Source: Salisapilia sapeloensis CBS 127946
Lineage: Eukaryota; Protista; Oomycota
Length of the DNA stretch: 64,000 bases
Direction: 5' to 3'
Assembly: GCA_023334545.1 (NCBI GenBank)
Contig: JAADVB010000035.1
Coordinates: forward strand, 1 to 64,000
Shown piece after piece: positions 1-64,000 of the stretch; positions within the stretch are counted from its first letter, which is position 1, and each line of letters opens with the position of its first letter. The notes beneath the pieces are model-generated. The model made no database searches. It was not told where the DNA came from and saw nothing but the letters and a program-made list of their open reading frames with translations. The position numbers and the translations under genes are program-made.

Positions 1-839
1 GCATAAGTCTTTGCGCAATTGTTCAGGCATCCCAGTGAGCCGTCCGCACAATTAACCTCATCAATAGGATAGAATTCGGTGTTGTTAAATTTGCTCATAG
101 CGAGTGCATCTATCACTTCATCCTTCGTTTTGTAATCACGCCAAAAGTCCACAGAGTACGGGCCCGATTTAAATGTGCTTTCATTCAAAGCAAGTTCCAC
201 AAACTCGGTGGTAGTGTAAAGGCCCGAACGACCGTAATAGCCAATGCCACCTAATCGAAGAGCTTCGTGTTTATGGATAGCGTATAAGGAGCGTATACTA
301 GCGTCCCACAACTCCACATTTATATGCGTCGGTGCACATGTTCCAGCCCCACTTGATGCCATTCGTTCTGCCATAGAGTACGTCTCCAATGTCCTCAGGA
401 TAGATACTTTATATCCAAGAATTTCTTGAGCAATAATCGCATATATCATTGAGACAATGCGGTGCGAATCCCACTCTTGAACGTCAACTACTAGCGACCC
501 TATAAAGCTCTCTTGGCTAGTTATGTTACCTTCAGCATCTAGCTCTGCTTTAGGACCATAAAAACCGGATGTAGCATCTACGCACTGACTGGTCCAAAGT
601 CCATCCAAAGACTGGCGGTCATCTTTAATCACGCGGCGTTGCTCAGTTGAAGCAGCGCGGAGGAACGGATGCTCAAGCCTGCCATAGCTGTCCCGTTCCT
701 TTGAGTCGACTCCAAGTAAATCCTCCATATCAGCGACCCACTCGGGCGTCAGACAAGTTCCGAGAAGATGATTTGGTGCATAGAGAGCGCTTGCACAGGA
801 TAAAACCCAGATACAAGCAAGGAAGATAAGCCGCTTCAT
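1..839 (-). CDS. Secreted/membrane receptor-like protein, N-terminal part with a periplasmic-binding-protein-like ectodomain (oomycete family); runs off the window edge
   Basis: Not in the ORF track. Manual translation from ATG at 839 is open to base 1: MKRLIFLACIWVLSCASA (signal-peptide-like)...QEWDSHRIVSMIYAIIAQEILGYKVS...GAGTCAPTHINVELW...GIGYYGRSGLY...PYSVDFWRDY...VNCADGSLGCLNNC. These motifs resemble ectodomains of oomycete receptor/kinase families (recalled, not searched). Confidence 0.85.
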   Translation of the reverse strand, partial: MKRLIFLACIWVLSCASALYAPNHLLGTCLTPEWVADMEDLLGVDSKERDSYGRLEHPFLRAASTEQRRVIKDDRQSLDGLWTSQCVDATSGFYGPKAELDAEGNITSQESFIGSLVVDVQEWDSHRIVSMIYAIIAQEILGYKVSILRTLETYSMAERMASSGAGTCAPTHINVELWDASIRSLYAIHKHEALRLGGIGYYGRSGLYTTTEFVELALNESTFKSGPYSVDFWRDYKTKDEVIDALAMSKFNNTEFYPIDEVNCADGSLGCLNNCAKTY

Positions 840-1293
840 TCGACCTGTCAAACTGCTGCGTAGTATACCAGTCCGATGGAATTTAGCTCCAAAGCCTCTA
901 ATTTAACTTTGAAACTACCAGAGCCTCATATAAATCTACTGTAAGGTTATCCCAAGGAAACTGCTAAAGAGTTTAATTTTAATTTCCTACGCAAAACTGG
1001 TCGTTGACATTTGCTCTGCAAGCACTCTAGCATATCTGGGGCGTTCAGCGCATACCAGAAGTCGTTCAAATATAGATATATTTTATTGATTCATCGTCGT
1101 GAACATTATTGCCTTTTTCATCAAGTAATAAAGAGTGTTTACAGCATCGCTAAACTACGACTAATGCCATGTTCATTGGGCAGATAAACTGGTCTTGTAA
1201 AAACAAACATGGATACATTATCATAGGAATCAATGCCTAAGTCTTTGCCCGTTCGTCCTACTCTTACACCATCTTTTACCTTCCTGTTTCTAT

Positions 1294-1328
1294 CATCGTC
1301 CATCGTCCATCGTCCATCGTCCATCGTC
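1294..1328 (+). repeat. Heptamer tandem repeat (CATCGTC)x5
   Basis: Five perfect copies read directly. The matching position in copy B has no array, so this looks like a local slippage expansion. Confidence 0.95.
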
Positions 1329-1448
1329 CGATCTTCTGTCGTGCACTAGTGGGAATATCGTCGAGCGTGTTGTGGTTTCTCGTCGAAGTCGTTCAGGTTG
1401 AAGTTGAATCGTTTTATTTGCAATATTAAGCTCTTCGCTATTTCAGTG

Positions 1449-1831
1449 TTTTGACTCAAAAGCACTTCCAAGCGTTAGTGCACGTATGAAAAGCCAAATG
1501 TACCATAGTAGCGGCGCAAAGTTGGCTACATAGGAATGACCGAATATACCAAACGCAGGACTGGTGTGGAAGACGCGCAACAGAAATGATTTGGAAACGA
1601 GTCACGGCACAATTGAAAGCGACAGGACGTAGCACGCGATGGAACGGACAAGACATGCTAGCAGCAGCAAGCTATCGTGACGTAACTTGAGCAATACGAC
1701 AAGAGCCGTTTGCAGGTTTCAGGGAGGAAAGAACGTGGCGAATGGATGATCTAGCACCTACTGTCGACCAGCTAGAAGAGTCCAATTTGGATTCCAAAGA
1801 TAAATTTTAATAAATGAATCTTTGAATAAAA
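1449..1831 (+). mobile_element. 383-bp insertion with a 12-bp target-site duplication and A/T-rich 3' end (possible 5'-truncated retroposed sequence)
   Basis: Flanked by GCTATTTCAGTG (1437-1448) and GCCATTTCAGTG (1832-1843). Copy B has this 12-mer once with no insert. The insert ends ...TTTTAATAAATGAATCTTTGAATAAAA. Confidence 0.6.
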
Positions 1832-3867
1832 GCCATTTCAGTGGGACGAAGTACAGTGAGAGTCACAAATGCCCCTCAATTATTTCATCCATAGCTGTAC
1901 TATGCCAGTTCTGAAATAATAGCGAAGAGCTCAATAGCACAAGTAAATCGAAGAGCTCATCGAGTCTTTCGCGCCTTTTGAATGTGCACATTTCGAGCAC
2001 TAGGCGTGACTTGAAGTCTTCTCGAAGATGATTCCTCCTCATTGCATCAAAGACGTAGACAGAGTTGTAGTAAAGCAAATAAGGTTGCGTTCGTTGAGAG
2101 GGCAGTCTGATATTATGCGTGGTGAAATATGCAGCATGAGAACGAGTACGTGCGAACTGAATTCGGTATTTTAGCCTCGACCATCTCTGTTTTTCTAATC
2201 GATGAAAACAGTAGATGATGAAGAAGGGTGTTCCGATACAGGCCTACTTCGTTATGTAAGCATCATCTATATGTTGCAATTTGCACACAACTCATGCTAC
2301 AGCGATCATGGCAATGAAAACCTCAATTACAACAGAGGTTGGAGCACTAGAGACAAGTTAGACAAAGAGTACGGAGAGGCGTGTCCATTGGCACAACCGA
2401 TCGTTTGCCTTTGTACTCGTTTGATGAGAAAGTTATGTTGAAGTGTTTCGTTTGGTTTCCACTGTTTAGTGGCAAAACACAATCGGCTATTCCCAGCGAG
2501 CTCGTAGTTCCCCGACTCGACTATCATGAATAGTATAACAAAAAGCGAATCCTCAATTTCTCTGAATATTAATTCAGCGCTAACACGGCATCAGATTTTT
2601 CACACCTTTGCCGATTCTATCGTTTCGTACTTTGACAAGAAACCCTCCAAATACTTGGCCCTTGACCGTTTACCTATCAGCGTGGTCTATCAAGCAGAGT
2701 ATCGTTACAGTTTCCTTGTCAAGTCTGATTCATTACTTCAACATAAACACTTTATGATAATTTAAAGCCTGAATCGGCTTCGCGGGTCGATGGGCGCTGG
2801 ATGAAATACTTGCATGAACTATGAAAACTTGAAATTTGCAAACCAAATTGACCAGTAGAATTTGCCACAATGGAGCACAATCATACATCCATGCCTTGTC
2901 CATGAGCACTGCGGAGTTTATTGAGGTTTAAAGTAGCAGAAGATGTTGATGTTCGCATAGAGGTTGAACGTGTCCTCAAATATATTCCTTCGAAAGCCCC
3001 TTTTTCGTCCTTGTAATGCAAGCAAAGAATCGTCATCATCAACTTTCTTGTCTCAGTGCGCGTTATTCAGCGTGGTGATTACAATGGGATATAGACACGG
3101 AATGAAATTTAATAGGGAAGATTAATGAGCAGTACAAGCGAGCATAGTTTATGATCCCTTTTACAAGGTAACTTGGAGCTAAACATTACTGTCGTGAACG
3201 CTATCAACGCGTGAATGTAGTCTGACCAGGAGTTACGATGCTAGAAGCTCCTGATAGAGCACAAGATCTACTATACGATCTTTTCAAATGAAATAATTTA
3301 GTTGTAGTCGACGGAATATCGATTCACGTTCGTTCTTTTGCTCACGAAAGTAGCACAGCATAATGGGACTTTATTGCACATACAGGGATACTTCATGATT
3401 TTTTAATCATTTGGAGCAGTTTTTGTATTTGATATTGAGAATGCTACAAGACTGTCATTTCTATTTTATAGCATGTGATATATGAAGCTGCGATTTAGAG
3501 CATCCCACGGTAGAAGACCCTTTCGCCTGTCCACGTAGGCGATGCACGCTGACTCCATGCGAAAGTTGATGTAATATGTTCACAACGTTAGCTGGAACAT
3601 TCCTAGTAATCGCCTCACTTTAAATCTCGTAGAATCTATTCATATGTACGAAATGAAAGCAGGAGCATGCAACATAGCGAGTTGCGACACCGATGACTCA
3701 GACAAAGATCGCTGTTGTAAGACGTGGCATTTTATGTAAACAAACGAAATTGGAGGCCGACTCGATTCTTACAAGCGGGCTGTGTGGTCGTTCGAGCTCC
3801 GAGAGGTACACGTGGGCGAGTGTATTGTTTGTGATTTGACCAACCGAGACCACTCTTCGATCGAACA

Positions 3868-4600
3868 ATGCCTGTTGAAGTGCAGCGAAAGCTCACGGTG
3901 CTAGGCTACCCAGGTGTGGGCAAGTCTTCACTCACGACTTGTTTTGTCGAGAATCGGTTTGTCGAGAATTATGATCCGACGATTGAAAACACGTTCCATA
4001 AGACAATCTACTTTCCCAATGCCCATTTCGTCACCGACATCGTCGACACGGCCGGCATGGTACATCCCTTTCATTCAATACGATGACCTTGGATCTTGAA
4101 TCGACATGTGATGTGCTTTGTGTAGGACGAGTATTCCAGCTTTTCCCAAGCTGCATCCGTAGGTGTACATGGCTACATCCTCGTGTTCTCCATCGGATCC
4201 CGTACGTCGTTTGAGAAGTTGAAATTGATTAATGAAAAGTTGGTCAATATGCTCGGTTCAAAACCTCCTCGAGTACTTGTTGGTAGCATGTCAGACCTCG
4301 AGAACAGCAGGTGGTTCCTTTTGATCCTTGGTATCACGACATAGCTTTCTGACGAAATACGTAGGCAAGTGTCGAGGGAGGAAGGACAGTTGCTTGCAAG
4401 ACAATGGGAATGTCCGTTTGTCGAATGCTCCGCCAAGGACAATGAAAACATAAGTACGTCCAGTGACGTTTGAAGCGATGTAGCTACTCATCTTATTTTT
4501 TCTGACACTAGACGAAGTCTTCACGTACTTGATCAAGGAGATTGAGCGCGATTCAGGACTGCTCGAAGTCGACGGCGAGTCTTCGTGTACTATCATGTAG
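3868..4600 (+). CDS. RHEB: Rheb-like small GTPase, 4 exons (3868-4059, 4126-4310, 4365-4453, 4512-4600), 184 aa
   Basis: Rheb effector loop YDPTIENTF, P-loop GYPGVGKS, DTAGMDEYS, ECSAK and C-terminal CaaX CTIM. Three GT-AG introns (66, 54, 58 nt) restore one frame. Confidence 0.9.
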
Positions 4601-5154
4601 ATGCGTTCTCCAGCATGCAGTGGGTGTCGGACCACTGAAAAGACAGAACTGTTCGGAGCTGCAATTCGATTCTTTCTTTTCTTTTTCTTTCTCTTCAGCA
4701 TCGCCGCTCAGATCGTTTCGCTGCGTCGGTGCCAATTTCTCTTCCAAAAGCAATACACGCTCCATTTCCCTCTTTTTCTCATTTTCCAAGATCTGATACT
4801 CTTTTCGCCTACCCCACGTAGATGAACAATTCGCATGCGATCTTTTGCGTCGAAATTACGCAGCTAGAGACACTCTATCGACGCGATTGGAGTCATGACA
4901 ACTCGACACGGATCAGTGCATAGACTTCGCTTTGGTGCTTGGAATGAGCCATCTGCTCTGCTTCGCATCTCGATCCAAAGCTTCTCCCGTCGACAGGAAA
5001 AGGCGTTATGGCGCTAAAGTCAAAAGATACGTTTCGATAAGATTCATGTTCCTTCAAATGCATCTAGAACGTCGCTGAGAAGCCTCTTCGGAGGAGAACC
5101 CCAAGTCCATCATCCAATGCGCCAAGTTTTTGTGCGTCCGTTTCTAAAAAATGA

Positions 5155-6279
<1,125 letters not shown>

Positions 6280-6368
6280 AGCCAGGCTTCTCGTCTTTAG
6301 GATAAATCCTCTTATTAGCGAATACAAAACACTTAATACCTCCCTTGTAAAATTGTTTATTTGCACAC

Positions 6369-7619
6369 TTATGGCATCGACGTCCGACGTTGATTATCTT
6401 GTTGTACATCTAGGTAGATGTCATAGCACGGATTGCAAATCCGTTGCTTCTTCCGTTGCTCCGACTTGGACAGATTCGCTTTCATCGGGAATGGCAGTTG
6501 CGACCGCTCGAGCGTTGCCGTCGAGCAATTGGCACAGCAGAGGCGACCGCAGTAGCGGCAGTGGTGACGACGTAGACTCATACTAAAGCGCTTGTTGCAT
6601 TCCATGCACTTGTGACGGACGTCGTCAGGTATCCACACGGGTGGGTGGGATACTTTTGCAAGTAAAGTTCGAAGCAATGCTGCGTCGACTTTATCAAAGA
6701 CCATGCGTCCACTCTCGTCTTTCAAGTCGAGACGAGCGCCATGACGGACGAGGCGGGTGGCAATCTGGATGAAATTTTTATCAAGCGCGACGTGAAGCGC
6801 CGTCGATTTGTCCACGGGAGCATTCGGGTCTGCGTTATGTTGCAGCAGGATCTCGGTCATCGTCGGGTCGTCTCTCGTGCACGTAAGCAAGTGGACACCA
6901 AGCGGCGTTTGATTGCGCATGTTCAAAACGTTCGTGTCGGCACCAGCTTCAGCGATCTCCTTCGTCATGCGACGAGATTTCGCAGCAGCGAGATGTAACG
7001 CCGTGTTCCGACGTTTGTCGGCAATATTTACAATCGATCCGGCGAGTTGAGGCATCAAAAGCGCTTGGACGATTTCCAAGTGACCACCTCGAACAGCAAA
7101 GTGCAGTGCGGTTTGTCCGAAAGTAGGATCACGACGTAAGAGATCGGTGCCTGGTTGAATCACGAGTGCATTCAACATGACCAGATCCCCCGTTTTAGCT
7201 GCTTGTAGTAGCGGCGTGAGGCCGTCCGAGGTCGACATGCGGCCGGTACTGCTTTGCCGAGGCAGTCGAGAGGCACTTCGGAATTGATATCCGTCATCCA
7301 TTTTCATGACAGCACTCCCAATTTCGGTTGGACGACCTTTTGGCATGAGGCTGTCGCGACCACTTTGTCGCAAGCGCATCATCTGATCAGCGTTGTAGCT
7401 ACTAGTGACTTTCAAGGGCTTTTCAAAGGCGTATTGGTCTTCCACACCGCTGGAACTGAGGACGCTATGATCGTCTTGGAGAGAGTACTTGCTTACGGAG
7501 GCGTAGTCGCTGCCGCTGTCGCTCTGGCTGAGCGTATTTGAGGCACTGGAGCGACAGGAACGCGGCGGAACGATGCGCTCGCCAGGCATGGCATCGATAT
7601 CATAGGATGGTGATGGCAT
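6369..7619 (-). CDS. Ankyrin-repeat and FYVE zinc-finger protein, 416 aa
   Basis: Ankyrin motifs (GLTPLLQAAKTG, GQTALHFAVRGGH, NTALHLAA, STALHVALDKN). FYVE signature WIPDD...CMECNKRF...RRHHCRYCGRLCCANCS...RICNPC. Inr-like TCATTCA about 25 nt upstream. Confidence 0.92.
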   Translation of the reverse strand: MPSPSYDIDAMPGERIVPPRSCRSSASNTLSQSDSGSDYASVSKYSLQDDHSVLSSSGVEDQYAFEKPLKVTSSYNADQMMRLRQSGRDSLMPKGRPTEIGSAVMKMDDGYQFRSASRLPRQSSTGRMSTSDGLTPLLQAAKTGDLVMLNALVIQPGTDLLRRDPTFGQTALHFAVRGGHLEIVQALLMPQLAGSIVNIADKRRNTALHLAAAKSRRMTKEIAEAGADTNVLNMRNQTPLGVHLLTCTRDDPTMTEILLQHNADPNAPVDKSTALHVALDKNFIQIATRLVRHGARLDLKDESGRMVFDKVDAALLRTLLAKVSHPPVWIPDDVRHKCMECNKRFSMSLRRHHCRYCGRLCCANCSTATLERSQLPFPMKANLSKSEQRKKQRICNPCYDIYLDVQQDNQRRTSMP

Positions 7620-7739
7620 CGTTTTATAAGAATAAGTCGTTGAATGAACGAGAGGGACCCTTGGAGAGGGTGGTGTGCGACGCTAATGGGGTCGACTTGG
7701 GGAGAAGAGGGCAAGAAGGTGACTGAGCCAGATTGTGCC

Positions 7740-8376
7740 AGTCTGGCCTTTGGCAGAGACGTCTCGGCGTCAGTGCATACGATCGTCCAGGAGTCGATGA
7801 AGCTATAATTTGGACCACTATACAGTTTGAGAAGAAAGTTGAGAGTACTGAAATATAGGTTGTATTGCAGTTGGTGCCATAGTAACAAACACCGCATATC
7901 AGAAGCCAGCGTTTCTCTTTTCGCTGCACGTAAGCGCTGCCGGATAGGATTTGGAAAAGATAGGCTTGGATAAAGGCGAGTAAAGAGGATAGTTGGAGAT
8001 TGGGAAGGAGATAGAGGGGAAAAGATAGAAGGATACATAAAGTGGATACTCTGGTAGAGTACCTTCATGGCTATAACATAAATCGTCCAATCGCAACGTG
8101 GAACATATATCATGAGAAACTGTGCGTCTGCTTGCACTTGGCATAGCCTCCATCAACCACTCGAAACGGATAGGCATCCCACAAAGGGTCGCGTACGTCC
8201 GTTGTATTGGCCCTTCTGCTTGTAAAGTGGTCAACCAAGCAACGGATTCGTACATCTTTTCGCGTTTTGTGCTTTTATGGAAATCTATAGGGCACGAAGA
8301 GGTTGCATGTCTATACCATCTTGATGAGCTTACTTCGTGGCAAGTCTTTGACCGCATTTCTGCTCCTTTAGCATGA
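7740..8376 (+). CDS. Possible multi-exon hypothetical protein (exon structure uncertain)
   Basis: Protein-like segments (RRLGVSAYDRPGVDEAIIWTT; GCIAVGAIVTNTAYQKPAFLFSLH; YLHGYNINRPIATWNIYHEKL; HEEVACLYHLDELTSWQVFDRISAPLA*) are separated by donor-like GTAAGC, GTACGT and GTACAT. No confident start codon, and some introns would be unusually short. Confidence 0.3.
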
Positions 8377-8479
8377 ACATAAACCGATTATTGTCGTTGA
8401 CTAAAAGAAAGAGAGGTCGGCTGCTGGAGACGAATCAATGCATTGGATACTATCCACGTGTACAATCTGCACGATCTAT

Positions 8480-9315
8480 CTAAAATTCAGATTCGTCCAT
8501 GTATTTCCACTCTTCTTCCGTGAACGTTGCGTCGTATTCGGGTTCTTCTTGATTTTCATAAAGCTCGGTGACTGTCGTCTCATGTTCAGATTCGATGTAC
8601 TCGTCTAAAGCTTCTGCTTCAGCTTCCTCTCGACCAATCTTTTCCGTATCGCCTTCTAAGTACACATCGCACGGGAACCCACCCTCAAAGTCTTCATTCG
8701 GATTATTCCCACGCCGTCCTTGAGGTCCGCGATAGTTCGGCTCGCATACTTCGCAGTCACTAACGGTCTGAAGACCTTCGACGAGGGAAAATTTACCACG
8801 TGGACACGGACCAGAGCAAGCACTGCATCCATCGTTCGTTCATACCAATCGTTGAAGAATAGAACTGCTGTATATGAGTACCTGGTAGTGAGACCTTCCG
8901 AGGAACCGAAGACCCCTGCCGGGCACAATTTGCACTCAGATACACTCTTTGCTCCAGGAATGTCGTTATACGTTCCTACACACATCCAAGTTAAGATATA
9001 ATGGGCAAACTATCTGTAAACCTAGAAACCTTTGGGACATTTGGCAGTACAAGCACTCGACATCAAGCCTTCAGAATCACCGTAAACCCCTCGAGGGCAC
9101 AGCTTGCATTCATGAAGCGTGATACCACCGCCTGGTTCCCGGTACATTCCAACAGGGCAGTCAACTGGCTCGGGTTGGGTCCCCATTTCCGCCGCTACGA
9201 ATCAGCATGTTTTTAAAGTACTGATCCCGCTACCTCTTATAATCCACGCACCGGTTTGCTGCTTTAGGATGGCTACAGTCCAAAGCAACGTCGAGACACG
9301 CCATTTTCGAAGCAT
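8480..9315 (-). CDS. Small secreted cysteine-rich protein (CxxCPxG / ephrin-receptor-like repeats) with acidic tail, 4 exons (9315-9252, 9194-9030, 8975-8882, 8822-8480), 221 aa
   Basis: Manual splicing over GT-AG introns of 57, 54 and 59 nt gives one frame: MLRKWRVSTLLWTVAILKQQTAA-EMGTQPEPVDCPVGMY...ECKLCPRGVYGDSEGL..CTAKCPKGTYNDIPGA..ECKLCPAGVFGSSEGL..CSGPCPRGKFS..DCEVC...acidic tail. Confidence 0.8.
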
Positions 9316-9449
9316 GCTTTGCAAAGAATCTTTTGCGTCTACTCAAATCCTTCTGCCAAGAGTCGAGCTCGAATAGCTACAAATGAACTAGTGAAAACAT
9401 AGCTACAATCGATTCAAAGGATTTATATGTACGTAGATGGTGCTAGCTT

Positions 9450-12400
9450 TTAAGTCTTGGCATTTTCAACCTTATATGCGACGCGTTGGATGTTCTTCCT
9501 TGCAATGTCATCCCCTTCGACTTCGACTGCTAGTCTCGCAAGTTTCTCCATAAAGTCTGGAGCTTTTGATGCGAGTGACTGGATACACTTGGGATAGACA
9601 CAAAAGTTTCCTAGCGAAAAGAGAGCTATTCTTCTCGCTGGTAAGCTTTCGTCTGTAAGTGCTTCATGATATAGCTTCCAAGGCGCGTTATATGTACACA
9701 AGGTATCACAGAGTCGATCTGAGTTCCGTAGGAGGTTACCAAGAGCTCCGTTTGCATTGCAACGTGTTTTCTCGTCGTCATCCTTGAGGTTATTGAGTAA
9801 GAGCGGGATGGATGGTTCAAGAGCGTCGTAGAGTGAACTATCATGGAACGACGCGTTGCCAATGACAAAGCACGCAAAGCGTCTTACACAAGAGTATTCA
9901 TCCTCCAACGCCTTCATCGTCACATCAAGTATCGATCCACTTTGCTTGCTATGGAGAGGTGATAGAAAAGATTGATAGAAGCGGGTCGAGTGCCGACATA
10001 AGTTACCGATACAGTTTAATGTCTTTGCTCGAACCATTGCATCCGAATGCTGCGTCAAGTCGTACAATTCGGAGAGTATGTCTACTTTGTAGATAGCATC
10101 GTAGCTGTCAGGACAAGCACGCGCGAGTTGGATGAGGATGAGAAGCGTATCAATGAGTAAAGACGAAAGGTTAGTCTGTTTCAACAACTTGCAGTCCTTG
10201 ATGACGTTTACTCCATCAGCATCAATGAATTGGACGCCAAAGTGTGGTGAGCTCATGACGACTCTGGATAGGAACGACAGCGGAAGTTCTAGAACTGATA
10301 GCTCGAGACGAAGGTTGTCTCTTGCCACGATGAATCGTAGCAACGCAACTAGTTTGTGTATGCACTCTGTGTCGTATAGCACTTCTTGAGTATCAATCAG
10401 CGTTTCCTCGGACGTCGTGTAGGTAAAAGGCATTCCTAACACTTTGACAATGGCATGAAGCAGTGCTTTGACAGCACTGGCACTACCTCCAAGAAACTCT
10501 GGCCAGCGGAAGAGGTAGTCGAAATGCGTTGCATCGAGTACCTGGACCAAGTATGGCAGCATGTATCTGTTGATGAATGAGTCGACGGTTGCGTCATACA
10601 CATGCATCTCTCGGATCATACGAAGTAGTTTTAAAAGACAGAATAGCCCCCATGGTGACATCTCACCTCTACCTCCATTCTCCATCATTTTACACAGAAT
10701 CGACCAAACATTCTCTTGATTAAAGTAGCGAAGGAAGCTCTGGAGAGCAACAGGAGGGTCTACTTTCGACGCATTCGTCGAACTTTCCAGCGCTTTTGAA
10801 GATACTCGAAGCAACAGTACAATATCGGAATCAATAAGTCCTTGAGCACGGATATTGTAGCAGTAATTGACATACAGTGTGCTATCGCTGTCAATAACAT
10901 GCAGGATCGTATTACACATACCTTCCGATAAGACACCGTAGCCGAGGAAGTTCTCAAGATCCTTTAAACGTCCGTTTGAAAGGGAAGAGTTACTTTGTTT
11001 TTCAAATTCAGTACTTTGGACCATCCCACTGTCAAGGATGTCAGCGTAGAGATCGCTAATCGCTCCCACGATCGCAGTGTCATGGTCTGTCGTGAAGTAA
11101 GGAAAGAGGGTACAGCTACACTCCCAACACTGTTCACCTGTCATTGCTTTGCGCTTTAATAACGCTCCAAGTACTTCCACAGCGTAGTATAATTCCAAGT
11201 CTTTTAGCTTTTTTAATGCAGCAGCAGCATTGATCATTGACACGACGTTGCTACTTGAGGACGTGACCTCCTTACTTGCTGAAAGCTTGCTAGAGAAACT
11301 AAGTGATGAGCGTGTAGCATGGAGGAAGATACACAGAATGCTGCAGACGATAGACTGCTCTTGATTATCGTCACTGCCTTCATTCGTAGACTCACTTCCA
11401 CTGCTTTCAGATGCTGCCTTCGTAGCGAAGCTCTCTTGTCTAGTTTGTAGCTCACTTTGGAGGATGGATAGGAGTGCTGACAAGCCTGATCGGGACAGCA
11501 AAGAGGTGACTTGTGCATGCATCTTGGTGCGGAGTTTGTGACGCTGCTTAAGGTCATGAACTTCGGTCGATTGAAGCACACTCGTGTTATTCGAAGCAAG
11601 GATCATAATAGGGAATGGCTGGAGTGCCCACACGTTGGCAGGTGGATGCATAAGCCCTGAAAGCGCAAAGACAGCGTACTCACAAAGGTGAGACTTGTAG
11701 TCGATATGTTTATCTACTGTCCTTGATGTTTTCAATGATGATTCTGAAAGAAGTAGCATGCATAGAGCTTGAATGATATCTGTTGTGAGCACTTCTGTGA
11801 AGACTATGGATAAATCCGGTGCTTGATCTTGCATAAGACCAAACCACTTCATAGTCTTGATCTGAGCTGTCTGCAAGAAAGTTTCGGTGCTTTGGAGTAT
11901 CTTGGTGATAGTCTTCAACTCCTGGTTGTAGCATTTTGAGAGACTGTAGCGTTGGAGGATATCTGCCGTTTGATCCTCTGTCTGTACGATCGTCGTGAAG
12001 ACCATACAACATCGCACTAGCTGCACAGCGAAAGACGTGAATGCTTCTGTGTTAGCGTTCGTATCTCCAAGTTTCAAGTCAGATAAGACGTTTAAAAGTG
12101 TGTGAACCGAAGTTCGAAGGTCAGCTAAAGGAGGGAAGGATCTGTCTTCATCGTCCCTCAAGAGTACAATCATCGCATGATAGATGGCTCGTGTCGTTGT
12201 GATCATAGCCTTTACGACGGATGCAGACACTCGTTTTAGCCTCAAAGTAGCTGTCTCGGCCATAAACTGCACAAGAACAGGATCTTTGATCATATCTAGC
12301 GATTGGTTCTTGCTCGATACTTGGCTCAGAGGCTCTAGGTGGCTCCATAGTCTCCAGAACTCTGTCAGGTCACTCGATGTAGTGGGCTTATGTTCTGCAT

Positions 12401-13517
12401 TTGTGTCATCTTTTGGAGGCGATGGCTTCTGTTCATCATCGGGGTCAACTGCTGGGTTACTATCATCCTTGTCATCCATAATCTGTCGTCCGGTTTCAGG
12501 ATCGCATTGCGTCCACCCTTCACAATTGTGTAGGCGCTCTTGACTAGGAGACATATATCCATCCTTTACTTGATTATTTAAAGCGGCAGGCTTGGAATGC
12601 AGATCATCGGAGCGAAAGAAACGTGGCAAGGTACGTATTTGTTGCTCTAGATGTTGCCGAGCCTGGACTTGTTCCGGTGTCTCGAGGACGAATGGGTGCT
12701 CGAAAAGCGCTGGCCAAGCGAGACGCTTCGACGGATCCTTCTGCAGCAGGCCACTGAGAAAGCTCTTGAGCGTTGGGGACATGGAAGATGGATACTTTAC
12801 AGGATCGTTAACAATCTTTTGGATGAGTGTCCCGATGCGATTCGTGTAGAATGGCGGTCGACCGACGGCGAGCTCATATAAGATGACACCAAGGGACCAT
12901 ATATCCACAGTGTAATTATATGGACGCTCTCGTACTAGCTCTGGAGCCATATAAAGTGGTGTTCCTTTTATCGATGTCAAGACACTTGCGTCTGGAGCCA
13001 TGGCTCTAGCAAATCCGAAATCACACAATTTGATCTGGCGATGAGGTCCGATTAAAATGTTTTGTGGTTTCATATCTCGATGGATGATGCGATTTGAATG
13101 GAGTAAATGGAGAGCTTGGATGAGTTGTATGGCAATGCATCGGATTTCAGATTCCGGCAGCTGCTGGTCATCCTCTAGTACTTGGAATAAGTCACCTTGA
13201 GCGTACTCAATGACCATACAGATCTCTCCATCCGTCTCAAATGAGTCCAGCATTGCTATGATATTGCAATGATGTAGCTGTCGAAGAATACTTATCTAGT
13301 AGATACATACACATCTTTGTTAATAAATGACAGGATCGTGATGCCAAGACAGACAAGTATCTACCTCTTGTCGAAGATTTTGCAACGCTGTGGCACTTTT
13401 ACCTCGTTTTGGGACAAACTTGAGAGCTACGACATGACCAGTGTACTTGCGTCTGCCTCGATAAACCTTCCCAAACGATCCCTCCCCAATACGCTCGAGG
13501 ATGTGATAGTGCTCCAT
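9450..13517 (-). CDS. STK36: Fused/STK36 (TIO-like) Ser/Thr kinase with C-terminal ARM/HEAT repeats, 2 exons (13517-13365, 13295-9450), 1332 aa
   Basis: [33 protein letters not shown] is a typical Fused N-terminus. [29 protein letters not shown]; C-terminal ARM-like region with [15 protein letters not shown] and [13 protein letters not shown] 69-nt intron joins the two ORF-track pieces. Confidence 0.95.
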
Positions 13518-13713
13518 AGTGTGTTTTTTGTCCAGTACAACCGTCAAAGATATGGCATAGTGAAATGAAGAGAAAACCAAGCGATCCGGAAGGGTCGCGA
13601 TCTTAAGCTCCGCACCAACGGCTCGTGCAGCGGACCTTACAACGTTATTTGCAGTCCGGATCTCATAGCGGTCTCAAGCATATCTTCTGTGTATCTTTAG
13701 AGCTTACCGGAAT

Positions 13714-16700
13714 ATGCTATTCGGGGCTTTACCCATGCGGAGCATGCTCTCCGTGTTGGGAATAGCTGTAGCATGTTGGACACCCGTTCGAGGTTTAGAT
13801 ACTTCCATATTGCAATTTTCGCCGCAGTTCGTGCCGCATCCACCTCCCAATGTGTCTATCTCTGCATACGATGCCAACTCCATGCGTGTGCAGTTTCTGC
13901 CGCCACGAGATGGTGTTGAGAGTGCAAAACCGGAAGGTGACAACGGTGCTCCTGTGATCGGCTATACGATCGAAGTTGCGCGAGGCATGCACGAAGTGCA
14001 CCAGTTCAGCGTCACTGCGTCAGGCGCACTATCCAGCGGAGAATACAAGCTGGAGTTTACCAATGCCGATGGTACGTCGGAGAGTACGCGGTGCATTCCA
14101 TGGGATGCTAGTGAGACGACGTTTGAAATGGCTCTAGAGGAGCTGTCAATCATTGACACAGTCTCTGTAAGTCGATCGGAGCACTCTGGAGAAACGCTTG
14201 GATATGACTATCTAGTCGAGTTCGATGGAGCAGACTTGGTTCGTGGCGAACAGCCGAATGAGTTGCAAGGTGCGGTGGATAATTGCAAGCCAATTAGCCC
14301 TATAAATCGCCAGCTTACTTTTGCGTCGAGCCGTGTGACGCACGGGACACTCGGTTATACACCTGAAATCTGGATGGTCATGACGGATGAGACTACACGC
14401 ACAAAATTAGTCGGAGGACATTTCGATTTGTCTATTGGCTTTGATGGTGGATGGGAAGATACAACCGTGACTGGTACTGTTGATGCTGGATCAAGCATCG
14501 TCCTGACATCCATTTCCATGGTTGGCAAGGTCAATCGTGGTGATAAGGTGCTTATTGGAAATCAACAATTTACAATACATCCAAGCGCTCTTTTCACGGA
14601 TGAAATGATGCCATTGAGCTCGTACCATACTCTTGGAGCTAAAGACGCCAATATCTTTAAGGTTGAGACAGCTATTGGAGACGTATGGGTTGAGCAAGCT
14701 TCGAGTGAAGTCAAAACGGCCGAGGACTTGACAACGTACTTTGCCGCGGATGAACACATAAAGATTGGAGCGTATGAGTTTGCCATCAGTAGCATTACCA
14801 GCACCAAAATCGATTTGCAAGCGATTGGCAGTGGACCAGACAAATGGCCGGATGCTGACCAGAGACACATTACCGCCTATTGCCGGTTAAAGGTACGAGT
14901 CGATGCCAACGCGGACGCTGTGGAGATGAAACGAGCACTTAGTTGGCTGCCTGGAGTCGGTGCAGTGGATGTAAGTCGCCAAGGACCTACCGCTGTCAAT
15001 GGATATCGCTGGTTCATCACGTTTCAGTCTCTCGGCGCGCTCGTGAACTGCCCCCAGTCACCATGTTTACATGCCGATAAAGTAACCGGTATGGATACTC
15101 TGTTAGTGGATGCAGTTGGGGATGCGTGTGTAGACTGTTTGGTTCAGGATATAGTTTGGCAGGCTGGATCTTCAGTCACCCAATCGCAAGCAAGCAATGC
15201 ACTCTTCCCACCTTCTTCTGTCGTTGCCACATATGAGATTGGAGGCGTCGTGAACGAAGTGCAAGAGCTCTGGACTTCTGCCTCTGCGAACGATCTCTTC
15301 GGCACATTTCAAATAAACTTTCTATCAGCGTTGATGGAAGAAGATGTGACTGTCAATCACGATGAAAGCGCAGAGGACTTGCAAACCAAGTTGGAGCTCA
15401 TCCCTTCCATCGGTCGAGTGAACGTCCTTCGCAGTACAAATGACGTGTTTGGGTTCACATGGACAATCACTTTCCTCACTAACACTGGAGACCTGCCGTT
15501 ATTGACTATCTTGAATGAGAAACTAACTGGCACCGATCCTACTGTGTCCGTACAAGAGCGTGTGAAAGGCGTTGGAGTACCTTTTGAAGCTGTAATTGAT
15601 GATCTATCGCCGGAAGAAAGCTACTATGTACGTGCATTCGCTCGCAACAAAAATGGGTTTAGTCTCGGTAGCGAAAGTCTTCAAGTAGTTGGGCGTGGTG
15701 CACTCCCATTCGCGACAACGGTCGGCTCTGCACCAGATCCACCTACGCTCATTGGAAATTGGCCACTCTCAGAAACGCAGGTCAATGTCATGATGCGTGA
15801 GCCGATGTCGAATGGAGATCCGATCGAAAGGTACATTGTGGAATACGCAATGGGATCATCCTTCGGCACAGCTCCTGTCAAAGAATTCCACATCCATAGC
15901 AATGCACCCTTCGATATCGCTGGCTCTTTCCAACTGCAGTACGGAGACGAAAGCCTACCGATGCTACCTGCAGATGCATCTGCTCAAGTTGTGGCAAACG
16001 CACTAAACGCTGTAAAGAACCTTCGACCCGTCCAAGTCTCTCGCTACATGTACGTGTTGACTGGAGATGTTACTAGTGCTGCAAATTCCTTTTCTGCTGC
16101 TGGTAACATGATCGTTACAACGCCTTTAACGAAACATCAGTGCGAGATGCTGTCTGCTGGTTCGATGATTCTATTCGACGAACATGTTTTCGTCGTGAGT
16201 AGTACACCAAAGGTCGATGATGAGGCTGTACATGTTCAAGCTGATCATGGTCAAGCAGACTCCAATCCTGTCGACTCTCGTTTGTTCAAGTTGGACACAA
16301 CTGGAGCAGAGATCGGACCATTTGGGTATCAATGGCTAGTGACTTTTCCCTATGAGGTTGAAGACTTTGCTGGCGGAAACTATCCAGGTCTACAGCTGCA
16401 TCCTTCGCTTTACTCTGTCGAAAGCCAGGTGCCACTGACAGTCGGTTTGACGGATGTGACACCTGGAGTACCACCAGATTACCACGGACAAGTTGTCGTT
16501 AGCACCGCTAGCGACTGTGATATGTACACCATTGGCGCGCCTTCGAATGTACAAATGCTTCAATTTCATGCATCAAAGGCGCTGGTAGATGGAGGATATA
16601 CACTCCAGCTTGGGTCAGAGACGACTGACTGTATTACATTAGATACAATCAATAATGTCGGTGACTTGCGTGATCGTCTGCTCAATGACTTGACGTACGT

Positions 16701-19700
16701 CAAGCGGGTGGATGTTCATAAAGAACGCAATTTCAAAGTCTTGGTGATCGCAGGTAGCGCTGACTCCCACGTGCATACTTTTGACAAAGATACTTTGAAG
16801 ATCACTATCTCGAGTGGCTTGACAGCTTCAGAGGCAGAGATGCTTCAGAAGGATGCGATTATTCAAGTGAGTCGGAATCCAAACGACTTTACGCGCGAAT
16901 CGTGCGAGCTCCAAGTGACAGCACAACCATCTACTGGAAGCTCGATTGTTAGTGTAGCAAATTTCGGTGCATGCGCTTCATTTTCTGGTGAACGACGTAG
17001 CTTGCGTGTGCTTAATTCATATGACTACAAGATCCACTTCTGGGGATCCTACCCTACCGGTCAATGGCCAACATTAAAGATTGTACAAGACGACTTTGGC
17101 AAAGGGAGCTGCCAAGTATGGACTCCATCTCCCAATTCGGTCTACGCGACAGTCCACACAATTCGATACGAAGGCATTTGTGCCAAAGGACAAGAGGGCA
17201 CCCAGACAATATTGGCGGATGCAAAATCTGCCATCACTGGAAGCTTCCAGTTCAGCTACCTCGGCAAGGAGACACCGCTTTTAAGTTTTTCTACGACAAA
17301 AGCGAAAGCCATGCAAGAGCAGCTTGATGCTATTACTGAGGCTGGCATGACCAGTGTGACGATGAGTGCCTTTGGAACCCATGGCAAAGCGTGGCATATT
17401 ACGTTCAACCAAGCACATGATGTGGTGGATTCTATTTACATTAAGCATTCTTTCTTAGCTGGTGACGATGTCTATATCAGTGTCTATCCTACGGTCTTGA
17501 TCTCTACTACGGCTGCAAAAGACGATATTCGTGGTACTTTTAACATCATACTAAATGGACAGACGACAGAAGCAATCGGTTATTCAGCGACGCATGCAAA
17601 GGTTGTTCAGGAGCTTGAAAAAATGCCAGACATTTACTCTGTCATTGCCTTGGGACAAATGAATGCTGGAGACGTAGCTGTGTACGCGCTGGAACTGATA
17701 GCAGATACGCAAGCAAGCAGTTCCATTATCAAGAATGTGCGGCTGAATGGTGACAAAATCGATCCCACGCTATTCCTTGCTCTCGGGGAAGAAATCGTAG
17801 TTAATGGAGAAGAGCGCACTATTACATCGTTGTCACCGGTAGATATTACTTTGGACAGCGGTATCACTACGACGACAATAGACGCCACTGTATATGCTGG
17901 GCTTACTACAAAAGAGACAAAGTTCTTGCCTGGGTTTGTTGGCATATCGGCGCTCACAAAAGTTGTTTCAGCCACCACAGGAAACGATTGGATTATCATG
18001 TCAGACGATCATGGTCTGGATGGAAGTGTAGGCGAGAAGATATACATTCAAGGTCAAGAACTAACGATTGCCGAAGTGAGCGGTGCAGGTGTGCGTGTGA
18101 CGCCCGTATATGCCGGCTCAGACGTCAATGATGCGACTAACAGTGTGTATGTCTTTGACAATAAGCTTCGCACGACGGAAGATGTGACAGCCTTCATACA
18201 AGACAATGACGAAATTTGGATCCGATATAGCGATGCTGACATTGTCCAGTACACTATTCGACATGCGCACGCTGATCATCTGGAGGTGGATGGGGTATTC
18301 AAAGAAAGTTTAGTTAAAGCTTCAGCGCACTACGCAGCCTACGGTCGAAAGTGGTCTCTTGTCTTCCGGTCGTACATTGGCGATCTAAATACAATCGATG
18401 CTCTTCCAGGCAATGACTTGCGAGGAACAGAGGTAAAAATTGGCATCAAAACGCCCAATGCTGTTCCTGCACGCGTTGCTACACTCGGAAACCCAGAAGT
18501 TCAGCAAACAGTTTTGCTACGTGCTAGTGATCCAGCTAATCTAGATGCGGGAGCTACATTTGCACTAACTTTTGATGGCACAACTACTAGTAGCTTAAGC
18601 TGGGATGCCTCCGATGTGGATGTAGAGCAAGCCTTAAAAACAGTAGGTGCTGATGGAGTTACTGTCCAAGCAAAGTCATTAGCAGACAAGGGTTTCTTCC
18701 GAACGATAAACTTTTGGGGGAATTATGCAGCTCGTACTCTTCCGTTGCTTGAAGTGACAGCGTTCAATCCAGGAACTTCTTTAGTCTCTGCACTTGTACA
18801 TGGAAATGCTGGTGTCTCTCGAACAAAGCATTACAATACGATTCTTAATCAAGACGCAGAGTATGTCGTACGTCTGTTTGCAGCCAACTCATTTGGGCTG
18901 AGTACTAGCCTAGAGACGTATTTATTGAAAACATCCACGACGTCAGTGTTTCCAAGTGCTCCACGAGCAGTTAATTTAGGCGAATACCGTGGACCGGATG
19001 CACTCTCGGTGAACTATTTCTCGCCAGGGTACACGGGTGGAAAAGAGATCACTATGTATCGACTCGAGTGGGACTCGTCTCCGACATTCGACAGCTCTAG
19101 CTCCGATTATGGAGCTGCCACCGTTCAAAAGCAAGCAGAGGTGCAGCTTGTCCAGATAAGTTTCAAAAGCGATGTCGATCGAGACGGTTGGTTTACGCTT
19201 TCTTTCGGAGGACAAACTTCTTCTCTACTGCGTTATGACTGCAGTGCTGAGAAGATGAAGGAAGAGATTGCGATGTTAACAGACACGACGAGTATAGGCG
19301 AAGATCCTGTAAAGATCATTCGAAACAAAGTTTCATGGGGATATACGTGGAAAATTACGTTTTTAAATACGCCAGGAGATCTAGCTCTATTACGTGCTGA
19401 TGCTTCACTTCTCTCAGGAGATAGTCCGAGAGTCTTTGTTACAGAAGTTGCAAAGGGCTCAGCGGATATTAGCGTAGGTGAGTTCACGAACGAAGTGCAA
19501 GAAATCTATACCGATGCAGCGACAGAGATGAGTGGTGACTTTAGACTAGAGTTTAATGGTCGAAGGATGATCGACCCAGTTTCGGTGGATGCATCTGCTC
19601 TAGATATGCAGCTCGCTCTACAAGCGCTAACGGATACGTATGCGATTAAAGTGTCAAAACGAGAGCGCAACGTCGAAATAAAGACTGCGATATGGAGCGT

Positions 19701-22700
19701 GACATTCGCTTATTTGCAGGGTGAAGAGCTAGTCGGGTCTGGTGATGTCTTCATCATACGTGTTGCTACTACGAACCTACAAGACGCAAGTGCTAGTGTC
19801 AATATTGCAGAGAAGGTGTATGGAACAGATCCATTCCGATACTCGATCGAGGGCTTGCGTCCGAACGTGCGCTACTACCTGCACGTGATGGCGTATAACT
19901 CGATGGGCTTTGGATCAGCGAACTCACCCATGTCAACGGCAATGACGTGCTCGCAAGCATCACCTCCAACCTCCATTGCAGTGAACGTTGTGAGTGAGCA
20001 AGCTTTGCAAGTTGCCTGGTCCACTGCGGCAGACGCTAATCTTGGATGTGCGACGACCAAGTACAGTATTGAATGGTATCATCCGAATGCAGTGCAAGAA
20101 GTACAACTTATCACGACATCTGCTACACAAGGCATCCGTGAAGTCCAACGACTTGTCAACTTTGCGAGCACCGAGAGTCTCAATGGCTACTTCCAGCTTT
20201 CTTTCGGTGGCGAAAGGACACAAAATCTTGCTTGGAATGCTCCTGCGGAAGGTCGTGGCTCGGTGAAAGAGCGCTTGGAGCGACTATCAACGATCGGAAC
20301 GGTGCAGGTGACTCGCCAAGTTTCTCGACGTGTCGTTCCGAATCTCTTTGTGACTGTCTCCGGCGATCAAGTATCAGTGGTTGTGGCTTCGTCAAGCTCT
20401 GATTTTAACGACTTAACCTTGCCACTTGATAATACAGTTTGGATCCTCGGTCAACCTTACCAGGTTAATGCAAAGAGTCAGTATGCTCTTACAATCGATC
20501 AGACAGTAACAATTGACGCACCCGTGCCGATCTTTATCAACGCGAATGGATATGAATGGATCATTACTTTCACGTCTGGACATGTCGGACCTCAAGACAT
20601 TATGGAAGCTCATCCAACGGATAACTGGAGCGGTAACAAAGGAGACATCTATTGTGAACGCGTGATAACTGGTATGGAGCCTATGAGCGGCACTTTTACC
20701 GTGTCCTTTGCCCACGATGGTTTTTCCGAGACGACACCGCCTCTTGCGCATGACATTAGTGCAAACAAGATGAAGGATGCTTTAGAACAGTTAATTACGA
20801 TCGGAGAAGTTGATGTAGCACGATCTCCGAATGGCTACGGGTATAACTGGCTTGTGACATTTTTGTCTGAGCTAGGGGATCTTGCGATGTTGGAAGTAGA
20901 TGGGACTGAGCTTCACGGTCCAAACGTTGATGTCCACACTGCGACGATCGAAACTGGTGTTTTACCCACTGGTTACTGTGAGCAGAATGGTTTGTCTGGT
21001 TCCCCAGCTCTTGTAAGTGTTCCTGGGTCAGATATTTATACAATCTCAGCCTTAACGAAAGGAGCAGAGTATGTCATTCGAGTCCGAGGGTACAATGAGG
21101 AAGGATATGGCTACGCAGGTTATTCGACACCTGCAATTCAAGTGCCGCGTACAAAGCCTACTCCACCAACGAGTATCGAGCTCATGGCGTTATCACAAAG
21201 TATGGTGAAAGTAATTTGGAGTCCTCCGCTAGATGATGGGGGTGCAGTCATATCTTCATACATCCTCGAATGGGATACTCTGAGTACCTTTGCCAATGCA
21301 GCTTCACCGAACTATGACTATCGTGGTATACTTAATGTCAGCCCAGATGATGAAACGCCTTATTACTATAATATTCCAGTCATAGCAACCAACGCTCACT
21401 ACATTCGTATATATGCAGTGAATGATCAAGGGACAAGTGATGCTGGCATGTCAGCCCAATTAAGTATAGTACCTGCAAATCAAGTCCCAGGTCGTCCAGA
21501 AAATGTAGTGGCAGAAGCACTGTCCAACTCTGTGATACTTGTAGAATGGTCACCACCTTCGATTGAAAAGAACTTTTACAGTGGAGATGGCGGTCTACCG
21601 ATTACACAGTACATGATTGAATGGGATACCGTGGACACATTTGATAACTCGATCAAGACAGCAACTGTAAATGCTCCTGCTACTTTGTATGAAATTGGAG
21701 GTGACGATCCGATCACTGGTGTTCGGTCATCTGAGCTTATTGAAGGCACGGAATACTACATTCGCGTGACTGCGTTCAATGCAGAAGGTTCTGGTGCGTC
21801 ACAAGTGTCCGATCCAGAGTATGTTAAGGCGGAAAAGAAAGCGCCGACGCCTCCTGAAGAATTAACACTCACGGTCTTGCCTCCTGATGACGTTCGAGCC
21901 GAATGGAACTTTCCTGCATATGATGGTGGCAATACGCTCATGAGCTACGAGATTGAATGGGATGACCAAGATGACTTTATTAGTGGCCAAATGAGCTCCG
22001 CGAACGTCCCTATCGTTCGCGAAGTTCAATCAGTGGCTATCAGCAGTGACGTAGTAAACGAAGAGCAGTTCATAGACGCGACAGTGGAAGTTATTAACGA
22101 ACAGCAAACTATCCGCACGAAGTTTGACGGCAAAGATGAGATACAGATCGTTCATACTATCAACAATCCAGTGGTAGATGAAGTGCAGTATGTACGAACG
22201 AAAGCTACGGATCGGAATGAAGTCCAAGAGCTTAGACTAACAGCTCCAGATAAGAATGAGATCCAGGCTATACGGACATCCTTACCAACGGATGTGCTTG
22301 AGATACAGACCGTCAAACTTGTCACAAAGAGAGTCCCAGAAGTACAAACTTGGTCAATATCAATTGCGACAGCAGATCCAAACGATATCACTGGATCCCT
22401 GAGACTTAATTTTGACAACACTGCTTGTACGCACTGTCAAGGCATGCGCACAAGCTCCTGGACGGACGATGTTATTGGTGCTTTACAAGTGACTGACCCT
22501 GCGGATGGATTGCCTATAATGCAAAATGGGATAGACTCTTTATCGAATGTAGATACTGGCAGCATTGTTGTGACAAACGATCGACAGGACATGAATGACG
22601 GCACGTTCCTCTTCAGCTTTACATTTACCTTTTCGGGAGACGATGTGATAGGTGACGTAGCGTCACTTACCGTCGACCAAAATGTATTCGTCAATTCAAA

Positions 22701-25700
22701 TAAAGTGACGAATGTGGATCCAACGGCGACACCAGGTCCTGAAGGGAGTGAGTTTTCGGACAATGCAGCGTCCGTGTTCGATCTTACATACACGTGTGAG
22801 ACGTATTCGGATCCAAATGCGATTCTGCTTGTGAGTAGTCATTGCGACCCACGATCTGTTGGTAGCTCCATTTGTGATTCGTGTGTGACGGACTTTGACG
22901 GTACGCAAATTACACTGAACCAAGCAGTGACGGTGGATGCCGATACATGGCTTGTTGCTGGTGTTTGTACTTTTGTTGTCAAAGACGCTGTTACTGGTGG
23001 AACGACGATCACCATTGTCGGCAATGGTAAAGATGTCGGGCAGCACTGTAGTCCGTTAGACTTTGATGGTGTCTTACTTGACCTCTATGAAGCTCGCCAG
23101 CATAAGACGTCTATCCCGACCAAGAGTAGTGCCTATGAGCTTACATCAGCCGAGCAATTATACAGTCTACTCTCTCCGAATGTCCAATCCGTCCAAGTGT
23201 CCGAAGAGAGCTTTATAGACGCAAATTATGCTGGTAAGACATATAAAATCGCGTTCCTTCGACCAGGAACCATTCCGCTGTTGGAATGCGACGTCTCGAA
23301 CGTCGTTCTGACATCAGGTAATAGCGCAGACACGCGCTGTGAGGTTGTTCGTGATACACCTGGTAGTATGATCAAAGGCAGGTTCCAAGTCGGACTCGAG
23401 GCCGAGTCTCTTCGAAATACTGGCAACATCAAAATGTCGGACTATCTACCATGGGATGCGACCGAGAGTATGATGAAAGCAGCATTGGAGGCAGTAGAGT
23501 TTACAAACAGTAACGGTGCTACGGAAAGTGTTTTTGGTACTGTTCAAGTAAAGCGATCGACGTACTTTGTCGGTAATACGAAATGGTCGGGTGGATTCAC
23601 GTGGCAGATCACCTTTTTATCACGTGGCATGAACATACCGGCTATGACTGTCGTTAACGAGCTACTAGATGTCGCAACACAAGGTGTTGCTTTAGAGGTA
23701 GAAGACGCTGATGACACGCTTTTGAGTCCTACTGGAGGAGCACAAAATGGTAATGAAATTGAAGGCGGGATTAAGTTCCAGTACAATGGCAACACAGAGG
23801 AATGCTTCGTTGGTGCAACTCACATTCCGCCGGCCGAACTACAAATCGACGACTTGGTAGACGGAGACTTGGCTACTTGCCTCGGCCCATTATTCCCTGG
23901 TGGCGAAAATGATATTGTGGTGACTCGGTCGTCTGTTACTCAAGCAGGAGGGTTCACGTGGAGCATTACGTTCGTTGGCCAAGATGTGGGAGGAGACGTT
24001 GACGAAATCGAAATTGTGTCTTCATCCTTGGTACCCTCAAGCACAGAGCGAAGAATTGTTGAAAGCATTCCAGGAAACCAGCTCGGTGGTACCTTCTTAC
24101 TATCTTTCAATGGCGAAACGACGGGGCCGATCTCTGCTACTGCAAGTGCTAATGAGATTATGTCCCAACTAAATGGACTAAGGACAATCTATCCATCTCG
24201 TGTCGAAGTTTCAGAAGGCGCTACGCAAGAAACAGCCAGCTCACAAGTACAAGCAAAGGAGTGGTTGATCACATTTAAATCTTCGACTTGGGTTGATCCG
24301 GAAGCAGATCATTCCACTCTAGTTGAAGGCAACTGGGTCGGATCACCAGCCCGATGGGATGATGTTTGGCCAACAACTGGATACTCGAAAGCTTGGGGTC
24401 GTCAAGTTGGTCCGCTCTGGGCGAAAAACATTCGACTTGCATGTATCAAAGGAGGACTGACAACAACTGCTGATGATAATACGGAGGATTGTCAAACAGG
24501 CGAAGAGATACCTGGACAAGGTCCGATCAATGGAAACTTCAAATTAATCTTGGATTCGCAAGCTGGCAACTTACCTGCAGGCCATGCCATGTCAAAGCAG
24601 ATGACTGTCACGAGTGGTCTTATCGCACATAATGCACGAGCTACTCGTATTGATAGTGGTGGTGATGGAACGAGTATGCAGGAGATCTTAGAGGAAATGG
24701 AAAATGTCGGAACGGTCGATGTCAGTCGAAGCAGCGTTGATGTAGATTCTGGAACATACTACTGGACAATCACGTTCTTGCGTGATGCTTATGGTCCTTG
24801 TGAGCAGGAGGAGGAAAGTGGATCAGGTGAGAGGTTGTGCAATTCCCCAGGAGATATTCCGAGGCTAGCATTCGATGCCGATGCAACCCTGATGGCCGAC
24901 GGCATCGTTTGTGACGAAGATGGTGCATCAGACGGCTCGAATACTTGCGATGGTCTTACCACTCAGCACGGTGCTGTTCTGCGTGGTGACTTCACCCAGC
25001 TTCAAGTAACTGGTGATCCAGGCGTATCGACTCGATACACATTGACACCGGACTGTGCTAATATCAATTGTCCTGATCCCATCACTGAAATGAGTATCAA
25101 TTCGGGAGAAGAGCAGATTTCAACGCATTTAAAACCAGGCGATCGATTCACGCTAGGCACCTCTATATGTATCTTTACCGTTGAATCAGTGACTACAGCC
25201 CCTGTCAAGGTGGTAGTAGATTCCTTGACTTGTGGTGACTTAGATACAAATAGTGCTCGTGGATTGCATATGCTTTTGCCTTGGAATGCGAAAGAGAGCC
25301 TAGTCAAACGTGTCCTTGAAGCCTCTGCTGATGTCAGCAAAGAAGTTGACGAGTGGATTGGCGGACGTAAAGTTTTAGTCGAACGAACGATCCAGGGCAA
25401 GTATGGTGAGGTTTCGTGGAGTATTCGGTTTATATCCAACCCTGGTTACACACCTCCTGGCGCTGGTGATCTCAATGACTTGGACCCGGTTTTCGAACCG
25501 TCTCCCATCTCTATATCATATCAAGTTACTGTAACTCCAAATCAGCATGGAAGTGATGAGCTTAGTGGATTCTATACCATTGACTACTACACTAACAAGC
25601 CACGTGATGTCTCATTTGATGAACCAGAGGACAGGCTGATGCGTAAAATCAATGAGTTCTCTACGATCGGGAGAGTGAGCGTAAAACGGTACCGATACCC

Positions 25701-28700
25701 TTCTGTGGATACAGGCTGTGAAGATAGCGACTGCTCGGCAGGATGGGACGACTTGCCTGTATTGCAAAATCGCCCTCGTGGAGGTTACCGATGGCAAATA
25801 CGCTTCATGCAGTCTACTGGAGAATACGAAGGCTATACTTTCCCACCTGGGAGTGGGGATGCTAGTCCTCTGACCGTCACGAAAGGATCGCTTGCAGGTG
25901 CATCTGCTTCCGTTGACTTGGTAAACAACCAAGATGGTTCGCCTCCCGTCCGGGGTGTCTTTCAGTTAGGTCGTGATAGTAGTATCACGCCGGAGCTAGG
26001 ATACGCCTCGTCTTACAAGAGCGTGAAGGAAGCTATTGAAGACATGGATCTATACGGTGAGGTGGATGTCGTTCGATCTTACTTGCTAACTCAGAAACTA
26101 CGAAGTGTGTCTGCAAGTGTGACGAAAGATGGATCCACTGCTGTGGTGACGACTGATACAGATATCCGGCAGCACATTATGCCGGGTGACGTCATTCGAT
26201 TTGGTGTCGAAAGCTCCAATAACCTCATCGGAACAAATGGGGACACGCCACTAGTGTCTGACTTGTCAATGTCTTACGGTACTGTGAGCATGGGATCACC
26301 AATTGTAACAGCTGAGGAAGAGGTTCTTAACGAGTTATATCCTGATATGCATGTACGCATTGATGGGCTAGTGTATACGATTCAACAGTCTGGAAGAGAA
26401 GTACAGGCGCTGTTCGTGAGTACGACAGTAACTGAGTGGGATAGTGATGTTTTAGCGACTTCAGCCTTCCAGCTTCAATTCATCGGGCGAGGAACCTCGC
26501 AGACAACTAATTGTTTACAGTTTGATGCTTTACCAAGTGATGTCGAAACGGAGCTTAACGCAGTAAATCAAAATATGCTGCTGCCTGGTATGTTTGCTGC
26601 TGACGATATCAAGGTGACACGGTCTGGACCGCACATTAGTGCTGATAACTTGCGAAAAAGCTATACCTACTATATCTACTTCCAAGGAAGCTCGGTTGCT
26701 GGTGATGTTACTACTTTAGACGTCGCGAGTTGTGCCGCTTCCGATACATCAGCGGATGCATCATTCGAAACGGAAACGATGAGGCATGGAGGAAAAGTTG
26801 CACATCAACGGTTGTCGTTGGCTACTGACTCAGGATACATAGACGACCCAAATGGTTATTACAAGTTGAGCATAGGTGCCGCCAAGACAAATTGTCTACT
26901 TTGGGGTGGTCCAGCTTCCACCATAGAGACAGAGTTGGCCACGCTTGACGTCACGAAAGCCGTGGTGTCGACTTCCGGTACGGGAGTATCTGTGACCGCC
27001 ATCCAGCGTCTACGACTGACCTCAAATACCCCAGTAACCACTCCTCAGAATGGTTTATTCAAACTAGGGCTGAAACTTGATGGTGAAACTACTTTGACGC
27101 CTTGCTTGGACTACGGTCTATCTGCTGACAGTTTAGAAAATCACTTGAACACTTTGATTGGAAAGGAAAACGTAGACCATCACATTCGGGTTACTCGAAG
27201 TGGAGATGGAACAGCAAGCTCTGGATACGGGTTTGAATACCTTATACACTTTGAAGGTCCCGTCTCGGGTGGACTCAGTACAATTCTTGGTAGTATTAAA
27301 GAGCTGCAGGTTTATGATCTTGGTAAAGGTGCTTGTGATCCTGCAGCTGGTGGCGATCCTGCGATCAATGTCGAGACAATTCGTGAAGGAAAAGCTGGAT
27401 ATACGTACGATATTTACTTCCTAGAATACTCGGCTGCGGCAGTACCGAAGCTCGAGATCATTACAGATGAAGCAGAGTGTCCATCAAGCGGCTGGACACA
27501 AGTGGGAGGCAACGTTCGTATGCCAAAAATTGAACAGCTAGAGCTAGGTGGAAGTAGTGAAGTACAAACGTTGACATTGCAGGATAGCAGAGACGCGGCT
27601 AAGCCGAGTTATCGGCTTAGTTTTGATGGTGTCGAGACAGGTGGACCTTGCTTATTGCTTGGGGATTTGCCATCTACTCTCCAACAAGAATTAGCTACGA
27701 TACCAGTAATCGGAACGGACGGCGTCTACGTTTCGAGAGATATCCTGACTTCGGCCTCGAATGGATATGTGTACTCTGTCACGTTTGTCGGTAAACAAGT
27801 GACAGGAAAAGTACCGCTACTCAGCGTTATTGAGTATGATGACGCTTGCAGTGGACAAACAGATATAGCGACATTTGACACTGCTGTAGAGCGTACAGTT
27901 TCAGGCGGATCCTCTCCTGGATCCTTTGCTCTTACCACTTTATACGACGGTGAGTCTCCTGGTGAGCACATTGTGTACCATATTGGGCAATTATTCAGTG
28001 TCCAGGAAGAACAGATTGAGAAGTATAAAATCATCATTCACAACGGCGGACCGACACTAATTGACACGAATGCTGGTACCTATCGGCTTGAAGTTGACTC
28101 TCATGTAACTACGTCCATTATGTGGAATGCACTTGAAAGTGAAGTCGAGGAGAAAATTGTAACAGCAATAAGTGCAGACAAAGGTGATGTTGTTGTGACA
28201 AGAAAATTAGACTCTGCTGCAGCTCCGAACGGCTACGTGTACAATGTGTACTTCAGTGCAAGAAAATGGAGTAGTATTGATCTTGCCTTTTTAGACGATA
28301 CCTCGTTTAACGATGGAACAGTCACTGTATCTGAGATTACACCGGGTGGATCAGAAGAAGCTGAGCCTCTTCTTCGTCAATCCATTCCACTCGCAGATCT
28401 AGCTACGCCTACAACCAGTGCTCGATACCTTGCCAACTCGGCTGCTAATGTGAACGTCTACAAGGTGAATGGATTCTTCTGGACAGTCAAGTTTAAGTCT
28501 GCTATCGGAAACATTCCGGCGCTAGAAAAAACCACATCAAATCTCTTGGGTGGCGATCTAACGGTTATTGACGACTTTATACGCGGAAGTGAGTCGGATT
28601 CATTTACTATTCAAAATCTCATTCCCGGTATCCCGTACTATGTCCGCGTTGCAGCGTCGAGTGCAACTGGTAAGGGAGCTTTCACACCTGTCAAGGTTGT

Positions 28701-31700
28701 GACACCAAGTGGCGTTCCATCAGCTGTACGCAACTTCCAGTCTGGGCATGCCTTGTATGTTCAGGAAGTACAGGAAGTACGTACGGCAGCAACCTATGTT
28801 TCGGAAGTGCAAACGATCACTACAAGTGCCGCTGAAGTGTCTGAAGTACAAACGATGCTGACAAGTGCTCCGTCAAGTGCGTGTCTGGATAATTCATGCA
28901 TTCATGGCAGCGTTGCTTTCCGTGCACCGATGATCCAAACCATCACTATATCTGGTGAGGCAAACATTAATGACGGTGGTCAAATCAGATTACTTTTCGA
29001 AAGGTATGAGACGGATGAAGCTAACCTCGCAGGAGGTAACGAGGGAAAGCTCATCCCGATTACTGCTGCGGAGACAACTGGTCTACTAGCATGGCCTTTG
29101 GAGGCAAGTTTGATCCAGCAGGAGTTAGAGGGCTTAAGCTCTCTAAGCGTAGGAGATATCATAGTTAAGCAAGAAGATGAAGGAAGTGCTTCTGGCTATG
29201 GAGCAACGTTCAGCGTCTCATTCATCGGAACTCTGGTTGGAGGTCAAACGAATCTTATTCAAGTGCTCCATGAAGCGGATGGATCATGTCCTGAATGTGC
29301 CAAGCTAGAAACGTCTGAAGGTGATTCATGCGACATAAGTGTTTCGATGAACCAAGACCAGGCGATGGGAACGGACACGGCCGTCCAAAAGGTCGTTGTA
29401 AAGGCTGAAAAACGACTTGCAGCAGGTTCTTATAAGTTAGAATTCGATCATCTTGGAGCAATAAGAAGTTCCGAGTGCATTCAATTCGATGCTCCACCTC
29501 GAGGAGAGAATTCACAGACTGTGGAGAATATACTAGAGAGAATGTTGAATATCGATAGCGTCTACGTCACACGCACGGTGGACCAGACGGAAGCTCCGAA
29601 TGGCTTTATCTACTACATTTTCTTTGACGGAAATGCAGTGCACGGTAGCGTGAATAAGATGACAGTCGCATACGACACATGTACCAAGTTCCAAACGGTC
29701 GAGAACAATGTACTTACAGAAATAACTGGCAGTGCTGAGGTCTTTACGATCGCAAAGAAGTTTACGGATATATCGACCAGTACTGCTGAGGATCTAAAAG
29801 AGGATCTGGATCAGCTTCCTGTCTTTGGAAGAGTTGTTACATCCCAGTCGCTCAAGGATGCACAAGGTGGGCTCTTATGGACTGTTGCTTTTGAAGAAGG
29901 ACAAGGCAATCTCCCACAATTCATATGTGTCACTGGAGATGACTTTGAACCAGCAGGGTTTGGCTCATGTATAACATCTACCATTACGGACGGTAATGCT
30001 CTCGATGGCACGTTTGTGATTGAATCTTCCCAACCGATCCCGTATAATGCTGAAGCAGCATTTATAAAGCAAGCGATGGAAGAGATGTCGTGGGTTGGAG
30101 AGGTAGAAGTGACAAGGTCGAGCCCAACACCGCAGTATGGATACTCTTGGACGATTACTTATGTAGATTACCTTGGTGATGTGCCTACGCTATCGATTGC
30201 AAGCTCTCTTACTGGCGCCGGTAGCCAAATTGAAGTCAGAGAAGACCGTAAAGGTAATCGCATCGGTGGATCCTTTACACTGTCGTACATGGGGATCGAA
30301 ACGAGTGCCATTGCCTGCACGGCAAAGGCTATGGCAGTGGATACCGGAAACGATGGTACGTCCATGCAAGAGAAACTGGAGGCTCTGAAGAATGTTGGTC
30401 CAGTACATGTCGTACGATCCATGCAGGACAAGCAGGGAGGCTATTCGTGGTTAATTACCTTCCTCGACGATAAGCAAAATGTCGGTGATATTGCACTTTT
30501 AAAAAGCAACGGTATGAGTTTAACAGGTGCAGGTGTCGTAGCATTTACACGAGAAATTAGAAAAGGAGCAAAGGCTGCAGGAAACCAGTTGTGGGTTTCT
30601 TTCGATCCACCAGCTACTGATCGTGGCATGTCCATCGCCAAGTATAGAGTACGTTGGGATACGAATGCTGGTTTCCAAGCAGATCCTAAGCAAGCTGAAA
30701 TAACCAACAGCGAGCTCTTATATCGATACCAGCACATTGTGACTAAGGCTCCGAGCATTTCATGGTCTGCGCAGCATCAACAACCTGTTCCGGCTACGCA
30801 GCACATTATATTCAATACTGGAACCAGTGGAACTGCCTTCAGTGTGACGTTCCGTGGCCAGACGACGGTTGGATCGATGGTAGTGGATTCATCACCAGCA
30901 GCCGCATCCACGACTGACGATCTGCTTCAAAAGCTTGAGAATCTACATGCGATCGGACCTGGTGCATTGACGATTCTACCTACTTCTTCACCAATAAGTC
31001 CCGGCATGAGTGTCGAAGTTACCTTCCATGGTGTTCCGGGAGACGTCCCGCCCCTATCTTTCTCCAACAGTGTCGCTACCATACAAGAGAGTACAAGTAT
31101 TACAGGATACACACCGTTCCGCAAAGAGCAAGTTGTGCTTGACTGCAAAGGAACGACAACTACTGTTACGTTTACGACTGGTAGCCAAAGTACGGATATT
31201 GCTGAGGGGGTTTCACTATCACAGGCAGAAGCGAAGCTCGAGGAAATATTCGGAGTGGAAGCTGGAAGCATCCGAGTGATTAGTACGGACGGCCATGAAT
31301 ATTTCTGTAGCGACGCAGCCGACACGGCTACTATCGTCTTTGATAGAGTCTATGGTGAACAGGAATTGGTTGTGGCGAATCTGGATAAAGTTACGGAAGC
31401 ATGCATCAAAGGATATAAGTACGACACGTCAATTGCAAAGATGAGCGGTACGTTCCAATTAGGCTACAAGGGAGTGTTTACGCCGATGCTGAATGCCGAA
31501 TCGTCTGCTGATGCTATCCGTTATGCACTTGAAAACCTCCCTGCTATCTCGACGATTGAAGCGACAAGAGATCGCTCTTCCCAACCAATTGTCAATCAGG
31601 GTACTGTGGATGCTGTTCAAGGTCAAGTGTACGTGACTTGCTCTGATGCTTCATGTGATTTTGCCTCGGGTGCGTATGGTCTTCCTGGTGATGTCATTCT

Positions 31701-34700
31701 AATCGATGGAACGTGGTATACCATTCGAACGGATACAGTGTCTCCTGCCTTACCATCGGATCGACTTTTCTTGGGTGACTTGAATGGCCGTGAGATTGGA
31801 TACCAAGGTCCAAGCACAAATGGACTCACTGTGTACGAATGGGCAAAAGGATATGTATGGACGGTTGGGCTACTCCTTGTGGACGAGTTAGAATACATCC
31901 AAACACGCGTTCCTCACTTCAATCCGCTTGACGCACACGTTAGTGTTACCGGAAGTTCTTGTGATAAATGCCACTACGTCCCAGGTCAATCGTCCAGTAC
32001 ACTCGTTCGGGGACAGAGCTATTACCTCGATGCGAATGCTTTTAACTCCAATGGGTACGGTGATGATATTGTACCTATTCAAGCGACCCCACGTCAGGTG
32101 CCGAACGCTCCATCCAATGTGAATATTGTCGTCATCTCTGGTGTTGAGATTGAGGTCTTTTTTTCCCCACCGTATCTTTCTGACTCGGACATTTCAGCCT
32201 ACATTGTGCAGTGGGATACGAATCCTGACTTTAAGCACGGACTACCAATCTGTGAAGCATGTGCCGTCGGGTTGAATGGAAATCAGCTCACGGTCACTGA
32301 GTCGTCTATTGAAAACTTACCATTAACCGATGTCAAGTTCACGATTGCAGATGAAAACTGTCAGATGATGCTCAAGTCTGTTGTCGGCACAAAGTTCACG
32401 GTGGAAGCAGGGCATGGCTGTAGTGAGTTTGAGGATGGCAACTACCCGATGTACTATTACACGTATGAGCCTACTTACATTACGAACTTTGATAAGCAAG
32501 CTTCAGTCTACAGACACTTGCTCAAGGTTCCTACTCCTCTAACAAAGTACTTTGTTCGCGTGGCAGCTGAGAACTCTGTCGCAGTTCAAAAGGTTGCGTA
32601 CGATGGAAATCCACCGAATAATCGCCAGTGGAGTACGACGCTGTCTGCTATTACAGCTGACACTGTCCCTGATAAACCACTAAGCGTTGATCTATTGCAG
32701 TTTTCAGGCTCAGCGCTTGAGCTACAAATCTTACCGCCAGTTCGAGATGGTAAAGGAGAAGAAGGGAATGCGATTGAAAAGTATTGGATCTTGTATGACA
32801 CTTCTCCGACGTATGATACGGAAGGTATAGCTCCGACGGAAGTCAATGCAAACTCGCTCGAGTACTTGTCAGATGGAAGACGGATATACCACTTGACGGG
32901 CCTCGAGACGGGTGTCGTGTACTATGTTCAAGTCAAGCTACGCAATTCAGTCGGTCTTAGCACGGCAATGGCTGCGCAATCGGCTATTGCACCGGAAGAA
33001 ACACCTTCTGAAACTAGTCTGGTTCGACTATCAAGTCCTAGGAGCTCATCTACGCCGATCACCACTGCGACAGTAACATGGCAGCCACCGACTCTAAACG
33101 GCGGACGCGATGTTGATAGCTACGTGGTGGAATGGTGGACGAAGAAGACGAGACAGGAAGTTCAGATTATTGAAATTACATGGGACCAAGCACCAGCTGC
33201 TGAGAAGTTCCAATTGAAGTTTAAAAAAGGCACGACTGAGATGTTTCCTCTGCATATTACTGCAGAAAACGTTCGCAATTCACTTATGAATGTGATGGTG
33301 GACGGAAACCCAGTGATCAAGCATGTCTCGGTTACTCGCAGAGATATTAACGCGGGTACTGGTCGACAATGGATCGTGACGTTTACGGATGAAGTGAATA
33401 ACGCCGGTGATCAACCGATGATACAGATCGCTTTCGACAGTACCTACAACTACCTCAATGGTCGAGTGTTTGAATCGATATCAGGCATCCAAGTACCTTT
33501 GAGTAACTTCCCTGGTACACCGGAGGTGCAAGTGCTAACGATCTACCATCCTACGGAAACGGTGACAGGGTTCTTCCGTCTAAGCTTTGGTGGCTCAGGC
33601 TGGTCCAACCACTTGTCTGCAGAGAAAGTAACTACTGTGGAGCTTGAGGCAGCTCTTGAAGCACTCCCGACGATCGGTCAAGTAACCGCGAATGAAGAGA
33701 CTGGACAAGCGTTTGAACGCATTTGGACGATCACATTCAACTCCAATGTCGGCAATCTACCTGCTATCGTTGTGGATGACACGGAGATCTTACCAGACAC
33801 TAATGCTTTCGTCGGTGTTAAAGACGGAGATAACGCAGTGACAAGTACTGGAGTGCTCTGTCTGCCGAATCCAACTGGGTGTGGAGGATCTTGGCCGGAT
33901 GGTGTGACTGATATCGCTGATAAAGCAAGAATCGGGGAGGTAGCAAGTGGGTATGGTATCTTTGAAACGCAAAGTGCAGATACCTTATCGTACACAATCT
34001 CTGGATTGACGCCAGGCGTACTGTACTATGCTTCTGTCGCTGCCAAGAACTACCGTGGCTTAGGTCCACGTGCGGCATCAATGCCAGAAAGTATCATGCC
34101 ACGACTACAAGTACCTAACGCACCTACGAATGTCTTGGTGGATGTCAAGTACGGGTCTGCGACGCAGCTTACCGTTTCATACGATGCACCGACTAGCGAC
34201 GGTGGTGCTCCTGTGTGGATGTACCACATAGAGTACGACCAGTCATTTAAGTTCGACAGTGGTGGAGAGCAAGTTCACTGGTGTCCCACAGCACCTGTGA
34301 ATGCTGTGTGGACAGTCCAGACGACTACATCTACTTCTTCAGAGCCCATTGGACGAGGCTTCTTTAAGCTGGAGCTCACACGAAAGGGAATCACCGAAAC
34401 GACGCATCCGATTCCATGGGATGCTGTCTCCATGGCAGATGAAGAAGAAGGTAACTCGGATGTCGTCCATTCGAAAGTTTTCTGTACGCCATGCTCCGAT
34501 TGTAGTGACAAGTGCGAGTCGGATGAAGCGACTGGTGATGGACGAGTCGAGAATTCTGGGTCGATGCAGTCGAAACTAGAACACTTGGGCATGATTTCAG
34601 ATGTGAAAATCAAGCGGACGCCAAATAGCGGAAACGATGGCGGATATACGTGGTCTGTCACGTTCTTAGATATTGGCGATGATTTCAATCTAAACGTAGC

Positions 34701-36003
34701 AGCTACTAATGGAAAAGCCTTTGAGTGCGCTAGTGGATCCTGTAATGGTGCAACGTATGACCTTGTCATCCGGCAGCAGGTGCACGGCACGGATCCACCG
34801 GCATGCATTGGCAGTCAGGTCGTTCCGCAGAATTACGGAGCTCTTACACAAGGCAAATTCTACTATGTACGCGTCTATGCTTACAACGAGATCGGCTACA
34901 GCCTCCCGGCCTTGGCACCAAGTCCACAGAAACCTATGGTGGTTCCTGGTCCACCGAATAGTGTGGTACTGAAGGTTGCTAGCATAGCTGAGCTCAAGGT
35001 GTCTGTAAACCCACCGTCGGACAATGGTGGAGACACGATCGTCAAGTACGAAGTCGAATGGGCACTCGACAACGCATTTAGCTCTGACGTCAAGACTGGT
35101 AACCTCGTCAACCTTGCTGGTGGAGCACCGTACCACTACTTTATCACTGGATTGGTCAAAGGTACTTTCTATTATGTCCGTGTCCGCGCTGGGAACTCCC
35201 AGGGTGTGGGGCAGTATCAGCTCTCTTCCCCACAATCTTTGAATCCGAGTACGAAACCTGGAGCGCCGAGTAAAGTTCGTCTCGGAGTAACATCGTCGAC
35301 GCTGCTGACGGTACAGTGGCGCCCACCAACTGATGATGGTGGAGATAGTATCACAGCATACGTCATTCAATGGGACATCTCGGGCAACTTTGATTCGTAC
35401 AACTTGGACGACAATACGAAGACAATCTCCGACATTTCTCAGCGGTCGTACACGTTTAGTGTTCTCTCTCAAAACGTTTATTACGTTCGAGTGAGTGCTG
35501 TAAATGCCAATGGTATCGGCACACCTCAAGCATCTGAGCCGCTATCTGCCCAACCGGCTTTCACTCGTCCTGGCAAGCCTCATAGTCTTCGAGCTGAAAG
35601 CACTGCTGCAGGTGAGCTGCTGATTGAGTGGCAGCCACCTATAATCCCAGCACATGGCATTCCTTGTGGAGGTACGCTACGAAATCCAGCTTCTTGTCCA
35701 CTCGAGAACGGACTGGAAGTTGTGTTTGGTGGCAACAAGTTGGGCACGTACTTGGTCCATTGGTCGGAAGATAGCAAGTTTAGTGGTCCGGCCATTGACG
35801 AAGTGAAAGAGACGTCATATCGAGTCACTGGTCTCAATTCCGGCACGACGTACTACGTACGAGTACTTGCGGAGAATACGAACCGAGAGAAAGGTGACTT
35901 TTGCTTCACAGAGAACAAGGACGGATACTACTGTCCGAATGACCTTGTACTCGAAGATGGATCCGTCGTTCACTCGAACACGGTCTCGGCGACGGTCTTG
36001 TAG
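13714..36003 (+). CDS. Giant secreted protein, 7429 aa, intronless: about 15 FN3 domains (many split), about 37 'EVQ...GxFxLxF...WxxTF' modules and interspersed 'GDxIxIxG' modules; no C-terminal anchor
   Basis: One 22.3-kb ORF with a signal-peptide-like start (MRSMLSVLGIAVACWTPVRG). FN3 hallmarks (W.PP..DGG..I..Y.IEW; Y.I.GL.PG..YYVRV.A.N..G.G) and a recurring ~100-aa module counted by eye. Ends ...NTVSATVL with no hydrophobic TM or GPI stretch. Confidence 0.95.
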   Translation: MLFGALPMRSMLSVLGIAVACWTPVRGLDTSILQFSPQFVPHPPPNVSISAYDANSMRVQFLPPRDGVESAKPEGDNGAPVIGYTIEVARGMHEVHQFSVTASGALSSGEYKLEFTNADGTSESTRCIPWDASETTFEMALEELSIIDTVSVSRSEHSGETLGYDYLVEFDGADLVRGEQPNELQGAVDNCKPISPINRQLTFASSRVTHGTLGYTPEIWMVMTDETTRTKLVGGHFDLSIGFDGGWEDTTVTGTVDAGSSIVLTSISMVGKVNRGDKVLIGNQQFTIHPSALFTDEMMPLSSYHTLGAKDANIFKVETAIGDVWVEQASSEVKTAEDLTTYFAADEHIKIGAYEFAISSITSTKIDLQAIGSGPDKWPDADQRHITAYCRLKVRVDANADAVEMKRALSWLPGVGAVDVSRQGPTAVNGYRWFITFQSLGALVNCPQSPCLHADKVTGMDTLLVDAVGDACVDCLVQDIVWQAGSSVTQSQASNALFPPSSVVATYEIGGVVNEVQELWTSASANDLFGTFQINFLSALMEEDVTVNHDESAEDLQTKLELIPSIGRVNVLRSTNDVFGFTWTITFLTNTGDLPLLTILNEKLTGTDPTVSVQERVKGVGVPFEAVIDDLSPEESYYVRAFARNKNGFSLGSESLQVVGRGALPFATTVGSAPDPPTLIGNWPLSETQVNVMMREPMSNGDPIERYIVEYAMGSSFGTAPVKEFHIHSNAPFDIAGSFQLQYGDESLPMLPADASAQVVANALNAVKNLRPVQVSRYMYVLTGDVTSAANSFSAAGNMIVTTPLTKHQCEMLSAGSMILFDEHVFVVSSTPKVDDEAVHVQADHGQADSNPVDSRLFKLDTTGAEIGPFGYQWLVTFPYEVEDFAGGNYPGLQLHPSLYSVESQVPLTVGLTDVTPGVPPDYHGQVVVSTASDCDMYTIGAPSNVQMLQFHASKALVDGGYTLQLGSETTDCITLDTINNVGDLRDRLLNDLTYVKRVDVHKERNFKVLVIAGSADSHVHTFDKDTLKITISSGLTASEAEMLQKDAIIQVSRNPNDFTRESCELQVTAQPSTGSSIVSVANFGACASFSGERRSLRVLNSYDYKIHFWGSYPTGQWPTLKIVQDDFGKGSCQVWTPSPNSVYATVHTIRYEGICAKGQEGTQTILADAKSAITGSFQFSYLGKETPLLSFSTTKAKAMQEQLDAITEAGMTSVTMSAFGTHGKAWHITFNQAHDVVDSIYIKHSFLAGDDVYISVYPTVLISTTAAKDDIRGTFNIILNGQTTEAIGYSATHAKVVQELEKMPDIYSVIALGQMNAGDVAVYALELIADTQASSSIIKNVRLNGDKIDPTLFLALGEEIVVNGEERTITSLSPVDITLDSGITTTTIDATVYAGLTTKETKFLPGFVGISALTKVVSATTGNDWIIMSDDHGLDGSVGEKIYIQGQELTIAEVSGAGVRVTPVYAGSDVNDATNSVYVFDNKLRTTEDVTAFIQDNDEIWIRYSDADIVQYTIRHAHADHLEVDGVFKESLVKASAHYAAYGRKWSLVFRSYIGDLNTIDALPGNDLRGTEVKIGIKTPNAVPARVATLGNPEVQQTVLLRASDPANLDAGATFALTFDGTTTSSLSWDASDVDVEQALKTVGADGVTVQAKSLADKGFFRTINFWGNYAARTLPLLEVTAFNPGTSLVSALVHGNAGVSRTKHYNTILNQDAEYVVRLFAANSFGLSTSLETYLLKTSTTSVFPSAPRAVNLGEYRGPDALSVNYFSPGYTGGKEITMYRLEWDSSPTFDSSSSDYGAATVQKQAEVQLVQISFKSDVDRDGWFTLSFGGQTSSLLRYDCSAEKMKEEIAMLTDTTSIGEDPVKIIRNKVSWGYTWKITFLNTPGDLALLRADASLLSGDSPRVFVTEVAKGSADISVGEFTNEVQEIYTDAATEMSGDFRLEFNGRRMIDPVSVDASALDMQLALQALTDTYAIKVSKRERNVEIKTAIWSVTFAYLQGEELVGSGDVFIIRVATTNLQDASASVNIAEKVYGTDPFRYSIEGLRPNVRYYLHVMAYNSMGFGSANSPMSTAMTCSQASPPTSIAVNVVSEQALQVAWSTAADANLGCATTKYSIEWYHPNAVQEVQLITTSATQGIREVQRLVNFASTESLNGYFQLSFGGERTQNLAWNAPAEGRGSVKERLERLSTIGTVQVTRQVSRRVVPNLFVTVSGDQVSVVVASSSSDFNDLTLPLDNTVWILGQPYQVNAKSQYALTIDQTVTIDAPVPIFINANGYEWIITFTSGHVGPQDIMEAHPTDNWSGNKGDIYCERVITGMEPMSGTFTVSFAHDGFSETTPPLAHDISANKMKDALEQLITIGEVDVARSPNGYGYNWLVTFLSELGDLAMLEVDGTELHGPNVDVHTATIETGVLPTGYCEQNGLSGSPALVSVPGSDIYTISALTKGAEYVIRVRGYNEEGYGYAGYSTPAIQVPRTKPTPPTSIELMALSQSMVKVIWSPPLDDGGAVISSYILEWDTLSTFANAASPNYDYRGILNVSPDDETPYYYNIPVIATNAHYIRIYAVNDQGTSDAGMSAQLSIVPANQVPGRPENVVAEALSNSVILVEWSPPSIEKNFYSGDGGLPITQYMIEWDTVDTFDNSIKTATVNAPATLYEIGGDDPITGVRSSELIEGTEYYIRVTAFNAEGSGASQVSDPEYVKAEKKAPTPPEELTLTVLPPDDVRAEWNFPAYDGGNTLMSYEIEWDDQDDFISGQMSSANVPIVREVQSVAISSDVVNEEQFIDATVEVINEQQTIRTKFDGKDEIQIVHTINNPVVDEVQYVRTKATDRNEVQELRLTAPDKNEIQAIRTSLPTDVLEIQTVKLVTKRVPEVQTWSISIATADPNDITGSLRLNFDNTACTHCQGMRTSSWTDDVIGALQVTDPADGLPIMQNGIDSLSNVDTGSIVVTNDRQDMNDGTFLFSFTFTFSGDDVIGDVASLTVDQNVFVNSNKVTNVDPTATPGPEGSEFSDNAASVFDLTYTCETYSDPNAILLVSSHCDPRSVGSSICDSCVTDFDGTQITLNQAVTVDADTWLVAGVCTFVVKDAVTGGTTITIVGNGKDVGQHCSPLDFDGVLLDLYEARQHKTSIPTKSSAYELTSAEQLYSLLSPNVQSVQVSEESFIDANYAGKTYKIAFLRPGTIPLLECDVSNVVLTSGNSADTRCEVVRDTPGSMIKGRFQVGLEAESLRNTGNIKMSDYLPWDATESMMKAALEAVEFTNSNGATESVFGTVQVKRSTYFVGNTKWSGGFTWQITFLSRGMNIPAMTVVNELLDVATQGVALEVEDADDTLLSPTGGAQNGNEIEGGIKFQYNGNTEECFVGATHIPPAELQIDDLVDGDLATCLGPLFPGGENDIVVTRSSVTQAGGFTWSITFVGQDVGGDVDEIEIVSSSLVPSSTERRIVESIPGNQLGGTFLLSFNGETTGPISATASANEIMSQLNGLRTIYPSRVEVSEGATQETASSQVQAKEWLITFKSSTWVDPEADHSTLVEGNWVGSPARWDDVWPTTGYSKAWGRQVGPLWAKNIRLACIKGGLTTTADDNTEDCQTGEEIPGQGPINGNFKLILDSQAGNLPAGHAMSKQMTVTSGLIAHNARATRIDSGGDGTSMQEILEEMENVGTVDVSRSSVDVDSGTYYWTITFLRDAYGPCEQEEESGSGERLCNSPGDIPRLAFDADATLMADGIVCDEDGASDGSNTCDGLTTQHGAVLRGDFTQLQVTGDPGVSTRYTLTPDCANINCPDPITEMSINSGEEQISTHLKPGDRFTLGTSICIFTVESVTTAPVKVVVDSLTCGDLDTNSARGLHMLLPWNAKESLVKRVLEASADVSKEVDEWIGGRKVLVERTIQGKYGEVSWSIRFISNPGYTPPGAGDLNDLDPVFEPSPISISYQVTVTPNQHGSDELSGFYTIDYYTNKPRDVSFDEPEDRLMRKINEFSTIGRVSVKRYRYPSVDTGCEDSDCSAGWDDLPVLQNRPRGGYRWQIRFMQSTGEYEGYTFPPGSGDASPLTVTKGSLAGASASVDLVNNQDGSPPVRGVFQLGRDSSITPELGYASSYKSVKEAIEDMDLYGEVDVVRSYLLTQKLRSVSASVTKDGSTAVVTTDTDIRQHIMPGDVIRFGVESSNNLIGTNGDTPLVSDLSMSYGTVSMGSPIVTAEEEVLNELYPDMHVRIDGLVYTIQQSGREVQALFVSTTVTEWDSDVLATSAFQLQFIGRGTSQTTNCLQFDALPSDVETELNAVNQNMLLPGMFAADDIKVTRSGPHISADNLRKSYTYYIYFQGSSVAGDVTTLDVASCAASDTSADASFETETMRHGGKVAHQRLSLATDSGYIDDPNGYYKLSIGAAKTNCLLWGGPASTIETELATLDVTKAVVSTSGTGVSVTAIQRLRLTSNTPVTTPQNGLFKLGLKLDGETTLTPCLDYGLSADSLENHLNTLIGKENVDHHIRVTRSGDGTASSGYGFEYLIHFEGPVSGGLSTILGSIKELQVYDLGKGACDPAAGGDPAINVETIREGKAGYTYDIYFLEYSAAAVPKLEIITDEAECPSSGWTQVGGNVRMPKIEQLELGGSSEVQTLTLQDSRDAAKPSYRLSFDGVETGGPCLLLGDLPSTLQQELATIPVIGTDGVYVSRDILTSASNGYVYSVTFVGKQVTGKVPLLSVIEYDDACSGQTDIATFDTAVERTVSGGSSPGSFALTTLYDGESPGEHIVYHIGQLFSVQEEQIEKYKIIIHNGGPTLIDTNAGTYRLEVDSHVTTSIMWNALESEVEEKIVTAISADKGDVVVTRKLDSAAAPNGYVYNVYFSARKWSSIDLAFLDDTSFNDGTVTVSEITPGGSEEAEPLLRQSIPLADLATPTTSARYLANSAANVNVYKVNGFFWTVKFKSAIGNIPALEKTTSNLLGGDLTVIDDFIRGSESDSFTIQNLIPGIPYYVRVAASSATGKGAFTPVKVVTPSGVPSAVRNFQSGHALYVQEVQEVRTAATYVSEVQTITTSAAEVSEVQTMLTSAPSSACLDNSCIHGSVAFRAPMIQTITISGEANINDGGQIRLLFERYETDEANLAGGNEGKLIPITAAETTGLLAWPLEASLIQQELEGLSSLSVGDIIVKQEDEGSASGYGATFSVSFIGTLVGGQTNLIQVLHEADGSCPECAKLETSEGDSCDISVSMNQDQAMGTDTAVQKVVVKAEKRLAAGSYKLEFDHLGAIRSSECIQFDAPPRGENSQTVENILERMLNIDSVYVTRTVDQTEAPNGFIYYIFFDGNAVHGSVNKMTVAYDTCTKFQTVENNVLTEITGSAEVFTIAKKFTDISTSTAEDLKEDLDQLPVFGRVVTSQSLKDAQGGLLWTVAFEEGQGNLPQFICVTGDDFEPAGFGSCITSTITDGNALDGTFVIESSQPIPYNAEAAFIKQAMEEMSWVGEVEVTRSSPTPQYGYSWTITYVDYLGDVPTLSIASSLTGAGSQIEVREDRKGNRIGGSFTLSYMGIETSAIACTAKAMAVDTGNDGTSMQEKLEALKNVGPVHVVRSMQDKQGGYSWLITFLDDKQNVGDIALLKSNGMSLTGAGVVAFTREIRKGAKAAGNQLWVSFDPPATDRGMSIAKYRVRWDTNAGFQADPKQAEITNSELLYRYQHIVTKAPSISWSAQHQQPVPATQHIIFNTGTSGTAFSVTFRGQTTVGSMVVDSSPAAASTTDDLLQKLENLHAIGPGALTILPTSSPISPGMSVEVTFHGVPGDVPPLSFSNSVATIQESTSITGYTPFRKEQVVLDCKGTTTTVTFTTGSQSTDIAEGVSLSQAEAKLEEIFGVEAGSIRVISTDGHEYFCSDAADTATIVFDRVYGEQELVVANLDKVTEACIKGYKYDTSIAKMSGTFQLGYKGVFTPMLNAESSADAIRYALENLPAISTIEATRDRSSQPIVNQGTVDAVQGQVYVTCSDASCDFASGAYGLPGDVILIDGTWYTIRTDTVSPALPSDRLFLGDLNGREIGYQGPSTNGLTVYEWAKGYVWTVGLLLVDELEYIQTRVPHFNPLDAHVSVTGSSCDKCHYVPGQSSSTLVRGQSYYLDANAFNSNGYGDDIVPIQATPRQVPNAPSNVNIVVISGVEIEVFFSPPYLSDSDISAYIVQWDTNPDFKHGLPICEACAVGLNGNQLTVTESSIENLPLTDVKFTIADENCQMMLKSVVGTKFTVEAGHGCSEFEDGNYPMYYYTYEPTYITNFDKQASVYRHLLKVPTPLTKYFVRVAAENSVAVQKVAYDGNPPNNRQWSTTLSAITADTVPDKPLSVDLLQFSGSALELQILPPVRDGKGEEGNAIEKYWILYDTSPTYDTEGIAPTEVNANSLEYLSDGRRIYHLTGLETGVVYYVQVKLRNSVGLSTAMAAQSAIAPEETPSETSLVRLSSPRSSSTPITTATVTWQPPTLNGGRDVDSYVVEWWTKKTRQEVQIIEITWDQAPAAEKFQLKFKKGTTEMFPLHITAENVRNSLMNVMVDGNPVIKHVSVTRRDINAGTGRQWIVTFTDEVNNAGDQPMIQIAFDSTYNYLNGRVFESISGIQVPLSNFPGTPEVQVLTIYHPTETVTGFFRLSFGGSGWSNHLSAEKVTTVELEAALEALPTIGQVTANEETGQAFERIWTITFNSNVGNLPAIVVDDTEILPDTNAFVGVKDGDNAVTSTGVLCLPNPTGCGGSWPDGVTDIADKARIGEVASGYGIFETQSADTLSYTISGLTPGVLYYASVAAKNYRGLGPRAASMPESIMPRLQVPNAPTNVLVDVKYGSATQLTVSYDAPTSDGGAPVWMYHIEYDQSFKFDSGGEQVHWCPTAPVNAVWTVQTTTSTSSEPIGRGFFKLELTRKGITETTHPIPWDAVSMADEEEGNSDVVHSKVFCTPCSDCSDKCESDEATGDGRVENSGSMQSKLEHLGMISDVKIKRTPNSGNDGGYTWSVTFLDIGDDFNLNVAATNGKAFECASGSCNGATYDLVIRQQVHGTDPPACIGSQVVPQNYGALTQGKFYYVRVYAYNEIGYSLPALAPSPQKPMVVPGPPNSVVLKVASIAELKVSVNPPSDNGGDTIVKYEVEWALDNAFSSDVKTGNLVNLAGGAPYHYFITGLVKGTFYYVRVRAGNSQGVGQYQLSSPQSLNPSTKPGAPSKVRLGVTSSTLLTVQWRPPTDDGGDSITAYVIQWDISGNFDSYNLDDNTKTISDISQRSYTFSVLSQNVYYVRVSAVNANGIGTPQASEPLSAQPAFTRPGKPHSLRAESTAAGELLIEWQPPIIPAHGIPCGGTLRNPASCPLENGLEVVFGGNKLGTYLVHWSEDSKFSGPAIDEVKETSYRVTGLNSGTTYYVRVLAENTNREKGDFCFTENKDGYYCPNDLVLEDGSVVHSNTVSATVL

Positions 36004-36148
36004 ACGTCGTAGTTGGTGGATAAAAGCAGCTTTAATTTACATTTTTTATCTTTTCATATACATTTTTTCTTTAGGTAGCTATAGTATAGCTCCAATTTCC
36101 TATATATGTGGCATTCCGTGGAAACAGAGCACACCACAAAGCAAAAGG

Positions 36149-37026
36149 ATGTCTCGCAAGGGCCGAGCGAAGGAGAATGTCGCGGGGGAGAGGTACGACT
36201 CCAATGCAGTTCAGGTGGATGGGTCAAGAGCAGGGCGTACGCGTCCGCATCCGGCAGGTATGCCCAACATGGCAGACATGATGGGTGGAATGGGCGGTGG
36301 AGGCGGCCCTGACATGCAGCAAATGATGGAGATGATGCAAAAGATGGGCATGGGTGGCCCTGGTGGTGGTGGAATGCCAGGCATGCCAGGCATGCCGAAC
36401 ATGTCTCTTCCTCCTGAGATGATGGGTCCTCCACCTCCCAAAATCGTCTACCAAGGTCTTCCGGAAGGCACTCCTGTTGAGAGGTTCTACACGTTCTACC
36501 CGAACTACATTAATGCGAAGAAGACGGTTCAGCAAGGTCGACGTATCCCGAAAGACAAAGCTTGTATACTTTCATGCCGTATCAGCAGATGCATATGATC
36601 ACTTATAGCTTATCAACGATAGGTCCGGATCCAATTGCGGATGAAATGTCGGAAGTCTGCTCTTACTTTAAGATCCCACATGCTCTCGAGGTACATTCTT
36701 TATGCCTAGACCATCCACGACTGGAGGTAGTAATAGTTGGAGCATAGCCTAGGAAAAAGTATCCTCGAGACTACATGGTATCAGGTCGTATTCGCGTTCG
36801 ACTAACGAAAGAGGACGGGACACCTGAGAACCCGGAAATCAAGAGCAAGAAGGACTTGATGATCAAGATGGCAGAGCTCATTCCGAGGCTACAGTCTCGT
36901 AAGACTCGTCTAGAACAGGAAGCTGCGGAGAAGGCGAAGAAGACGAATGCTGCGAGTACTCCTGCCACTGCCTCTGCTTCTGGCAGTGGCCACAAGAAGA
37001 AAGGAAAGAAGAAGGGAAAGAGATAA
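36149..37026 (+). CDS. SRP19: Signal recognition particle 19 kDa subunit with Met/Gly-rich N-terminal extension, 3 exons (36149-36563, 36623-36690, 36748-37026)
   Basis: FYPNYINAKKTVQQGRRIPKDKAC-PDPIADEMSEVC...ALE-PRKKYPRDYMVSGRIRVRLTKEDG...IKSKKDLMIKMAELIPRL matches the SRP19 fold; lysine-rich tail. Confidence 0.93.
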
Positions 37027-37079
37027 AGCTCAAAACAATACACAAAGCGGATCTGACGTCATCAGTCATTGTTTCGCCA

Positions 37080-38214
37080 TTACATGTCCGGTGGAGGACG
37101 TCGAGGTCCACGTCCACGACCCCGACCTCTACTAGGAGCAGACGGACGAGCAAACTCTTTTGGTTTATTTTCTTCACTGGATGGGGGAACGATAGCTGAA
37201 CGAATGTCTTCTGTCGCTGTCATGGGGTTATTAATCTCCACCTACATCACGTATTAAACACTTATGATTTAATAATCGTTCTAGTTAACGTACGTGGTGC
37301 TCAAATTGGATGCCAAGGTTGGCTGCTTCAGCTAAAAGAGTCGCCTTGGACGTCGAATAGACCATCTTGTCTTTAATAGGCGCATCCTCCGGGCAAATGT
37401 AGAGGAAGACTAGTTGGCATGAGTACACTTCTTCTGTATGACTATACCTGGGCTATAGTAGCTTACCTAGCGTCGAGTCATTTGATCCAGTGGATAGACC
37501 ACCTCGGTATCGATAGACGACAAAGCACGGGTTCTTCGGATCGATCGCAGAGTGGACGTCCATGAGCTCTAGTGTCTCGAGACTCTTGACTACATCCATG
37601 CTCTCGTCTTCCGATCGGATGCGAATGGCAATCCAGTCGAACTTTTCTTCTTGGAACAACGTCAGTTTCTCCTTCGCGTTCTGCGTAATGGAGAATGGGA
37701 TGACGCCCATGGCAGTAGACTTGACATTCGTATCTCGTTCGAGTCGAGATTCTTCCTTGACAATCCGCTCGGATTCAGTGAGAGGAGCATCTAGCGTCTG
37801 TCGGTTCTTGGCGCTTTGGAAGTTTTCAAGTGTCACTTCTTCTGGAGAAGTGGCATGGAATTCGCCCGTAAAGTAGTCGGCACCAAGCTGCTTTTTAAGC
37901 GAGTCTCGAGACGACGAGTAGAGCATCCGATCACGGACATTCGCACTCTCCGGAACGAACGACAGAAGCACCCAGCGTCTAGCTGGAACGCTCACATCCA
38001 TACAAAAGAGGATGAATGCAGCATCGTTTGCATCGAGGTGCTTCGTCACGAGCTCCTCACAGTCTCGTTCGATCTCATTCGACGCAGGACCGACAGCTGC
38101 AGGGAAGAACGCTTCCTCCCGAATCACTGCTTTCACAAAACGTACATCTGAGCCCTGTGCGTCCGTAAAAGCATCCTTTAGCTCGGAGCTTAGTCGCAAA
38201 TTCGCTTTCGCCAT
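37080..38214 (-). CDS. TWF: Twinfilin (two ADF-H domains), 3 exons (38214-37467, 37409-37294, 37241-37080)
   Basis: WVLLSFVPESANVRDRMLYSSSRDSLKKQLG, then a second ADF-H domain VFLYICPEDAPIKDKMVYSTSKATL, and a basic tail FARPSAPSRGRGRG. Introns of 57 and 52 nt. Confidence 0.92.
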
Positions 38215-38377
38215 CTCCGAAAGAAGATCGAATCGACTTTGGTATCACATGGTGTCTACGTCATCTAGCTACATTGCCCCTTTTCTATCCCTATATCCTA
38301 TACACAAGCTACAAGAAGGAGCGAAATGCGTCGTGTTGGTTGCCTTATTTTCCTATAAAAAGACCCAAAGGGCTGCC

Positions 38378-40714
38378 TTAGGTAGTCTGGAAGAACTACA
38401 AGAGAGGTTAGTACGATATATGATAACTTTAGATCCGAAGATTACGTACTGCGTCTTCGGCGTAGACGAGCTCGAGGGCATGTAGGTCACCTGAGAATAG
38501 TCGTTGCCGCATCTTTTCATTTGCTTTCAGGCCAAATGTGATCATACGAGATTGGCTCAGGTACTCTTCGTCGCTCTTCTTGTACCGATCGAATACGTTT
38601 GCTTCAATCTCCTTCGCCAGCTTCTCATGCTCCACTCCATTCGGCTGCAAGACGGCACTCAGCATATCCACAATCTTCTTCCGATTCGCATCCAATTCCA
38701 TCTTCCCATTTGCCTCCTTCCCTTCCTCCAAAGCTTTTTCACCCATAGCTGCCTCCTCTTCCTTAGCAACCGGAGCTATCTCTTTGGTCTCTGGAGCTTT
38801 CTCCTCTTCCTTCTTCTCCGTCGGCTTCGTCTCCTCTTCCTTAGCTTCCGGAGCTGCCTCTTCCTTCGTCTCCGGAGCTGCCTCCTTGGTTTCAGTTGGT
38901 GCATCTTCTTCCTTGGTTTCTGGCGTTGTCTCCGCGTCCTTCATAGGCTCCTCCACCACTTGCGTCTCCTCCGTCGATGTCGCTTCCAGCTTCTCTGTCG
39001 GTACTTCCTCATCGACCTCCATGGGCTGTGCAGTCGACTCTGCCTCTTTCTCGACACTTACAGCTTTCTCTTGCACCGGTTCCTTCGGAGTCTCCGTCTT
39101 CTCCTCCATCTTTCGCTTCTTCGTCGGATTCGAAGGGGCTTCCGATGCAGGTCGCTTGTCGCTGGCCATATCATCCACCAAGACCTTCATCAAGTGTTTC
39201 CGGATGGCACTCGCCGTCTGTGCAACCGTCGGGTTCTTACTCTTCCGCAGCGTCGTGATGACGGCCCCAAGGCCAGATCGTTCGACGTCACTCCGGTACA
39301 TCTCCTTCTCTTCAAAGAGAGAAGTGAGTAGCTGTACCATCTCCTTCGCCGCCTCCTTCGTCTCGACCGGTTGGAGACGCAAGAGTCGCTTGACAAAGGA
39401 AGACAACACACCTACTTTATACTCCGTCTTATCGTTCGAACTAGATGGGGACACAGCATTCTTCGCTGCTTCATCCGTCATCTCTTTAATGTCCGCAGAC
39501 TTGACCGACTGCCGCGGGACCGTCAGCTCAATCTCTTTCTTACGTCTACTATCGATCTCCGTCGCCGACTGCTTCGTACTCTTCTTATCTCGTTTCGAAG
39601 GAGCTTTCTTATTCGCTACTTTGGCCTGGATCTGTTCCTTGGACAGCGGAGGCGTCTCTTCCTCTGTCTCTTCCTCTGCAGGCTGCTCATCCTCTTGCTT
39701 AGATGCTTTCGAGCCTACCTTGGGACCTGGTTTCTTTGCTCCCTTCTTCGACTTGGCGGTTGTGGTCTTCGTCGGAGTACGTTTGCTAGGAGAGTCGGTC
39801 GATACAGGTGTCTTCTTCGCCAGCTTCTTCTTTGGTTTCTTATGAGCTGCTTCGAAATCGATAATGTCTTGGAAACGAGCATCGAGAGGCTTCTGCACCT
39901 TGTCCTTAGCGATATTAATGGCTTCCATGAGAAGCTGTCGACGCTTTGGAGCCTTTGCATCCTTCTTTGGATAGCCGGAGTGGTAGTCGTACTTGTCGTC
40001 ATCCCATGCCTCAATGTTCTTGAAGGGAACGAGGGCACTAGGAGAATGTTAGATGGAGAAGAGCAAGAGGTACAAATAAGCTTACAAGTCGTTACTGGCG
40101 TAAAAGTAGACAAAGTACTTGGCAGAGATATTATCGAGGAGCATGGAACGTTTCACACTTCCCAAGTGCTTCGGATGGACGATTAGACTCGGCCAGTATG
40201 GATACCTCGTCATTTTCGACCACACCACTTCGCCAAATCTATCTTATGCTTAGGATATAGACGTTGGAAAGAGATATATGTGAGCTACCTGGCGCTAACG
40301 GTCGGATCGATGTCTTCCATCTTCTTGTCCAAATCCTCCTCGACCTCATCCTCCGTCTCGGAGCTGTCCGACTCGACCTTTTTCTTTGCAGAGGCTATAG
40401 ACAGTCCTTAATCTTTCTATAGATGGTTCTCGACTACTGCTAAAGTACCTTTAGGCTTGGTCGTCTTACTAGCCTTCGATTTCGGCTTATTCGAGTCAGA
40501 CTCGGTAGCCTCCCCATCCTTGTCCTTTGCTGCACTACTCTTGCTCACAGCCGAACGCTTTCTCGAGCCACGTGCAGGCTTGGCACTCGACTTGGCTGAC
40601 GAAGAGCTAGGAGCCGTCTCAGGCTGCGGCTCTTGCTGCTGGTTCTCGTCTTGAGGCTCCGGCTTGGATGCAGCCTCTGCTTTATCACTCACGGATGGTT
40701 TCTCTTCGGCCATG
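38378..40714 (-). CDS. PWWP-domain protein with TFIIS N-terminal-like and TFIIS central-like domains, multi-exon (alternative start at 40800)
   Basis: Upstream exons encode TRYPYWPSLIVHP...YFVYFY (PWWP). Main exon has SDVERSGLGAVITTLRKSKNPTVAQTASAIRKHL (TFIIS-N/Med26-like) and RKKIVDML...AKEIEANVF...YLSQSRMITFGLKANEKMRQRLFSG (TFIIS-M-like). A final intron (GTACGT...TTGTAG) gives the C-terminus YAEDAFFQTT*. Confidence 0.8.
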
Positions 40715-41249
40715 ACGTCCTCTAGTTCGACCTTAGGAGGCAAATGTACCACTCGAAGGTCGCTCGGTCTCGTTTTTAGCTGTGCCAGCGTCCCTTTCAT
40801 GCATCTTCGACCGATATTTGTGCCATCACTGTACCGTTTGATAATATAAGAGCTTGAAGGGATAAAAGGACGTTGGATAGAATACAAGATCACTGGAAGC
40901 ACTTGAGATGGATTTAATAGGATTATTAACGTATACTAGGAGGTTCTATGTGAAATTTAGGCTTGCGAATATATCCATGTTGATGGATGATAATAAAGGT
41001 ATCTACTACAAGCTGAGGTATGTAGACTGAAGTATAGAATCAATGCTAGTGCGCTCTGGAAGCAAGACAGTAGGGCCGTGTTCGCGCCGAATACCGATTC
41101 AGCATAATTGGGGATCCAGATTTTGTAGCTCTATTATCGGTAATCAAATTGGGCCTTTCCGTGTTTGTTGAGAGTGGCGGATTTTGCTTTGTCACTTGCC
41201 ATTGGAAACCTAACGAAAGACTTCATTATAATTTTCCCATCAAACTCAG

Positions 41250-41770
41250 AGTACAAAAGCGATCGCTTGTCTTTAATGAGATCAGGAGGAAACGATCTTC
41301 GAGAAGACTTCAAGTCACGCCTGGTGCTCGAAATGTGCACATTTGAAAAAACGCGCAAAAGACTTGGTGAGCTCTTCGCTTTATTTGCGCTATTGAGCCC
41401 TTCGCTATTATTTCGGAACATACACAGTACAGTGGTGGATGGAATAATTGAGCAACATTTTTGACTCGCACTGTACCCGTCCCACTGAAATGGCGAAGAG
41501 CTTAATGCTGCAAGTAAATCGAATGCAACTTCAACCTGAACGACTTTCGGGGACACGCTCGACACTATGCCTCGCCAAAGCTTGACCGAGGAACGGACGA
41601 CATAAGTCGATAGAGAAGGAAATGTGGAAAGCGACATACGAGTAGGACGAACCGCCAAAGACTTGGGTATTGATTTCTACTACAGTCTTTACATTTTTGT
41701 TCACGAAGTGCCAGCTATTTCTTGAATCATACCCGGCTACCCGCTGAATGAATACGGCTTACTTCGTGGA
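41250..41770 (+). pseudogene. Degraded coding-derived dispersed repeat, copy B
   Basis: Frame LREDFKSRLVLEMCTF...LSPSLLFRNIHSTVVDGIIEQHF*LALYPSH*NGEELNAASKSNATST*TTFGDTLDTMP...DIRVGRTAKDLGIDFYYSLYIFV is collinear with copy A. Confidence 0.75.
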
Positions 41771-42090
41771 CGAGTATTCGAGACTACTACGCAGATGAAT
41801 CACACGTGTAATCGTACAACACACTTCAAGATATAGAGATAAACTATGTGTTCAAGATACTGTGTCATTTCTTCTTCGTTTTCCTCCACTACACTCCACC
41901 TAGTCGATCCTACTAGCACATGATTGCGAGGCATTAACCAGGTGCCATCGCTTAACACCGTCGTTTATTCCATGCGCTCTAGCGATCATGTCCACGGCGT
42001 ACAATCAAGCTAGACGAACGAAAGAAAACGCGTCGAAAAGAACATCAGCACGAACACTTTGCAACGCTCCAAGCTGCCTGAAGTGGACAC

Positions 42091-42933
42091 TTAGTCCCAG
42101 CTAGCATTGCCCGCAGGGGCATCCCAGTTGCTCGAAGCACCGGCGGCATCAGCCGACCACTCCGAGTTACCGCCAGTGGCACCCCACTCGGAGGCGACCG
42201 GGTCCGCAGAGTAGAGAGCCGGCTCGGCAGGGGCGGCCTGCTCAATGGCAGGCGTCTGTCCCCATCCAGCGCTGGCCTGGGCCTCTTCCTGAGCAGTGGC
42301 CTGGGCCTCCTCGGCCTTCTTGAGCTCTTCCGGGTCACGGTAGAGGAAGAGGTCGACGGCGACGTCCCACGGGAGGGCACGCGAGATGGATCCGCGGAGA
42401 CGGAGGACCTCACGGGCCAAGAGCCAGTAGAGCAGACCGATGGAGAGCTTGCCCTTGTTGTTGGCCGGGATGGCAACGTCGACGTGCTCCATGGGGGAGT
42501 CCGAGTCACAGAAGGCAATGACCGGGACGTTCACGAAGGAAGATTCGCGGACGGCCTGGGCATCGGTACGCGGGTCCGTGATGATGAGAAGACGCGGCTC
42601 ACGGAACTGCTTGGTGATCTGGTTCGTGAACGTACCAGGCGTGAAGCGGCCACCAATGTACGCACAGCCGGTGTACTGGGCGAACTTGAGGACAGCGCGC
42701 TGGCCGTACGGACGAGCGCTGATGGCAATCACGTCGGCCGGGTTCTCAATGGCGACGATGATACGCGCAGCGAGCTGGATCTTCTCCCAGGTCTTGCTGA
42801 CGTTCATGACGTGGATACCGTCCTGACGACGACGCCAGACGTAGTCCATCATACGGGAGTCGGCATTGCGAGTACCGATGTGGGCCTGAGCGGCCAGCAT
42901 CATCTTGATGTCTTCTTCACGTTGGGCAGCCAT
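42091..42933 (-). CDS. RPSA: 40S ribosomal protein uS2 (SA), 280 aa, intronless
   Basis: [71 protein letters not shown]; strong GC3 bias. Confidence 0.99.
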
Positions 42934-43114
42934 GGTGTTACGAGGTAAGGAGCGATGACAATTATGACCGAGCTATCTCCTCGATTGGTTTGGTGGCCAG
43001 TCATTTGGTTTCGGATATATCCCAACAATACGACATATAATCAGGATTGATCCGAAAATAAATAAACACGAACGTCGTGATCCGAAAATACGTATGCAGA
43101 GCGAGTACTAAGGG

Positions 43115-46100
43115 ATGACAGGGAAGCGACAGCGAGAGGTGCCGGCAGCGGATGATCCGTATAATGTGAAGCTGCCTCCGTGCACGATGAAAGACCATGT
43201 GAGGAAGAATAGGTATGGAAGGGAGTATCAGACGAAGAACTGTGAACATAATCCGAATTGTCTATATGGACTTGGAGAACGCTATGAGGTGATGTGTAGC
43301 TCTGTTCTGGCTGTATACTGGTGGTTGACAATGATAGTAGGGTATTTGGCAACGAGATAGACTTATTAGCAGAATCTTTGGAGATGACCCTCGTAAGCGA
43401 CGACGGACTCATCGCAATGCCAATGCGACTGCCTCCGTGTGGATGCATCCTTGTGGTCTGTGTAACTTGGGAGCAACTTGCTATCTCAACAGTCTAGTCC
43501 AGTGTCTTTTCATGGTCTATCCGTTCCGTCGAGCTGTGTACGAGTGGGAACCTGATACTCGGGCAGGTGCGACGCAGGATCAAATCAAGCAGATGAGAGC
43601 ACTGCAGCGACTCTTTGCTCTCATGCAATCGGGCAAAGAGTCCAGTTACAATCCAGAAGACTTTTCCCAAGCATTAGCAATCGATAGTGAATTGCAGCAG
43701 GACGTACAGGTACTTGCATGCTCTGTAACCACTCTATTTCCAGGACATTGACCGGCATGCCGCAGGAATTCACGAAACTCCTGCTAGCTCATTTGCACGA
43801 GACATTCCGTCTCTCTCATAATCCATCTCATCGAAATCTAGTTACCCGTCTATTCGAAGGCAAGATGGAGTACGTGACCAAGTGTCAGCGTTGTTGCTCT
43901 ACATCCACTCGACCAACGAACTTTAACGACTTATCTCTCCATATCAAAGGCCATAAAAAGCTAGAGATGTGTTTAGCAGCATACTTTTCTCCAGAACTCA
44001 TGGATGGTGATAACAAGTACCTTTGTAATCGTTGTGCATCGAAACAGATCGCGACGAGATGCATGTCTGTAGAGGCAGAAAATATGCCACCAGTACTGAC
44101 GCTACAACTCATGCGATTCGTCTACGATGCGCATGCTGGACAACGAAAGAAGTTGATGGATGTAATCGAGATCGGTGAAGAGCTGAATGTGTCGGCAGTG
44201 CTGCGCCAGGCTGGGTACGAGACTACCGGACCGGACGTTGTCTATCGTCTGATGGCGTATTTAAACCATCGAGGGCGCAGTGCTGACGTAGGACACTACA
44301 CTGCCTCCGTGGCATATCCTTCGGAAAATGGTCGCATGGAATGGTTTGAGTTTGATGACGCAGCTGTCTATAGCTCGGATGTAGTTGTCGATGTAGAACA
44401 GAAGACGGAACGAGTAGGAAAGACGATTCGCTCGAAAGACGCTTACATGCTCTTATACGTCTGTGATGACTCGGCAGTACGCAATGGCGTTGTCGACAGC
44501 CTCGAGACAGCGCAGTCGGAGCCTCTTGTTCCACATCACTTGCGCCTCGAAGTCGATTCACTAAACCATCAATTCGAACGGACTCTACAGGAGTATGTGA
44601 AGAGATCACAAGAGTTAGAGGCACGTATTCAACACCGTATACAAACGTATGAGACTCTATTCGTGAAGGAACGTCCTTATTGTCTCGTGCCGAGAGAAAT
44701 GTGCTATTGGGTACCGACCGAGTGGTTGCAAAAGTGGATTACAGGTGTAGAAGAAAGAGAGCAAAAGTCAGTAATGGAGGGTGGTGCGGAAGTGGTTAAA
44801 GTGAAGAAGGATAAACCGATGGTAGCGATGACAAGCGAGACAGGAGCTCATATCCCATTCGATCAGAATATCAACGTGACACCATATAAATGCAGTCACT
44901 CGTCTACCGACCCTTGTTTTGCACCTGAGATGACGAAGAAACTGAAGCGTGTCAATCCTAAATTCTACACTTATCTGCTAGCGAATGAGTACGTGCAACA
45001 CGTCGGTAGTGACAGTGCTAGGAATGCATCCGCACGACGTATCTTCTCCGGACGATCTTATCAATGTACAATTTGCAAAGACGAGTTTTGTAACAAGATT
45101 TTGCATGATGAAATGGGGCTGGAAGAAACAACGACAGAACTTGATATGCTCAAGGTGAAATCCGTGACGGACGACCCCGAGCCGTATATCATCAGCCGTG
45201 CATGGGTGAAGAGCTACAAGCAACATTTGACGCAAGAGCAAAGGGTGATGAAACAACGGCTTTCGACTAGTAAAAAACAGTCACAGGACCTGACGACGTA
45301 CTATAAGGACGAGTCGGACGTTCCGCAATGGATGTGTCCGATCAATCAAGATATCATTTGTGAGCATGGGAACTTAACGCTTGATAAGAAAAAGTATCGA
45401 TCAATAGCACAGGATGTATGGCAGCATTTGAAGACCAAGTTTCCTCCTGGTCAAGAGATTAAAGAACGCTTGTTAGAAGCTTGTGCGATCTGTGAGATGA
45501 ATCTAGTGATTACACAGCAAGAACGAGACACGGAGCGTGCGAATCGTAACGAGATCCTTTCGAATGAAGCGCTTGAACGTCTCTATCGACGTGACGTCAC
45601 ATCCTTTGGACGTGTAGACTGCATGAAGGATGTGTTTGCGTTCATCCGATCGAATCAAGCGGCTTGTAATCGTAAACACTGCGAGCGGATGTTCATGGTG
45701 CAGAAAGAGTGGATGGAGCGCTGGAGAAGGTACATTCGAGATGTGGACCAGACACGGCCATCTGTGTTGGCAGAATGCGGCTTCATGTGTCCAGACGGGA
45801 AGATGGCACGCCCACAATCAGTACTAGCCGTGTGCAATGAACAACCGTCGAGTCTATCGGCGTTGGAAGTAGAGTTCCTGTCGACGGAAGAGATGACGAG
45901 TCTCGTGCTCGAATTTGGCGACATATCACAGCCTGTTGCTTACTGTGTACTTGGTGGGGACGGGCAAGTGTCTTGGCATCGGGGTTCTATCGATCATGTC
46001 CTTAAAATGGACGCGAGAGATGATAGTAGATCGAATGGTATTTATCATGACGACAGCACGGTGCTGTGTTATAAATGCGAAGATGATATGAGTCGACAGC

Positions 46101-46639
46101 ATGATGAAGCTCTTTTGCATTTCCAGCAGGAAACAATCCATGTACGTGTACTCGAAGAGAAGGAAGAGGTGCCGTCGAGTACGCGTCTACCATCTGACCA
46201 GGCTGTTGGCACGACACGGCGGTCTCGTCGTATACAGTCGAATAGTCCAGCGATATATGACTTTACTGCGAGTGCTTCGGATGACATTAGCTGGCTCAAG
46301 ATGAAGATATACGCCGAGATGGACGCAGAACCTGTTCGTCAGAAGTTGTTCTATGGTGGAGAACTAGTCGTAGATGGTAAGAAGCTGCAGGAGTATCATG
46401 TCAAGCCTGGAGACGTGTTGTATTTGCGAGTCGCGGAGGAGCTGGCGGATATTGCAGAGGCCATTCCGCAGACGACGAGCGGAAAAGAGGTGGGGTTCGA
46501 AACGTCTGCGTTGTTTGGTCATCATCATGATGCGGCTAGTACCAATGGGCATATACCTGTCTGGATCTGCTCTGCCTGTACATTCGTAAACGAGAATGCA
46601 GGCAGTGAATGTGAAATATGTGGTACGCAAGCGTCGTAA
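43115..46639 (+). CDS. USP48: Ubiquitin-specific protease, USP48/UBP26-like, with DUSP-like, UBL and RanBP2-type zinc-finger domains; at least 2 introns near the 5' end
   Basis: N-terminal NCEHNPNCLYGLGE; Cys box GLCNLGATCYLNS; QQDVQ|EF across an intron; His box HRGRSADVGHY...WFEFDD; UBL WLKMKIY...RQKLFYGG; terminal WICSACTFVNENAGSECEIC. Confidence 0.9.
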
Positions 46640-46730
46640 GGGTTAAGATGGTAGTGACGTAGTGTATGTCGTAGGTAGGATAAATACGAATGGAAACGAA
46701 AGCCGGGTATGTGGAACAAATGGTTGCTAC

Positions 46731-48065
46731 TTACTTCTTCGTGCCAGCGCCAATGGCATCGGAAACATGCTTGTACCCGTCGCGTTCCAGTAACTGTGCC
46801 AACTCCTTCTTCGCTCGCATGACGGCGGATGGACCTTCAAAGACGAGACAAGAGTACATTTGCACAAGCGTCGCACCAGCAAGAATTTTGTCGTATGCGT
46901 CTTTGCCAGTAGCGACGCCACCGACTCCAATGAGTGGAACCTGTCCGTTCGTTAGCGTATACATCTCCGAAAGCACCTTAGTCGATAGATCACGCAATGG
47001 AGCTCCACTAAGTCCTCCGGTCTCTTGCTTGTGGTCATTTTGGAGTGAATTAGGTCGACTTAAAGTGGTGTTCGACACGATCAAACCGTCCACTTTCAAC
47101 GTCGTGACGACATCTGCAATATCCTTCTTGTCGACATCAGTAAGATCAGGTGCGATCTTTACAAGTAACGGAATCGTCCGATCTTCAGATGCTTCTAGTT
47201 GCTTTCTCGCTTCTAAAACACGCTTCAATAGCGTTTTCAACTGCTCTTTGCCTTGTAGAGTACGAAGTCCAGGGGTGTTGGGAGACGAGACGTTTACAAC
47301 GAGGTAGTCAGCATACTTCCCAAGGGATGTGACACCTTTGATGTAGTCAGACGCAGCGTCCTCTGTCGTCTTATTCTTTCCTAAGTTGACGCCTAGAGGA
47401 CCTGGGCGATGGTCCTTTTCAAATGGAGAAGGTTTCTCCACTTTTAAAGTACGCATAGCAGTATAATCGTGCAGACGAGCTTGCACAGCATCGATACCGT
47501 CGCTGTTGAAGCCGTACCGGTTGATGACTGCATTGTCTTCCGTTAAACGGAACATGCGCGGTCGCTCATTGCCAGGTTGAGGCTCTGGCGTGACACTCCC
47601 GATCTCGACAAACCCAAAGCCAAGGTCGAGGAGAGCTTCCATGGCTTCCGCATTCTTGTCAAAGCCGGCTGCTAGTCCAATCGGGTTGGTGAAGGTTTTA
47701 CCAAACGCATCGATATGCAGCAGCTCTGGATCTGGTTCCTCGTCTCTCGGAATGAGACCGTACGAAGCGCTTTTGATGGCAATGTTATGCGAAGTCTCTG
47801 GATCCAAGAGTCTTAGTAATGGCATACCAATCGGATCTGCTAGATGCTGCACAAGCCATTCATGCGGCACGAATCCTTTTGTGGCTGCGAAGAGTGCAGC
47901 AGCGGCGCCACCACTAATAGCCAAGAGTCCCACTAGACTAACCTGTTTCGGACCGGAGGAGGATGCAGATGAACTCCATCGAGCTTTTGGTGCATTGATG
48001 GCACTCGACAAGCCATATCGAGACCGCAAGGAGGTAAGAGAGCGGGCCAAGTACCGCATAATCAC
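46731..48065 (-). CDS. DHODH: Class 2 (mitochondrial, quinone-dependent) dihydroorotate dehydrogenase, 444 aa
   Basis: Mitochondrial-type presequence plus hydrophobic anchor; NPIGLAAGFDKNAE, NRYGFNSDG, VNVSSPNTPGLR, LVKIAPDL, GGLSGAPL, IGVGGV. Confidence 0.98.
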   Translation of the reverse strand: MIMRYLARSLTSLRSRYGLSSAINAPKARWSSSASSSGPKQVSLVGLLAISGGAAAALFAATKGFVPHEWLVQHLADPIGMPLLRLLDPETSHNIAIKSASYGLIPRDEEPDPELLHIDAFGKTFTNPIGLAAGFDKNAEAMEALLDLGFGFVEIGSVTPEPQPGNERPRMFRLTEDNAVINRYGFNSDGIDAVQARLHDYTAMRTLKVEKPSPFEKDHRPGPLGVNLGKNKTTEDAASDYIKGVTSLGKYADYLVVNVSSPNTPGLRTLQGKEQLKTLLKRVLEARKQLEASEDRTIPLLVKIAPDLTDVDKKDIADVVTTLKVDGLIVSNTTLSRPNSLQNDHKQETGGLSGAPLRDLSTKVLSEMYTLTNGQVPLIGVGGVATGKDAYDKILAGATLVQMYSCLVFEGPSAVMRAKKELAQLLERDGYKHVSDAIGAGTKK

Positions 48066-48342
48066 TTTTTGCGAATCGTTGTCAAATTTAATGTCGTCTC
48101 ACTATACTGTTTCTTTCTATATGAAGTTTTGTAATAAATGTTGGTAAATAAGTAGGACGGTATCGGAGGTGCTGATGGTGGTACTTCCGATAGGTAGGTA
48201 TCCTAATAGAGTACTCGACCAAATACCTCTCTATACCTAGGCGATTGCAATTAGAGACAAATGAGTATGACAGCTCTATATGCAACTGACAGAGGGCATG
48301 TATTATTCTTCATGAGTGTTTTCTCCTACTGCTTGCCACACC

Positions 48343-50236
48343 TCAGTCTACATCCATGGCGACATCTTCATTCTCATCTGGACCATGCGTCTCTGTCGGA
48401 GGTTTCGTCTCTTCATTATCATGTCCACGATGATCCTACATACACCATTACAACTCTTCCACCCGATGAACAAGATACTTGAGACGTACGTTGTCATCAT
48501 CGTAGAACTCTGCGTCATGCTGTCGTTTTCCATCACTATTCATACGCACATCTGGATCCAGTGCATCCTCATCAATCTCCTTTATCATCCGTGCTGGTGG
48601 CATCGAGTCAAACTGGACACTCGGAGCTCCAGGTAGAGTTTTTAGGTTCTCAAAGATCTTCGTCCTACCTCACCATCAGCTTCGACACAGCTACGATTCT
48701 ACTTTTATAAACCTACTTGATCTCATCAAGATATTCCGGTGCATTGGCATTCCGAAGATTTGGATCTGGTTCCAAATGTAGTTTAAATGACGGAGCAAAG
48801 TACTCGTAGTAGTCTGTATACGGCAATTCATTCGGGACTTCTTGCTCCAACAGCACAGATGTCTCGTACGCCCATGCTCTCGAGACATTCCGAATGGTGT
48901 AGCCACCGCCTCCAAGGACAAGTGTCGGCAGTCCAAAGCTCTTAATGTACCGAACGCATTCGCCATGGCCTAGAATAATGTGAGATGGGAGGCAGACAAG
49001 GTGTGTAGATGGTGTACCTTTTGTCGTCAGATTAAACGAACCGAGACGGTCTCCTGTAAGCGAGTCCGAGCCGCATTGGAGGACGACGGCAGATGGTCGG
49101 AAGGTTTCCATAACTTTTTCCATGACAGGTTTAAAGACGTGCTCGTAGCTCGTGTCGTCCATGCCTGATAAGAGTGGACAGTTTACGGCGTAATACTTTC
49201 CATTCTTCGCTCCAATGTCCTACTCATGTATGACTATGCTGTCTATGGTCGTATGAGAGGGAGAATGTACTTTGATGTCACCTGTGCCAGGAAAAAAGTC
49301 TCCGTACTGATGGAACGAGGCGGTCATGACGCGATCTGTGACGTAGAAGGCTTCTTCCACACCGTCTCCGTGGTGTACGTCGATATCAATGTACAAAACG
49401 CGAGCGTGATATCTGTATAGTTTTATGGATGTAAGCGACGTAGATAATACGGCTAGTGGGATTGGTGTACTTGAGGAGTTCGAGGATGCCTAGGACGATG
49501 TCATTGACGTAGCAAAATCCAGACGCTTCCGACTTTTTTGCATGATGTAGACCACCGGCCCAATTGATGGCAATGTCGCATAGTCCATGGTTTAGTCGTG
49601 CCGCAGCATCTATCACCCAATTGAGAACGATGGAGATATATCTGTGTAAATGTGTGTCTACCTAGTGTTCCTCCTGTATAGATTTGGCAAAAGTCGAATA
49701 TGCCGTCAAAGACCGGGCAATCCGTCATTTCCCCAAGGTTATCTACAAGTGTCCGTAAGCCGTTCCCCATCTTCCCTCTACTAATTATTCCTCATTCTTA
49801 CACTTGTTCAGTTCTTTATGATACTGCTTCTCATTGAATGGATTGATACGTCGTAGGAAATCGATATAATCGTCTGTATGAAAGTTCTTGACCTCCTCGG
49901 CAGTCGCCCAATGCGGTTCCTATATCCATATACAACGTTCCTATGAATCTCTTCCAGCCATTTCTTGCTTATAACTAATAGCATACAAACATGTCCATCT
50001 TCTTGTGCAAACCATAATTCACGACGAGATGATGGGTCAGTTTAAGCCGATGCGGCTTCATGTTATGGCCTGGTCCGTAGTAGAAATGGCCTTCATCGGC
50101 TACAAGAACGATGATAGGACGGTCAATACACAGCCATTTGGAGCCTAGGACCGTATCTAGGCTCTGGAGATGATAAAATGGCATAAAATGTACGATGGTA
50201 GAAGTAAGAGACGCGCTTTTTCGTCGCCATCGCCAT
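48343..50236 (-). CDS. HDAC: Class I histone deacetylase (RPD3/HDAC1-3-like), paralogue A, 10 exons
   Basis: [102 protein letters not shown]; nine GT-AG introns reconstructed. Confidence 0.93.
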
Positions 50237-50363
50237 CTCGGACGCAAAAAAGGAAAATGGCCAAATAGAGGTTTTCAAGTGGTACATTCATGGTACATCT
50301 GCTGTCAACAAACTAAGACAAAAATCGCATTTACAGGTCCAAGCATACAAACGCCGAGTGGGG
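50237..50363. promoter_or_regulatory. 127-bp bidirectional intergenic/promoter region between the two HDAC start codons
   Basis: Start codons at 50236 (-) and 50364 (+) diverge with only 127 bp between them. Confidence 0.7.
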
Positions 50364-52094
50364 ATGGCAGGCAAGAAGCGTATCTCGTACTTCTACCATC
50401 GTAGGTTCCACTTGTCTTTATAAATTTCTTCCAATGGATATATAAAATGGAGAAATGCCTCTGGAATATGTCGTACTGATTGTATGATCATTATTAGCGG
50501 ACGAGGGCAATTTCTATTATGGACCGATTCATCCGATGAAGCCACAGCGGCTAAAATTGACCCATCACCTCGTCTGCAATTACGACTTGTATGGGAAGAT
50601 GGATGTCTTCGTATGTGACAATATAGTAGCGTAGCTTTTGATATCCGATGGACTTATACGAGTGTCGTAGGAACCTCACTGGGCATCTCCAGACGAGATT
50701 AAACGATATCATGCATCCGATTATATCGATTTCCTACAAAAGATCAGTCCAGCAAACGAAAGTGAACATGCAAATGAACTCGCTAAATGTACTCTTGGAT
50801 CTACACACACGACAGAACCATTTCGTCTAATATGTTGATAGATAACATGGGGGAGAGCTCCGACTGTCCGGTCTTTAGCGGTCTCTTTGACTTTTGTCAG
50901 ATATACGCTGGCGGCACACTAGGTACCTCACTTCCCTTCGACTAGACGACTCTATACTCATACGTCCTAGACGCTGTCACGAGACTGAATCACGGATACT
51001 GCGACATTGCTGTCAATTGGGCTGGTGGTTTGCATCATGCGAAAAAAGCTGAAGGCTCTGGCTTTTGCTATGTGAATGACATCGTCCTGGGGATCCTCGA
51101 ACTCCTCAAGTACGTCCTCTCATACCATCAATCAGCCACATAGCTTAAATGTAGGTAGGTATCACCCTCGCGTCCTGTACATTGACATTGACGTCCATCA
51201 CGGCGATGGCGTGGAAGAAGCGTTTTACGTCACAGATCGTGTCATGACCGTGTCATTCCACAAGTATGGTAACTTCTTTCCTAACACCGGTGCGATCGGA
51301 GACACAGGTGCCAAGGGTGGGAAGAATTATGCTGTCAATTGCCCACTACACGCCGGTATCACGGACGAATCGTACGAAAGTATCTTTAAACCAGTGATCG
51401 ACAAGGTCATGGAGACGTTCCAGCCTTCTGCCGTCGTCCTCCAATGTGGCTCGGACTCTCTAACAGGTGATCGACTCGGGACGTTTAACCTTACAACTGT
51501 CGGTCATGGCGAGTGCGTTCGGTATGTCAAAAGCTTTGGATTACCGACACTTGTCCTTGGAGGTGGTGGGTACACCATCCGCAACGTCTCGAGAGCGTGG
51601 GCATACGAGACAGCTGTCTTGCTAGATCAAGAGGTCTCGGATAACATCCCTTACAACGACTACTTTGAGTACTACGCACCAACGTTTAAACTCCATCTGG
51701 AGCCTGATGCAAATCGAGAGAATGAGAACTCGAGGGAGTATCTCGACAAGATAAAGTAGCACTTATGTAGATCTATGATCGAGACATGCATCTAATGCTG
51801 TGTAGAATGGAGATCTTTGAGAACTTGAGAGCCTTGACAGGGGCGCCTAGTGTCCAGATGACCGACGCACCTGCTGGAAGGCCCTTACCAGAAGATGATC
51901 AGGATGAAGACATGGTAGATCCGGATAGTCGATCAGATTATACGGGCAAACGCTTATTGGACTCGGAGTTCTTTCAGAATGACCAAGTAGGATGGAAGAG
52001 GTAGAGATTGTGTTTATATGTCTGATGTATGGTGTAGGATCAACGTGGAGAAGATGTGGATGGCGCAACGGACGCAGGCATGAAGGTAGACTGA
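50364..52094 (+). CDS. HDAC: Class I histone deacetylase, paralogue B, 8 exons
   Basis: [100 protein letters not shown]; ends DAGMKVD*. Seven introns at positions shared with paralogue A. Confidence 0.93.
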
Positions 52095-52116
52095 TAATGG
52101 AGAGAGAAGTTTTCTT

Positions 52117-52903
52117 TTACTTTTGCTCTCGCAAACGTCGTTGTTTATCTCGTTCAGCTTTTTCCAACTCGAATTGTTTCTGATCAAGACGATGAAGAAA
52201 CTCTTGCTTTTCGACGTACCCGTCCTTTGTCGCTTGTTTCAACTCGTCTTCGATACCCTCATCGGTCTTAAACGTGTCCCAGTCGATGGATGATTTTTCC
52301 ATCGTTGACACCTTTCGAGGTTCTTGCATCGAAGCGAGGACTTGATCTACACCAGAAGACTTGGTTGATGGAATCTTAGCTGCCTCTGCACCACTCGAGC
52401 CTCGAACTTGGTACGTTTGCCCGGCATACTGGACGGTCTGTGAAATCTCATCCGTTGCTTTCGATGCTAAATCCTGACGATGACGCTTTGGATCGACACT
52501 TAGAACTGGGAATTCGAACTCTCGGACCTTGCGTTTCTTTCGTTTCATTGGTTTCCCGCTTGTGAGTCGACGAAGGAGCTACGGTGGTGTGAAGAAAAGA
52601 TAGAGTCATTGGCAAGCCATATAGTTACTTTGGCGGATTTATCTTGAGAGGCCTGAGAGACATTGGTAGATTCATTCAGGTCCTTCCATTTGTCCGTGAT
52701 ACTACTGTCTGTAGCAACACTATAAGCTTGCTTGCTAGTATCATCCTCTTCGTCCATGACGAGTTGTTCATCGTCATCAACTTCTTCTGCAAATAAAATT
52801 GGGATATTCAGTGGATGCATATACAATGGTATCGATAGTTGAGTAGAAGGATGAATCTACCTTCCGGTACAAAGTCCTCGTCATCATCGTCGGAAGAGCT
52901 CAT
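52117..52903 (-). CDS. CFDP1: Bucentaur/CFDP1 (SWR1 complex Swc5-like), multi-exon
   Basis: Acidic start MSSSDDDDEDFVPE; C-terminal BCNT domain KVSTMEKSSIDWDTFKTDEGIEDELKQATKDGYVEKQEFLHRLD. Confidence 0.88.
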
Positions 52904-53061
52904 TTTGAATGGTTTTGTTAATGGATAGCATACAAATATCAAGTGTGCATATTGGGAAGGGTGGTACCCCTCTATATGATATGACGAGTTACTACGTGAT
53001 TATGAATAAAGATAGACAAGGTGAATGCGAACTAGCGTGTATGAGTATGTATTTATGCTGG

Positions 53062-53738
53062 CTACTCTAGTTTGCTGTTGAAGCAGATTGCGACGCCGAT
53101 GAGGATCAGCACCATTCCTGTGTATGTCGCTAGATGCATACAGACTGGTTTATTTGGTAAATGCGCAGGTGAGAAGAATTATGACGTACATGCTGGACGC
53201 TTCGGTCGCTCTCCAAGGAACCAGCTCGTGATGCCAGTGAAAACGAATGTAAGTGAATTGCAAATCGGTACGGCGTTGGATATCTCTATGATACATAGAC
53301 AGCATGTAATTTTACATTTTGCGTTGAACTATAGTAAGATTGCATTGGTGGATCGTACCTGTGGAGCCGAGAAGGTATACAAAAGCGACGGATCCACTTT
53401 GGTTGATAGCAAATGGCAAAATGAGCTACATGCCAATACTTTATTCCTGCCCAATACATTTTATTCCTTGCGTCAGTCCATACCTTCCAATTCATTAGTA
53501 AGACTTTCACTTGTTGAACCCATTCGCCAACAGAGTTATCTTTTCTCGTATACATCGCACCCTCCGTGCTTCCTATCCTCGTAAACAAGTGTCAATTTGC
53601 CGACTTATAGTACAAAAACCATATCGAGTCGAAGAGACCATTCTTAATCAGGGGATTTGTGCATCCCCATAAGGCTCCGACAAACAAGAAAGACAGAAAT
53701 GTCGAATATCCTTCCGGAATCGCCTCCCAACTCGCCAT
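53062..53738 (-). CDS. TMEM234: TMEM234-like small membrane protein (drug/metabolite transporter superfamily), multi-exon
   Basis: FLFVGALWGCTNPLIK, LILPFAINQSGSVAFVYLLG, ISNAVPICNSLTFVFT, LGMLLILIGVAIC joined through GT-AG introns. Confidence 0.85.
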
Positions 53739-53902
53739 CGTACTTGCGTTGTCAATCTTATTGTCTACATTATACAGAATACCACGTTCTTGAAGTTGAA
53801 AATCCACTAAGCTTTATTTTATGGTAATCGAGTTGGTACTCGAGATGACCGTCGTCATCAAGTTAATCTAGTCTAAAACTGGCAAAACCGCAATTGGTTC
53901 TA

Positions 53903-54283
53903 TCAAAGTGTCGTTATGCGGCAACGTGCCGATCGCTTCTTTGGAGTTGGTGTCGCAAAACGAAATTCGCCATATTGGAAAGGTGACCACGGACCAAGCG
54001 TACTTTCACTACGGGAGAGCTGGCGATCACGACGAGCTTCTTTTTCACTCTCATAGAATTGCTTGCCGATTTTCTGAGCCCAATTAAAAGGACCAAGCAC
54101 ATCTTCGTGCGGAACCAAGTTGGAAGGCTTCGCGATGATTTCCAGTCCATCCCATGAGCTTGAGGAGGTAGATGTCGAATCACTAAAGTCATCTTCGTCA
54201 TCCATCATGCTCAAAGCATGTATAACAGCTCGATCGAATAGTTCTTCGTTCTGAAGCCAGTCGGCGCACGAGTACGAGGACAT
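53903..54283 (-). CDS. Small hypothetical protein, 126 aa
   Basis: ORF from MSSYSCADWLQ with a protein-like acidic/Ser tract; fills the gap between TMEM234 and the WW gene. No recognisable motif. Confidence 0.5.
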   Translation of the reverse strand: MSSYSCADWLQNEELFDRAVIHALSMMDDEDDFSDSTSTSSSSWDGLEIIAKPSNLVPHEDVLGPFNWAQKIGKQFYESEKEARRDRQLSRSESTLGPWSPFQYGEFRFATPTPKKRSARCRITTL

Positions 54284-54668
54284 TTTGGAAAGAGGTTGTA
54301 AAGACGAGTGTCGGAGGCGCTTGGGATTGACGAGGTGGATTGAAGAATGGCAACAAGAAGCGAGCAACAAAGATCACTAGACACTCTGCCAAACAAAGAT
54401 ACAGTTACATCGCATTTTCAGTCTTCCTCATTGTGACTATCCGATTCTTTATCATGCTTGCTAACACACATGCTCCCATCAGACGACGGAAGTTACACGA
54501 CAATAATCTCATGCTAATATTGAGCTTTTGCTCACCAAGCGGACTCTTCAGCAAGGGTCGATGCAACTTGATCCCACATTCAAGTACAAGGATAGAAATG
54601 AGCCGGTGTCGTTTCACAAGCAGGCAGTTTCCTGTTTTCTTATGCACCAAAAGGGTGCCTAGGAAGGT

Positions 54669-57645
54669 ATGGAGAACAAGTCGAGCGACTCCTCACCTCA
54701 ATGGGAACTGTTCTCGGACGATTTTGGCAACTTTTATTTTTACAATCATCTCACAGGAGAATCAAGCTGGACTGTGCCTGATGAAGGCGATGAAATTGAT
54801 GGGGATCAGATTGATGATTCAAGAGAGACTAGTAAAAATGAAGAGGAAGTCATAGAGGTGAATCCCACAAGGTGGTACGCCGATGAAGAAATTGCCATCG
54901 GAGTTGCGGAGGTCATGCTCTCATTAGTCAGTAACATTGAAGCGAAGGCGGAAACGAAGTCGCGAAAAAAGAAGCGCATCATGTCGGATGCAGCGCTTCG
55001 GCGTTACGCTAAAAACCAGGAAAAACAGCAAGCAAGTGAGAAACGAACTCGGCTGCAAAGCTTTTCAAAATACACAAAGGTAGCCATGAAATGCTTTGAT
55101 AAGCTTAAGAGTGCAGATCCGTCACGACGGAAGGGTATTGGAGAAGTATTCACTGCTTCAGATGCTGTCAGATGGGATCTAGATCGATGTCGTCACCTTC
55201 AAAAACAGCGGCGAAGATTTCGAAAGGGAAGGAAGGAGCACACTTCTATCGTCCGATGTCGTCTTCTTCGTCACCAATTGCTTCGCAAGATCCAAGTAGA
55301 ACTGAGTCGGCAACTTCTTCTTCCAAGTAATTCTGCAAGCAATATCTACAGCGAGTCTATTCTCTACTTTGATACTCCTCAACTCATATCCGAAGCGAAG
55401 CAAAGATTGCAGAATATTACCGAGCCCGAGATTGCTGAGCGACTGCTAGAAGAGGAAGATCATCTCCGATCTATGCGGAAGGATGAGATTGGAGCTCTCT
55501 TTGATCAACTGGACACCCAAAGCAGCGGATGTATAAGTATAGTAGAAATTATGTCCCGTTTTGCTGTTGAAAGGTATGTGGTAATCTACATGCACTTAAG
55601 CGTTGATATTATATTGAGCTAATTTATTTGCTATTAGGAAGATTCAAGAGACTGCTCCTACCGTTCGTGCTGTATCAATGATATCAAACAATGGCAAGGT
55701 GCAGAAAGCATTAATTAACATCGCAGCTCGGCTTGTGTCGGAGGAAAAGTCTATAGATCGAAATACATTTGAAGATTTCTTAGAAGTTGTTGAGCAAGTC
55801 GTTGATCATGCTGAGAGCATCCATGAGGCAGTGAAAGAGGCAGAAATGAACTGGAATGAAGACAAGAACGTCGTATGTTCCGGTAAGAGCAAACTTGCAG
55901 CAAAGTTGGAGCGCACGACAAAACGAATGCAGGAAGAGAAGCGAATGCAAGAAAATGAACAACACAAACTACTTATTAGGACCAAAAAAGCTATTCAAAA
56001 TGAAAATTCTCGATGGATTACTACGCCTGATGAGACGTGGATGGAAGAGTGGGAGTTAAATCATCACCATCGATATATACAGACATCACCAGTACAGCCA
56101 CTGTATTGCTGCTTATGCAGGAGAAAGAAGTGGGAAATTGCCCGACGAGACGAAGAACAGTATGAAGCTGACTATCGAATGCAATGGCAAGAGATCCTTA
56201 TTCAAAAACTAAATGAAAAGCACAGCAATTGTTCGACATCTGCTGGGTCAACAGAAACCGCAAGTATTCAACTTTATAGCCAAGGAGTAGAGGTGAAGGA
56301 GTCAAACGACAGTCAAACGTTATACACACCAGACGCTGCACATTATGGGCACTATGACTCTGATGTACTGGACGTCATTCGTGCTCTCGTCTATATTACT
56401 GAAAACATAGCTACGTCGCATGATTATACAATGAACCAAGCACTAGGCAACCAAGCTCCACTAGCCAAGAAAAAGAAGCGAAAGAAAAAGAAAAAGGCAT
56501 TAAACTTAGAGGATACAAATGCGAGAACGGAAGCAACTGATATACAGAGCCTGGCGGATGTACTTGAAAAACAGGAAGGAGAAAGAAAGACAATGTACGC
56601 AGAAGAGGTGGCAACAAAAATTACTCTTGAAAAACTTCGGAGGCGTGAAGAACGCTCTGCTTTGCAAGTGCAAGACTTGGCGCACAGATCCTTGACGCGA
56701 ATACTGGAGTACTGTCCTGATTTATCCCCATTTATTCGTCATCTTCGATTTAGGCGCTGTCTGAAATATGAAAATCCATTGACGATGGTTGCCCAAGTTA
56801 CTAACTCCAGCGATATTCAGGGTATCGGACTACCAAGATATTATTTACTACGAATCTTTCCATGTAAAGATATAGACCAAGCTCAATTGATCTCACAAGA
56901 CATCATGTATTTACGCAAGTACCTTACCACTTGTTTTGTCATGAGACCGGCATACTCGAGCTACCATCAATTTCAGCAATTTTCAGATTCTGGAATTATG
57001 ATTGAAAGCGTCCCGATCGTTTTTGTAATTTACGAGTATGCCGAAAGAGGACGCTATATTGATACAATTTTAAGCCCGATGCTGCATCAAAGTGCAAGCG
57101 CCAAGCACCAGACCCGAACAGAAAAAGCGTTGCTTGATGTGTTTCGAGATATTGCTGCTGGTCTGGCTGCAGTACATAGTTTAGGCAAAATGCATCTTAA
57201 CATTAAGCTGAGCAACATGTATGTACTTGAAGATCGACCAGGGAGTTTGCAAGTAAAATTGGGATACCCATTGCATGCTTGTCACCCAGTCAGTCCAGCA
57301 GATATCGATAGAGGATACATCGAGCATCACCTCCAAATGGATGCTTATCCTCCTGAGGTCCAAAATCACACAAAGCTTAGCGACAAAACGGATGTGTGGA
57401 TGTTGGGAAGAGCTCTTTTGGATGCCATGATGTTGTGGAAATCGTCCGAATTTAAATGTGAAGGTATGGACCCCAGACTAGAGTCATTTCATGCTGCGGA
57501 GTCTTTCACCATCGCTAATTTAATGGATCAATTGCCAATGTCTGCAAGCAATACTGTACGCTCTCTTTTACGCATGATGCTACAGCCTATGCCCTCACAA
57601 CGACCAAACATGAGTCAAGTATTAGACTTTATTTCTTTTTCCTAA
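54669..57645 (+). CDS. WW-domain / EF-hand-like / coiled-coil protein with C-terminal pseudokinase domain, 2 exons (54669-55573, 55638-57645)
   Basis: WW: WELFSDDFGNFYFYNHLTGESSWTVP. EF-hand-like LFDQLDTQSSGCISIVE. A 64-nt intron joins the two ORF-track ORFs in frame. Kinase-like C-lobe HLNIKLSN...YPPEV...TDVWMLG...LLRMMLQPMPSQRP. Confidence 0.85.
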
Positions 57646-57813
57646 AATATATTTGTCTTAGACGGCTACCAACTTGTACGTTTCATTAACGCTTTCCGCC
57701 TCCATTCATAAAGCCTTTCCCTTGCTATCTTTGGATGAACGCCAACCTCTCACTTCCAAAAGAGAGAGAGTTAACGCTAACATCCTAGAGACCGGGTAAG
57801 GTGCAACAAGCCT

Positions 57814-60800
57814 ATGAGTGCGATAGACGCAGTAGAAAATCAGTTGACGTCGAAGGACTTATTCGATAGAGCGAAGCGGAACGAATTTCAATCCATCTAT
57901 CCGATACTGCATGATGGGACACTCATGAGCACTGATGGCAGTTCCGCTATGCAGCGTGTTCAAGAAATGGTGGAACCGAAAACAGGAAACACTTTATTTC
58001 ATTACGCATGTAACAATGGGAACTTGGAAGCCTGTAAAGTTTTACTTGTAAGTACTCTAGGCATTGACACCTCGTTTATCAACGCTCCGAATTTCTTTGG
58101 GCATGCTCCGTTGTTCTATGCATCAAGCAGTGGAAACTTACCACTAGTCAAGTGGTTAGTATCCAATGGAGCGGACATTGATGCCGACTACAGTTGCTTG
58201 GAAGGTGTGAAACCGAGGCGAGAAGATCTTGGTATGTCGACACCGCTACAAGTAGCAAGTTTTAAAGGCCACAACGTTGTGGTTAATTTTCTCGCTGAAT
58301 GCAATGCCAAGTTGGATGGTGCTGGATGGAACAATGACACGCCATTGCACTTTGCGGTGGCGGAAGGTCAGAAAGATGTCACGCGACTCTTACTTCAATA
58401 TGGCGCAGACATCCACGCTAAAAATGACCGTGGTGAGACTCCAATCGACCTTGCTTCTTCGGAAATGAGACCTCTCCTAGAACGTTCGATATCTACTTAC
58501 GTCAACTCGGAACACATTGACGACCAAGAAGGTGATTGCAGTGTCGATCAAGATGATGACTCTAGCGATAGCGGCTGGGATCAGGATATGGACACTTCAA
58601 CAGAAGATTATCAACTTGTACGGAAGATATTTGGCAGGAAAACTACAAAGCAATTAAAATCCAATGCCTGGAAAGTGAGAGTGGAAGGTATTGACGAAGT
58701 CACGATTGCCTTTGACCATATTGCCTCTGGAAAGCAAACGATTGCGTCATTTGACGCTGCTTGTATAGTCCTGCGTGATGGACTGTTGGACCCTGTTTCG
58801 CAAGTAGCTTCTCAATGTTGTAATTCGCTATTCCGAGCATGCTTTGGTGCTATAGCTAGTGAAGCAAGTTATCATACGAAAAGCTTTCACAATCAAAGAC
58901 CTATTATTCAGGAAATTGCTCGCTTACTGCTACAACGTGGTGCTGTCACGAATGAAAAAGATGCGAGTGAAGCTGCGGCATCGCTTTTGTTCATGGTTTG
59001 CAAGAGTACAGAGTTGATCAAGTATCTCTGTGGTTATATTTCTCAAAGTGTATTGGCTTCAGAACCCACAACCATTTTATCTCCTCGTGTGGACGAAACC
59101 AGCGATCAGTCTGGACCAAAGAATGTATCATGGCGTCTTCAACTTGTATCGATAAAAATTCTAAATGCAATTGTTAGCCAGTATCGACTAAGCAATGAGG
59201 ACACAGGTCTTCTGTTCGAGGACGCATTAAAACTGAGCATCAATGGTGTTGACAATGCCAGCGTGTATGTTCGGACAGCCTCCATTGATCTCTTAATTCA
59301 ATGTCTTCTCATTCGGTGTGAAGAGACAAAATCTATCACAAACCCGGATATGGCATACAACGTTGCTAAATCCTGGAGTGATGCTGCATTTAAAACACAA
59401 AAGAAAGTTCCGAAGCCATCCATCCAAGCAAAGATCAACAATGGGTTAAAATCTGCATTAACGGGAAGTAAACGTCTCATTTCGAGAAGTAATTCCCAAG
59501 ACTTGGACTCGTCCACGTCTGCGAATGAGGCTATGCTCGATGAAACTGGTTTTGCAAGTGATTCTACATCGAAAATTACTAGTAATACCATGAGTTCAAA
59601 TTCCATTGACATGGGTGACGATGATGCACTGCCATACGCAGAACCAGTTCACGAGCGTTTTAATGACGTTTCTCTACAGGTAACCTCAGTGTTTGGTGAC
59701 AAGTTTTCGCGATGCGTCTTTTCAAATGCTTGGGCTCCTCGTGTCGAGGCTATCAGCTTCCTACAAAGCAAAATTGAGCGTCATCAACTCGTATTTACGG
59801 ATCTTGACAGTGATTCACAGGAAGCGCTACTGCGTGCATTATCGACAGCGCTAGCGTATACATTAAACGATCGCGTAAATGCAGTTTACGAGGCAGCTTT
59901 GTCTCTTTTAATGGAAGTCACGATCTCTTTCAGCTCTTCACTAGTAAAATCTGGTAACTACGATAAGCTCCATACTCTGGTGAAGCCACTGATACCACCG
60001 CTGTTGGTAAAGCTTGGCGACTTGAAAGCGAGGATGCATGTGGCAACGGAAGATGCACTACTTTTAATCGCTCGTCGAGCTGGGCCACAAGGACCCAGTC
60101 TGGTACTGCGCGAGGCCGTTAGTAGCGACCGTGCTGGCTCATTATCTTCCCAGTCTGCAGTATGCCTTCGCAATAAGCTTGCTCTCGTATCCAAGCTACT
60201 TCTTGAATTTGGTGTTCAAGTTAGTGATAGTGGAGAGGATGTTGGATTGGCTGTGAAGGTCGTCGTGCAACCAGCGTTCCAGTTATGCGAACATAAAGAT
60301 GCAAGTGTTCGGGAACTCTCTTATCAGATTGTCTCGGATGCACTACAGAAAGCTAGGCAGATAGTAATGCCGCTTTTAGATAATATGCCGCGAGGTTCTC
60401 GACAGAAGATGATAGCAAAACTTGTCGAAAATGGTGTCCTCGAGTCGGACTTGCTGTTGGAAGAAGTGGACGATTTCGACGTCGCTTGCGCCTTGCCTCG
60501 ACCAGGCACTTCTTCAGGAGAAATTCGACCACCGACCGCATCGGCGTCAGTCACAAAACATCGGCCTCCATTATTGAGCACCTCACTTTCATCTCAGGTA
60601 GCAGGAAGCACAGCTTCGAGTGCCACTTCGTCTCGCCCAGAACCACTGCCGTACGGAGCTGCATTAACGGAAGAACAAAAGGATGAGTTTCTGGGACTAA
60701 TAGATGCGTTCGGAGAGGAACTAGTACGCTGTTTGCTTGATAAGGAATGGTCTCAGCGAGAAGCGGCAGTGCGAGAAGTTGAACGCCAAGTAAAGTGTGC

Positions 60801-62856
60801 GATCAATAAGCAGGCAGCAGAAGAAGTGCCGACACCAGGAAATGCAAAAACATTGATCTTGCTTGCTCAAGTGCTTCACCTTGGATTGAACGATACGGTT
60901 GCCCGAGTCTTCCAATGCTCTCTTCGGTTGTTTCAGCTCGTGACGACCGAGTTTCTACCCATCCTTGGAGGCAACGAGAATACTTTAGAAGACTTTCTGA
61001 AGGTTCCCACTCGACTTGTAATGCAGAAACTTGCAGACACAAAACAAAGACTTCGAACTGATTGCTTCACATTGCTGCATTCGATGGCATCCCTTCGTCA
61101 CATTGGCACACGACGGATTTGTCTTCTCCTTATAGAACAATACGAAGAAGCTGTACAAGAGAATACTTCATTGTCGAACTCTCCATTATTTGTAGCAGAA
61201 ACGTTACGGTTACTTGCTCTCCTAGTGCATGAAGCAGGGCAGATTCATGTGCCACTTTCGCTACAGCCGATTCTCACCTTCATTGCGCCAGCTTTTGCAA
61301 ACAAGCACTTTGATGTCCGAAATGCAGCAACCGATGCATACGCTGCCGTATGTGAAGCTGCAAAACGAGATGAAAACACAAGTGAAAGCGAAACCTTGGA
61401 CTTGCAGAGTGTGCTGAAGGAAGCACCGCCAGCAATGCGCAATAACATACTACAGAACCTTTACCAATCGAGCAATGCGCATGGTAATTCGACATCACCG
61501 CGGACAACCAATGAAGATAACAACAGTGAATCAAACAAAACCGCCTCAACGCCTCATGCATTCGATACAACGCGCTTGGAGCAGATCTTGCCGTCCGAAC
61601 AAATCCAACAGCTCTTAAGTAGCGAGAGTATCGACCGAAGCCAAGCCGTTTACAACATCATTCAAACACTAGTCGATCGTCCAGCAGATAAGAATCTTCT
61701 TGGTTCGTGGGAACCACTGACACTACTTTCAAAGCAGTTGCTGACCGATACATCTTGTGCCGTACGTATTGCCTCTTTCGCTCTATTAAAGCTAATTGTC
61801 AGTTCGCCATCTATCGACGCGCTTAACCAGCCAGGATACGGCATTCCTTGGGGAGAATGGGGTGTGAATCTCATTGTAACGTCGACAGTGCGAACTGTCA
61901 TTCAGCAAAGTGGGCATGAAAGTGTTCGTGTTCGTGCAATGGTACCCCCTCTACTACGATCTCTAATGACGAAAGGTTCAACGGGGAGAAATGCAGTGTG
62001 CAATTCTATCCTCAGTATCCCTGAACTGATGGACCAAGACAACAATAGTTCTGTGCGCGAACGTAAGATATCCAGTTGCAAGATGCAGTGGCAATTGCTT
62101 TTGCGCCTTCTGATGGTACTCGAACTACTTACCGCTGATACCTTCACTGGCGAAAACGAGTACGACCACAGTCGTACGAGAAGAAAATCGTCACTTCAAT
62201 CAGCCACGGAAGATATTCTTACTGCAGAAAAGGTTATCCAGTTCCTTGGATCATGCCTTGGAACACCAACTCCGATGGTGAAAGAGGCAGCATTGAAAGT
62301 ATTGGAAGCCCTTCGCGAGAGAAAACCCGTAGAATACCAGTGTTATATGAGTCGTACTTGCCCTCAATCTCTGAAGAACCGCCTTGCATGCATTGAAGAA
62401 GCCTTAAACGGAAACATGGACAACAATAATGAGCAAGACGTCACTTGCGTTCGAGGTAGTCGTGCTTCGCACGTACGTCGTATTGCTGCGCTGAGGCCAC
62501 CTAGAAGTGTTCCTATGCAAGAAAAAGAAATGACTGTAGATGTGTTTCCACCTCCCAATTCTGCACCCGGAAAAGCACGGGACACTAAACGAAGCGAGGA
62601 CACAACTAATGCCGGAAATTGGGATACATTTTACCACGAAACTTCGGATGTGGATTCAAGAGAACAAACAAAGGCACCGATATGGCTTTCCAACCCATCG
62701 ACACATAAATCCGAAAGAAGGAGTTCTGCGCCAGAAGATTTTTATACCGATGTAAGACCAGAAATGGCTAATTCTTTTGGTGGCAGTGCGATCGGGCTAC
62801 TGAAAGCTCGCAGACGAAGCGTGGGTTGGAGAAACAACGATGACGACGATATATAG
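57814..62856 (+). CDS. Ankyrin-repeat protein with multiple TOG/HEAT (CEP104/CLASP-like) units, 1680 aa
   Basis: N-terminal ankyrins (GNTLFHYACNNGN, GHAPLFYASSSGN, STPLQVASFKGH, DTPLHFAVAEGQ). Repeated TOG-start motifs KSNAWKVRVEG, FSNAWAPRVEA, LDKEWSQREAA, each followed by HEAT-like helices. Confidence 0.85.
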   Translation: MSAIDAVENQLTSKDLFDRAKRNEFQSIYPILHDGTLMSTDGSSAMQRVQEMVEPKTGNTLFHYACNNGNLEACKVLLVSTLGIDTSFINAPNFFGHAPLFYASSSGNLPLVKWLVSNGADIDADYSCLEGVKPRREDLGMSTPLQVASFKGHNVVVNFLAECNAKLDGAGWNNDTPLHFAVAEGQKDVTRLLLQYGADIHAKNDRGETPIDLASSEMRPLLERSISTYVNSEHIDDQEGDCSVDQDDDSSDSGWDQDMDTSTEDYQLVRKIFGRKTTKQLKSNAWKVRVEGIDEVTIAFDHIASGKQTIASFDAACIVLRDGLLDPVSQVASQCCNSLFRACFGAIASEASYHTKSFHNQRPIIQEIARLLLQRGAVTNEKDASEAAASLLFMVCKSTELIKYLCGYISQSVLASEPTTILSPRVDETSDQSGPKNVSWRLQLVSIKILNAIVSQYRLSNEDTGLLFEDALKLSINGVDNASVYVRTASIDLLIQCLLIRCEETKSITNPDMAYNVAKSWSDAAFKTQKKVPKPSIQAKINNGLKSALTGSKRLISRSNSQDLDSSTSANEAMLDETGFASDSTSKITSNTMSSNSIDMGDDDALPYAEPVHERFNDVSLQVTSVFGDKFSRCVFSNAWAPRVEAISFLQSKIERHQLVFTDLDSDSQEALLRALSTALAYTLNDRVNAVYEAALSLLMEVTISFSSSLVKSGNYDKLHTLVKPLIPPLLVKLGDLKARMHVATEDALLLIARRAGPQGPSLVLREAVSSDRAGSLSSQSAVCLRNKLALVSKLLLEFGVQVSDSGEDVGLAVKVVVQPAFQLCEHKDASVRELSYQIVSDALQKARQIVMPLLDNMPRGSRQKMIAKLVENGVLESDLLLEEVDDFDVACALPRPGTSSGEIRPPTASASVTKHRPPLLSTSLSSQVAGSTASSATSSRPEPLPYGAALTEEQKDEFLGLIDAFGEELVRCLLDKEWSQREAAVREVERQVKCAINKQAAEEVPTPGNAKTLILLAQVLHLGLNDTVARVFQCSLRLFQLVTTEFLPILGGNENTLEDFLKVPTRLVMQKLADTKQRLRTDCFTLLHSMASLRHIGTRRICLLLIEQYEEAVQENTSLSNSPLFVAETLRLLALLVHEAGQIHVPLSLQPILTFIAPAFANKHFDVRNAATDAYAAVCEAAKRDENTSESETLDLQSVLKEAPPAMRNNILQNLYQSSNAHGNSTSPRTTNEDNNSESNKTASTPHAFDTTRLEQILPSEQIQQLLSSESIDRSQAVYNIIQTLVDRPADKNLLGSWEPLTLLSKQLLTDTSCAVRIASFALLKLIVSSPSIDALNQPGYGIPWGEWGVNLIVTSTVRTVIQQSGHESVRVRAMVPPLLRSLMTKGSTGRNAVCNSILSIPELMDQDNNSSVRERKISSCKMQWQLLLRLLMVLELLTADTFTGENEYDHSRTRRKSSLQSATEDILTAEKVIQFLGSCLGTPTPMVKEAALKVLEALRERKPVEYQCYMSRTCPQSLKNRLACIEEALNGNMDNNNEQDVTCVRGSRASHVRRIAALRPPRSVPMQEKEMTVDVFPPPNSAPGKARDTKRSEDTTNAGNWDTFYHETSDVDSREQTKAPIWLSNPSTHKSERRSSAPEDFYTDVRPEMANSFGGSAIGLLKARRRSVGWRNNDDDDI

Positions 62857-64000
62857 TTTCAACAATAAACTACCTTAAAAATGCTATGGCAATTGTAAGC
62901 TTCTTCGGGATGCACCTAGAAGACACATTATGCAGTTGGCACATAAATTGGTTGATATAAAGATATATTTAGATTCAGATTACTTTAGTGCTATTCTTAC
63001 TCAATCGCCCTTCGCGCTCTCCGTCATACGTAGGTCCAATATGATTTTTACATTCTCGCTTTAAAAGGTCTTACTGCACATATGGAAACTTGCATGCAAT
63101 CTAAGTTCGCAAAGATGGAATCGCGCTCTTGCCAACCTCAAATCTACACAATAGATGCAAACTAAATATTCGAGAATAGCTGGGTAGTACCCAGAAATCA
63201 GTCGTACTACCTGTATCGTCCCTGCTCGTCTTCATTATTGTACCAAACAAAGCTTACATTTCAGGAGATTGCTATTAAGCACTTGATGTCAGTGCATACG
63301 CAGGAAATCGTTAACGACTTTGACGGGTACAATGATATTAGGTTGCTGTTTTCATTCAAGGTCATTTGCGATCCACATATGTACGGCAATACTTTCGACG
63401 AAGAGGTCAAATGTTAAAATCCGTTGTTTCATTGATACGAGCCCTTCTTCGAATTGAATGTTCGTGCAATGAACAATGAAGTACATCATCGAACTGCGCT
63501 ACCTGGAAGCGATTGAGTCGAAATTAGAATGTATCGGAGTGAAAGAAAACATAATATTTTAAAATTTTATTTATACTAATATAATCTAGTTTCGATACAT
63601 GAATACCTTGGACGGGAACAACAGCCTTTTTGCTTAAATCTATCTTGCACCATCCACCAATTTTTGCTTCGAATTAGCGATACAACGAAACCGCTCGCTG
63701 GCACAGGCCACAATCAAAGTTCTCAATACTACCTACTGCCTTACACTTGCTCCTAAAGGCTTAGTTGCAAGATGGTCAAGTCGTTATTGAAGAAAGTATC
63801 GGTTTCTCTACAGTGGCGCCCTCTTCAGTTGTAGAGAACAGCACCAGCAGCAAGAAAATCGGACAATGACAAGCAGATACTGGCCAAGACTAGAACTTTC
63901 TGTGCCAGGTGTAAAGATTGATGCGAAAGATAGTCAGTTAAGAGTTGCTTGTTTGATCTCCATCGCTACTTGAAGTGATAATCATGAGACGACAGCTATT

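What the first reader, a model, noticed from the sequence alone, without database searches (positions are those of the whole stretch)
13840..34900. Discontinuous FN3 domains acting as clamps around very large inserts
The first half of an FN3 domain (P..P..V...W.PP..GG..I..Y.IEW) is repeatedly separated from the second half (Y.I.GL....YYVRV.A.N..G.G). Approximate pairs: 13840-13980 with 15583-15665 (about 535 aa between); 15733-15860 with 18835-18900 (about 990 aa); 18950-19100 with 19825-19920; 19960-20080 with 21030-21120; 21840-21975 with 28595-28690 (about 2200 aa); 33000-33140 with 33985-34065; 34115-34255 with 34840-34900. One domain appears split twice (28710, 30580-30670, 32000-32060). 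If the halves reassemble, the chain forms an FN3 backbone bearing closed side arms, a branched or bottle-brush shape rather than titin-like beads on a string.
Basis: partly seen in the sequence, partly recalled or inferred. Interest (0 to 1): 0.85.

Follow-up and report, generated by a model that had tools for sequence, protein, structure and literature searches.

The report
Giant oomycete protein with nested FN3 domains
One 22-kb oomycete gene encodes an 801-kDa secreted protein in which nine of fifteen fibronectin-III domains are each cut in two by inserted arms of 88 to 2,200 residues, so it is probably a tree-like nested protein rather than beads on a string.

Summary
One uninterrupted ORF (window 13714-36003, + strand, 7,429 aa) carries 15 FN3 domains. 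Six are intact. Nine are split into an N-half (strands A-B-C, sometimes C') and a C-half (E-F-G), in strict N,C,N,C order. It missed one split domain (FN3-9, 88-aa insert). Its doubly split domain is probable but unproven.

AlphaFold2 models two split units and their neighbours confidently (pLDDT 85, pTM 0.67). A normal titin FN3 tandem superposes on split FN3-12 plus intact FN3-13 (TM 0.73) across the 194-aa insert. I could not see model coordinates, so closure in 3D rests on this one unit.

The inserts hold about 36 copies of a ~100-aa alpha/beta module that Pfam and NCBIfam lack. The module matches the repeats of mycobacteriophage Bxb1 gp23 and, weakly, stramenopile tubular-mastigoneme proteins. 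Some modules are themselves split by a ~60-aa beta element or by another module.

The layout is conserved in 14 full-length oomycete orthologues and recurs in 55 of 148 other module-bearing proteins. N-glycosylation sites are almost purged (3 against about 57 expected). The biological role is unknown; I infer an extracellular scaffold or adhesin.

The parts
13714..36003 (+). Single-exon gene for the giant protein (7,429 aa, 801 kDa)
   Evidence: ORF list and translation. Orthologues of 7,354-7,597 aa at 42-48% identity in Globisporangium, Pythium, Lagenidium, Phytophthora, Plasmopara.
13714..13794 (+). Signal-peptide-like N-terminus (aa 1-27)
   Evidence: Most hydrophobic 19-residue window of the protein; no other segment looks like a transmembrane helix. 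Read by eye, no predictor run.
13831..13974 (+). FN3-1 N-half (aa 40-87)
13975..15603 (+). Arm 1 (543 aa): 3 modules, one split by 2 small beta elements
15604..15666 (+). FN3-1 C-half (aa 631-651)
15730..15873 (+). FN3-2 N-half (aa 673-720)
15874..18819 (+). Arm 2 (982 aa): 5 modules. Three host small beta elements; module 1263-1321/1533-1577 is split by three of them.
18820..18909 (+). FN3-2 C-half (aa 1703-1732)
   Evidence: no Pfam hit alone
18952..19137 (+). FN3-3 N-half (aa 1747-1808)
   Evidence: no Pfam hit alone
19138..19818 (+). Arm 3 (227 aa): 2 modules
19819..19923 (+). FN3-3 C-half (aa 2036-2070)
19960..20145 (+). FN3-4 N-half (aa 2083-2144)
20146..21033 (+). Arm 4 (296 aa): 2 modules, the first hosting a small beta element
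21034..21147 (+). FN3-4 C-half (aa 2441-2478)
21151..21828 (+). FN3-5 and FN3-6, intact (aa 2480-2705)
21841..22005 (+). FN3-7 N-half (aa 2710-2764)
22006..28602 (+). Arm 7 (2,199 aa). It opens with a run of about 9 short EVQ/EIQ strand repeats (22006-22338). It then holds about 14 modules and 4 small beta elements, and includes a module inside a module (aa 4377-4428 / 4436-4533 / 4558-4586).
28603..28680 (+). FN3-7 C-half (aa 4964-4989)
   Evidence: (Pfam 24.5 bits)
28705..28761 (+). Candidate strand A of FN3-8 (aa 4998-5016)
   Evidence: Position directly after FN3-7. AF2 strand at 5006-5012, pLDDT about 80. Not detectable by profiles.
28762..30579 (+). Arm 8a (606 aa), apparently in the A-B turn: 3 EVQ mini-strands, then 5 modules
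30580..30690 (+). FN3-8 strands B-C (aa 5623-5659)
   Evidence: match starts at template column 13-16
30691..31983 (+). Arm 8b (431 aa): 2-3 modules, the last split by a small beta element
31984..32067 (+). FN3-8 C-half (aa 6091-6118)
32095..32238 (+).
32239..32502 (+). Arm 9 (88 aa): one small beta element, no module
32503..32586 (+). FN3-9 C-half (aa 6264-6291)
   Evidence: Weak with the local HMM; 95-97% by profile-profile comparison
32659..32997 (+). FN3-10, intact (aa 6316-6428)
33007..33150 (+). FN3-11 N-half (aa 6432-6479)
33151..33975 (+). Arm 11 (275 aa): 2 modules plus a Cys-rich linker
33976..34104 (+). FN3-11 C-half (aa 6755-6797)
34108..34260 (+). FN3-12 N-half (aa 6799-6849)
34261..34842 (+). 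Arm 12 (194 aa): one module interrupted by a Cys-rich stretch
34843..34914 (+). FN3-12 C-half (aa 7044-7067)
34942..35883 (+). FN3-13, -14, -15, intact (aa 7077-7390)

Best explanation
The gene encodes a secreted 801-kDa oomycete protein built by recursive domain insertion.

Spine. Fifteen FN3 domains are joined head to tail by ordinary short G-to-A junctions. With FN3 domains of about 3.5-4 nm (textbook value), the spine would be roughly 50-60 nm long.

Arms. Nine FN3 domains carry an inserted arm of 88-2,199 residues between strand C or C' and strand E. One of them also seems to carry an arm in the A-B turn. The arms hold 79% of the residues. They consist of about 36 copies of a ~100-residue beta-beta-alpha-beta-beta-beta-beta module that begins with a conserved E-V-Q strand. 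Some modules are in turn interrupted by a ~60-residue beta element (14 copies) or by another module. Nesting therefore reaches three levels and probably four.

Closure. Each arm closes when the two FN3 halves pair (B with E, C with F). Tension along the spine would then pass through the FN3 domains only, while the arms are displayed sideways.

Shown or predicted: the split pattern and its conservation are shown directly from the sequences; FN3 closure for one unit (FN3-12) is a structure prediction, not an experimental result.

Inferred: closure of the other eight units, the secretory route, and an extracellular scaffold or multivalent adhesin role. A link to the zoospore surface or flagellar hairs is only a lead.
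For: Split pattern and complementarity of halves.

Balanced brackets and tandem-type junctions. RPTP-sigma and titin chains align straight across the C-half to next N-half junctions.

Structure prediction: pLDDT 85.3 and pTM 0.67 for aa 6312-7182; pLDDT 77.9 and pTM 0.53 for aa 4992-6127. Predicted strands fall on the expected FN3 strand sequences.

Foldseek: 3lpw_A has TM 0.73 over 384 columns, which equals FN3-12 plus FN3-13 including the insert. Four-FN3 targets (fibronectin 7-10, LAR) align over the whole 871 residues.

Modules: 38-39 HMM hits in the protein, none outside the ORF and none in a shuffled copy. The module profile hits Bxb1 gp23 (9d93) at E 8.7e-28 by sequence and 4e-8 by fold. 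It hits 9ufe 'tubular mastigoneme protein' at 2e-6.

Nesting: module halves complement each other around small-element hits, and that region is modelled at pLDDT 84-91.

Conservation: the same order of pieces occurs in 14 full-length orthologues and partly in three distant 6-7 thousand-aa proteins. Segment lengths agree within about 1-4% among the 14 full-length oomycete orthologues. An N-modules-C pattern occurs in 55 of 148 other module-bearing proteins.

Secretory route: signal-like N-terminus and no transmembrane segment. N-x-S/T sequons number 3 against 56.7 +/- 6.5 expected and are also depleted in all oomycete orthologues. Control motifs and six neighbouring genes are at expectation.
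Against: No experimental data exist for this protein or its orthologues. PITG_01932 appears in one paper only as 'too long for DeepLoc', and PITG_01931/01932 are absent from its supplementary tables.

Model coordinates and PAE were not available. Contact between halves is shown in 3D only through one Foldseek superposition (FN3-12).

The fold search of the second model returned no FN3 match bridging the 431- and 606-residue inserts, so the doubly split FN3-8 is unverified in 3D.

Alignments for AF2 had only 18 sequences.

Some halves are individually weak: FN3-2 C, FN3-8 C and FN3-9 C have no Pfam hit alone.

The small beta element's HMM was built from the same 14 copies it finds in this protein. 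Its independent support is 2-5 hits per orthologue and hits in 28 of 148 other proteins.
Confidence: 0.78

Rival explanations
1. Neighbour pairing. Each C-half folds with the N-half that follows it directly in sequence, giving a circularly permuted FN3 (E-F-G then A-B-C). The protein would then be an ordinary beads-on-a-string chain and no long-range closure would be needed.
For: C-halves and the next N-halves are contiguous, 0-25 residues apart.
Against: This leaves six orphan halves (N1, C4, N7, C9, N11, C12) because they border the chain start or intact FN3 domains. The junctions look like those between intact FN3s and align with normal tandem junctions in titin and RPTP-sigma. They are too short to return from the C-terminal pole of an FN3 to its N-terminal pole (topology, established knowledge). 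Foldseek places N12 and C12 in one FN3 next to FN3-13.
Confidence: 0.03
2. Relic halves. The half-FN3 segments are decayed remnants or linkers that do not pair, and each half packs against local module sequence or stays loosely structured.
For: Each half alone scores below Pfam's threshold, and three C-halves give no Pfam hit.
Against: Halves keep FN3 core signatures and positions across orthologues that are only 42-50% identical. AF2 block means of 85-95 pLDDT cover the halves of FN3-11 and FN3-12. Complementary halves always occur in pairs.
Confidence: 0.07
3. Closure in trans. N-halves pair with C-halves of other molecules (3D domain swapping), so the split FN3s polymerise the protein into a mesh or fibre instead of closing their own arms.
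For: Closing an arm of 982 or 2,199 residues within one chain carries an entropic cost (inference). The module also occurs in polymeric assemblies: the Bxb1 tail-tip cage and the mastigoneme shaft.
Against: AF2 of a single chain closes the units confidently. Short arms of 88-296 aa would close within the chain far faster than between chains. Nothing tested here bears on oligomerisation.
Confidence: 0.1

Closest known systems
Titin / fibronectin / RPTP-type tandem FN3 arrays
   Same: The FN3 sequence family is the same: Pfam fn3 110 and 159 bits, and titin chains are the best PDB sequence hits. The short G-to-A junctions are the same. A titin tandem superposes on FN3-12 plus FN3-13 at TM 0.73.
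   Different: In those proteins every domain is contiguous. Here 9 of 15 are discontinuous, and 79% of the residues lie inside FN3 loops.
Insulin receptor / IGF1R FnIII-2 with its insert domain (from my own knowledge of the receptor structures; not tested here beyond an IRR chain appearing)
   Same: An FN3 domain is interrupted in the C-C' region by a long insert and still folds.
   Different: The receptor has one insert of about 120 residues that is largely unstructured and is cleaved by furin. Here there are ten inserts of 88-2,199 residues made of folded repeat modules, themselves nested.
Recursive domain insertion, e.g. the SI3 region of cyanobacterial RNA polymerase beta-prime (PMC13114784)
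   Same: The same A1-B1-C-B2-A2 nesting logic, in which an inserted domain acts as host for a further insert.
   Different: That survey of 48,551 insertion events reports inserts consistently smaller than their hosts. Here a ~100-residue host carries up to 2,199 residues. The host is an extracellular FN3 and the pattern repeats nine times in one chain.
Repeat domains of mycobacteriophage Bxb1 gp23 'tail tip cage' (PDB 9d93)
   Same: The inserted module is the same sequence and fold family: profile E 8.7e-28 with the same E-V-Q...G-x-F-x-L start, and Foldseek E 4e-8.
   Different: It is a phage tail protein of 685 residues with tandem repeats and no FN3 host.
Stramenopile tubular mastigoneme proteins (PDB 9ufe: 'tubular mastigoneme protein', OCM5)
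   Same: One copy of the same module, at profile E 2e-6 and 1.3e-3. The organism group (stramenopiles) is the same.
   Different: They are ~366-residue proteins. Published mastigoneme proteins carry EGF-like domains, and none is detected here. No evidence places the giant protein in flagellar hairs.

Membership tests
Fibronectin type III (Pfam PF00041) | Match to the whole profile above the gathering score | tested here: met
   Intact copies: 110 and 158.9 bits against a cut-off of 25. Six full-length hits with the local HMM.
Fibronectin type III (Pfam PF00041) | For split copies: the two pieces cover complementary, non-overlapping parts of the profile | tested here: met
   Pfam: N pieces on profile 1-14 to 36-49, C pieces on 45-56 to 77-83, each 12.8-24.5 bits alone. 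hhalign places all 18 pieces at 84-98% probability.
Fibronectin type III fold | Both halves form one seven-strand sandwich in 3D | tested here: inconclusive
   Met for FN3-12 in a predicted model (3lpw_A TM 0.73 over 384 columns). For FN3-8 and FN3-11 only high pLDDT is available. The other six units were not modelled. No coordinates or PAE were available.
Titin-like beads-on-a-string FN3 array | Every domain contiguous in sequence | tested here: not met
   9 of 15 FN3 domains are interrupted by 88-2,199 residues.
Bxb1 gp23-type alpha/beta repeat module (no Pfam or NCBIfam model) | Sequence-profile and fold match to the solved repeats | tested here: met
   E 8.7e-28 over three or more repeats. 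Foldseek E 4.3e-8, probability 1.00. No Pfam or NCBIfam family, and only weak PHROG tail-protein hits.
Stramenopile mastigoneme proteins (Mas/OCM) | EGF-like domains and a size of roughly 40-64 kDa | tested here: not met
   No EGF family was found in the protein. Its size is 801 kDa. Only the module is shared, weakly.
Stramenopile mastigoneme proteins (Mas/OCM) | Localisation to the hairs of the anterior flagellum | not testable with these tools
   No proteomic or localisation record was found for this gene or for PITG_01931/01932.
Nested domain insertion (A1-B1-C-B2-A2) | The inserted domain is itself split into complementary pieces around a further domain | tested here: met
   Module pieces covering HMM 5-55 and 56-99 flank three small beta elements (aa 1263-1577). 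Pieces covering 12-58 and 62-90 flank a whole module (aa 4377-4586). The aa 5904-6056 case is modelled at pLDDT 84-91.

The most novel reading that the evidence does not exclude
The protein is a recursively nested, tree-like extracellular machine. Its FN3 'clasps' can close only after hundreds to thousands of residues of arm have been made and folded. The near-total purge of N-glycosylation sites would reflect that unusual folding route in the ER. It would be a so far unrecognised structural component of the stramenopile zoospore surface or flagellar-hair apparatus, with which it shares its repeat module.
Probability: 0.15. Interest if true: 0.85.

Novelty: new variant of a known kind. Interest (0 to 1): 0.62.

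Why it matters
Domain insertion is common, but a recent survey reports inserts smaller than their hosts (PMC13114784). Here a 100-residue FN3 hosts up to 2,199 residues, nine times in one chain, with further nesting inside the arms.

If the closure is real, it raises three questions:
- Folding: a half-sandwich must wait for minutes in the ER before its partner is made.
- Mechanics: only the spine would bear load.
- Annotation: domain predictors report only the few intact FN3s, so such proteins are called 'titin' or 'hypothetical'.

The gene is conserved at about 7,400 residues across oomycetes, a group that includes major crop pathogens, and has never been studied. The inserted module has no curated family although a profile finds it in at least 11,720 representative proteins. 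It links phage tail structures with stramenopile flagellar hairs.

Tried and rejected
Curated families for the module: Pfam, NCBIfam and PHROGs give nothing, or only weak PHROG tail-protein, POTRA and HMA-like partial hits.

Model coordinates: they are not exposed, since /data holds FASTA files only. I therefore could not read contacts or PAE.

Fold search for the doubly split FN3-8: no FN3 hit bridged the inserts; only Bxb1 gp23 was significant. The viral library gave only phage tail and uncharacterised proteins.

ROS1/Sevenless as a precedent for split FN3: the paper describes domains in sequence and does not use the words split, insertion or discontinuous. Rejected as a precedent.

Function from the literature: PITG_01932 is mentioned only as too long for DeepLoc, and PITG_01931/01932 are absent from that paper's supplements. 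A P. parasitica zoospore membrane proteome lists giant FN3 or 'titin' proteins, but I could not establish orthology.

Phylogenetic profiling against loss of flagella: no hits from Hyaloperonospora, Peronospora or Bremia. There were also none from the flagellated Albugo or Aphanomyces, and the search has length windows, so this is uninformative.

Source species: the best identities are about 45-48% to both Phytophthora and Pythium and 37% to Saprolegniales, for the giant gene and for a neighbour. It is therefore an oomycete lineage not in the database.

Residue covariation between halves: I did not attempt it because there are too few independent sequences.

N-glycosylation-site depletion as a property of the whole module family: rejected. 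The 148 representatives range from 0 to 3.6 times expectation.
Full report
**What is there.** The flagged region lies inside one uninterrupted ORF, window 13714-36003 on the + strand. It encodes 7,429 residues (801 kDa). The neighbouring ORFs are eukaryotic: a kinase with HEAT repeats, a USP/DUSP deubiquitinase, a CEP104-like TOG protein with ankyrin repeats, a histone deacetylase fragment and a FYVE protein. There are no tRNA genes.

The giant protein has full-length orthologues of 7,354-7,597 residues at 42-48% identity in Globisporangium, Pythium, Lagenidium, Phytophthora and Plasmopara, and at 37% in Saprolegnia. A neighbouring gene shows the same identity pattern, and both genes share a contig in [Pythium] brassicae. 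The window therefore comes from an oomycete lineage that the database does not hold.

**Checking the observation.** I built an HMM from five intact FN3 copies of the protein and searched the protein with it. It returned six full-length FN3 hits, nine hits confined to the first half of the model and nine confined to the last third. The halves alternate strictly N, C, N, C. A shuffled copy of the protein gave at most one hit. Strict alternation is one of 48,620 possible orders.

The independent Pfam fn3 model agrees. Isolated N-halves fall on profile positions 1-14 to 36-49, and isolated C-halves on 45-56 to 77-83. Each half scores below the gathering threshold on its own, which is why standard annotation reports only the intact copies.

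Profile-profile comparison is stronger. I compared 15-orthologue sub-alignments of each half with alignments of intact FN3 domains. All nine N-halves land on template columns 1 to 44-68 at 92-98% probability. All nine C-halves land on columns 53-69 to 93-109 at 84-98%.

It missed FN3-9 (aa 6128-6175 with 6264-6291), which carries an 88-residue insert. The ten inserts measure 543, 982, 227, 296, 2,199, 606, 431, 88, 275 and 194 residues, together 79% of the protein.

**Do the halves reassemble?** Four arguments say yes.

- Every C-half is followed within 0-25 residues by the next N-half or by an intact FN3, exactly as in tandem FN3 arrays. Titin and RPTP-sigma chains align straight across these junctions.
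- The brackets balance. The rival idea that each C-half pairs with the N-half directly after it leaves six orphan halves, because intact FN3 domains or the chain start flank them.
- FN3 topology (established knowledge) puts strands B and E in one sheet and C and F in the other, so neither half can form the sandwich alone.
- AlphaFold2 supports it. I modelled aa 6312-7182 (intact FN3-10, split FN3-11, split FN3-12, intact FN3-13) with an 18-sequence alignment. The result was mean pLDDT 85.3 and pTM 0.67, with block means of 85-95 over the half-domains.

I could not read coordinates, but the Foldseek search of that model is informative. The 197-residue titin A77-A78 tandem (3lpw_A) aligns over 384 columns with a TM-score of 0.73 per target. 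Only FN3-12 plus FN3-13 (aa 6799-7179, 381 residues) fits that span, so the alignment bridges the 194-residue insert and both halves of FN3-12 superpose on one titin domain. Four-domain FN3 fragments of fibronectin and LAR align over the whole 871 residues.

Closure is therefore shown, at prediction level, for one unit. It is supported by confidence values for two more and inferred for the remaining six.

**The doubly split domain.** The B-C piece of FN3-8 (aa 5623-5659) begins at template column 13-16, so it lacks strand A. A P-x-x-V-type segment (aa 4998-5016) follows directly after FN3-7, where the next strand A would normally lie. In the second AF2 model (aa 4992-6127, pLDDT 77.9, pTM 0.53) residues 5006-5012 form a strand at pLDDT about 80. 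The piece is too short for profile detection. Foldseek found no FN3 match bridging the two inserts. I rate this probable, not shown.

**What the inserts are.** An iterated HMM finds 38-39 pieces of a ~100-residue module, all inside this ORF. The motif is E-V-Q strand, G-x-F-x-L-x-F, a helix, I-G-x-V-x-V-x-R, G-Y-x-W-x-I-T-F, G-D-x-P-x-L. AF2 gives it a beta-beta-alpha-beta-beta-beta-beta layout. No Pfam or NCBIfam model covers it.

A 17-copy profile of the module matches three solved structures by sequence:

| PDB entry | Molecule | E-value |
|---|---|---|
| 9d93 | Bxb1 gp23 'tail tip cage', three or more repeats | 8.7e-28 |
| 9ufe | 'tubular mastigoneme protein' | 2e-6 |
| 9ufe | OCM5 | 1.3e-3 |

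The fold search confirms gp23 at E 4e-8. Against 1.84 billion representative proteins the profile finds 11,720 at E up to 1e-3 and 1,026 at 1e-30. Many of these are thousands of residues long.

**Nesting goes deeper.** Several modules are themselves discontinuous.

- Pieces covering HMM 5-55 and 56-99 (aa 1263-1321 and 1533-1577) flank three copies of a ~60-residue beta element. That element is marked by G-[DE]-x-[IV]-x-[IV]...[FY]-T-[IV].
- Three other modules contain one such element inside their envelope.
- Pieces covering HMM 12-58 and 62-90 (aa 4377-4428 and 4558-4586) flank a complete module.
- An orphan N-piece (aa 4067-4122) and an orphan C-piece (aa 4917-4951) would balance if they pair around about 780 residues. 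This is bracket logic only.

The small element's HMM is circular within this protein. It does, however, find 2-5 copies in each orthologue and hits in 28 of 148 other module-bearing proteins. FN3-9 hosts the small element directly. The two longest arms open with runs of short E-V-Q strands (about nine at aa 2765-2875, three at aa 5017-5060). Those in the second run are modelled as strands at pLDDT 83-88. Their role is unexplained.

**Conservation and generality.** The order of N-halves, modules, C-halves and intact FN3s is the same in 14 full-length orthologues. It is partly kept in three distant 6,100-6,900-residue proteins. Segment lengths agree within about 1-4% among the 14 full-length oomycete orthologues. 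Among the 148 best module-bearing representatives, 94 contain FN3 pieces and 55 show an explicit N-modules-C pattern. One is an 853-residue protein that is a single FN3 split by six modules. FN3 hosting this module is thus a recurrent design, not a peculiarity of one gene.

**Location and function.** The N-terminus looks like a signal peptide, and no other segment looks like a transmembrane helix.

N-x-S/T sequons are strikingly depleted. There are 3 against 56.7 +/- 6.5 expected (minimum 37 in 200 shuffles). Control motifs are at expectation. All oomycete orthologues are depleted (5-16 against 49-76). Six neighbouring cytosolic or nuclear ORFs are at expectation. This argues that the protein passes through the ER and that N-glycans are selected against. 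The depletion is not a property of the whole module family.

I infer an extracellular scaffold or multivalent adhesin, in which the FN3 spine bears load and the arms are displayed sideways. The shared module with mastigoneme proteins makes a zoospore or flagellar-hair role a testable lead, but nothing here shows it. The protein lacks the EGF domains of known mastigoneme proteins. I found no expression or localisation data.

**Comparison with what is known.** Domain insertion occurs in about 20% of multidomain proteins. Six-level nesting is described in cyanobacterial RNA polymerase, but inserts are reported to be smaller than their hosts (PMC13114784). The insulin receptor's FnIII-2 carries one ~120-residue, largely unstructured insert (my own knowledge). 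ROS1/Sevenless, a top structural hit, is described with domains in series.

This case uses a known principle at an unusual scale. A small extracellular host carries inserts up to 22 times its own size, nine times in one chain, with at least three nesting levels. I class it as a new variant of a known kind.

**Verdict.** The biological role is unknown. Interest 0.62.

Noticed in passing
window 13714-36003 (whole protein); the three remaining sites at aa 46, 2304, 2541: N-glycosylation sequons (N-x-S/T) are almost purged: 3 against 56.7 +/- 6.5 expected. All oomycete orthologues are also depleted (5-16 against 49-76). Control motifs and six neighbouring ORFs are at expectation. Among 148 other module-bearing proteins the ratio ranges from 0 to 3.6, so the depletion is lineage-specific.
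   Followed up: partly
window 22006-22338 (aa 2765-2875) and 28762-28893 (aa 5017-5060): Runs of about nine and three short E-V-Q / E-I-Q strand repeats (about 12 residues each) open the two longest arms. In the second run AF2 models them as beta strands at pLDDT 83-88. Their partner strands and role are unknown.
   Followed up: partly
window 26800-27471 (aa 4377-4586) and 25912-28566 (aa 4067-4951): A module sits inside a module (N-piece, whole module, C-piece). There is also an orphan N-piece and an orphan C-piece about 780 residues apart. They would balance if they pair, giving a fourth nesting level.
   Followed up: partly
14 sites, e.g. window 14476-14829, 17659-18300, 20350-20514, 31591-31743, 32251-32484: A ~60-residue beta element (G-[DE]-x-[IV]-x-[IV]...[FY]-T-[IV]) is inserted in modules and once directly in FN3-9. 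It has no family assignment. It is also found in orthologues and in 28 of 148 other module-bearing proteins.
   Followed up: partly
window 38429-39928, minus strand: A 499-residue Lys/Glu-rich ORF without a Pfam hit lies here. Its purine-rich codons explain the local GC- and AT-skew anomaly, the short tandem repeats and the overlapping ORFs on the opposite strand.
   Followed up: partly
window 9450-13253 (-), 43718-46639 (+), 51076-51759 (+), 54669-57645 (+), 57814-62856 (+): Neighbouring eukaryotic genes: kinase with HEAT repeats, USP/DUSP/ubiquitin, an HDAC fragment, WW plus kinase, and ankyrin plus CEP104-like TOG. Several Pfam matches start mid-profile, so introns or upstream exons are likely. 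In some Phytophthora annotations the WW-kinase and TOG genes are fused, and the giant gene is fused to the kinase.
   Followed up: partly
locus L001:7770-18331: A metagenome contig carries an 853-residue protein that is one FN3 split by six modules. It is followed directly by a gene called at 14,824 residues that runs off the locus.
   Followed up: no
literature: PMC12223298, supplementary file 1: The P. parasitica zoospore membrane proteome lists PPTG_04587 (10,566 aa, 'Titin') with high spectral counts, and the FN3 proteins PPTG_01093 and PPTG_08770. I could not establish whether any of them is related to this gene.
   Followed up: partly

What the first reader, a model, noticed from the sequence alone, without database searches (positions are those of the whole stretch)
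20098..30560. Nested strand-complementation architecture: runs of orphan EVQ strands matched by later strand-less module bodies
The ~100-aa module normally starts with an E-V/I-Q strand, then GxFxLxF...ASA..M..ALE.L..IG.V.V.R....GY.W.VTF...GD...L. In three places the first strands occur alone in tandem: two at 20098/20140 (14 aa apart), nine from 22021 to 22339 (aa 2770-2876, mean 13.25 aa) and three at 28765/28804/28843 (exactly 13 aa). Each run is followed by bodies that begin directly at the G.FxL motif with no EVQ strand (MIKGRFQV, NEIEGGIKF, NQLGGTFLL, PINGNFKL, ELSGFYTI, PVRGVFQL; GNALDGTF, GNRIGGSF; EPMSGTF). The counts are 2 vs 2, 3 vs 3 and 9 vs about 8. Thirteen extended residues span roughly 4 nm, about one beta-sandwich. 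Inference: the chain runs out as a thin strand and folds back, each returning body capturing one outbound strand. The result would be a self-clamped, length-defined and probably force-resistant rod, like donor-strand complementation in bacterial pili but within one polypeptide. I know of no description of this for the family; it is the best candidate for an undescribed system here.
Basis: partly seen in the sequence, partly recalled or inferred. Interest (0 to 1): 0.92.

Follow-up and report, generated by a model that had tools for sequence, protein, structure and literature searches.

The report
Nine-deep nested protein domains
A giant secreted oomycete protein builds side-branches by inserting copies of one ~100-residue domain inside each other up to nine deep. 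This leaves runs of lone first strands that are most likely completed, in reverse order, by domain bodies encoded hundreds to about 1,400 residues downstream.

Summary
Window 13714-36003 (+) is one intact 7,429-aa ORF in an oomycete-like genome. The E-V/I-Q strand motif occurs 20 times against 2.4 expected. It forms tandem runs of 2, 9 and 3 at exactly the stated coordinates, and these runs are conserved from oomycetes to diatoms.

It is better described as recursive (matryoshka) domain insertion: s1..s9 B9..B1.

The evidence:
- Nine body-HMM hits follow the nine strands.
- Across 550 FN3-bounded inserts in 190 homologues, the number of lone strands tracks the number of strand-less bodies.
- An AlphaFold model holding all nine strands but only bodies B9-B5 ordered s5-s9 (pLDDT ~90) and left s1-s4 disordered (s1-s3 and the start of s4 below 50, s4 without a strand). 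I had written this prediction down beforehand.
- Strand-body couplings learnt on ordinary modules favour reverse-order pairing (5e-6 of permutations as good).
- The host FN3 domains are themselves split.

The module is absent from Pfam. It is homologous to the "CTE-like" domains of mycobacteriophage Bxb1 gp23 (PDB 9D93), whose sequence also looks nested.

No atomic coordinates could be inspected. Force resistance and biological function remain untested.

The parts
13714..36003 (+). Giant ORF, 7,429 aa. It has a signal-peptide-like N-terminus. About 15 FN3 domains form a backbone, and 9 of them are interrupted by arrays of the EVQ module (~37 modules).
   Evidence: orthologues of ~7,400 aa in oomycetes and 4,300-5,700 aa in diatoms
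19945..20088 (+). N-terminal half (strands A-C') of FN3 no. 4 (aa 2078-2125), the host of the 2-deep nest
   Evidence: permuted FN3 HMM hit 2043-2125; strands with pLDDT ~90 in the AF2 model
20098..20136 (+). Lone first strand of the 2-deep nest (aa 2129-2141); predicted partner is the body at aa 2311-2413
   Evidence: model residues 55-61 are a strand with pLDDT ~93 when that body is present
20140..20643 (+). Inner complete module: strand at aa 2143 plus body at aa 2156-2310. It carries a further small beta-rich insert between beta2 and beta3.
   Evidence: HMM hit 2142-2234 starting at profile position 2; AF2
20644..20952 (+). Strand-less body (aa 2311-2413, '..EPMSGTF..') that closes the 2-deep nest
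   Evidence: HMM hit starts at profile position 13; short linker conserved in orthologues
21037..21147 (+). C-terminal half (strands E-G) of FN3 no. 4 (aa 2442-2478)
21841..21978 (+). N-terminal half of FN3 no. 7 (aa 2710-2755), the host of the 9-deep nest
22021..22389 (+). Run of nine first strands s1-s9 (aa 2770, 2783, 2796, 2809, 2823, 2836, 2849, 2863, 2876), period 13-14 aa. s9 is contiguous with its own body B9.
   Evidence: the AF2 truncation orders s5-s9 only
22390..24528 (+). Returning bodies B9 (aa 2893-3017), B8 (3018-3220, with a Cys-rich insert), B7 (3221-3349), B6 (3350-3457) and B5 (3458-3605)
   Evidence: HMM hits; junctions; present in the AF2 model with pLDDT mostly 80-95
24529..26397 (+). 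Returning bodies B4 (aa 3606-3754), B3 (3755-3950, with an insert), B2 (3951-4079) and B1 (4080-4228, with an insert). Predicted partners are s4, s3, s2 and s1.
   Evidence: HMM hits; pairing matrix
26398..28611 (+). Further modules with their own first strand (aa 4229-4966), still inside the FN3 no. 7 loop. They include a second kind of nest at aa 4364-4592, where a whole module sits between the helix and beta2 of its host.
   Evidence: split HMM hits 4380-4418 (positions 1-42), 4446-4524 and 4558-4584 (positions 50-75)
28612..28749 (+). C-terminal half of FN3 no. 7 (aa 4967-5000), followed by the A strand of FN3 no. 8 (aa 5000-5012)
28759..28926 (+). Run of three first strands (aa 5018, 5031, 5044). 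The third is followed by a short beta1-like stub (aa 5064-5070).
   Evidence: same layout in diatom orthologues
28927..29733 (+). Two complete inner modules (aa 5072-5191 and 5221-5340) at the core of the 3-deep nest
   Evidence: HMM hits starting at profile positions 3 and 2
29734..30564 (+). Three closing bodies: aa 5341-5425 (the remainder of the third strand's module), 5426-5514 ('GNALDGTF') and 5515-5617 ('GNRIGGSF')
30571..30675 (+). Strands B-C' of FN3 no. 8 (aa 5620-5654). The 3-deep nest therefore sits in this FN3's A-B loop. Its C-terminal half lies at aa 6095-6130 (nt 31996-32103), after another module insert.

Best explanation
The runs of lone EVQ strands and the later strand-less bodies are the two halves of discontinuous domains made by recursive domain insertion.

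The module (~100 aa) is: beta0 'EVQxIxT', loop, beta1 'GxFxLxF', helix, beta2 'VxVxR', beta3 'WxITF', 'GDxPxL', then a last strand 'VxVExxxG'. Its two ends lie close together, so a whole module can sit in a loop of another. Here a guest module sits in the beta0-beta1 loop of its host, and the guest is itself a host, up to nine levels deep. Read along the chain this gives s1 s2 ... s9 B9 ... B2 B1. Each beta0 pairs antiparallel with beta3 of its own body, 15 to about 1,400 residues downstream.

Each nest in turn sits in a loop of an FN3 domain: the C'-E loop in most cases, the A-B loop for the 3-deep nest. The protein is therefore a backbone of ~15 FN3 domains carrying branches of 1 to 9 or more modules. 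Neighbouring modules within a branch are joined by two chain crossings, one outbound strand linker and one returning body linker.

Shown by computation: the grammar, the co-variation of counts, the AF2 order/disorder step, the pairing preference, and homology to a solved phage domain.

Inferred: that the branches are stiff and of defined length; that folding proceeds from the innermost module outwards; and that the branches serve surface adhesion or glycan binding, as suggested for the phage homologues.
For: 1. Grammar in this protein.
- Nine strands are followed by exactly nine body-HMM hits before the next module that has its own strand.
- The 2-deep nest reads FN3-N, s, s, B, B, FN3-C.
- The 3-deep nest reads s s s [two complete modules] B B B.

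2. Counts co-vary across homologues.
- Paralogues have balanced nests of depth 2 and 4, for example four strands, four bodies and then the FN3 C-half. An automated parse of a metagenomic relative closes a 13-strand run.
- In 550 FN3-bounded inserts from 190 proteins, lone strands against strand-less bodies fall near the diagonal: 0 gives 0 (217 inserts) or 1 (101); 1 gives 1 (64); 3 gives 3 (14); 4 gives 4 (3); 6-8 give 5-11; 10-11 give 11-13.
- Exact closure occurs in 57% of runs at the true run length, against 30% and 38% for length minus or plus one.

3. AF2 truncation test. The construct was aa 2762-3602: all nine strands but only bodies B9-B5, with 41 sequences in the alignment.
- Residues 1-53 (s1-s3 and the start of s4) have pLDDT below 50 and no secondary structure, although this is the best-conserved part of the alignment.
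- s5-s9 are strands at pLDDT ~90, and pTM is 0.65.
- I wrote this prediction down beforehand.
- The whole 2-deep nest with its split FN3 gives pLDDT 89.5 and pTM 0.65.

4. Pairing scores.
- In 1,955 ordinary modules, beta0 covaries with beta3 in an antiparallel register.
- Scores trained only on these prefer the predicted distant partner over other bodies of the same protein: -1.25 against -2.20 bits; Wilcoxon p = 4e-7 over 113 proteins, 4e-4 over 74 non-redundant ones.
- In the 9x9 matrix over 36 orthologues, reverse-order pairing sums to -9.0 and same-order pairing to -26.5. Only 5e-6 of permutations do as well.

5. Strand-less bodies keep the key residues (R58, W69, G18) at least as well as ordinary bodies.

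6. Precedent. The module profile hits Bxb1 gp23 (PDB 9D93) at E = 1.9e-29. Three [EVQ-beta1-helix] halves lie in tandem, with matches to C-terminal parts of the module downstream; two of those matches are weak.
Against: - No coordinates or contact maps were available. Strand-to-body contacts are deduced from pLDDT, DSSP, counts and covariation.
- AF2 could be biased. There is only one truncation construct.
- The automated grammar is noisy: 43% of runs do not close exactly and the per-insert Spearman correlation is only 0.60. The main cause is degenerate strands and first strands of bodies that the tokeniser misses. For example, the EEQ strand at aa 2783 is missed in all orthologues.
- In the 9x9 matrix, s2 and s8 do not score best with their predicted bodies.
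- Orthologues do not vary in depth, so co-variation rests on paralogues and distant homologues.
- Function and mechanics are not tested at all.
Confidence: 0.85

Rival explanations
1. The EVQ run folds on its own, as a beta-solenoid, beta-roll or single-layer beta-meander spacer with a 13-residue period. On this reading the strand-less bodies are simply a variant of the module that does without beta0.
For: The strict 13-14 aa period and the conserved D/N-E-V/I-Q-x-V/I-x-T pattern resemble the ladders of solenoid repeats. Edge strands are often dispensable.
Against: - In the AF2 truncation, s1-s4 are disordered (s1-s3 and the start of s4 below pLDDT 50, s4 without a strand) while s5-s9 are ordered. 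A self-contained repeat fold would treat all nine alike.
- The number of lone strands tracks the number of strand-less bodies across homologues.
- Pairing scores are specific for the reverse order.
Confidence: 0.04
2. The complementation is intermolecular. Lone strands of one molecule fill strand-less bodies of another, as in true donor-strand exchange or domain swapping, giving dimers or polymers.
For: Equal counts of strands and bodies fit this reading just as well. The protein is secreted and giant, so a matrix or fibre role is conceivable.
Against: - AF2 orders the strands within a single chain with high confidence and pTM 0.65.
- Each nest is bracketed by the two halves of one FN3 domain, which both come out confident in a single-chain model. 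This is what intramolecular closure predicts.
- Nesting at other loops, and in a phage protein, points to ordinary domain insertion.
Confidence: 0.05
3. The lone strands are decayed remnants of modules or flexible linkers without a defined partner, and the count match is a coincidence.
For: Repeat proteins often carry degenerate fragments. The automated grammar is imperfect.
Against: - The run is better conserved than the region around it and almost indel-free, with most E and Q residues invariant or nearly so from oomycetes to diatoms.
- Balance recurs at depths 2, 3, 4 and 9, and an automated parse closes a 13-strand run.
- The permutation test gives 5e-6.
Confidence: 0.03
4. The pairing is real but runs in the same order (s1 with the first body after the run, and so on) or is shifted by one. 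That would be a parallel zipper rather than a nest.
For: Counts alone cannot tell the order.
Against: - With bodies B9-B5 present, it is s5-s9 that become ordered, not s1-s5.
- Same-order pairing scores -26.5 against -9.0 for reverse order.
- Pairs shifted by one neighbour score like mismatches, at -2.06.
- s9 is contiguous with the first body at the canonical spacing.
Confidence: 0.02

Closest known systems
CTE-like domains of mycobacteriophage Bxb1: gp23 'tail tip cage'/distal tail protein (PDB 9D93 chain M) and the C-terminal extension of the major capsid protein (9D9W)
   Same: - Same module family. The profile of 19 modules hits gp23 at E = 1.9e-29, with the EVQ strand, the GxFxLxF strand and the helix aligned three times, and hits the capsid protein at E = 2e-3.
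- Foldseek gives probability 1.0.
- The gp23 sequence also looks nested: three N-terminal module halves in tandem, with matches to C-terminal parts downstream, two of them weak.
- PMC13252515 calls them 'three additional CTE-like domains' of the Bxb1 distal tail protein.
- Many phage tail proteins in BFVD match at probability 1.0.
   Different: - In gp23 the guest sits after the helix, not between beta0 and beta1. The depth is 3, not 9.
- gp23 is a phage virion protein, not a eukaryotic secreted giant, and no FN3 host is involved.
- The global TM-score is low (0.24).
- I could not read the primary Bxb1 paper (not held) or the coordinates.
Out-and-back nested domains of bacterial flagellin and FliD (D0-D1-D2-D3)
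   Same: The chain goes out through the first segments of successive domains and returns through their second segments. This gives a projecting branch whose tip is the innermost domain. Flagellin and FliD structures are among the few weak Foldseek hits.
   Different: The folds are unrelated. Each level is a different domain, not copies of one module. The depth is only 3-4. The similarity scores are weak (TM 0.08-0.17).
Donor-strand complementation in chaperone-usher pili
   Same: A body that lacks one beta strand is completed by a strand encoded elsewhere.
   Different: - In pili it is intermolecular: it polymerises subunits, needs a chaperone and usher, and the missing strand is the C-terminal G strand of an Ig-like fold.
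- Here the strand is the module's own N-terminal strand, supplied within one chain, in an alpha/beta module, in a eukaryote.
FN3-repeat giant proteins (annotated 'titin' or 'fibronectin type III domain' in Phytophthora genomes)
   Same: The orthologues carry those labels, and FN3 is the only Pfam family found.
   Different: About 70% of the protein is the unlisted module, and most FN3 domains are split by it. The 'titin' label says nothing about this architecture.

Membership tests
Bxb1 CTE-like module family (solved in PDB 9D93 and 9D9W) | Significant sequence-profile similarity to the solved domain | tested here: met
   hmmsearch of the profile of A3 against PDB: gp23 at E = 1.9e-29 with three stretches; major capsid protein at E = 0.0024
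Bxb1 CTE-like module family (solved in PDB 9D93 and 9D9W) | Same order of motifs: EVQ strand, GxFxLxF strand, helix, VxV(T/R) strand, aromatic-x-ITF strand | tested here: met
   Residue-level alignments; family consensus
Bxb1 CTE-like module family (solved in PDB 9D93 and 9D9W) | Similar three-dimensional fold | tested here: inconclusive
   Foldseek gives probability 1.0 and E = 1e-7, but TM is 0.24 because the query has several domains. No single-module model was made.
Bxb1 CTE-like module family (solved in PDB 9D93 and 9D9W) | Binding of cell-surface glycans (reported for Bxb1 baseplate accessory proteins in general) | not testable with these tools
   Mentioned only second-hand, and only for the accessory proteins in general, in PMC13252515
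Nested domain insertion (discontinuous domains) | Segments of a host domain flank one or more complete guest domains in the sequence | tested here: met
   FN3 halves flank the module arrays. Module halves flank whole modules at aa 4380-4592. Strand runs and strand-less bodies are in bracket order.
Nested domain insertion (discontinuous domains) | The separated host segments come together in one fold | tested here: inconclusive
   Indirect only. Both FN3 halves and the lone strand are confident strands in the single-chain model. Strands are ordered only if their predicted body is in the construct. Covariation favours the predicted partners. No coordinates were seen.
Nested domain insertion (discontinuous domains) | Numbers of opening and closing segments balance and change together among relatives | tested here: met
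Donor-strand complementation (chaperone-usher pili) | The complementing strand comes from another subunit | tested here: inconclusive
   Single-chain AF2 models order the strands, and each nest is closed by one FN3 domain. No multimer model or experiment was done.
Donor-strand complementation (chaperone-usher pili) | Ig-like pilin fold lacking its C-terminal G strand | tested here: not met
   The module has a helix (DSSP), and the separated strand is the N-terminal one
Self-folding short-period beta repeat (solenoid, roll or meander) | The repeat run is ordered without other domains | tested here: not met
   s1-s3 and the start of s4 have pLDDT below 50 and s4 forms no strand, in the same model in which s5-s9 are ordered
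Fibronectin type III (PF00041) | Match above the Pfam gathering score | tested here: met
   108 and 161 bits against a cut-off of 25; 17 permuted units mapped
Adhesin stalk domains cross-linked by internal ester or isopeptide bonds | Thr-Gln or Lys-Asn/Asp bond with a catalytic acid | not tested
   Considered only because E, Q and T are so conserved in the strand. No structural or chemical evidence was obtained.

The most novel reading that the evidence does not exclude
A single ~100-residue module, absent from Pfam yet present in at least 12,800 protein clusters, follows a recursive 'domain inside its own first loop' grammar. It reaches nine levels here; in a metagenomic relative an automated parse finds a 13-strand run. 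As far as I could find, that would be the deepest self-nesting of a protein domain described.

It implies inside-out folding: a polar first strand would have to stay unpaired while up to about 1,400 further residues are made. It would also be a general way to build stiff, doubly connected branches of set length on an FN3 backbone.
Probability: 0.6. Interest if true: 0.85.

Novelty: new variant of a known kind. Interest (0 to 1): 0.8.

Why it matters
Domain insertion is known, but usually one or two levels deep and between different domains. Here one module is inserted into itself again and again, following a grammar that can be read from sequence alone.

- **Annotation.** Tools that expect contiguous domains will call these regions 'unknown' or see half-domains. 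The module family is large and has no Pfam entry.
- **Folding.** Strand and body are up to about 1,400 residues apart, which is an extreme test case for co-translational folding and contact order.
- **Design.** Doubly connected nested modules are a ready-made way to build rods of defined length.
- **Biology.** The protein is conserved from oomycetes to diatoms, so it is likely a basic surface or extracellular structure of stramenopiles. Its function is unknown.

Tried and rejected
- **First idea, rejected.** I first thought the 'strand-less' bodies had a degenerate strand of their own at the same spacing. Orthologue junctions showed that this segment is the last strand of the preceding module, so the bodies really lack beta0.
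- **Family libraries.** Pfam and PHROGs scans of single modules gave nothing usable.
- **Foldseek.** Searches with both multi-domain models gave only low TM-scores, so the module fold could not be classified beyond the phage homologue.
- **Naive counting.** A table of run length against the number of following bodies was too noisy, because inner complete modules interrupt the count. It was replaced by a stack parse and by per-insert counts.
- **Depth variation among orthologues.** There is none. The third run's fourth EVQ in diatoms is the inner module's own strand.
- **Literature.** The primary Bxb1 paper is not held. Searches for nested insertion, for mastigoneme proteins and for PITG_01932 gave nothing relevant.
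- **OCM6.** The weak PDB hit to an Ochromonas mastigoneme protein (E = 0.7) is not significant.
- **Cross-link idea.** An ester or isopeptide cross-link was considered because E, Q and T are so conserved. It was not pursued for lack of any test.

Full report
**Context.** The finding lies in one uninterrupted ORF, window 13714-36003 on the + strand, 7,429 aa, with a signal-peptide-like start. The neighbouring genes are eukaryotic: protein kinase with HEAT repeats, ankyrin-FYVE, a UCH/DUSP deubiquitinase, a CEP104-type TOG protein, cofilin and a histone deacetylase. The best relatives are ~7,400-aa proteins of Pythium, Globisporangium, Phytophthora, Plasmopara, Aphanomyces and Saprolegnia at 39-49% identity, and 4,300-5,700-aa proteins of diatoms at about 33%. 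The window therefore comes from an oomycete-like stramenopile. Pfam recognises only FN3.

**The observation.** E[VI]Q occurs 20 times against 2.4 expected. A self-built HMM finds about 37-42 copies of a core module beginning at GxFxLxF. The 9-run is better conserved than the region around it, is almost free of indels, and keeps most of its E and Q residues invariant or nearly so out to diatoms.

I first suspected that the 'strand-less' bodies had a degenerate strand of their own. Orthologue junctions show otherwise. These bodies follow directly on the preceding module's last strand (VxVExxKG) through a short conserved G-[NS]-x-[LI]-x-G-x-F linker, and the ~22-residue EVQ segment is truly absent. 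Family-wide, HMM matches begin either at the EVQ strand or at profile positions 11-15.

**The FN3 domains are split.** An FN3 profile built from this protein shows about 15 FN3 domains. Nine are interrupted in the C'-E loop by module arrays.
- FN3 no. 4: halves at aa 2078-2125 and 2442-2478.
- FN3 no. 7: halves at aa 2710-2755 and 4967-5000.
- FN3 no. 8: interrupted twice, in the A-B loop as well as the C'-E loop.

Anything inserted in a loop must bring its two ends back together. A straight tandem array of modules would not do so. A nested one would.

**The grammar.** Write s for a first strand and B for a body.
- The FN3 no. 4 insert reads s s B B.
- The FN3 no. 7 insert reads nine s, then exactly nine body hits (B9 at aa 2893 through B1 at aa 4080). 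Modules that have their own strand follow from aa 4229.
- The third nest reads s s s, two complete modules, then three closing bodies. The third strand keeps a short beta1 stub next to it.
- A second insertion site also occurs. At aa 4364-4592 a whole module sits between the helix and beta2 of its host.

This is what recursive domain insertion predicts: s1 ... sn Bn ... B1.

**Do the counts change together?** Orthologues do not vary in depth, so I used paralogues and a profile search of 1.84 billion representative proteins. That search found 12,826 proteins with the module, 1,093 of them at E of 1e-30 or better. They include a planctomycete genome bin and marine eukaryote transcripts.
- Paralogues show balanced nests of depth 2 and 4, for example four strands, four bodies and then the FN3 C-half.
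- After automatic tokenising with a strand PSSM (about 4% false discovery) and a family HMM, lone strands and strand-less bodies correlate per protein at r = 0.83.
- Within 550 FN3-bounded inserts the table lies close to the diagonal from 0 up to 11.
- A stack parse closes exactly for 57% of 279 runs at the true run length, against 30% and 38% if the run is taken one shorter or one longer. One relative has a 13-strand run that this parse closes exactly.
- The noise comes mainly from degenerate strands that the PSSM misses, such as the EEQ strand at aa 2783.

**Structure prediction.** The whole 2-deep nest with its split FN3 (aa 2076-2482, 33 sequences) gave mean pLDDT 89.5 and pTM 0.65. The lone strand at aa 2129 came out as a confident strand, with pLDDT about 93.

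The tool returns no coordinates, so I designed a test that can be read from per-residue confidence alone. The construct, aa 2762-3602, contains all nine strands but only bodies B9-B5. Nested reverse-order pairing predicts s5-s9 ordered and s1-s4 not. A self-folding run predicts all nine alike. Same-order pairing predicts s1-s5 ordered. I wrote the prediction down first.

Result:
- Mean pLDDT is 83.6 and pTM is 0.65.
- Residues 1-53 (s1-s3 and the start of s4) have pLDDT below 50 and no secondary structure. This is despite that stretch being the most conserved part of the alignment.
- The next block averages 61, and s4 forms no strand.
- Strands then appear at model residues 62-70, 76-82, 88-95, 102-111 and 115-124, which are s5 to s9, at pLDDT about 90.

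The step lies exactly where the nest model puts it.

**Covariation.**
- In 1,955 ordinary modules the strand covaries with beta3 in an antiparallel register. Strand positions E+3, E+6 and E-1 couple with profile columns 70, 69 and 74, and E itself couples with the D/N of the GDxP loop.
- Scores trained only on these ordinary modules prefer the predicted distant partner over other strand-less bodies of the same protein. The means are -1.25 against -2.20 bits, with p = 4e-7 over 113 proteins and 4e-4 over 74 non-redundant ones. Pairs shifted by one neighbour score -2.06.
- For the 9-deep nest, averaged over 36 orthologues, the reverse-order assignment sums to -9.0 and the same-order assignment to -26.5. 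Only 5e-6 of random assignments do as well. Five of the nine pairs in the optimal assignment lie on the diagonal; s2 and s8 do not score best with their predicted bodies.
- Strand-less bodies conserve the key residues at least as well as ordinary ones.

**What is known.** The module has no Pfam or PHROGs model. Its profile hits mycobacteriophage Bxb1 gp23, the 'tail tip cage' (PDB 9D93), at E = 1.9e-29, and the C-terminal extension of the Bxb1 capsid protein at E = 2e-3. In gp23, three [EVQ-beta1-helix] halves lie in tandem (269-324, 330-386, 390-462), and weaker matches to C-terminal module parts follow at 515-553 and 555-594. A solved structure of this family therefore appears to be nested too, at the other loop and three deep.

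[quoted passage not shown] The primary paper was not available. Foldseek returns gp23, flagellins and FliD, and in BFVD many phage tail proteins, all at low TM-scores. Literature searches found no description of deep self-nesting and nothing on the oomycete protein beyond its length.

**Mechanism.** Shown by computation: the chain leaves an FN3 loop, lays down one first strand per level, reaches the innermost complete module, and returns body by body, each body taking the strand laid down for it.

Inferred:
- Neighbouring modules are joined twice, so the branch should be stiff and its length set by its depth.
- Folding should run from the inside out.
- The strongly polar EVQ strand may help the lone strands stay soluble while they wait.

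Because each nest hangs in a loop, it is a side-branch rather than a load-bearing link between the protein's ends. A surface-adhesion or glycan-binding role is a guess from the phage relatives.

**Verdict.** The core interpretation is supported and recast as recursive domain insertion. It is a new variant of a known kind. Confidence in the architecture is about 0.85. The main gap is that no coordinates or experiments were available.

Noticed in passing
window 13714-36003 (whole ORF): The FN3 domains form a backbone of about 15 units. Nine are split, mostly in the C'-E loop, by inserts of 100 to 2,200 residues. Only six are intact: aa ~2480-2585, 2590-2700, 6320-6425 and three near the C-terminus.
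   Followed up: yes
window 26803-27489 (aa 4364-4592): A second kind of nest. One module's strand, beta1 and helix (aa 4364-4429) are separated from its beta2-beta4 (aa 4545-4592) by a complete module. Bxb1 gp23 appears to use the same loop.
   Followed up: partly
window 20326-20568 (aa 2205-2285); similar inserts near aa 250-370, 800-870, 4130-4220 and 5975-6040: A small beta-rich domain with a 'GDxVxIxGxxYxI' signature is inserted between beta2 and beta3 of several modules. In the AF2 model it hangs on a very long two-stranded ribbon (strands of 27 and 31 residues). Its identity is unknown.
   Followed up: no
window 22801-23088 (aa 3030-3125): A cysteine-rich insert of about 100 residues lies inside body B8, between its first strand and the rest. 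It is conserved in orthologues, including the invariant cysteines seen in alignment A4.
   Followed up: no
window 32236-32541 (aa 6175-6276): FN3 no. 9 carries a different insert of about 100 residues with several cysteines. It is not the EVQ module.
   Followed up: no
module family as a whole (profile of alignment A3): The module matches 12,826 representative proteins (E up to 0.001) in phages, bacteria (including a planctomycete genome bin) and stramenopiles. No Pfam-A or PHROGs model matched it in these scans.
   Followed up: partly
EVQ strand against the body, family-wide: The E of EVQ covaries with the D/N of the 'GDxP' loop (profile column 80). Q is 97% conserved. What these residues do (a metal site, a hydrogen-bond network or a cross-link) is unexplained.
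   Followed up: partly
window 38429-39928 (- strand): A 499-aa lysine- and glutamate-rich ORF with low-complexity acidic repeats. It accounts for the strong AT and GC skew of the 38-40 kb bin. It has no Pfam hit.
   Followed up: partly
window 9450-13253 (-) and 55678-57645 (+): The kinase domains in these long ORFs start in the middle of the Pfam model (profile positions 64 and 73). The genes probably continue in upstream exons, and the list of long ORFs is not a gene model.
   Followed up: no
PDB 9UFE chain FA (OCM6): The module profile gives a weak, non-significant match (E = 0.7) to a protein named OCM6, probably an Ochromonas mastigoneme component. Given the stramenopile-wide conservation of the giant protein, a link to flagellar hairs may be worth a proper test.
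   Followed up: no
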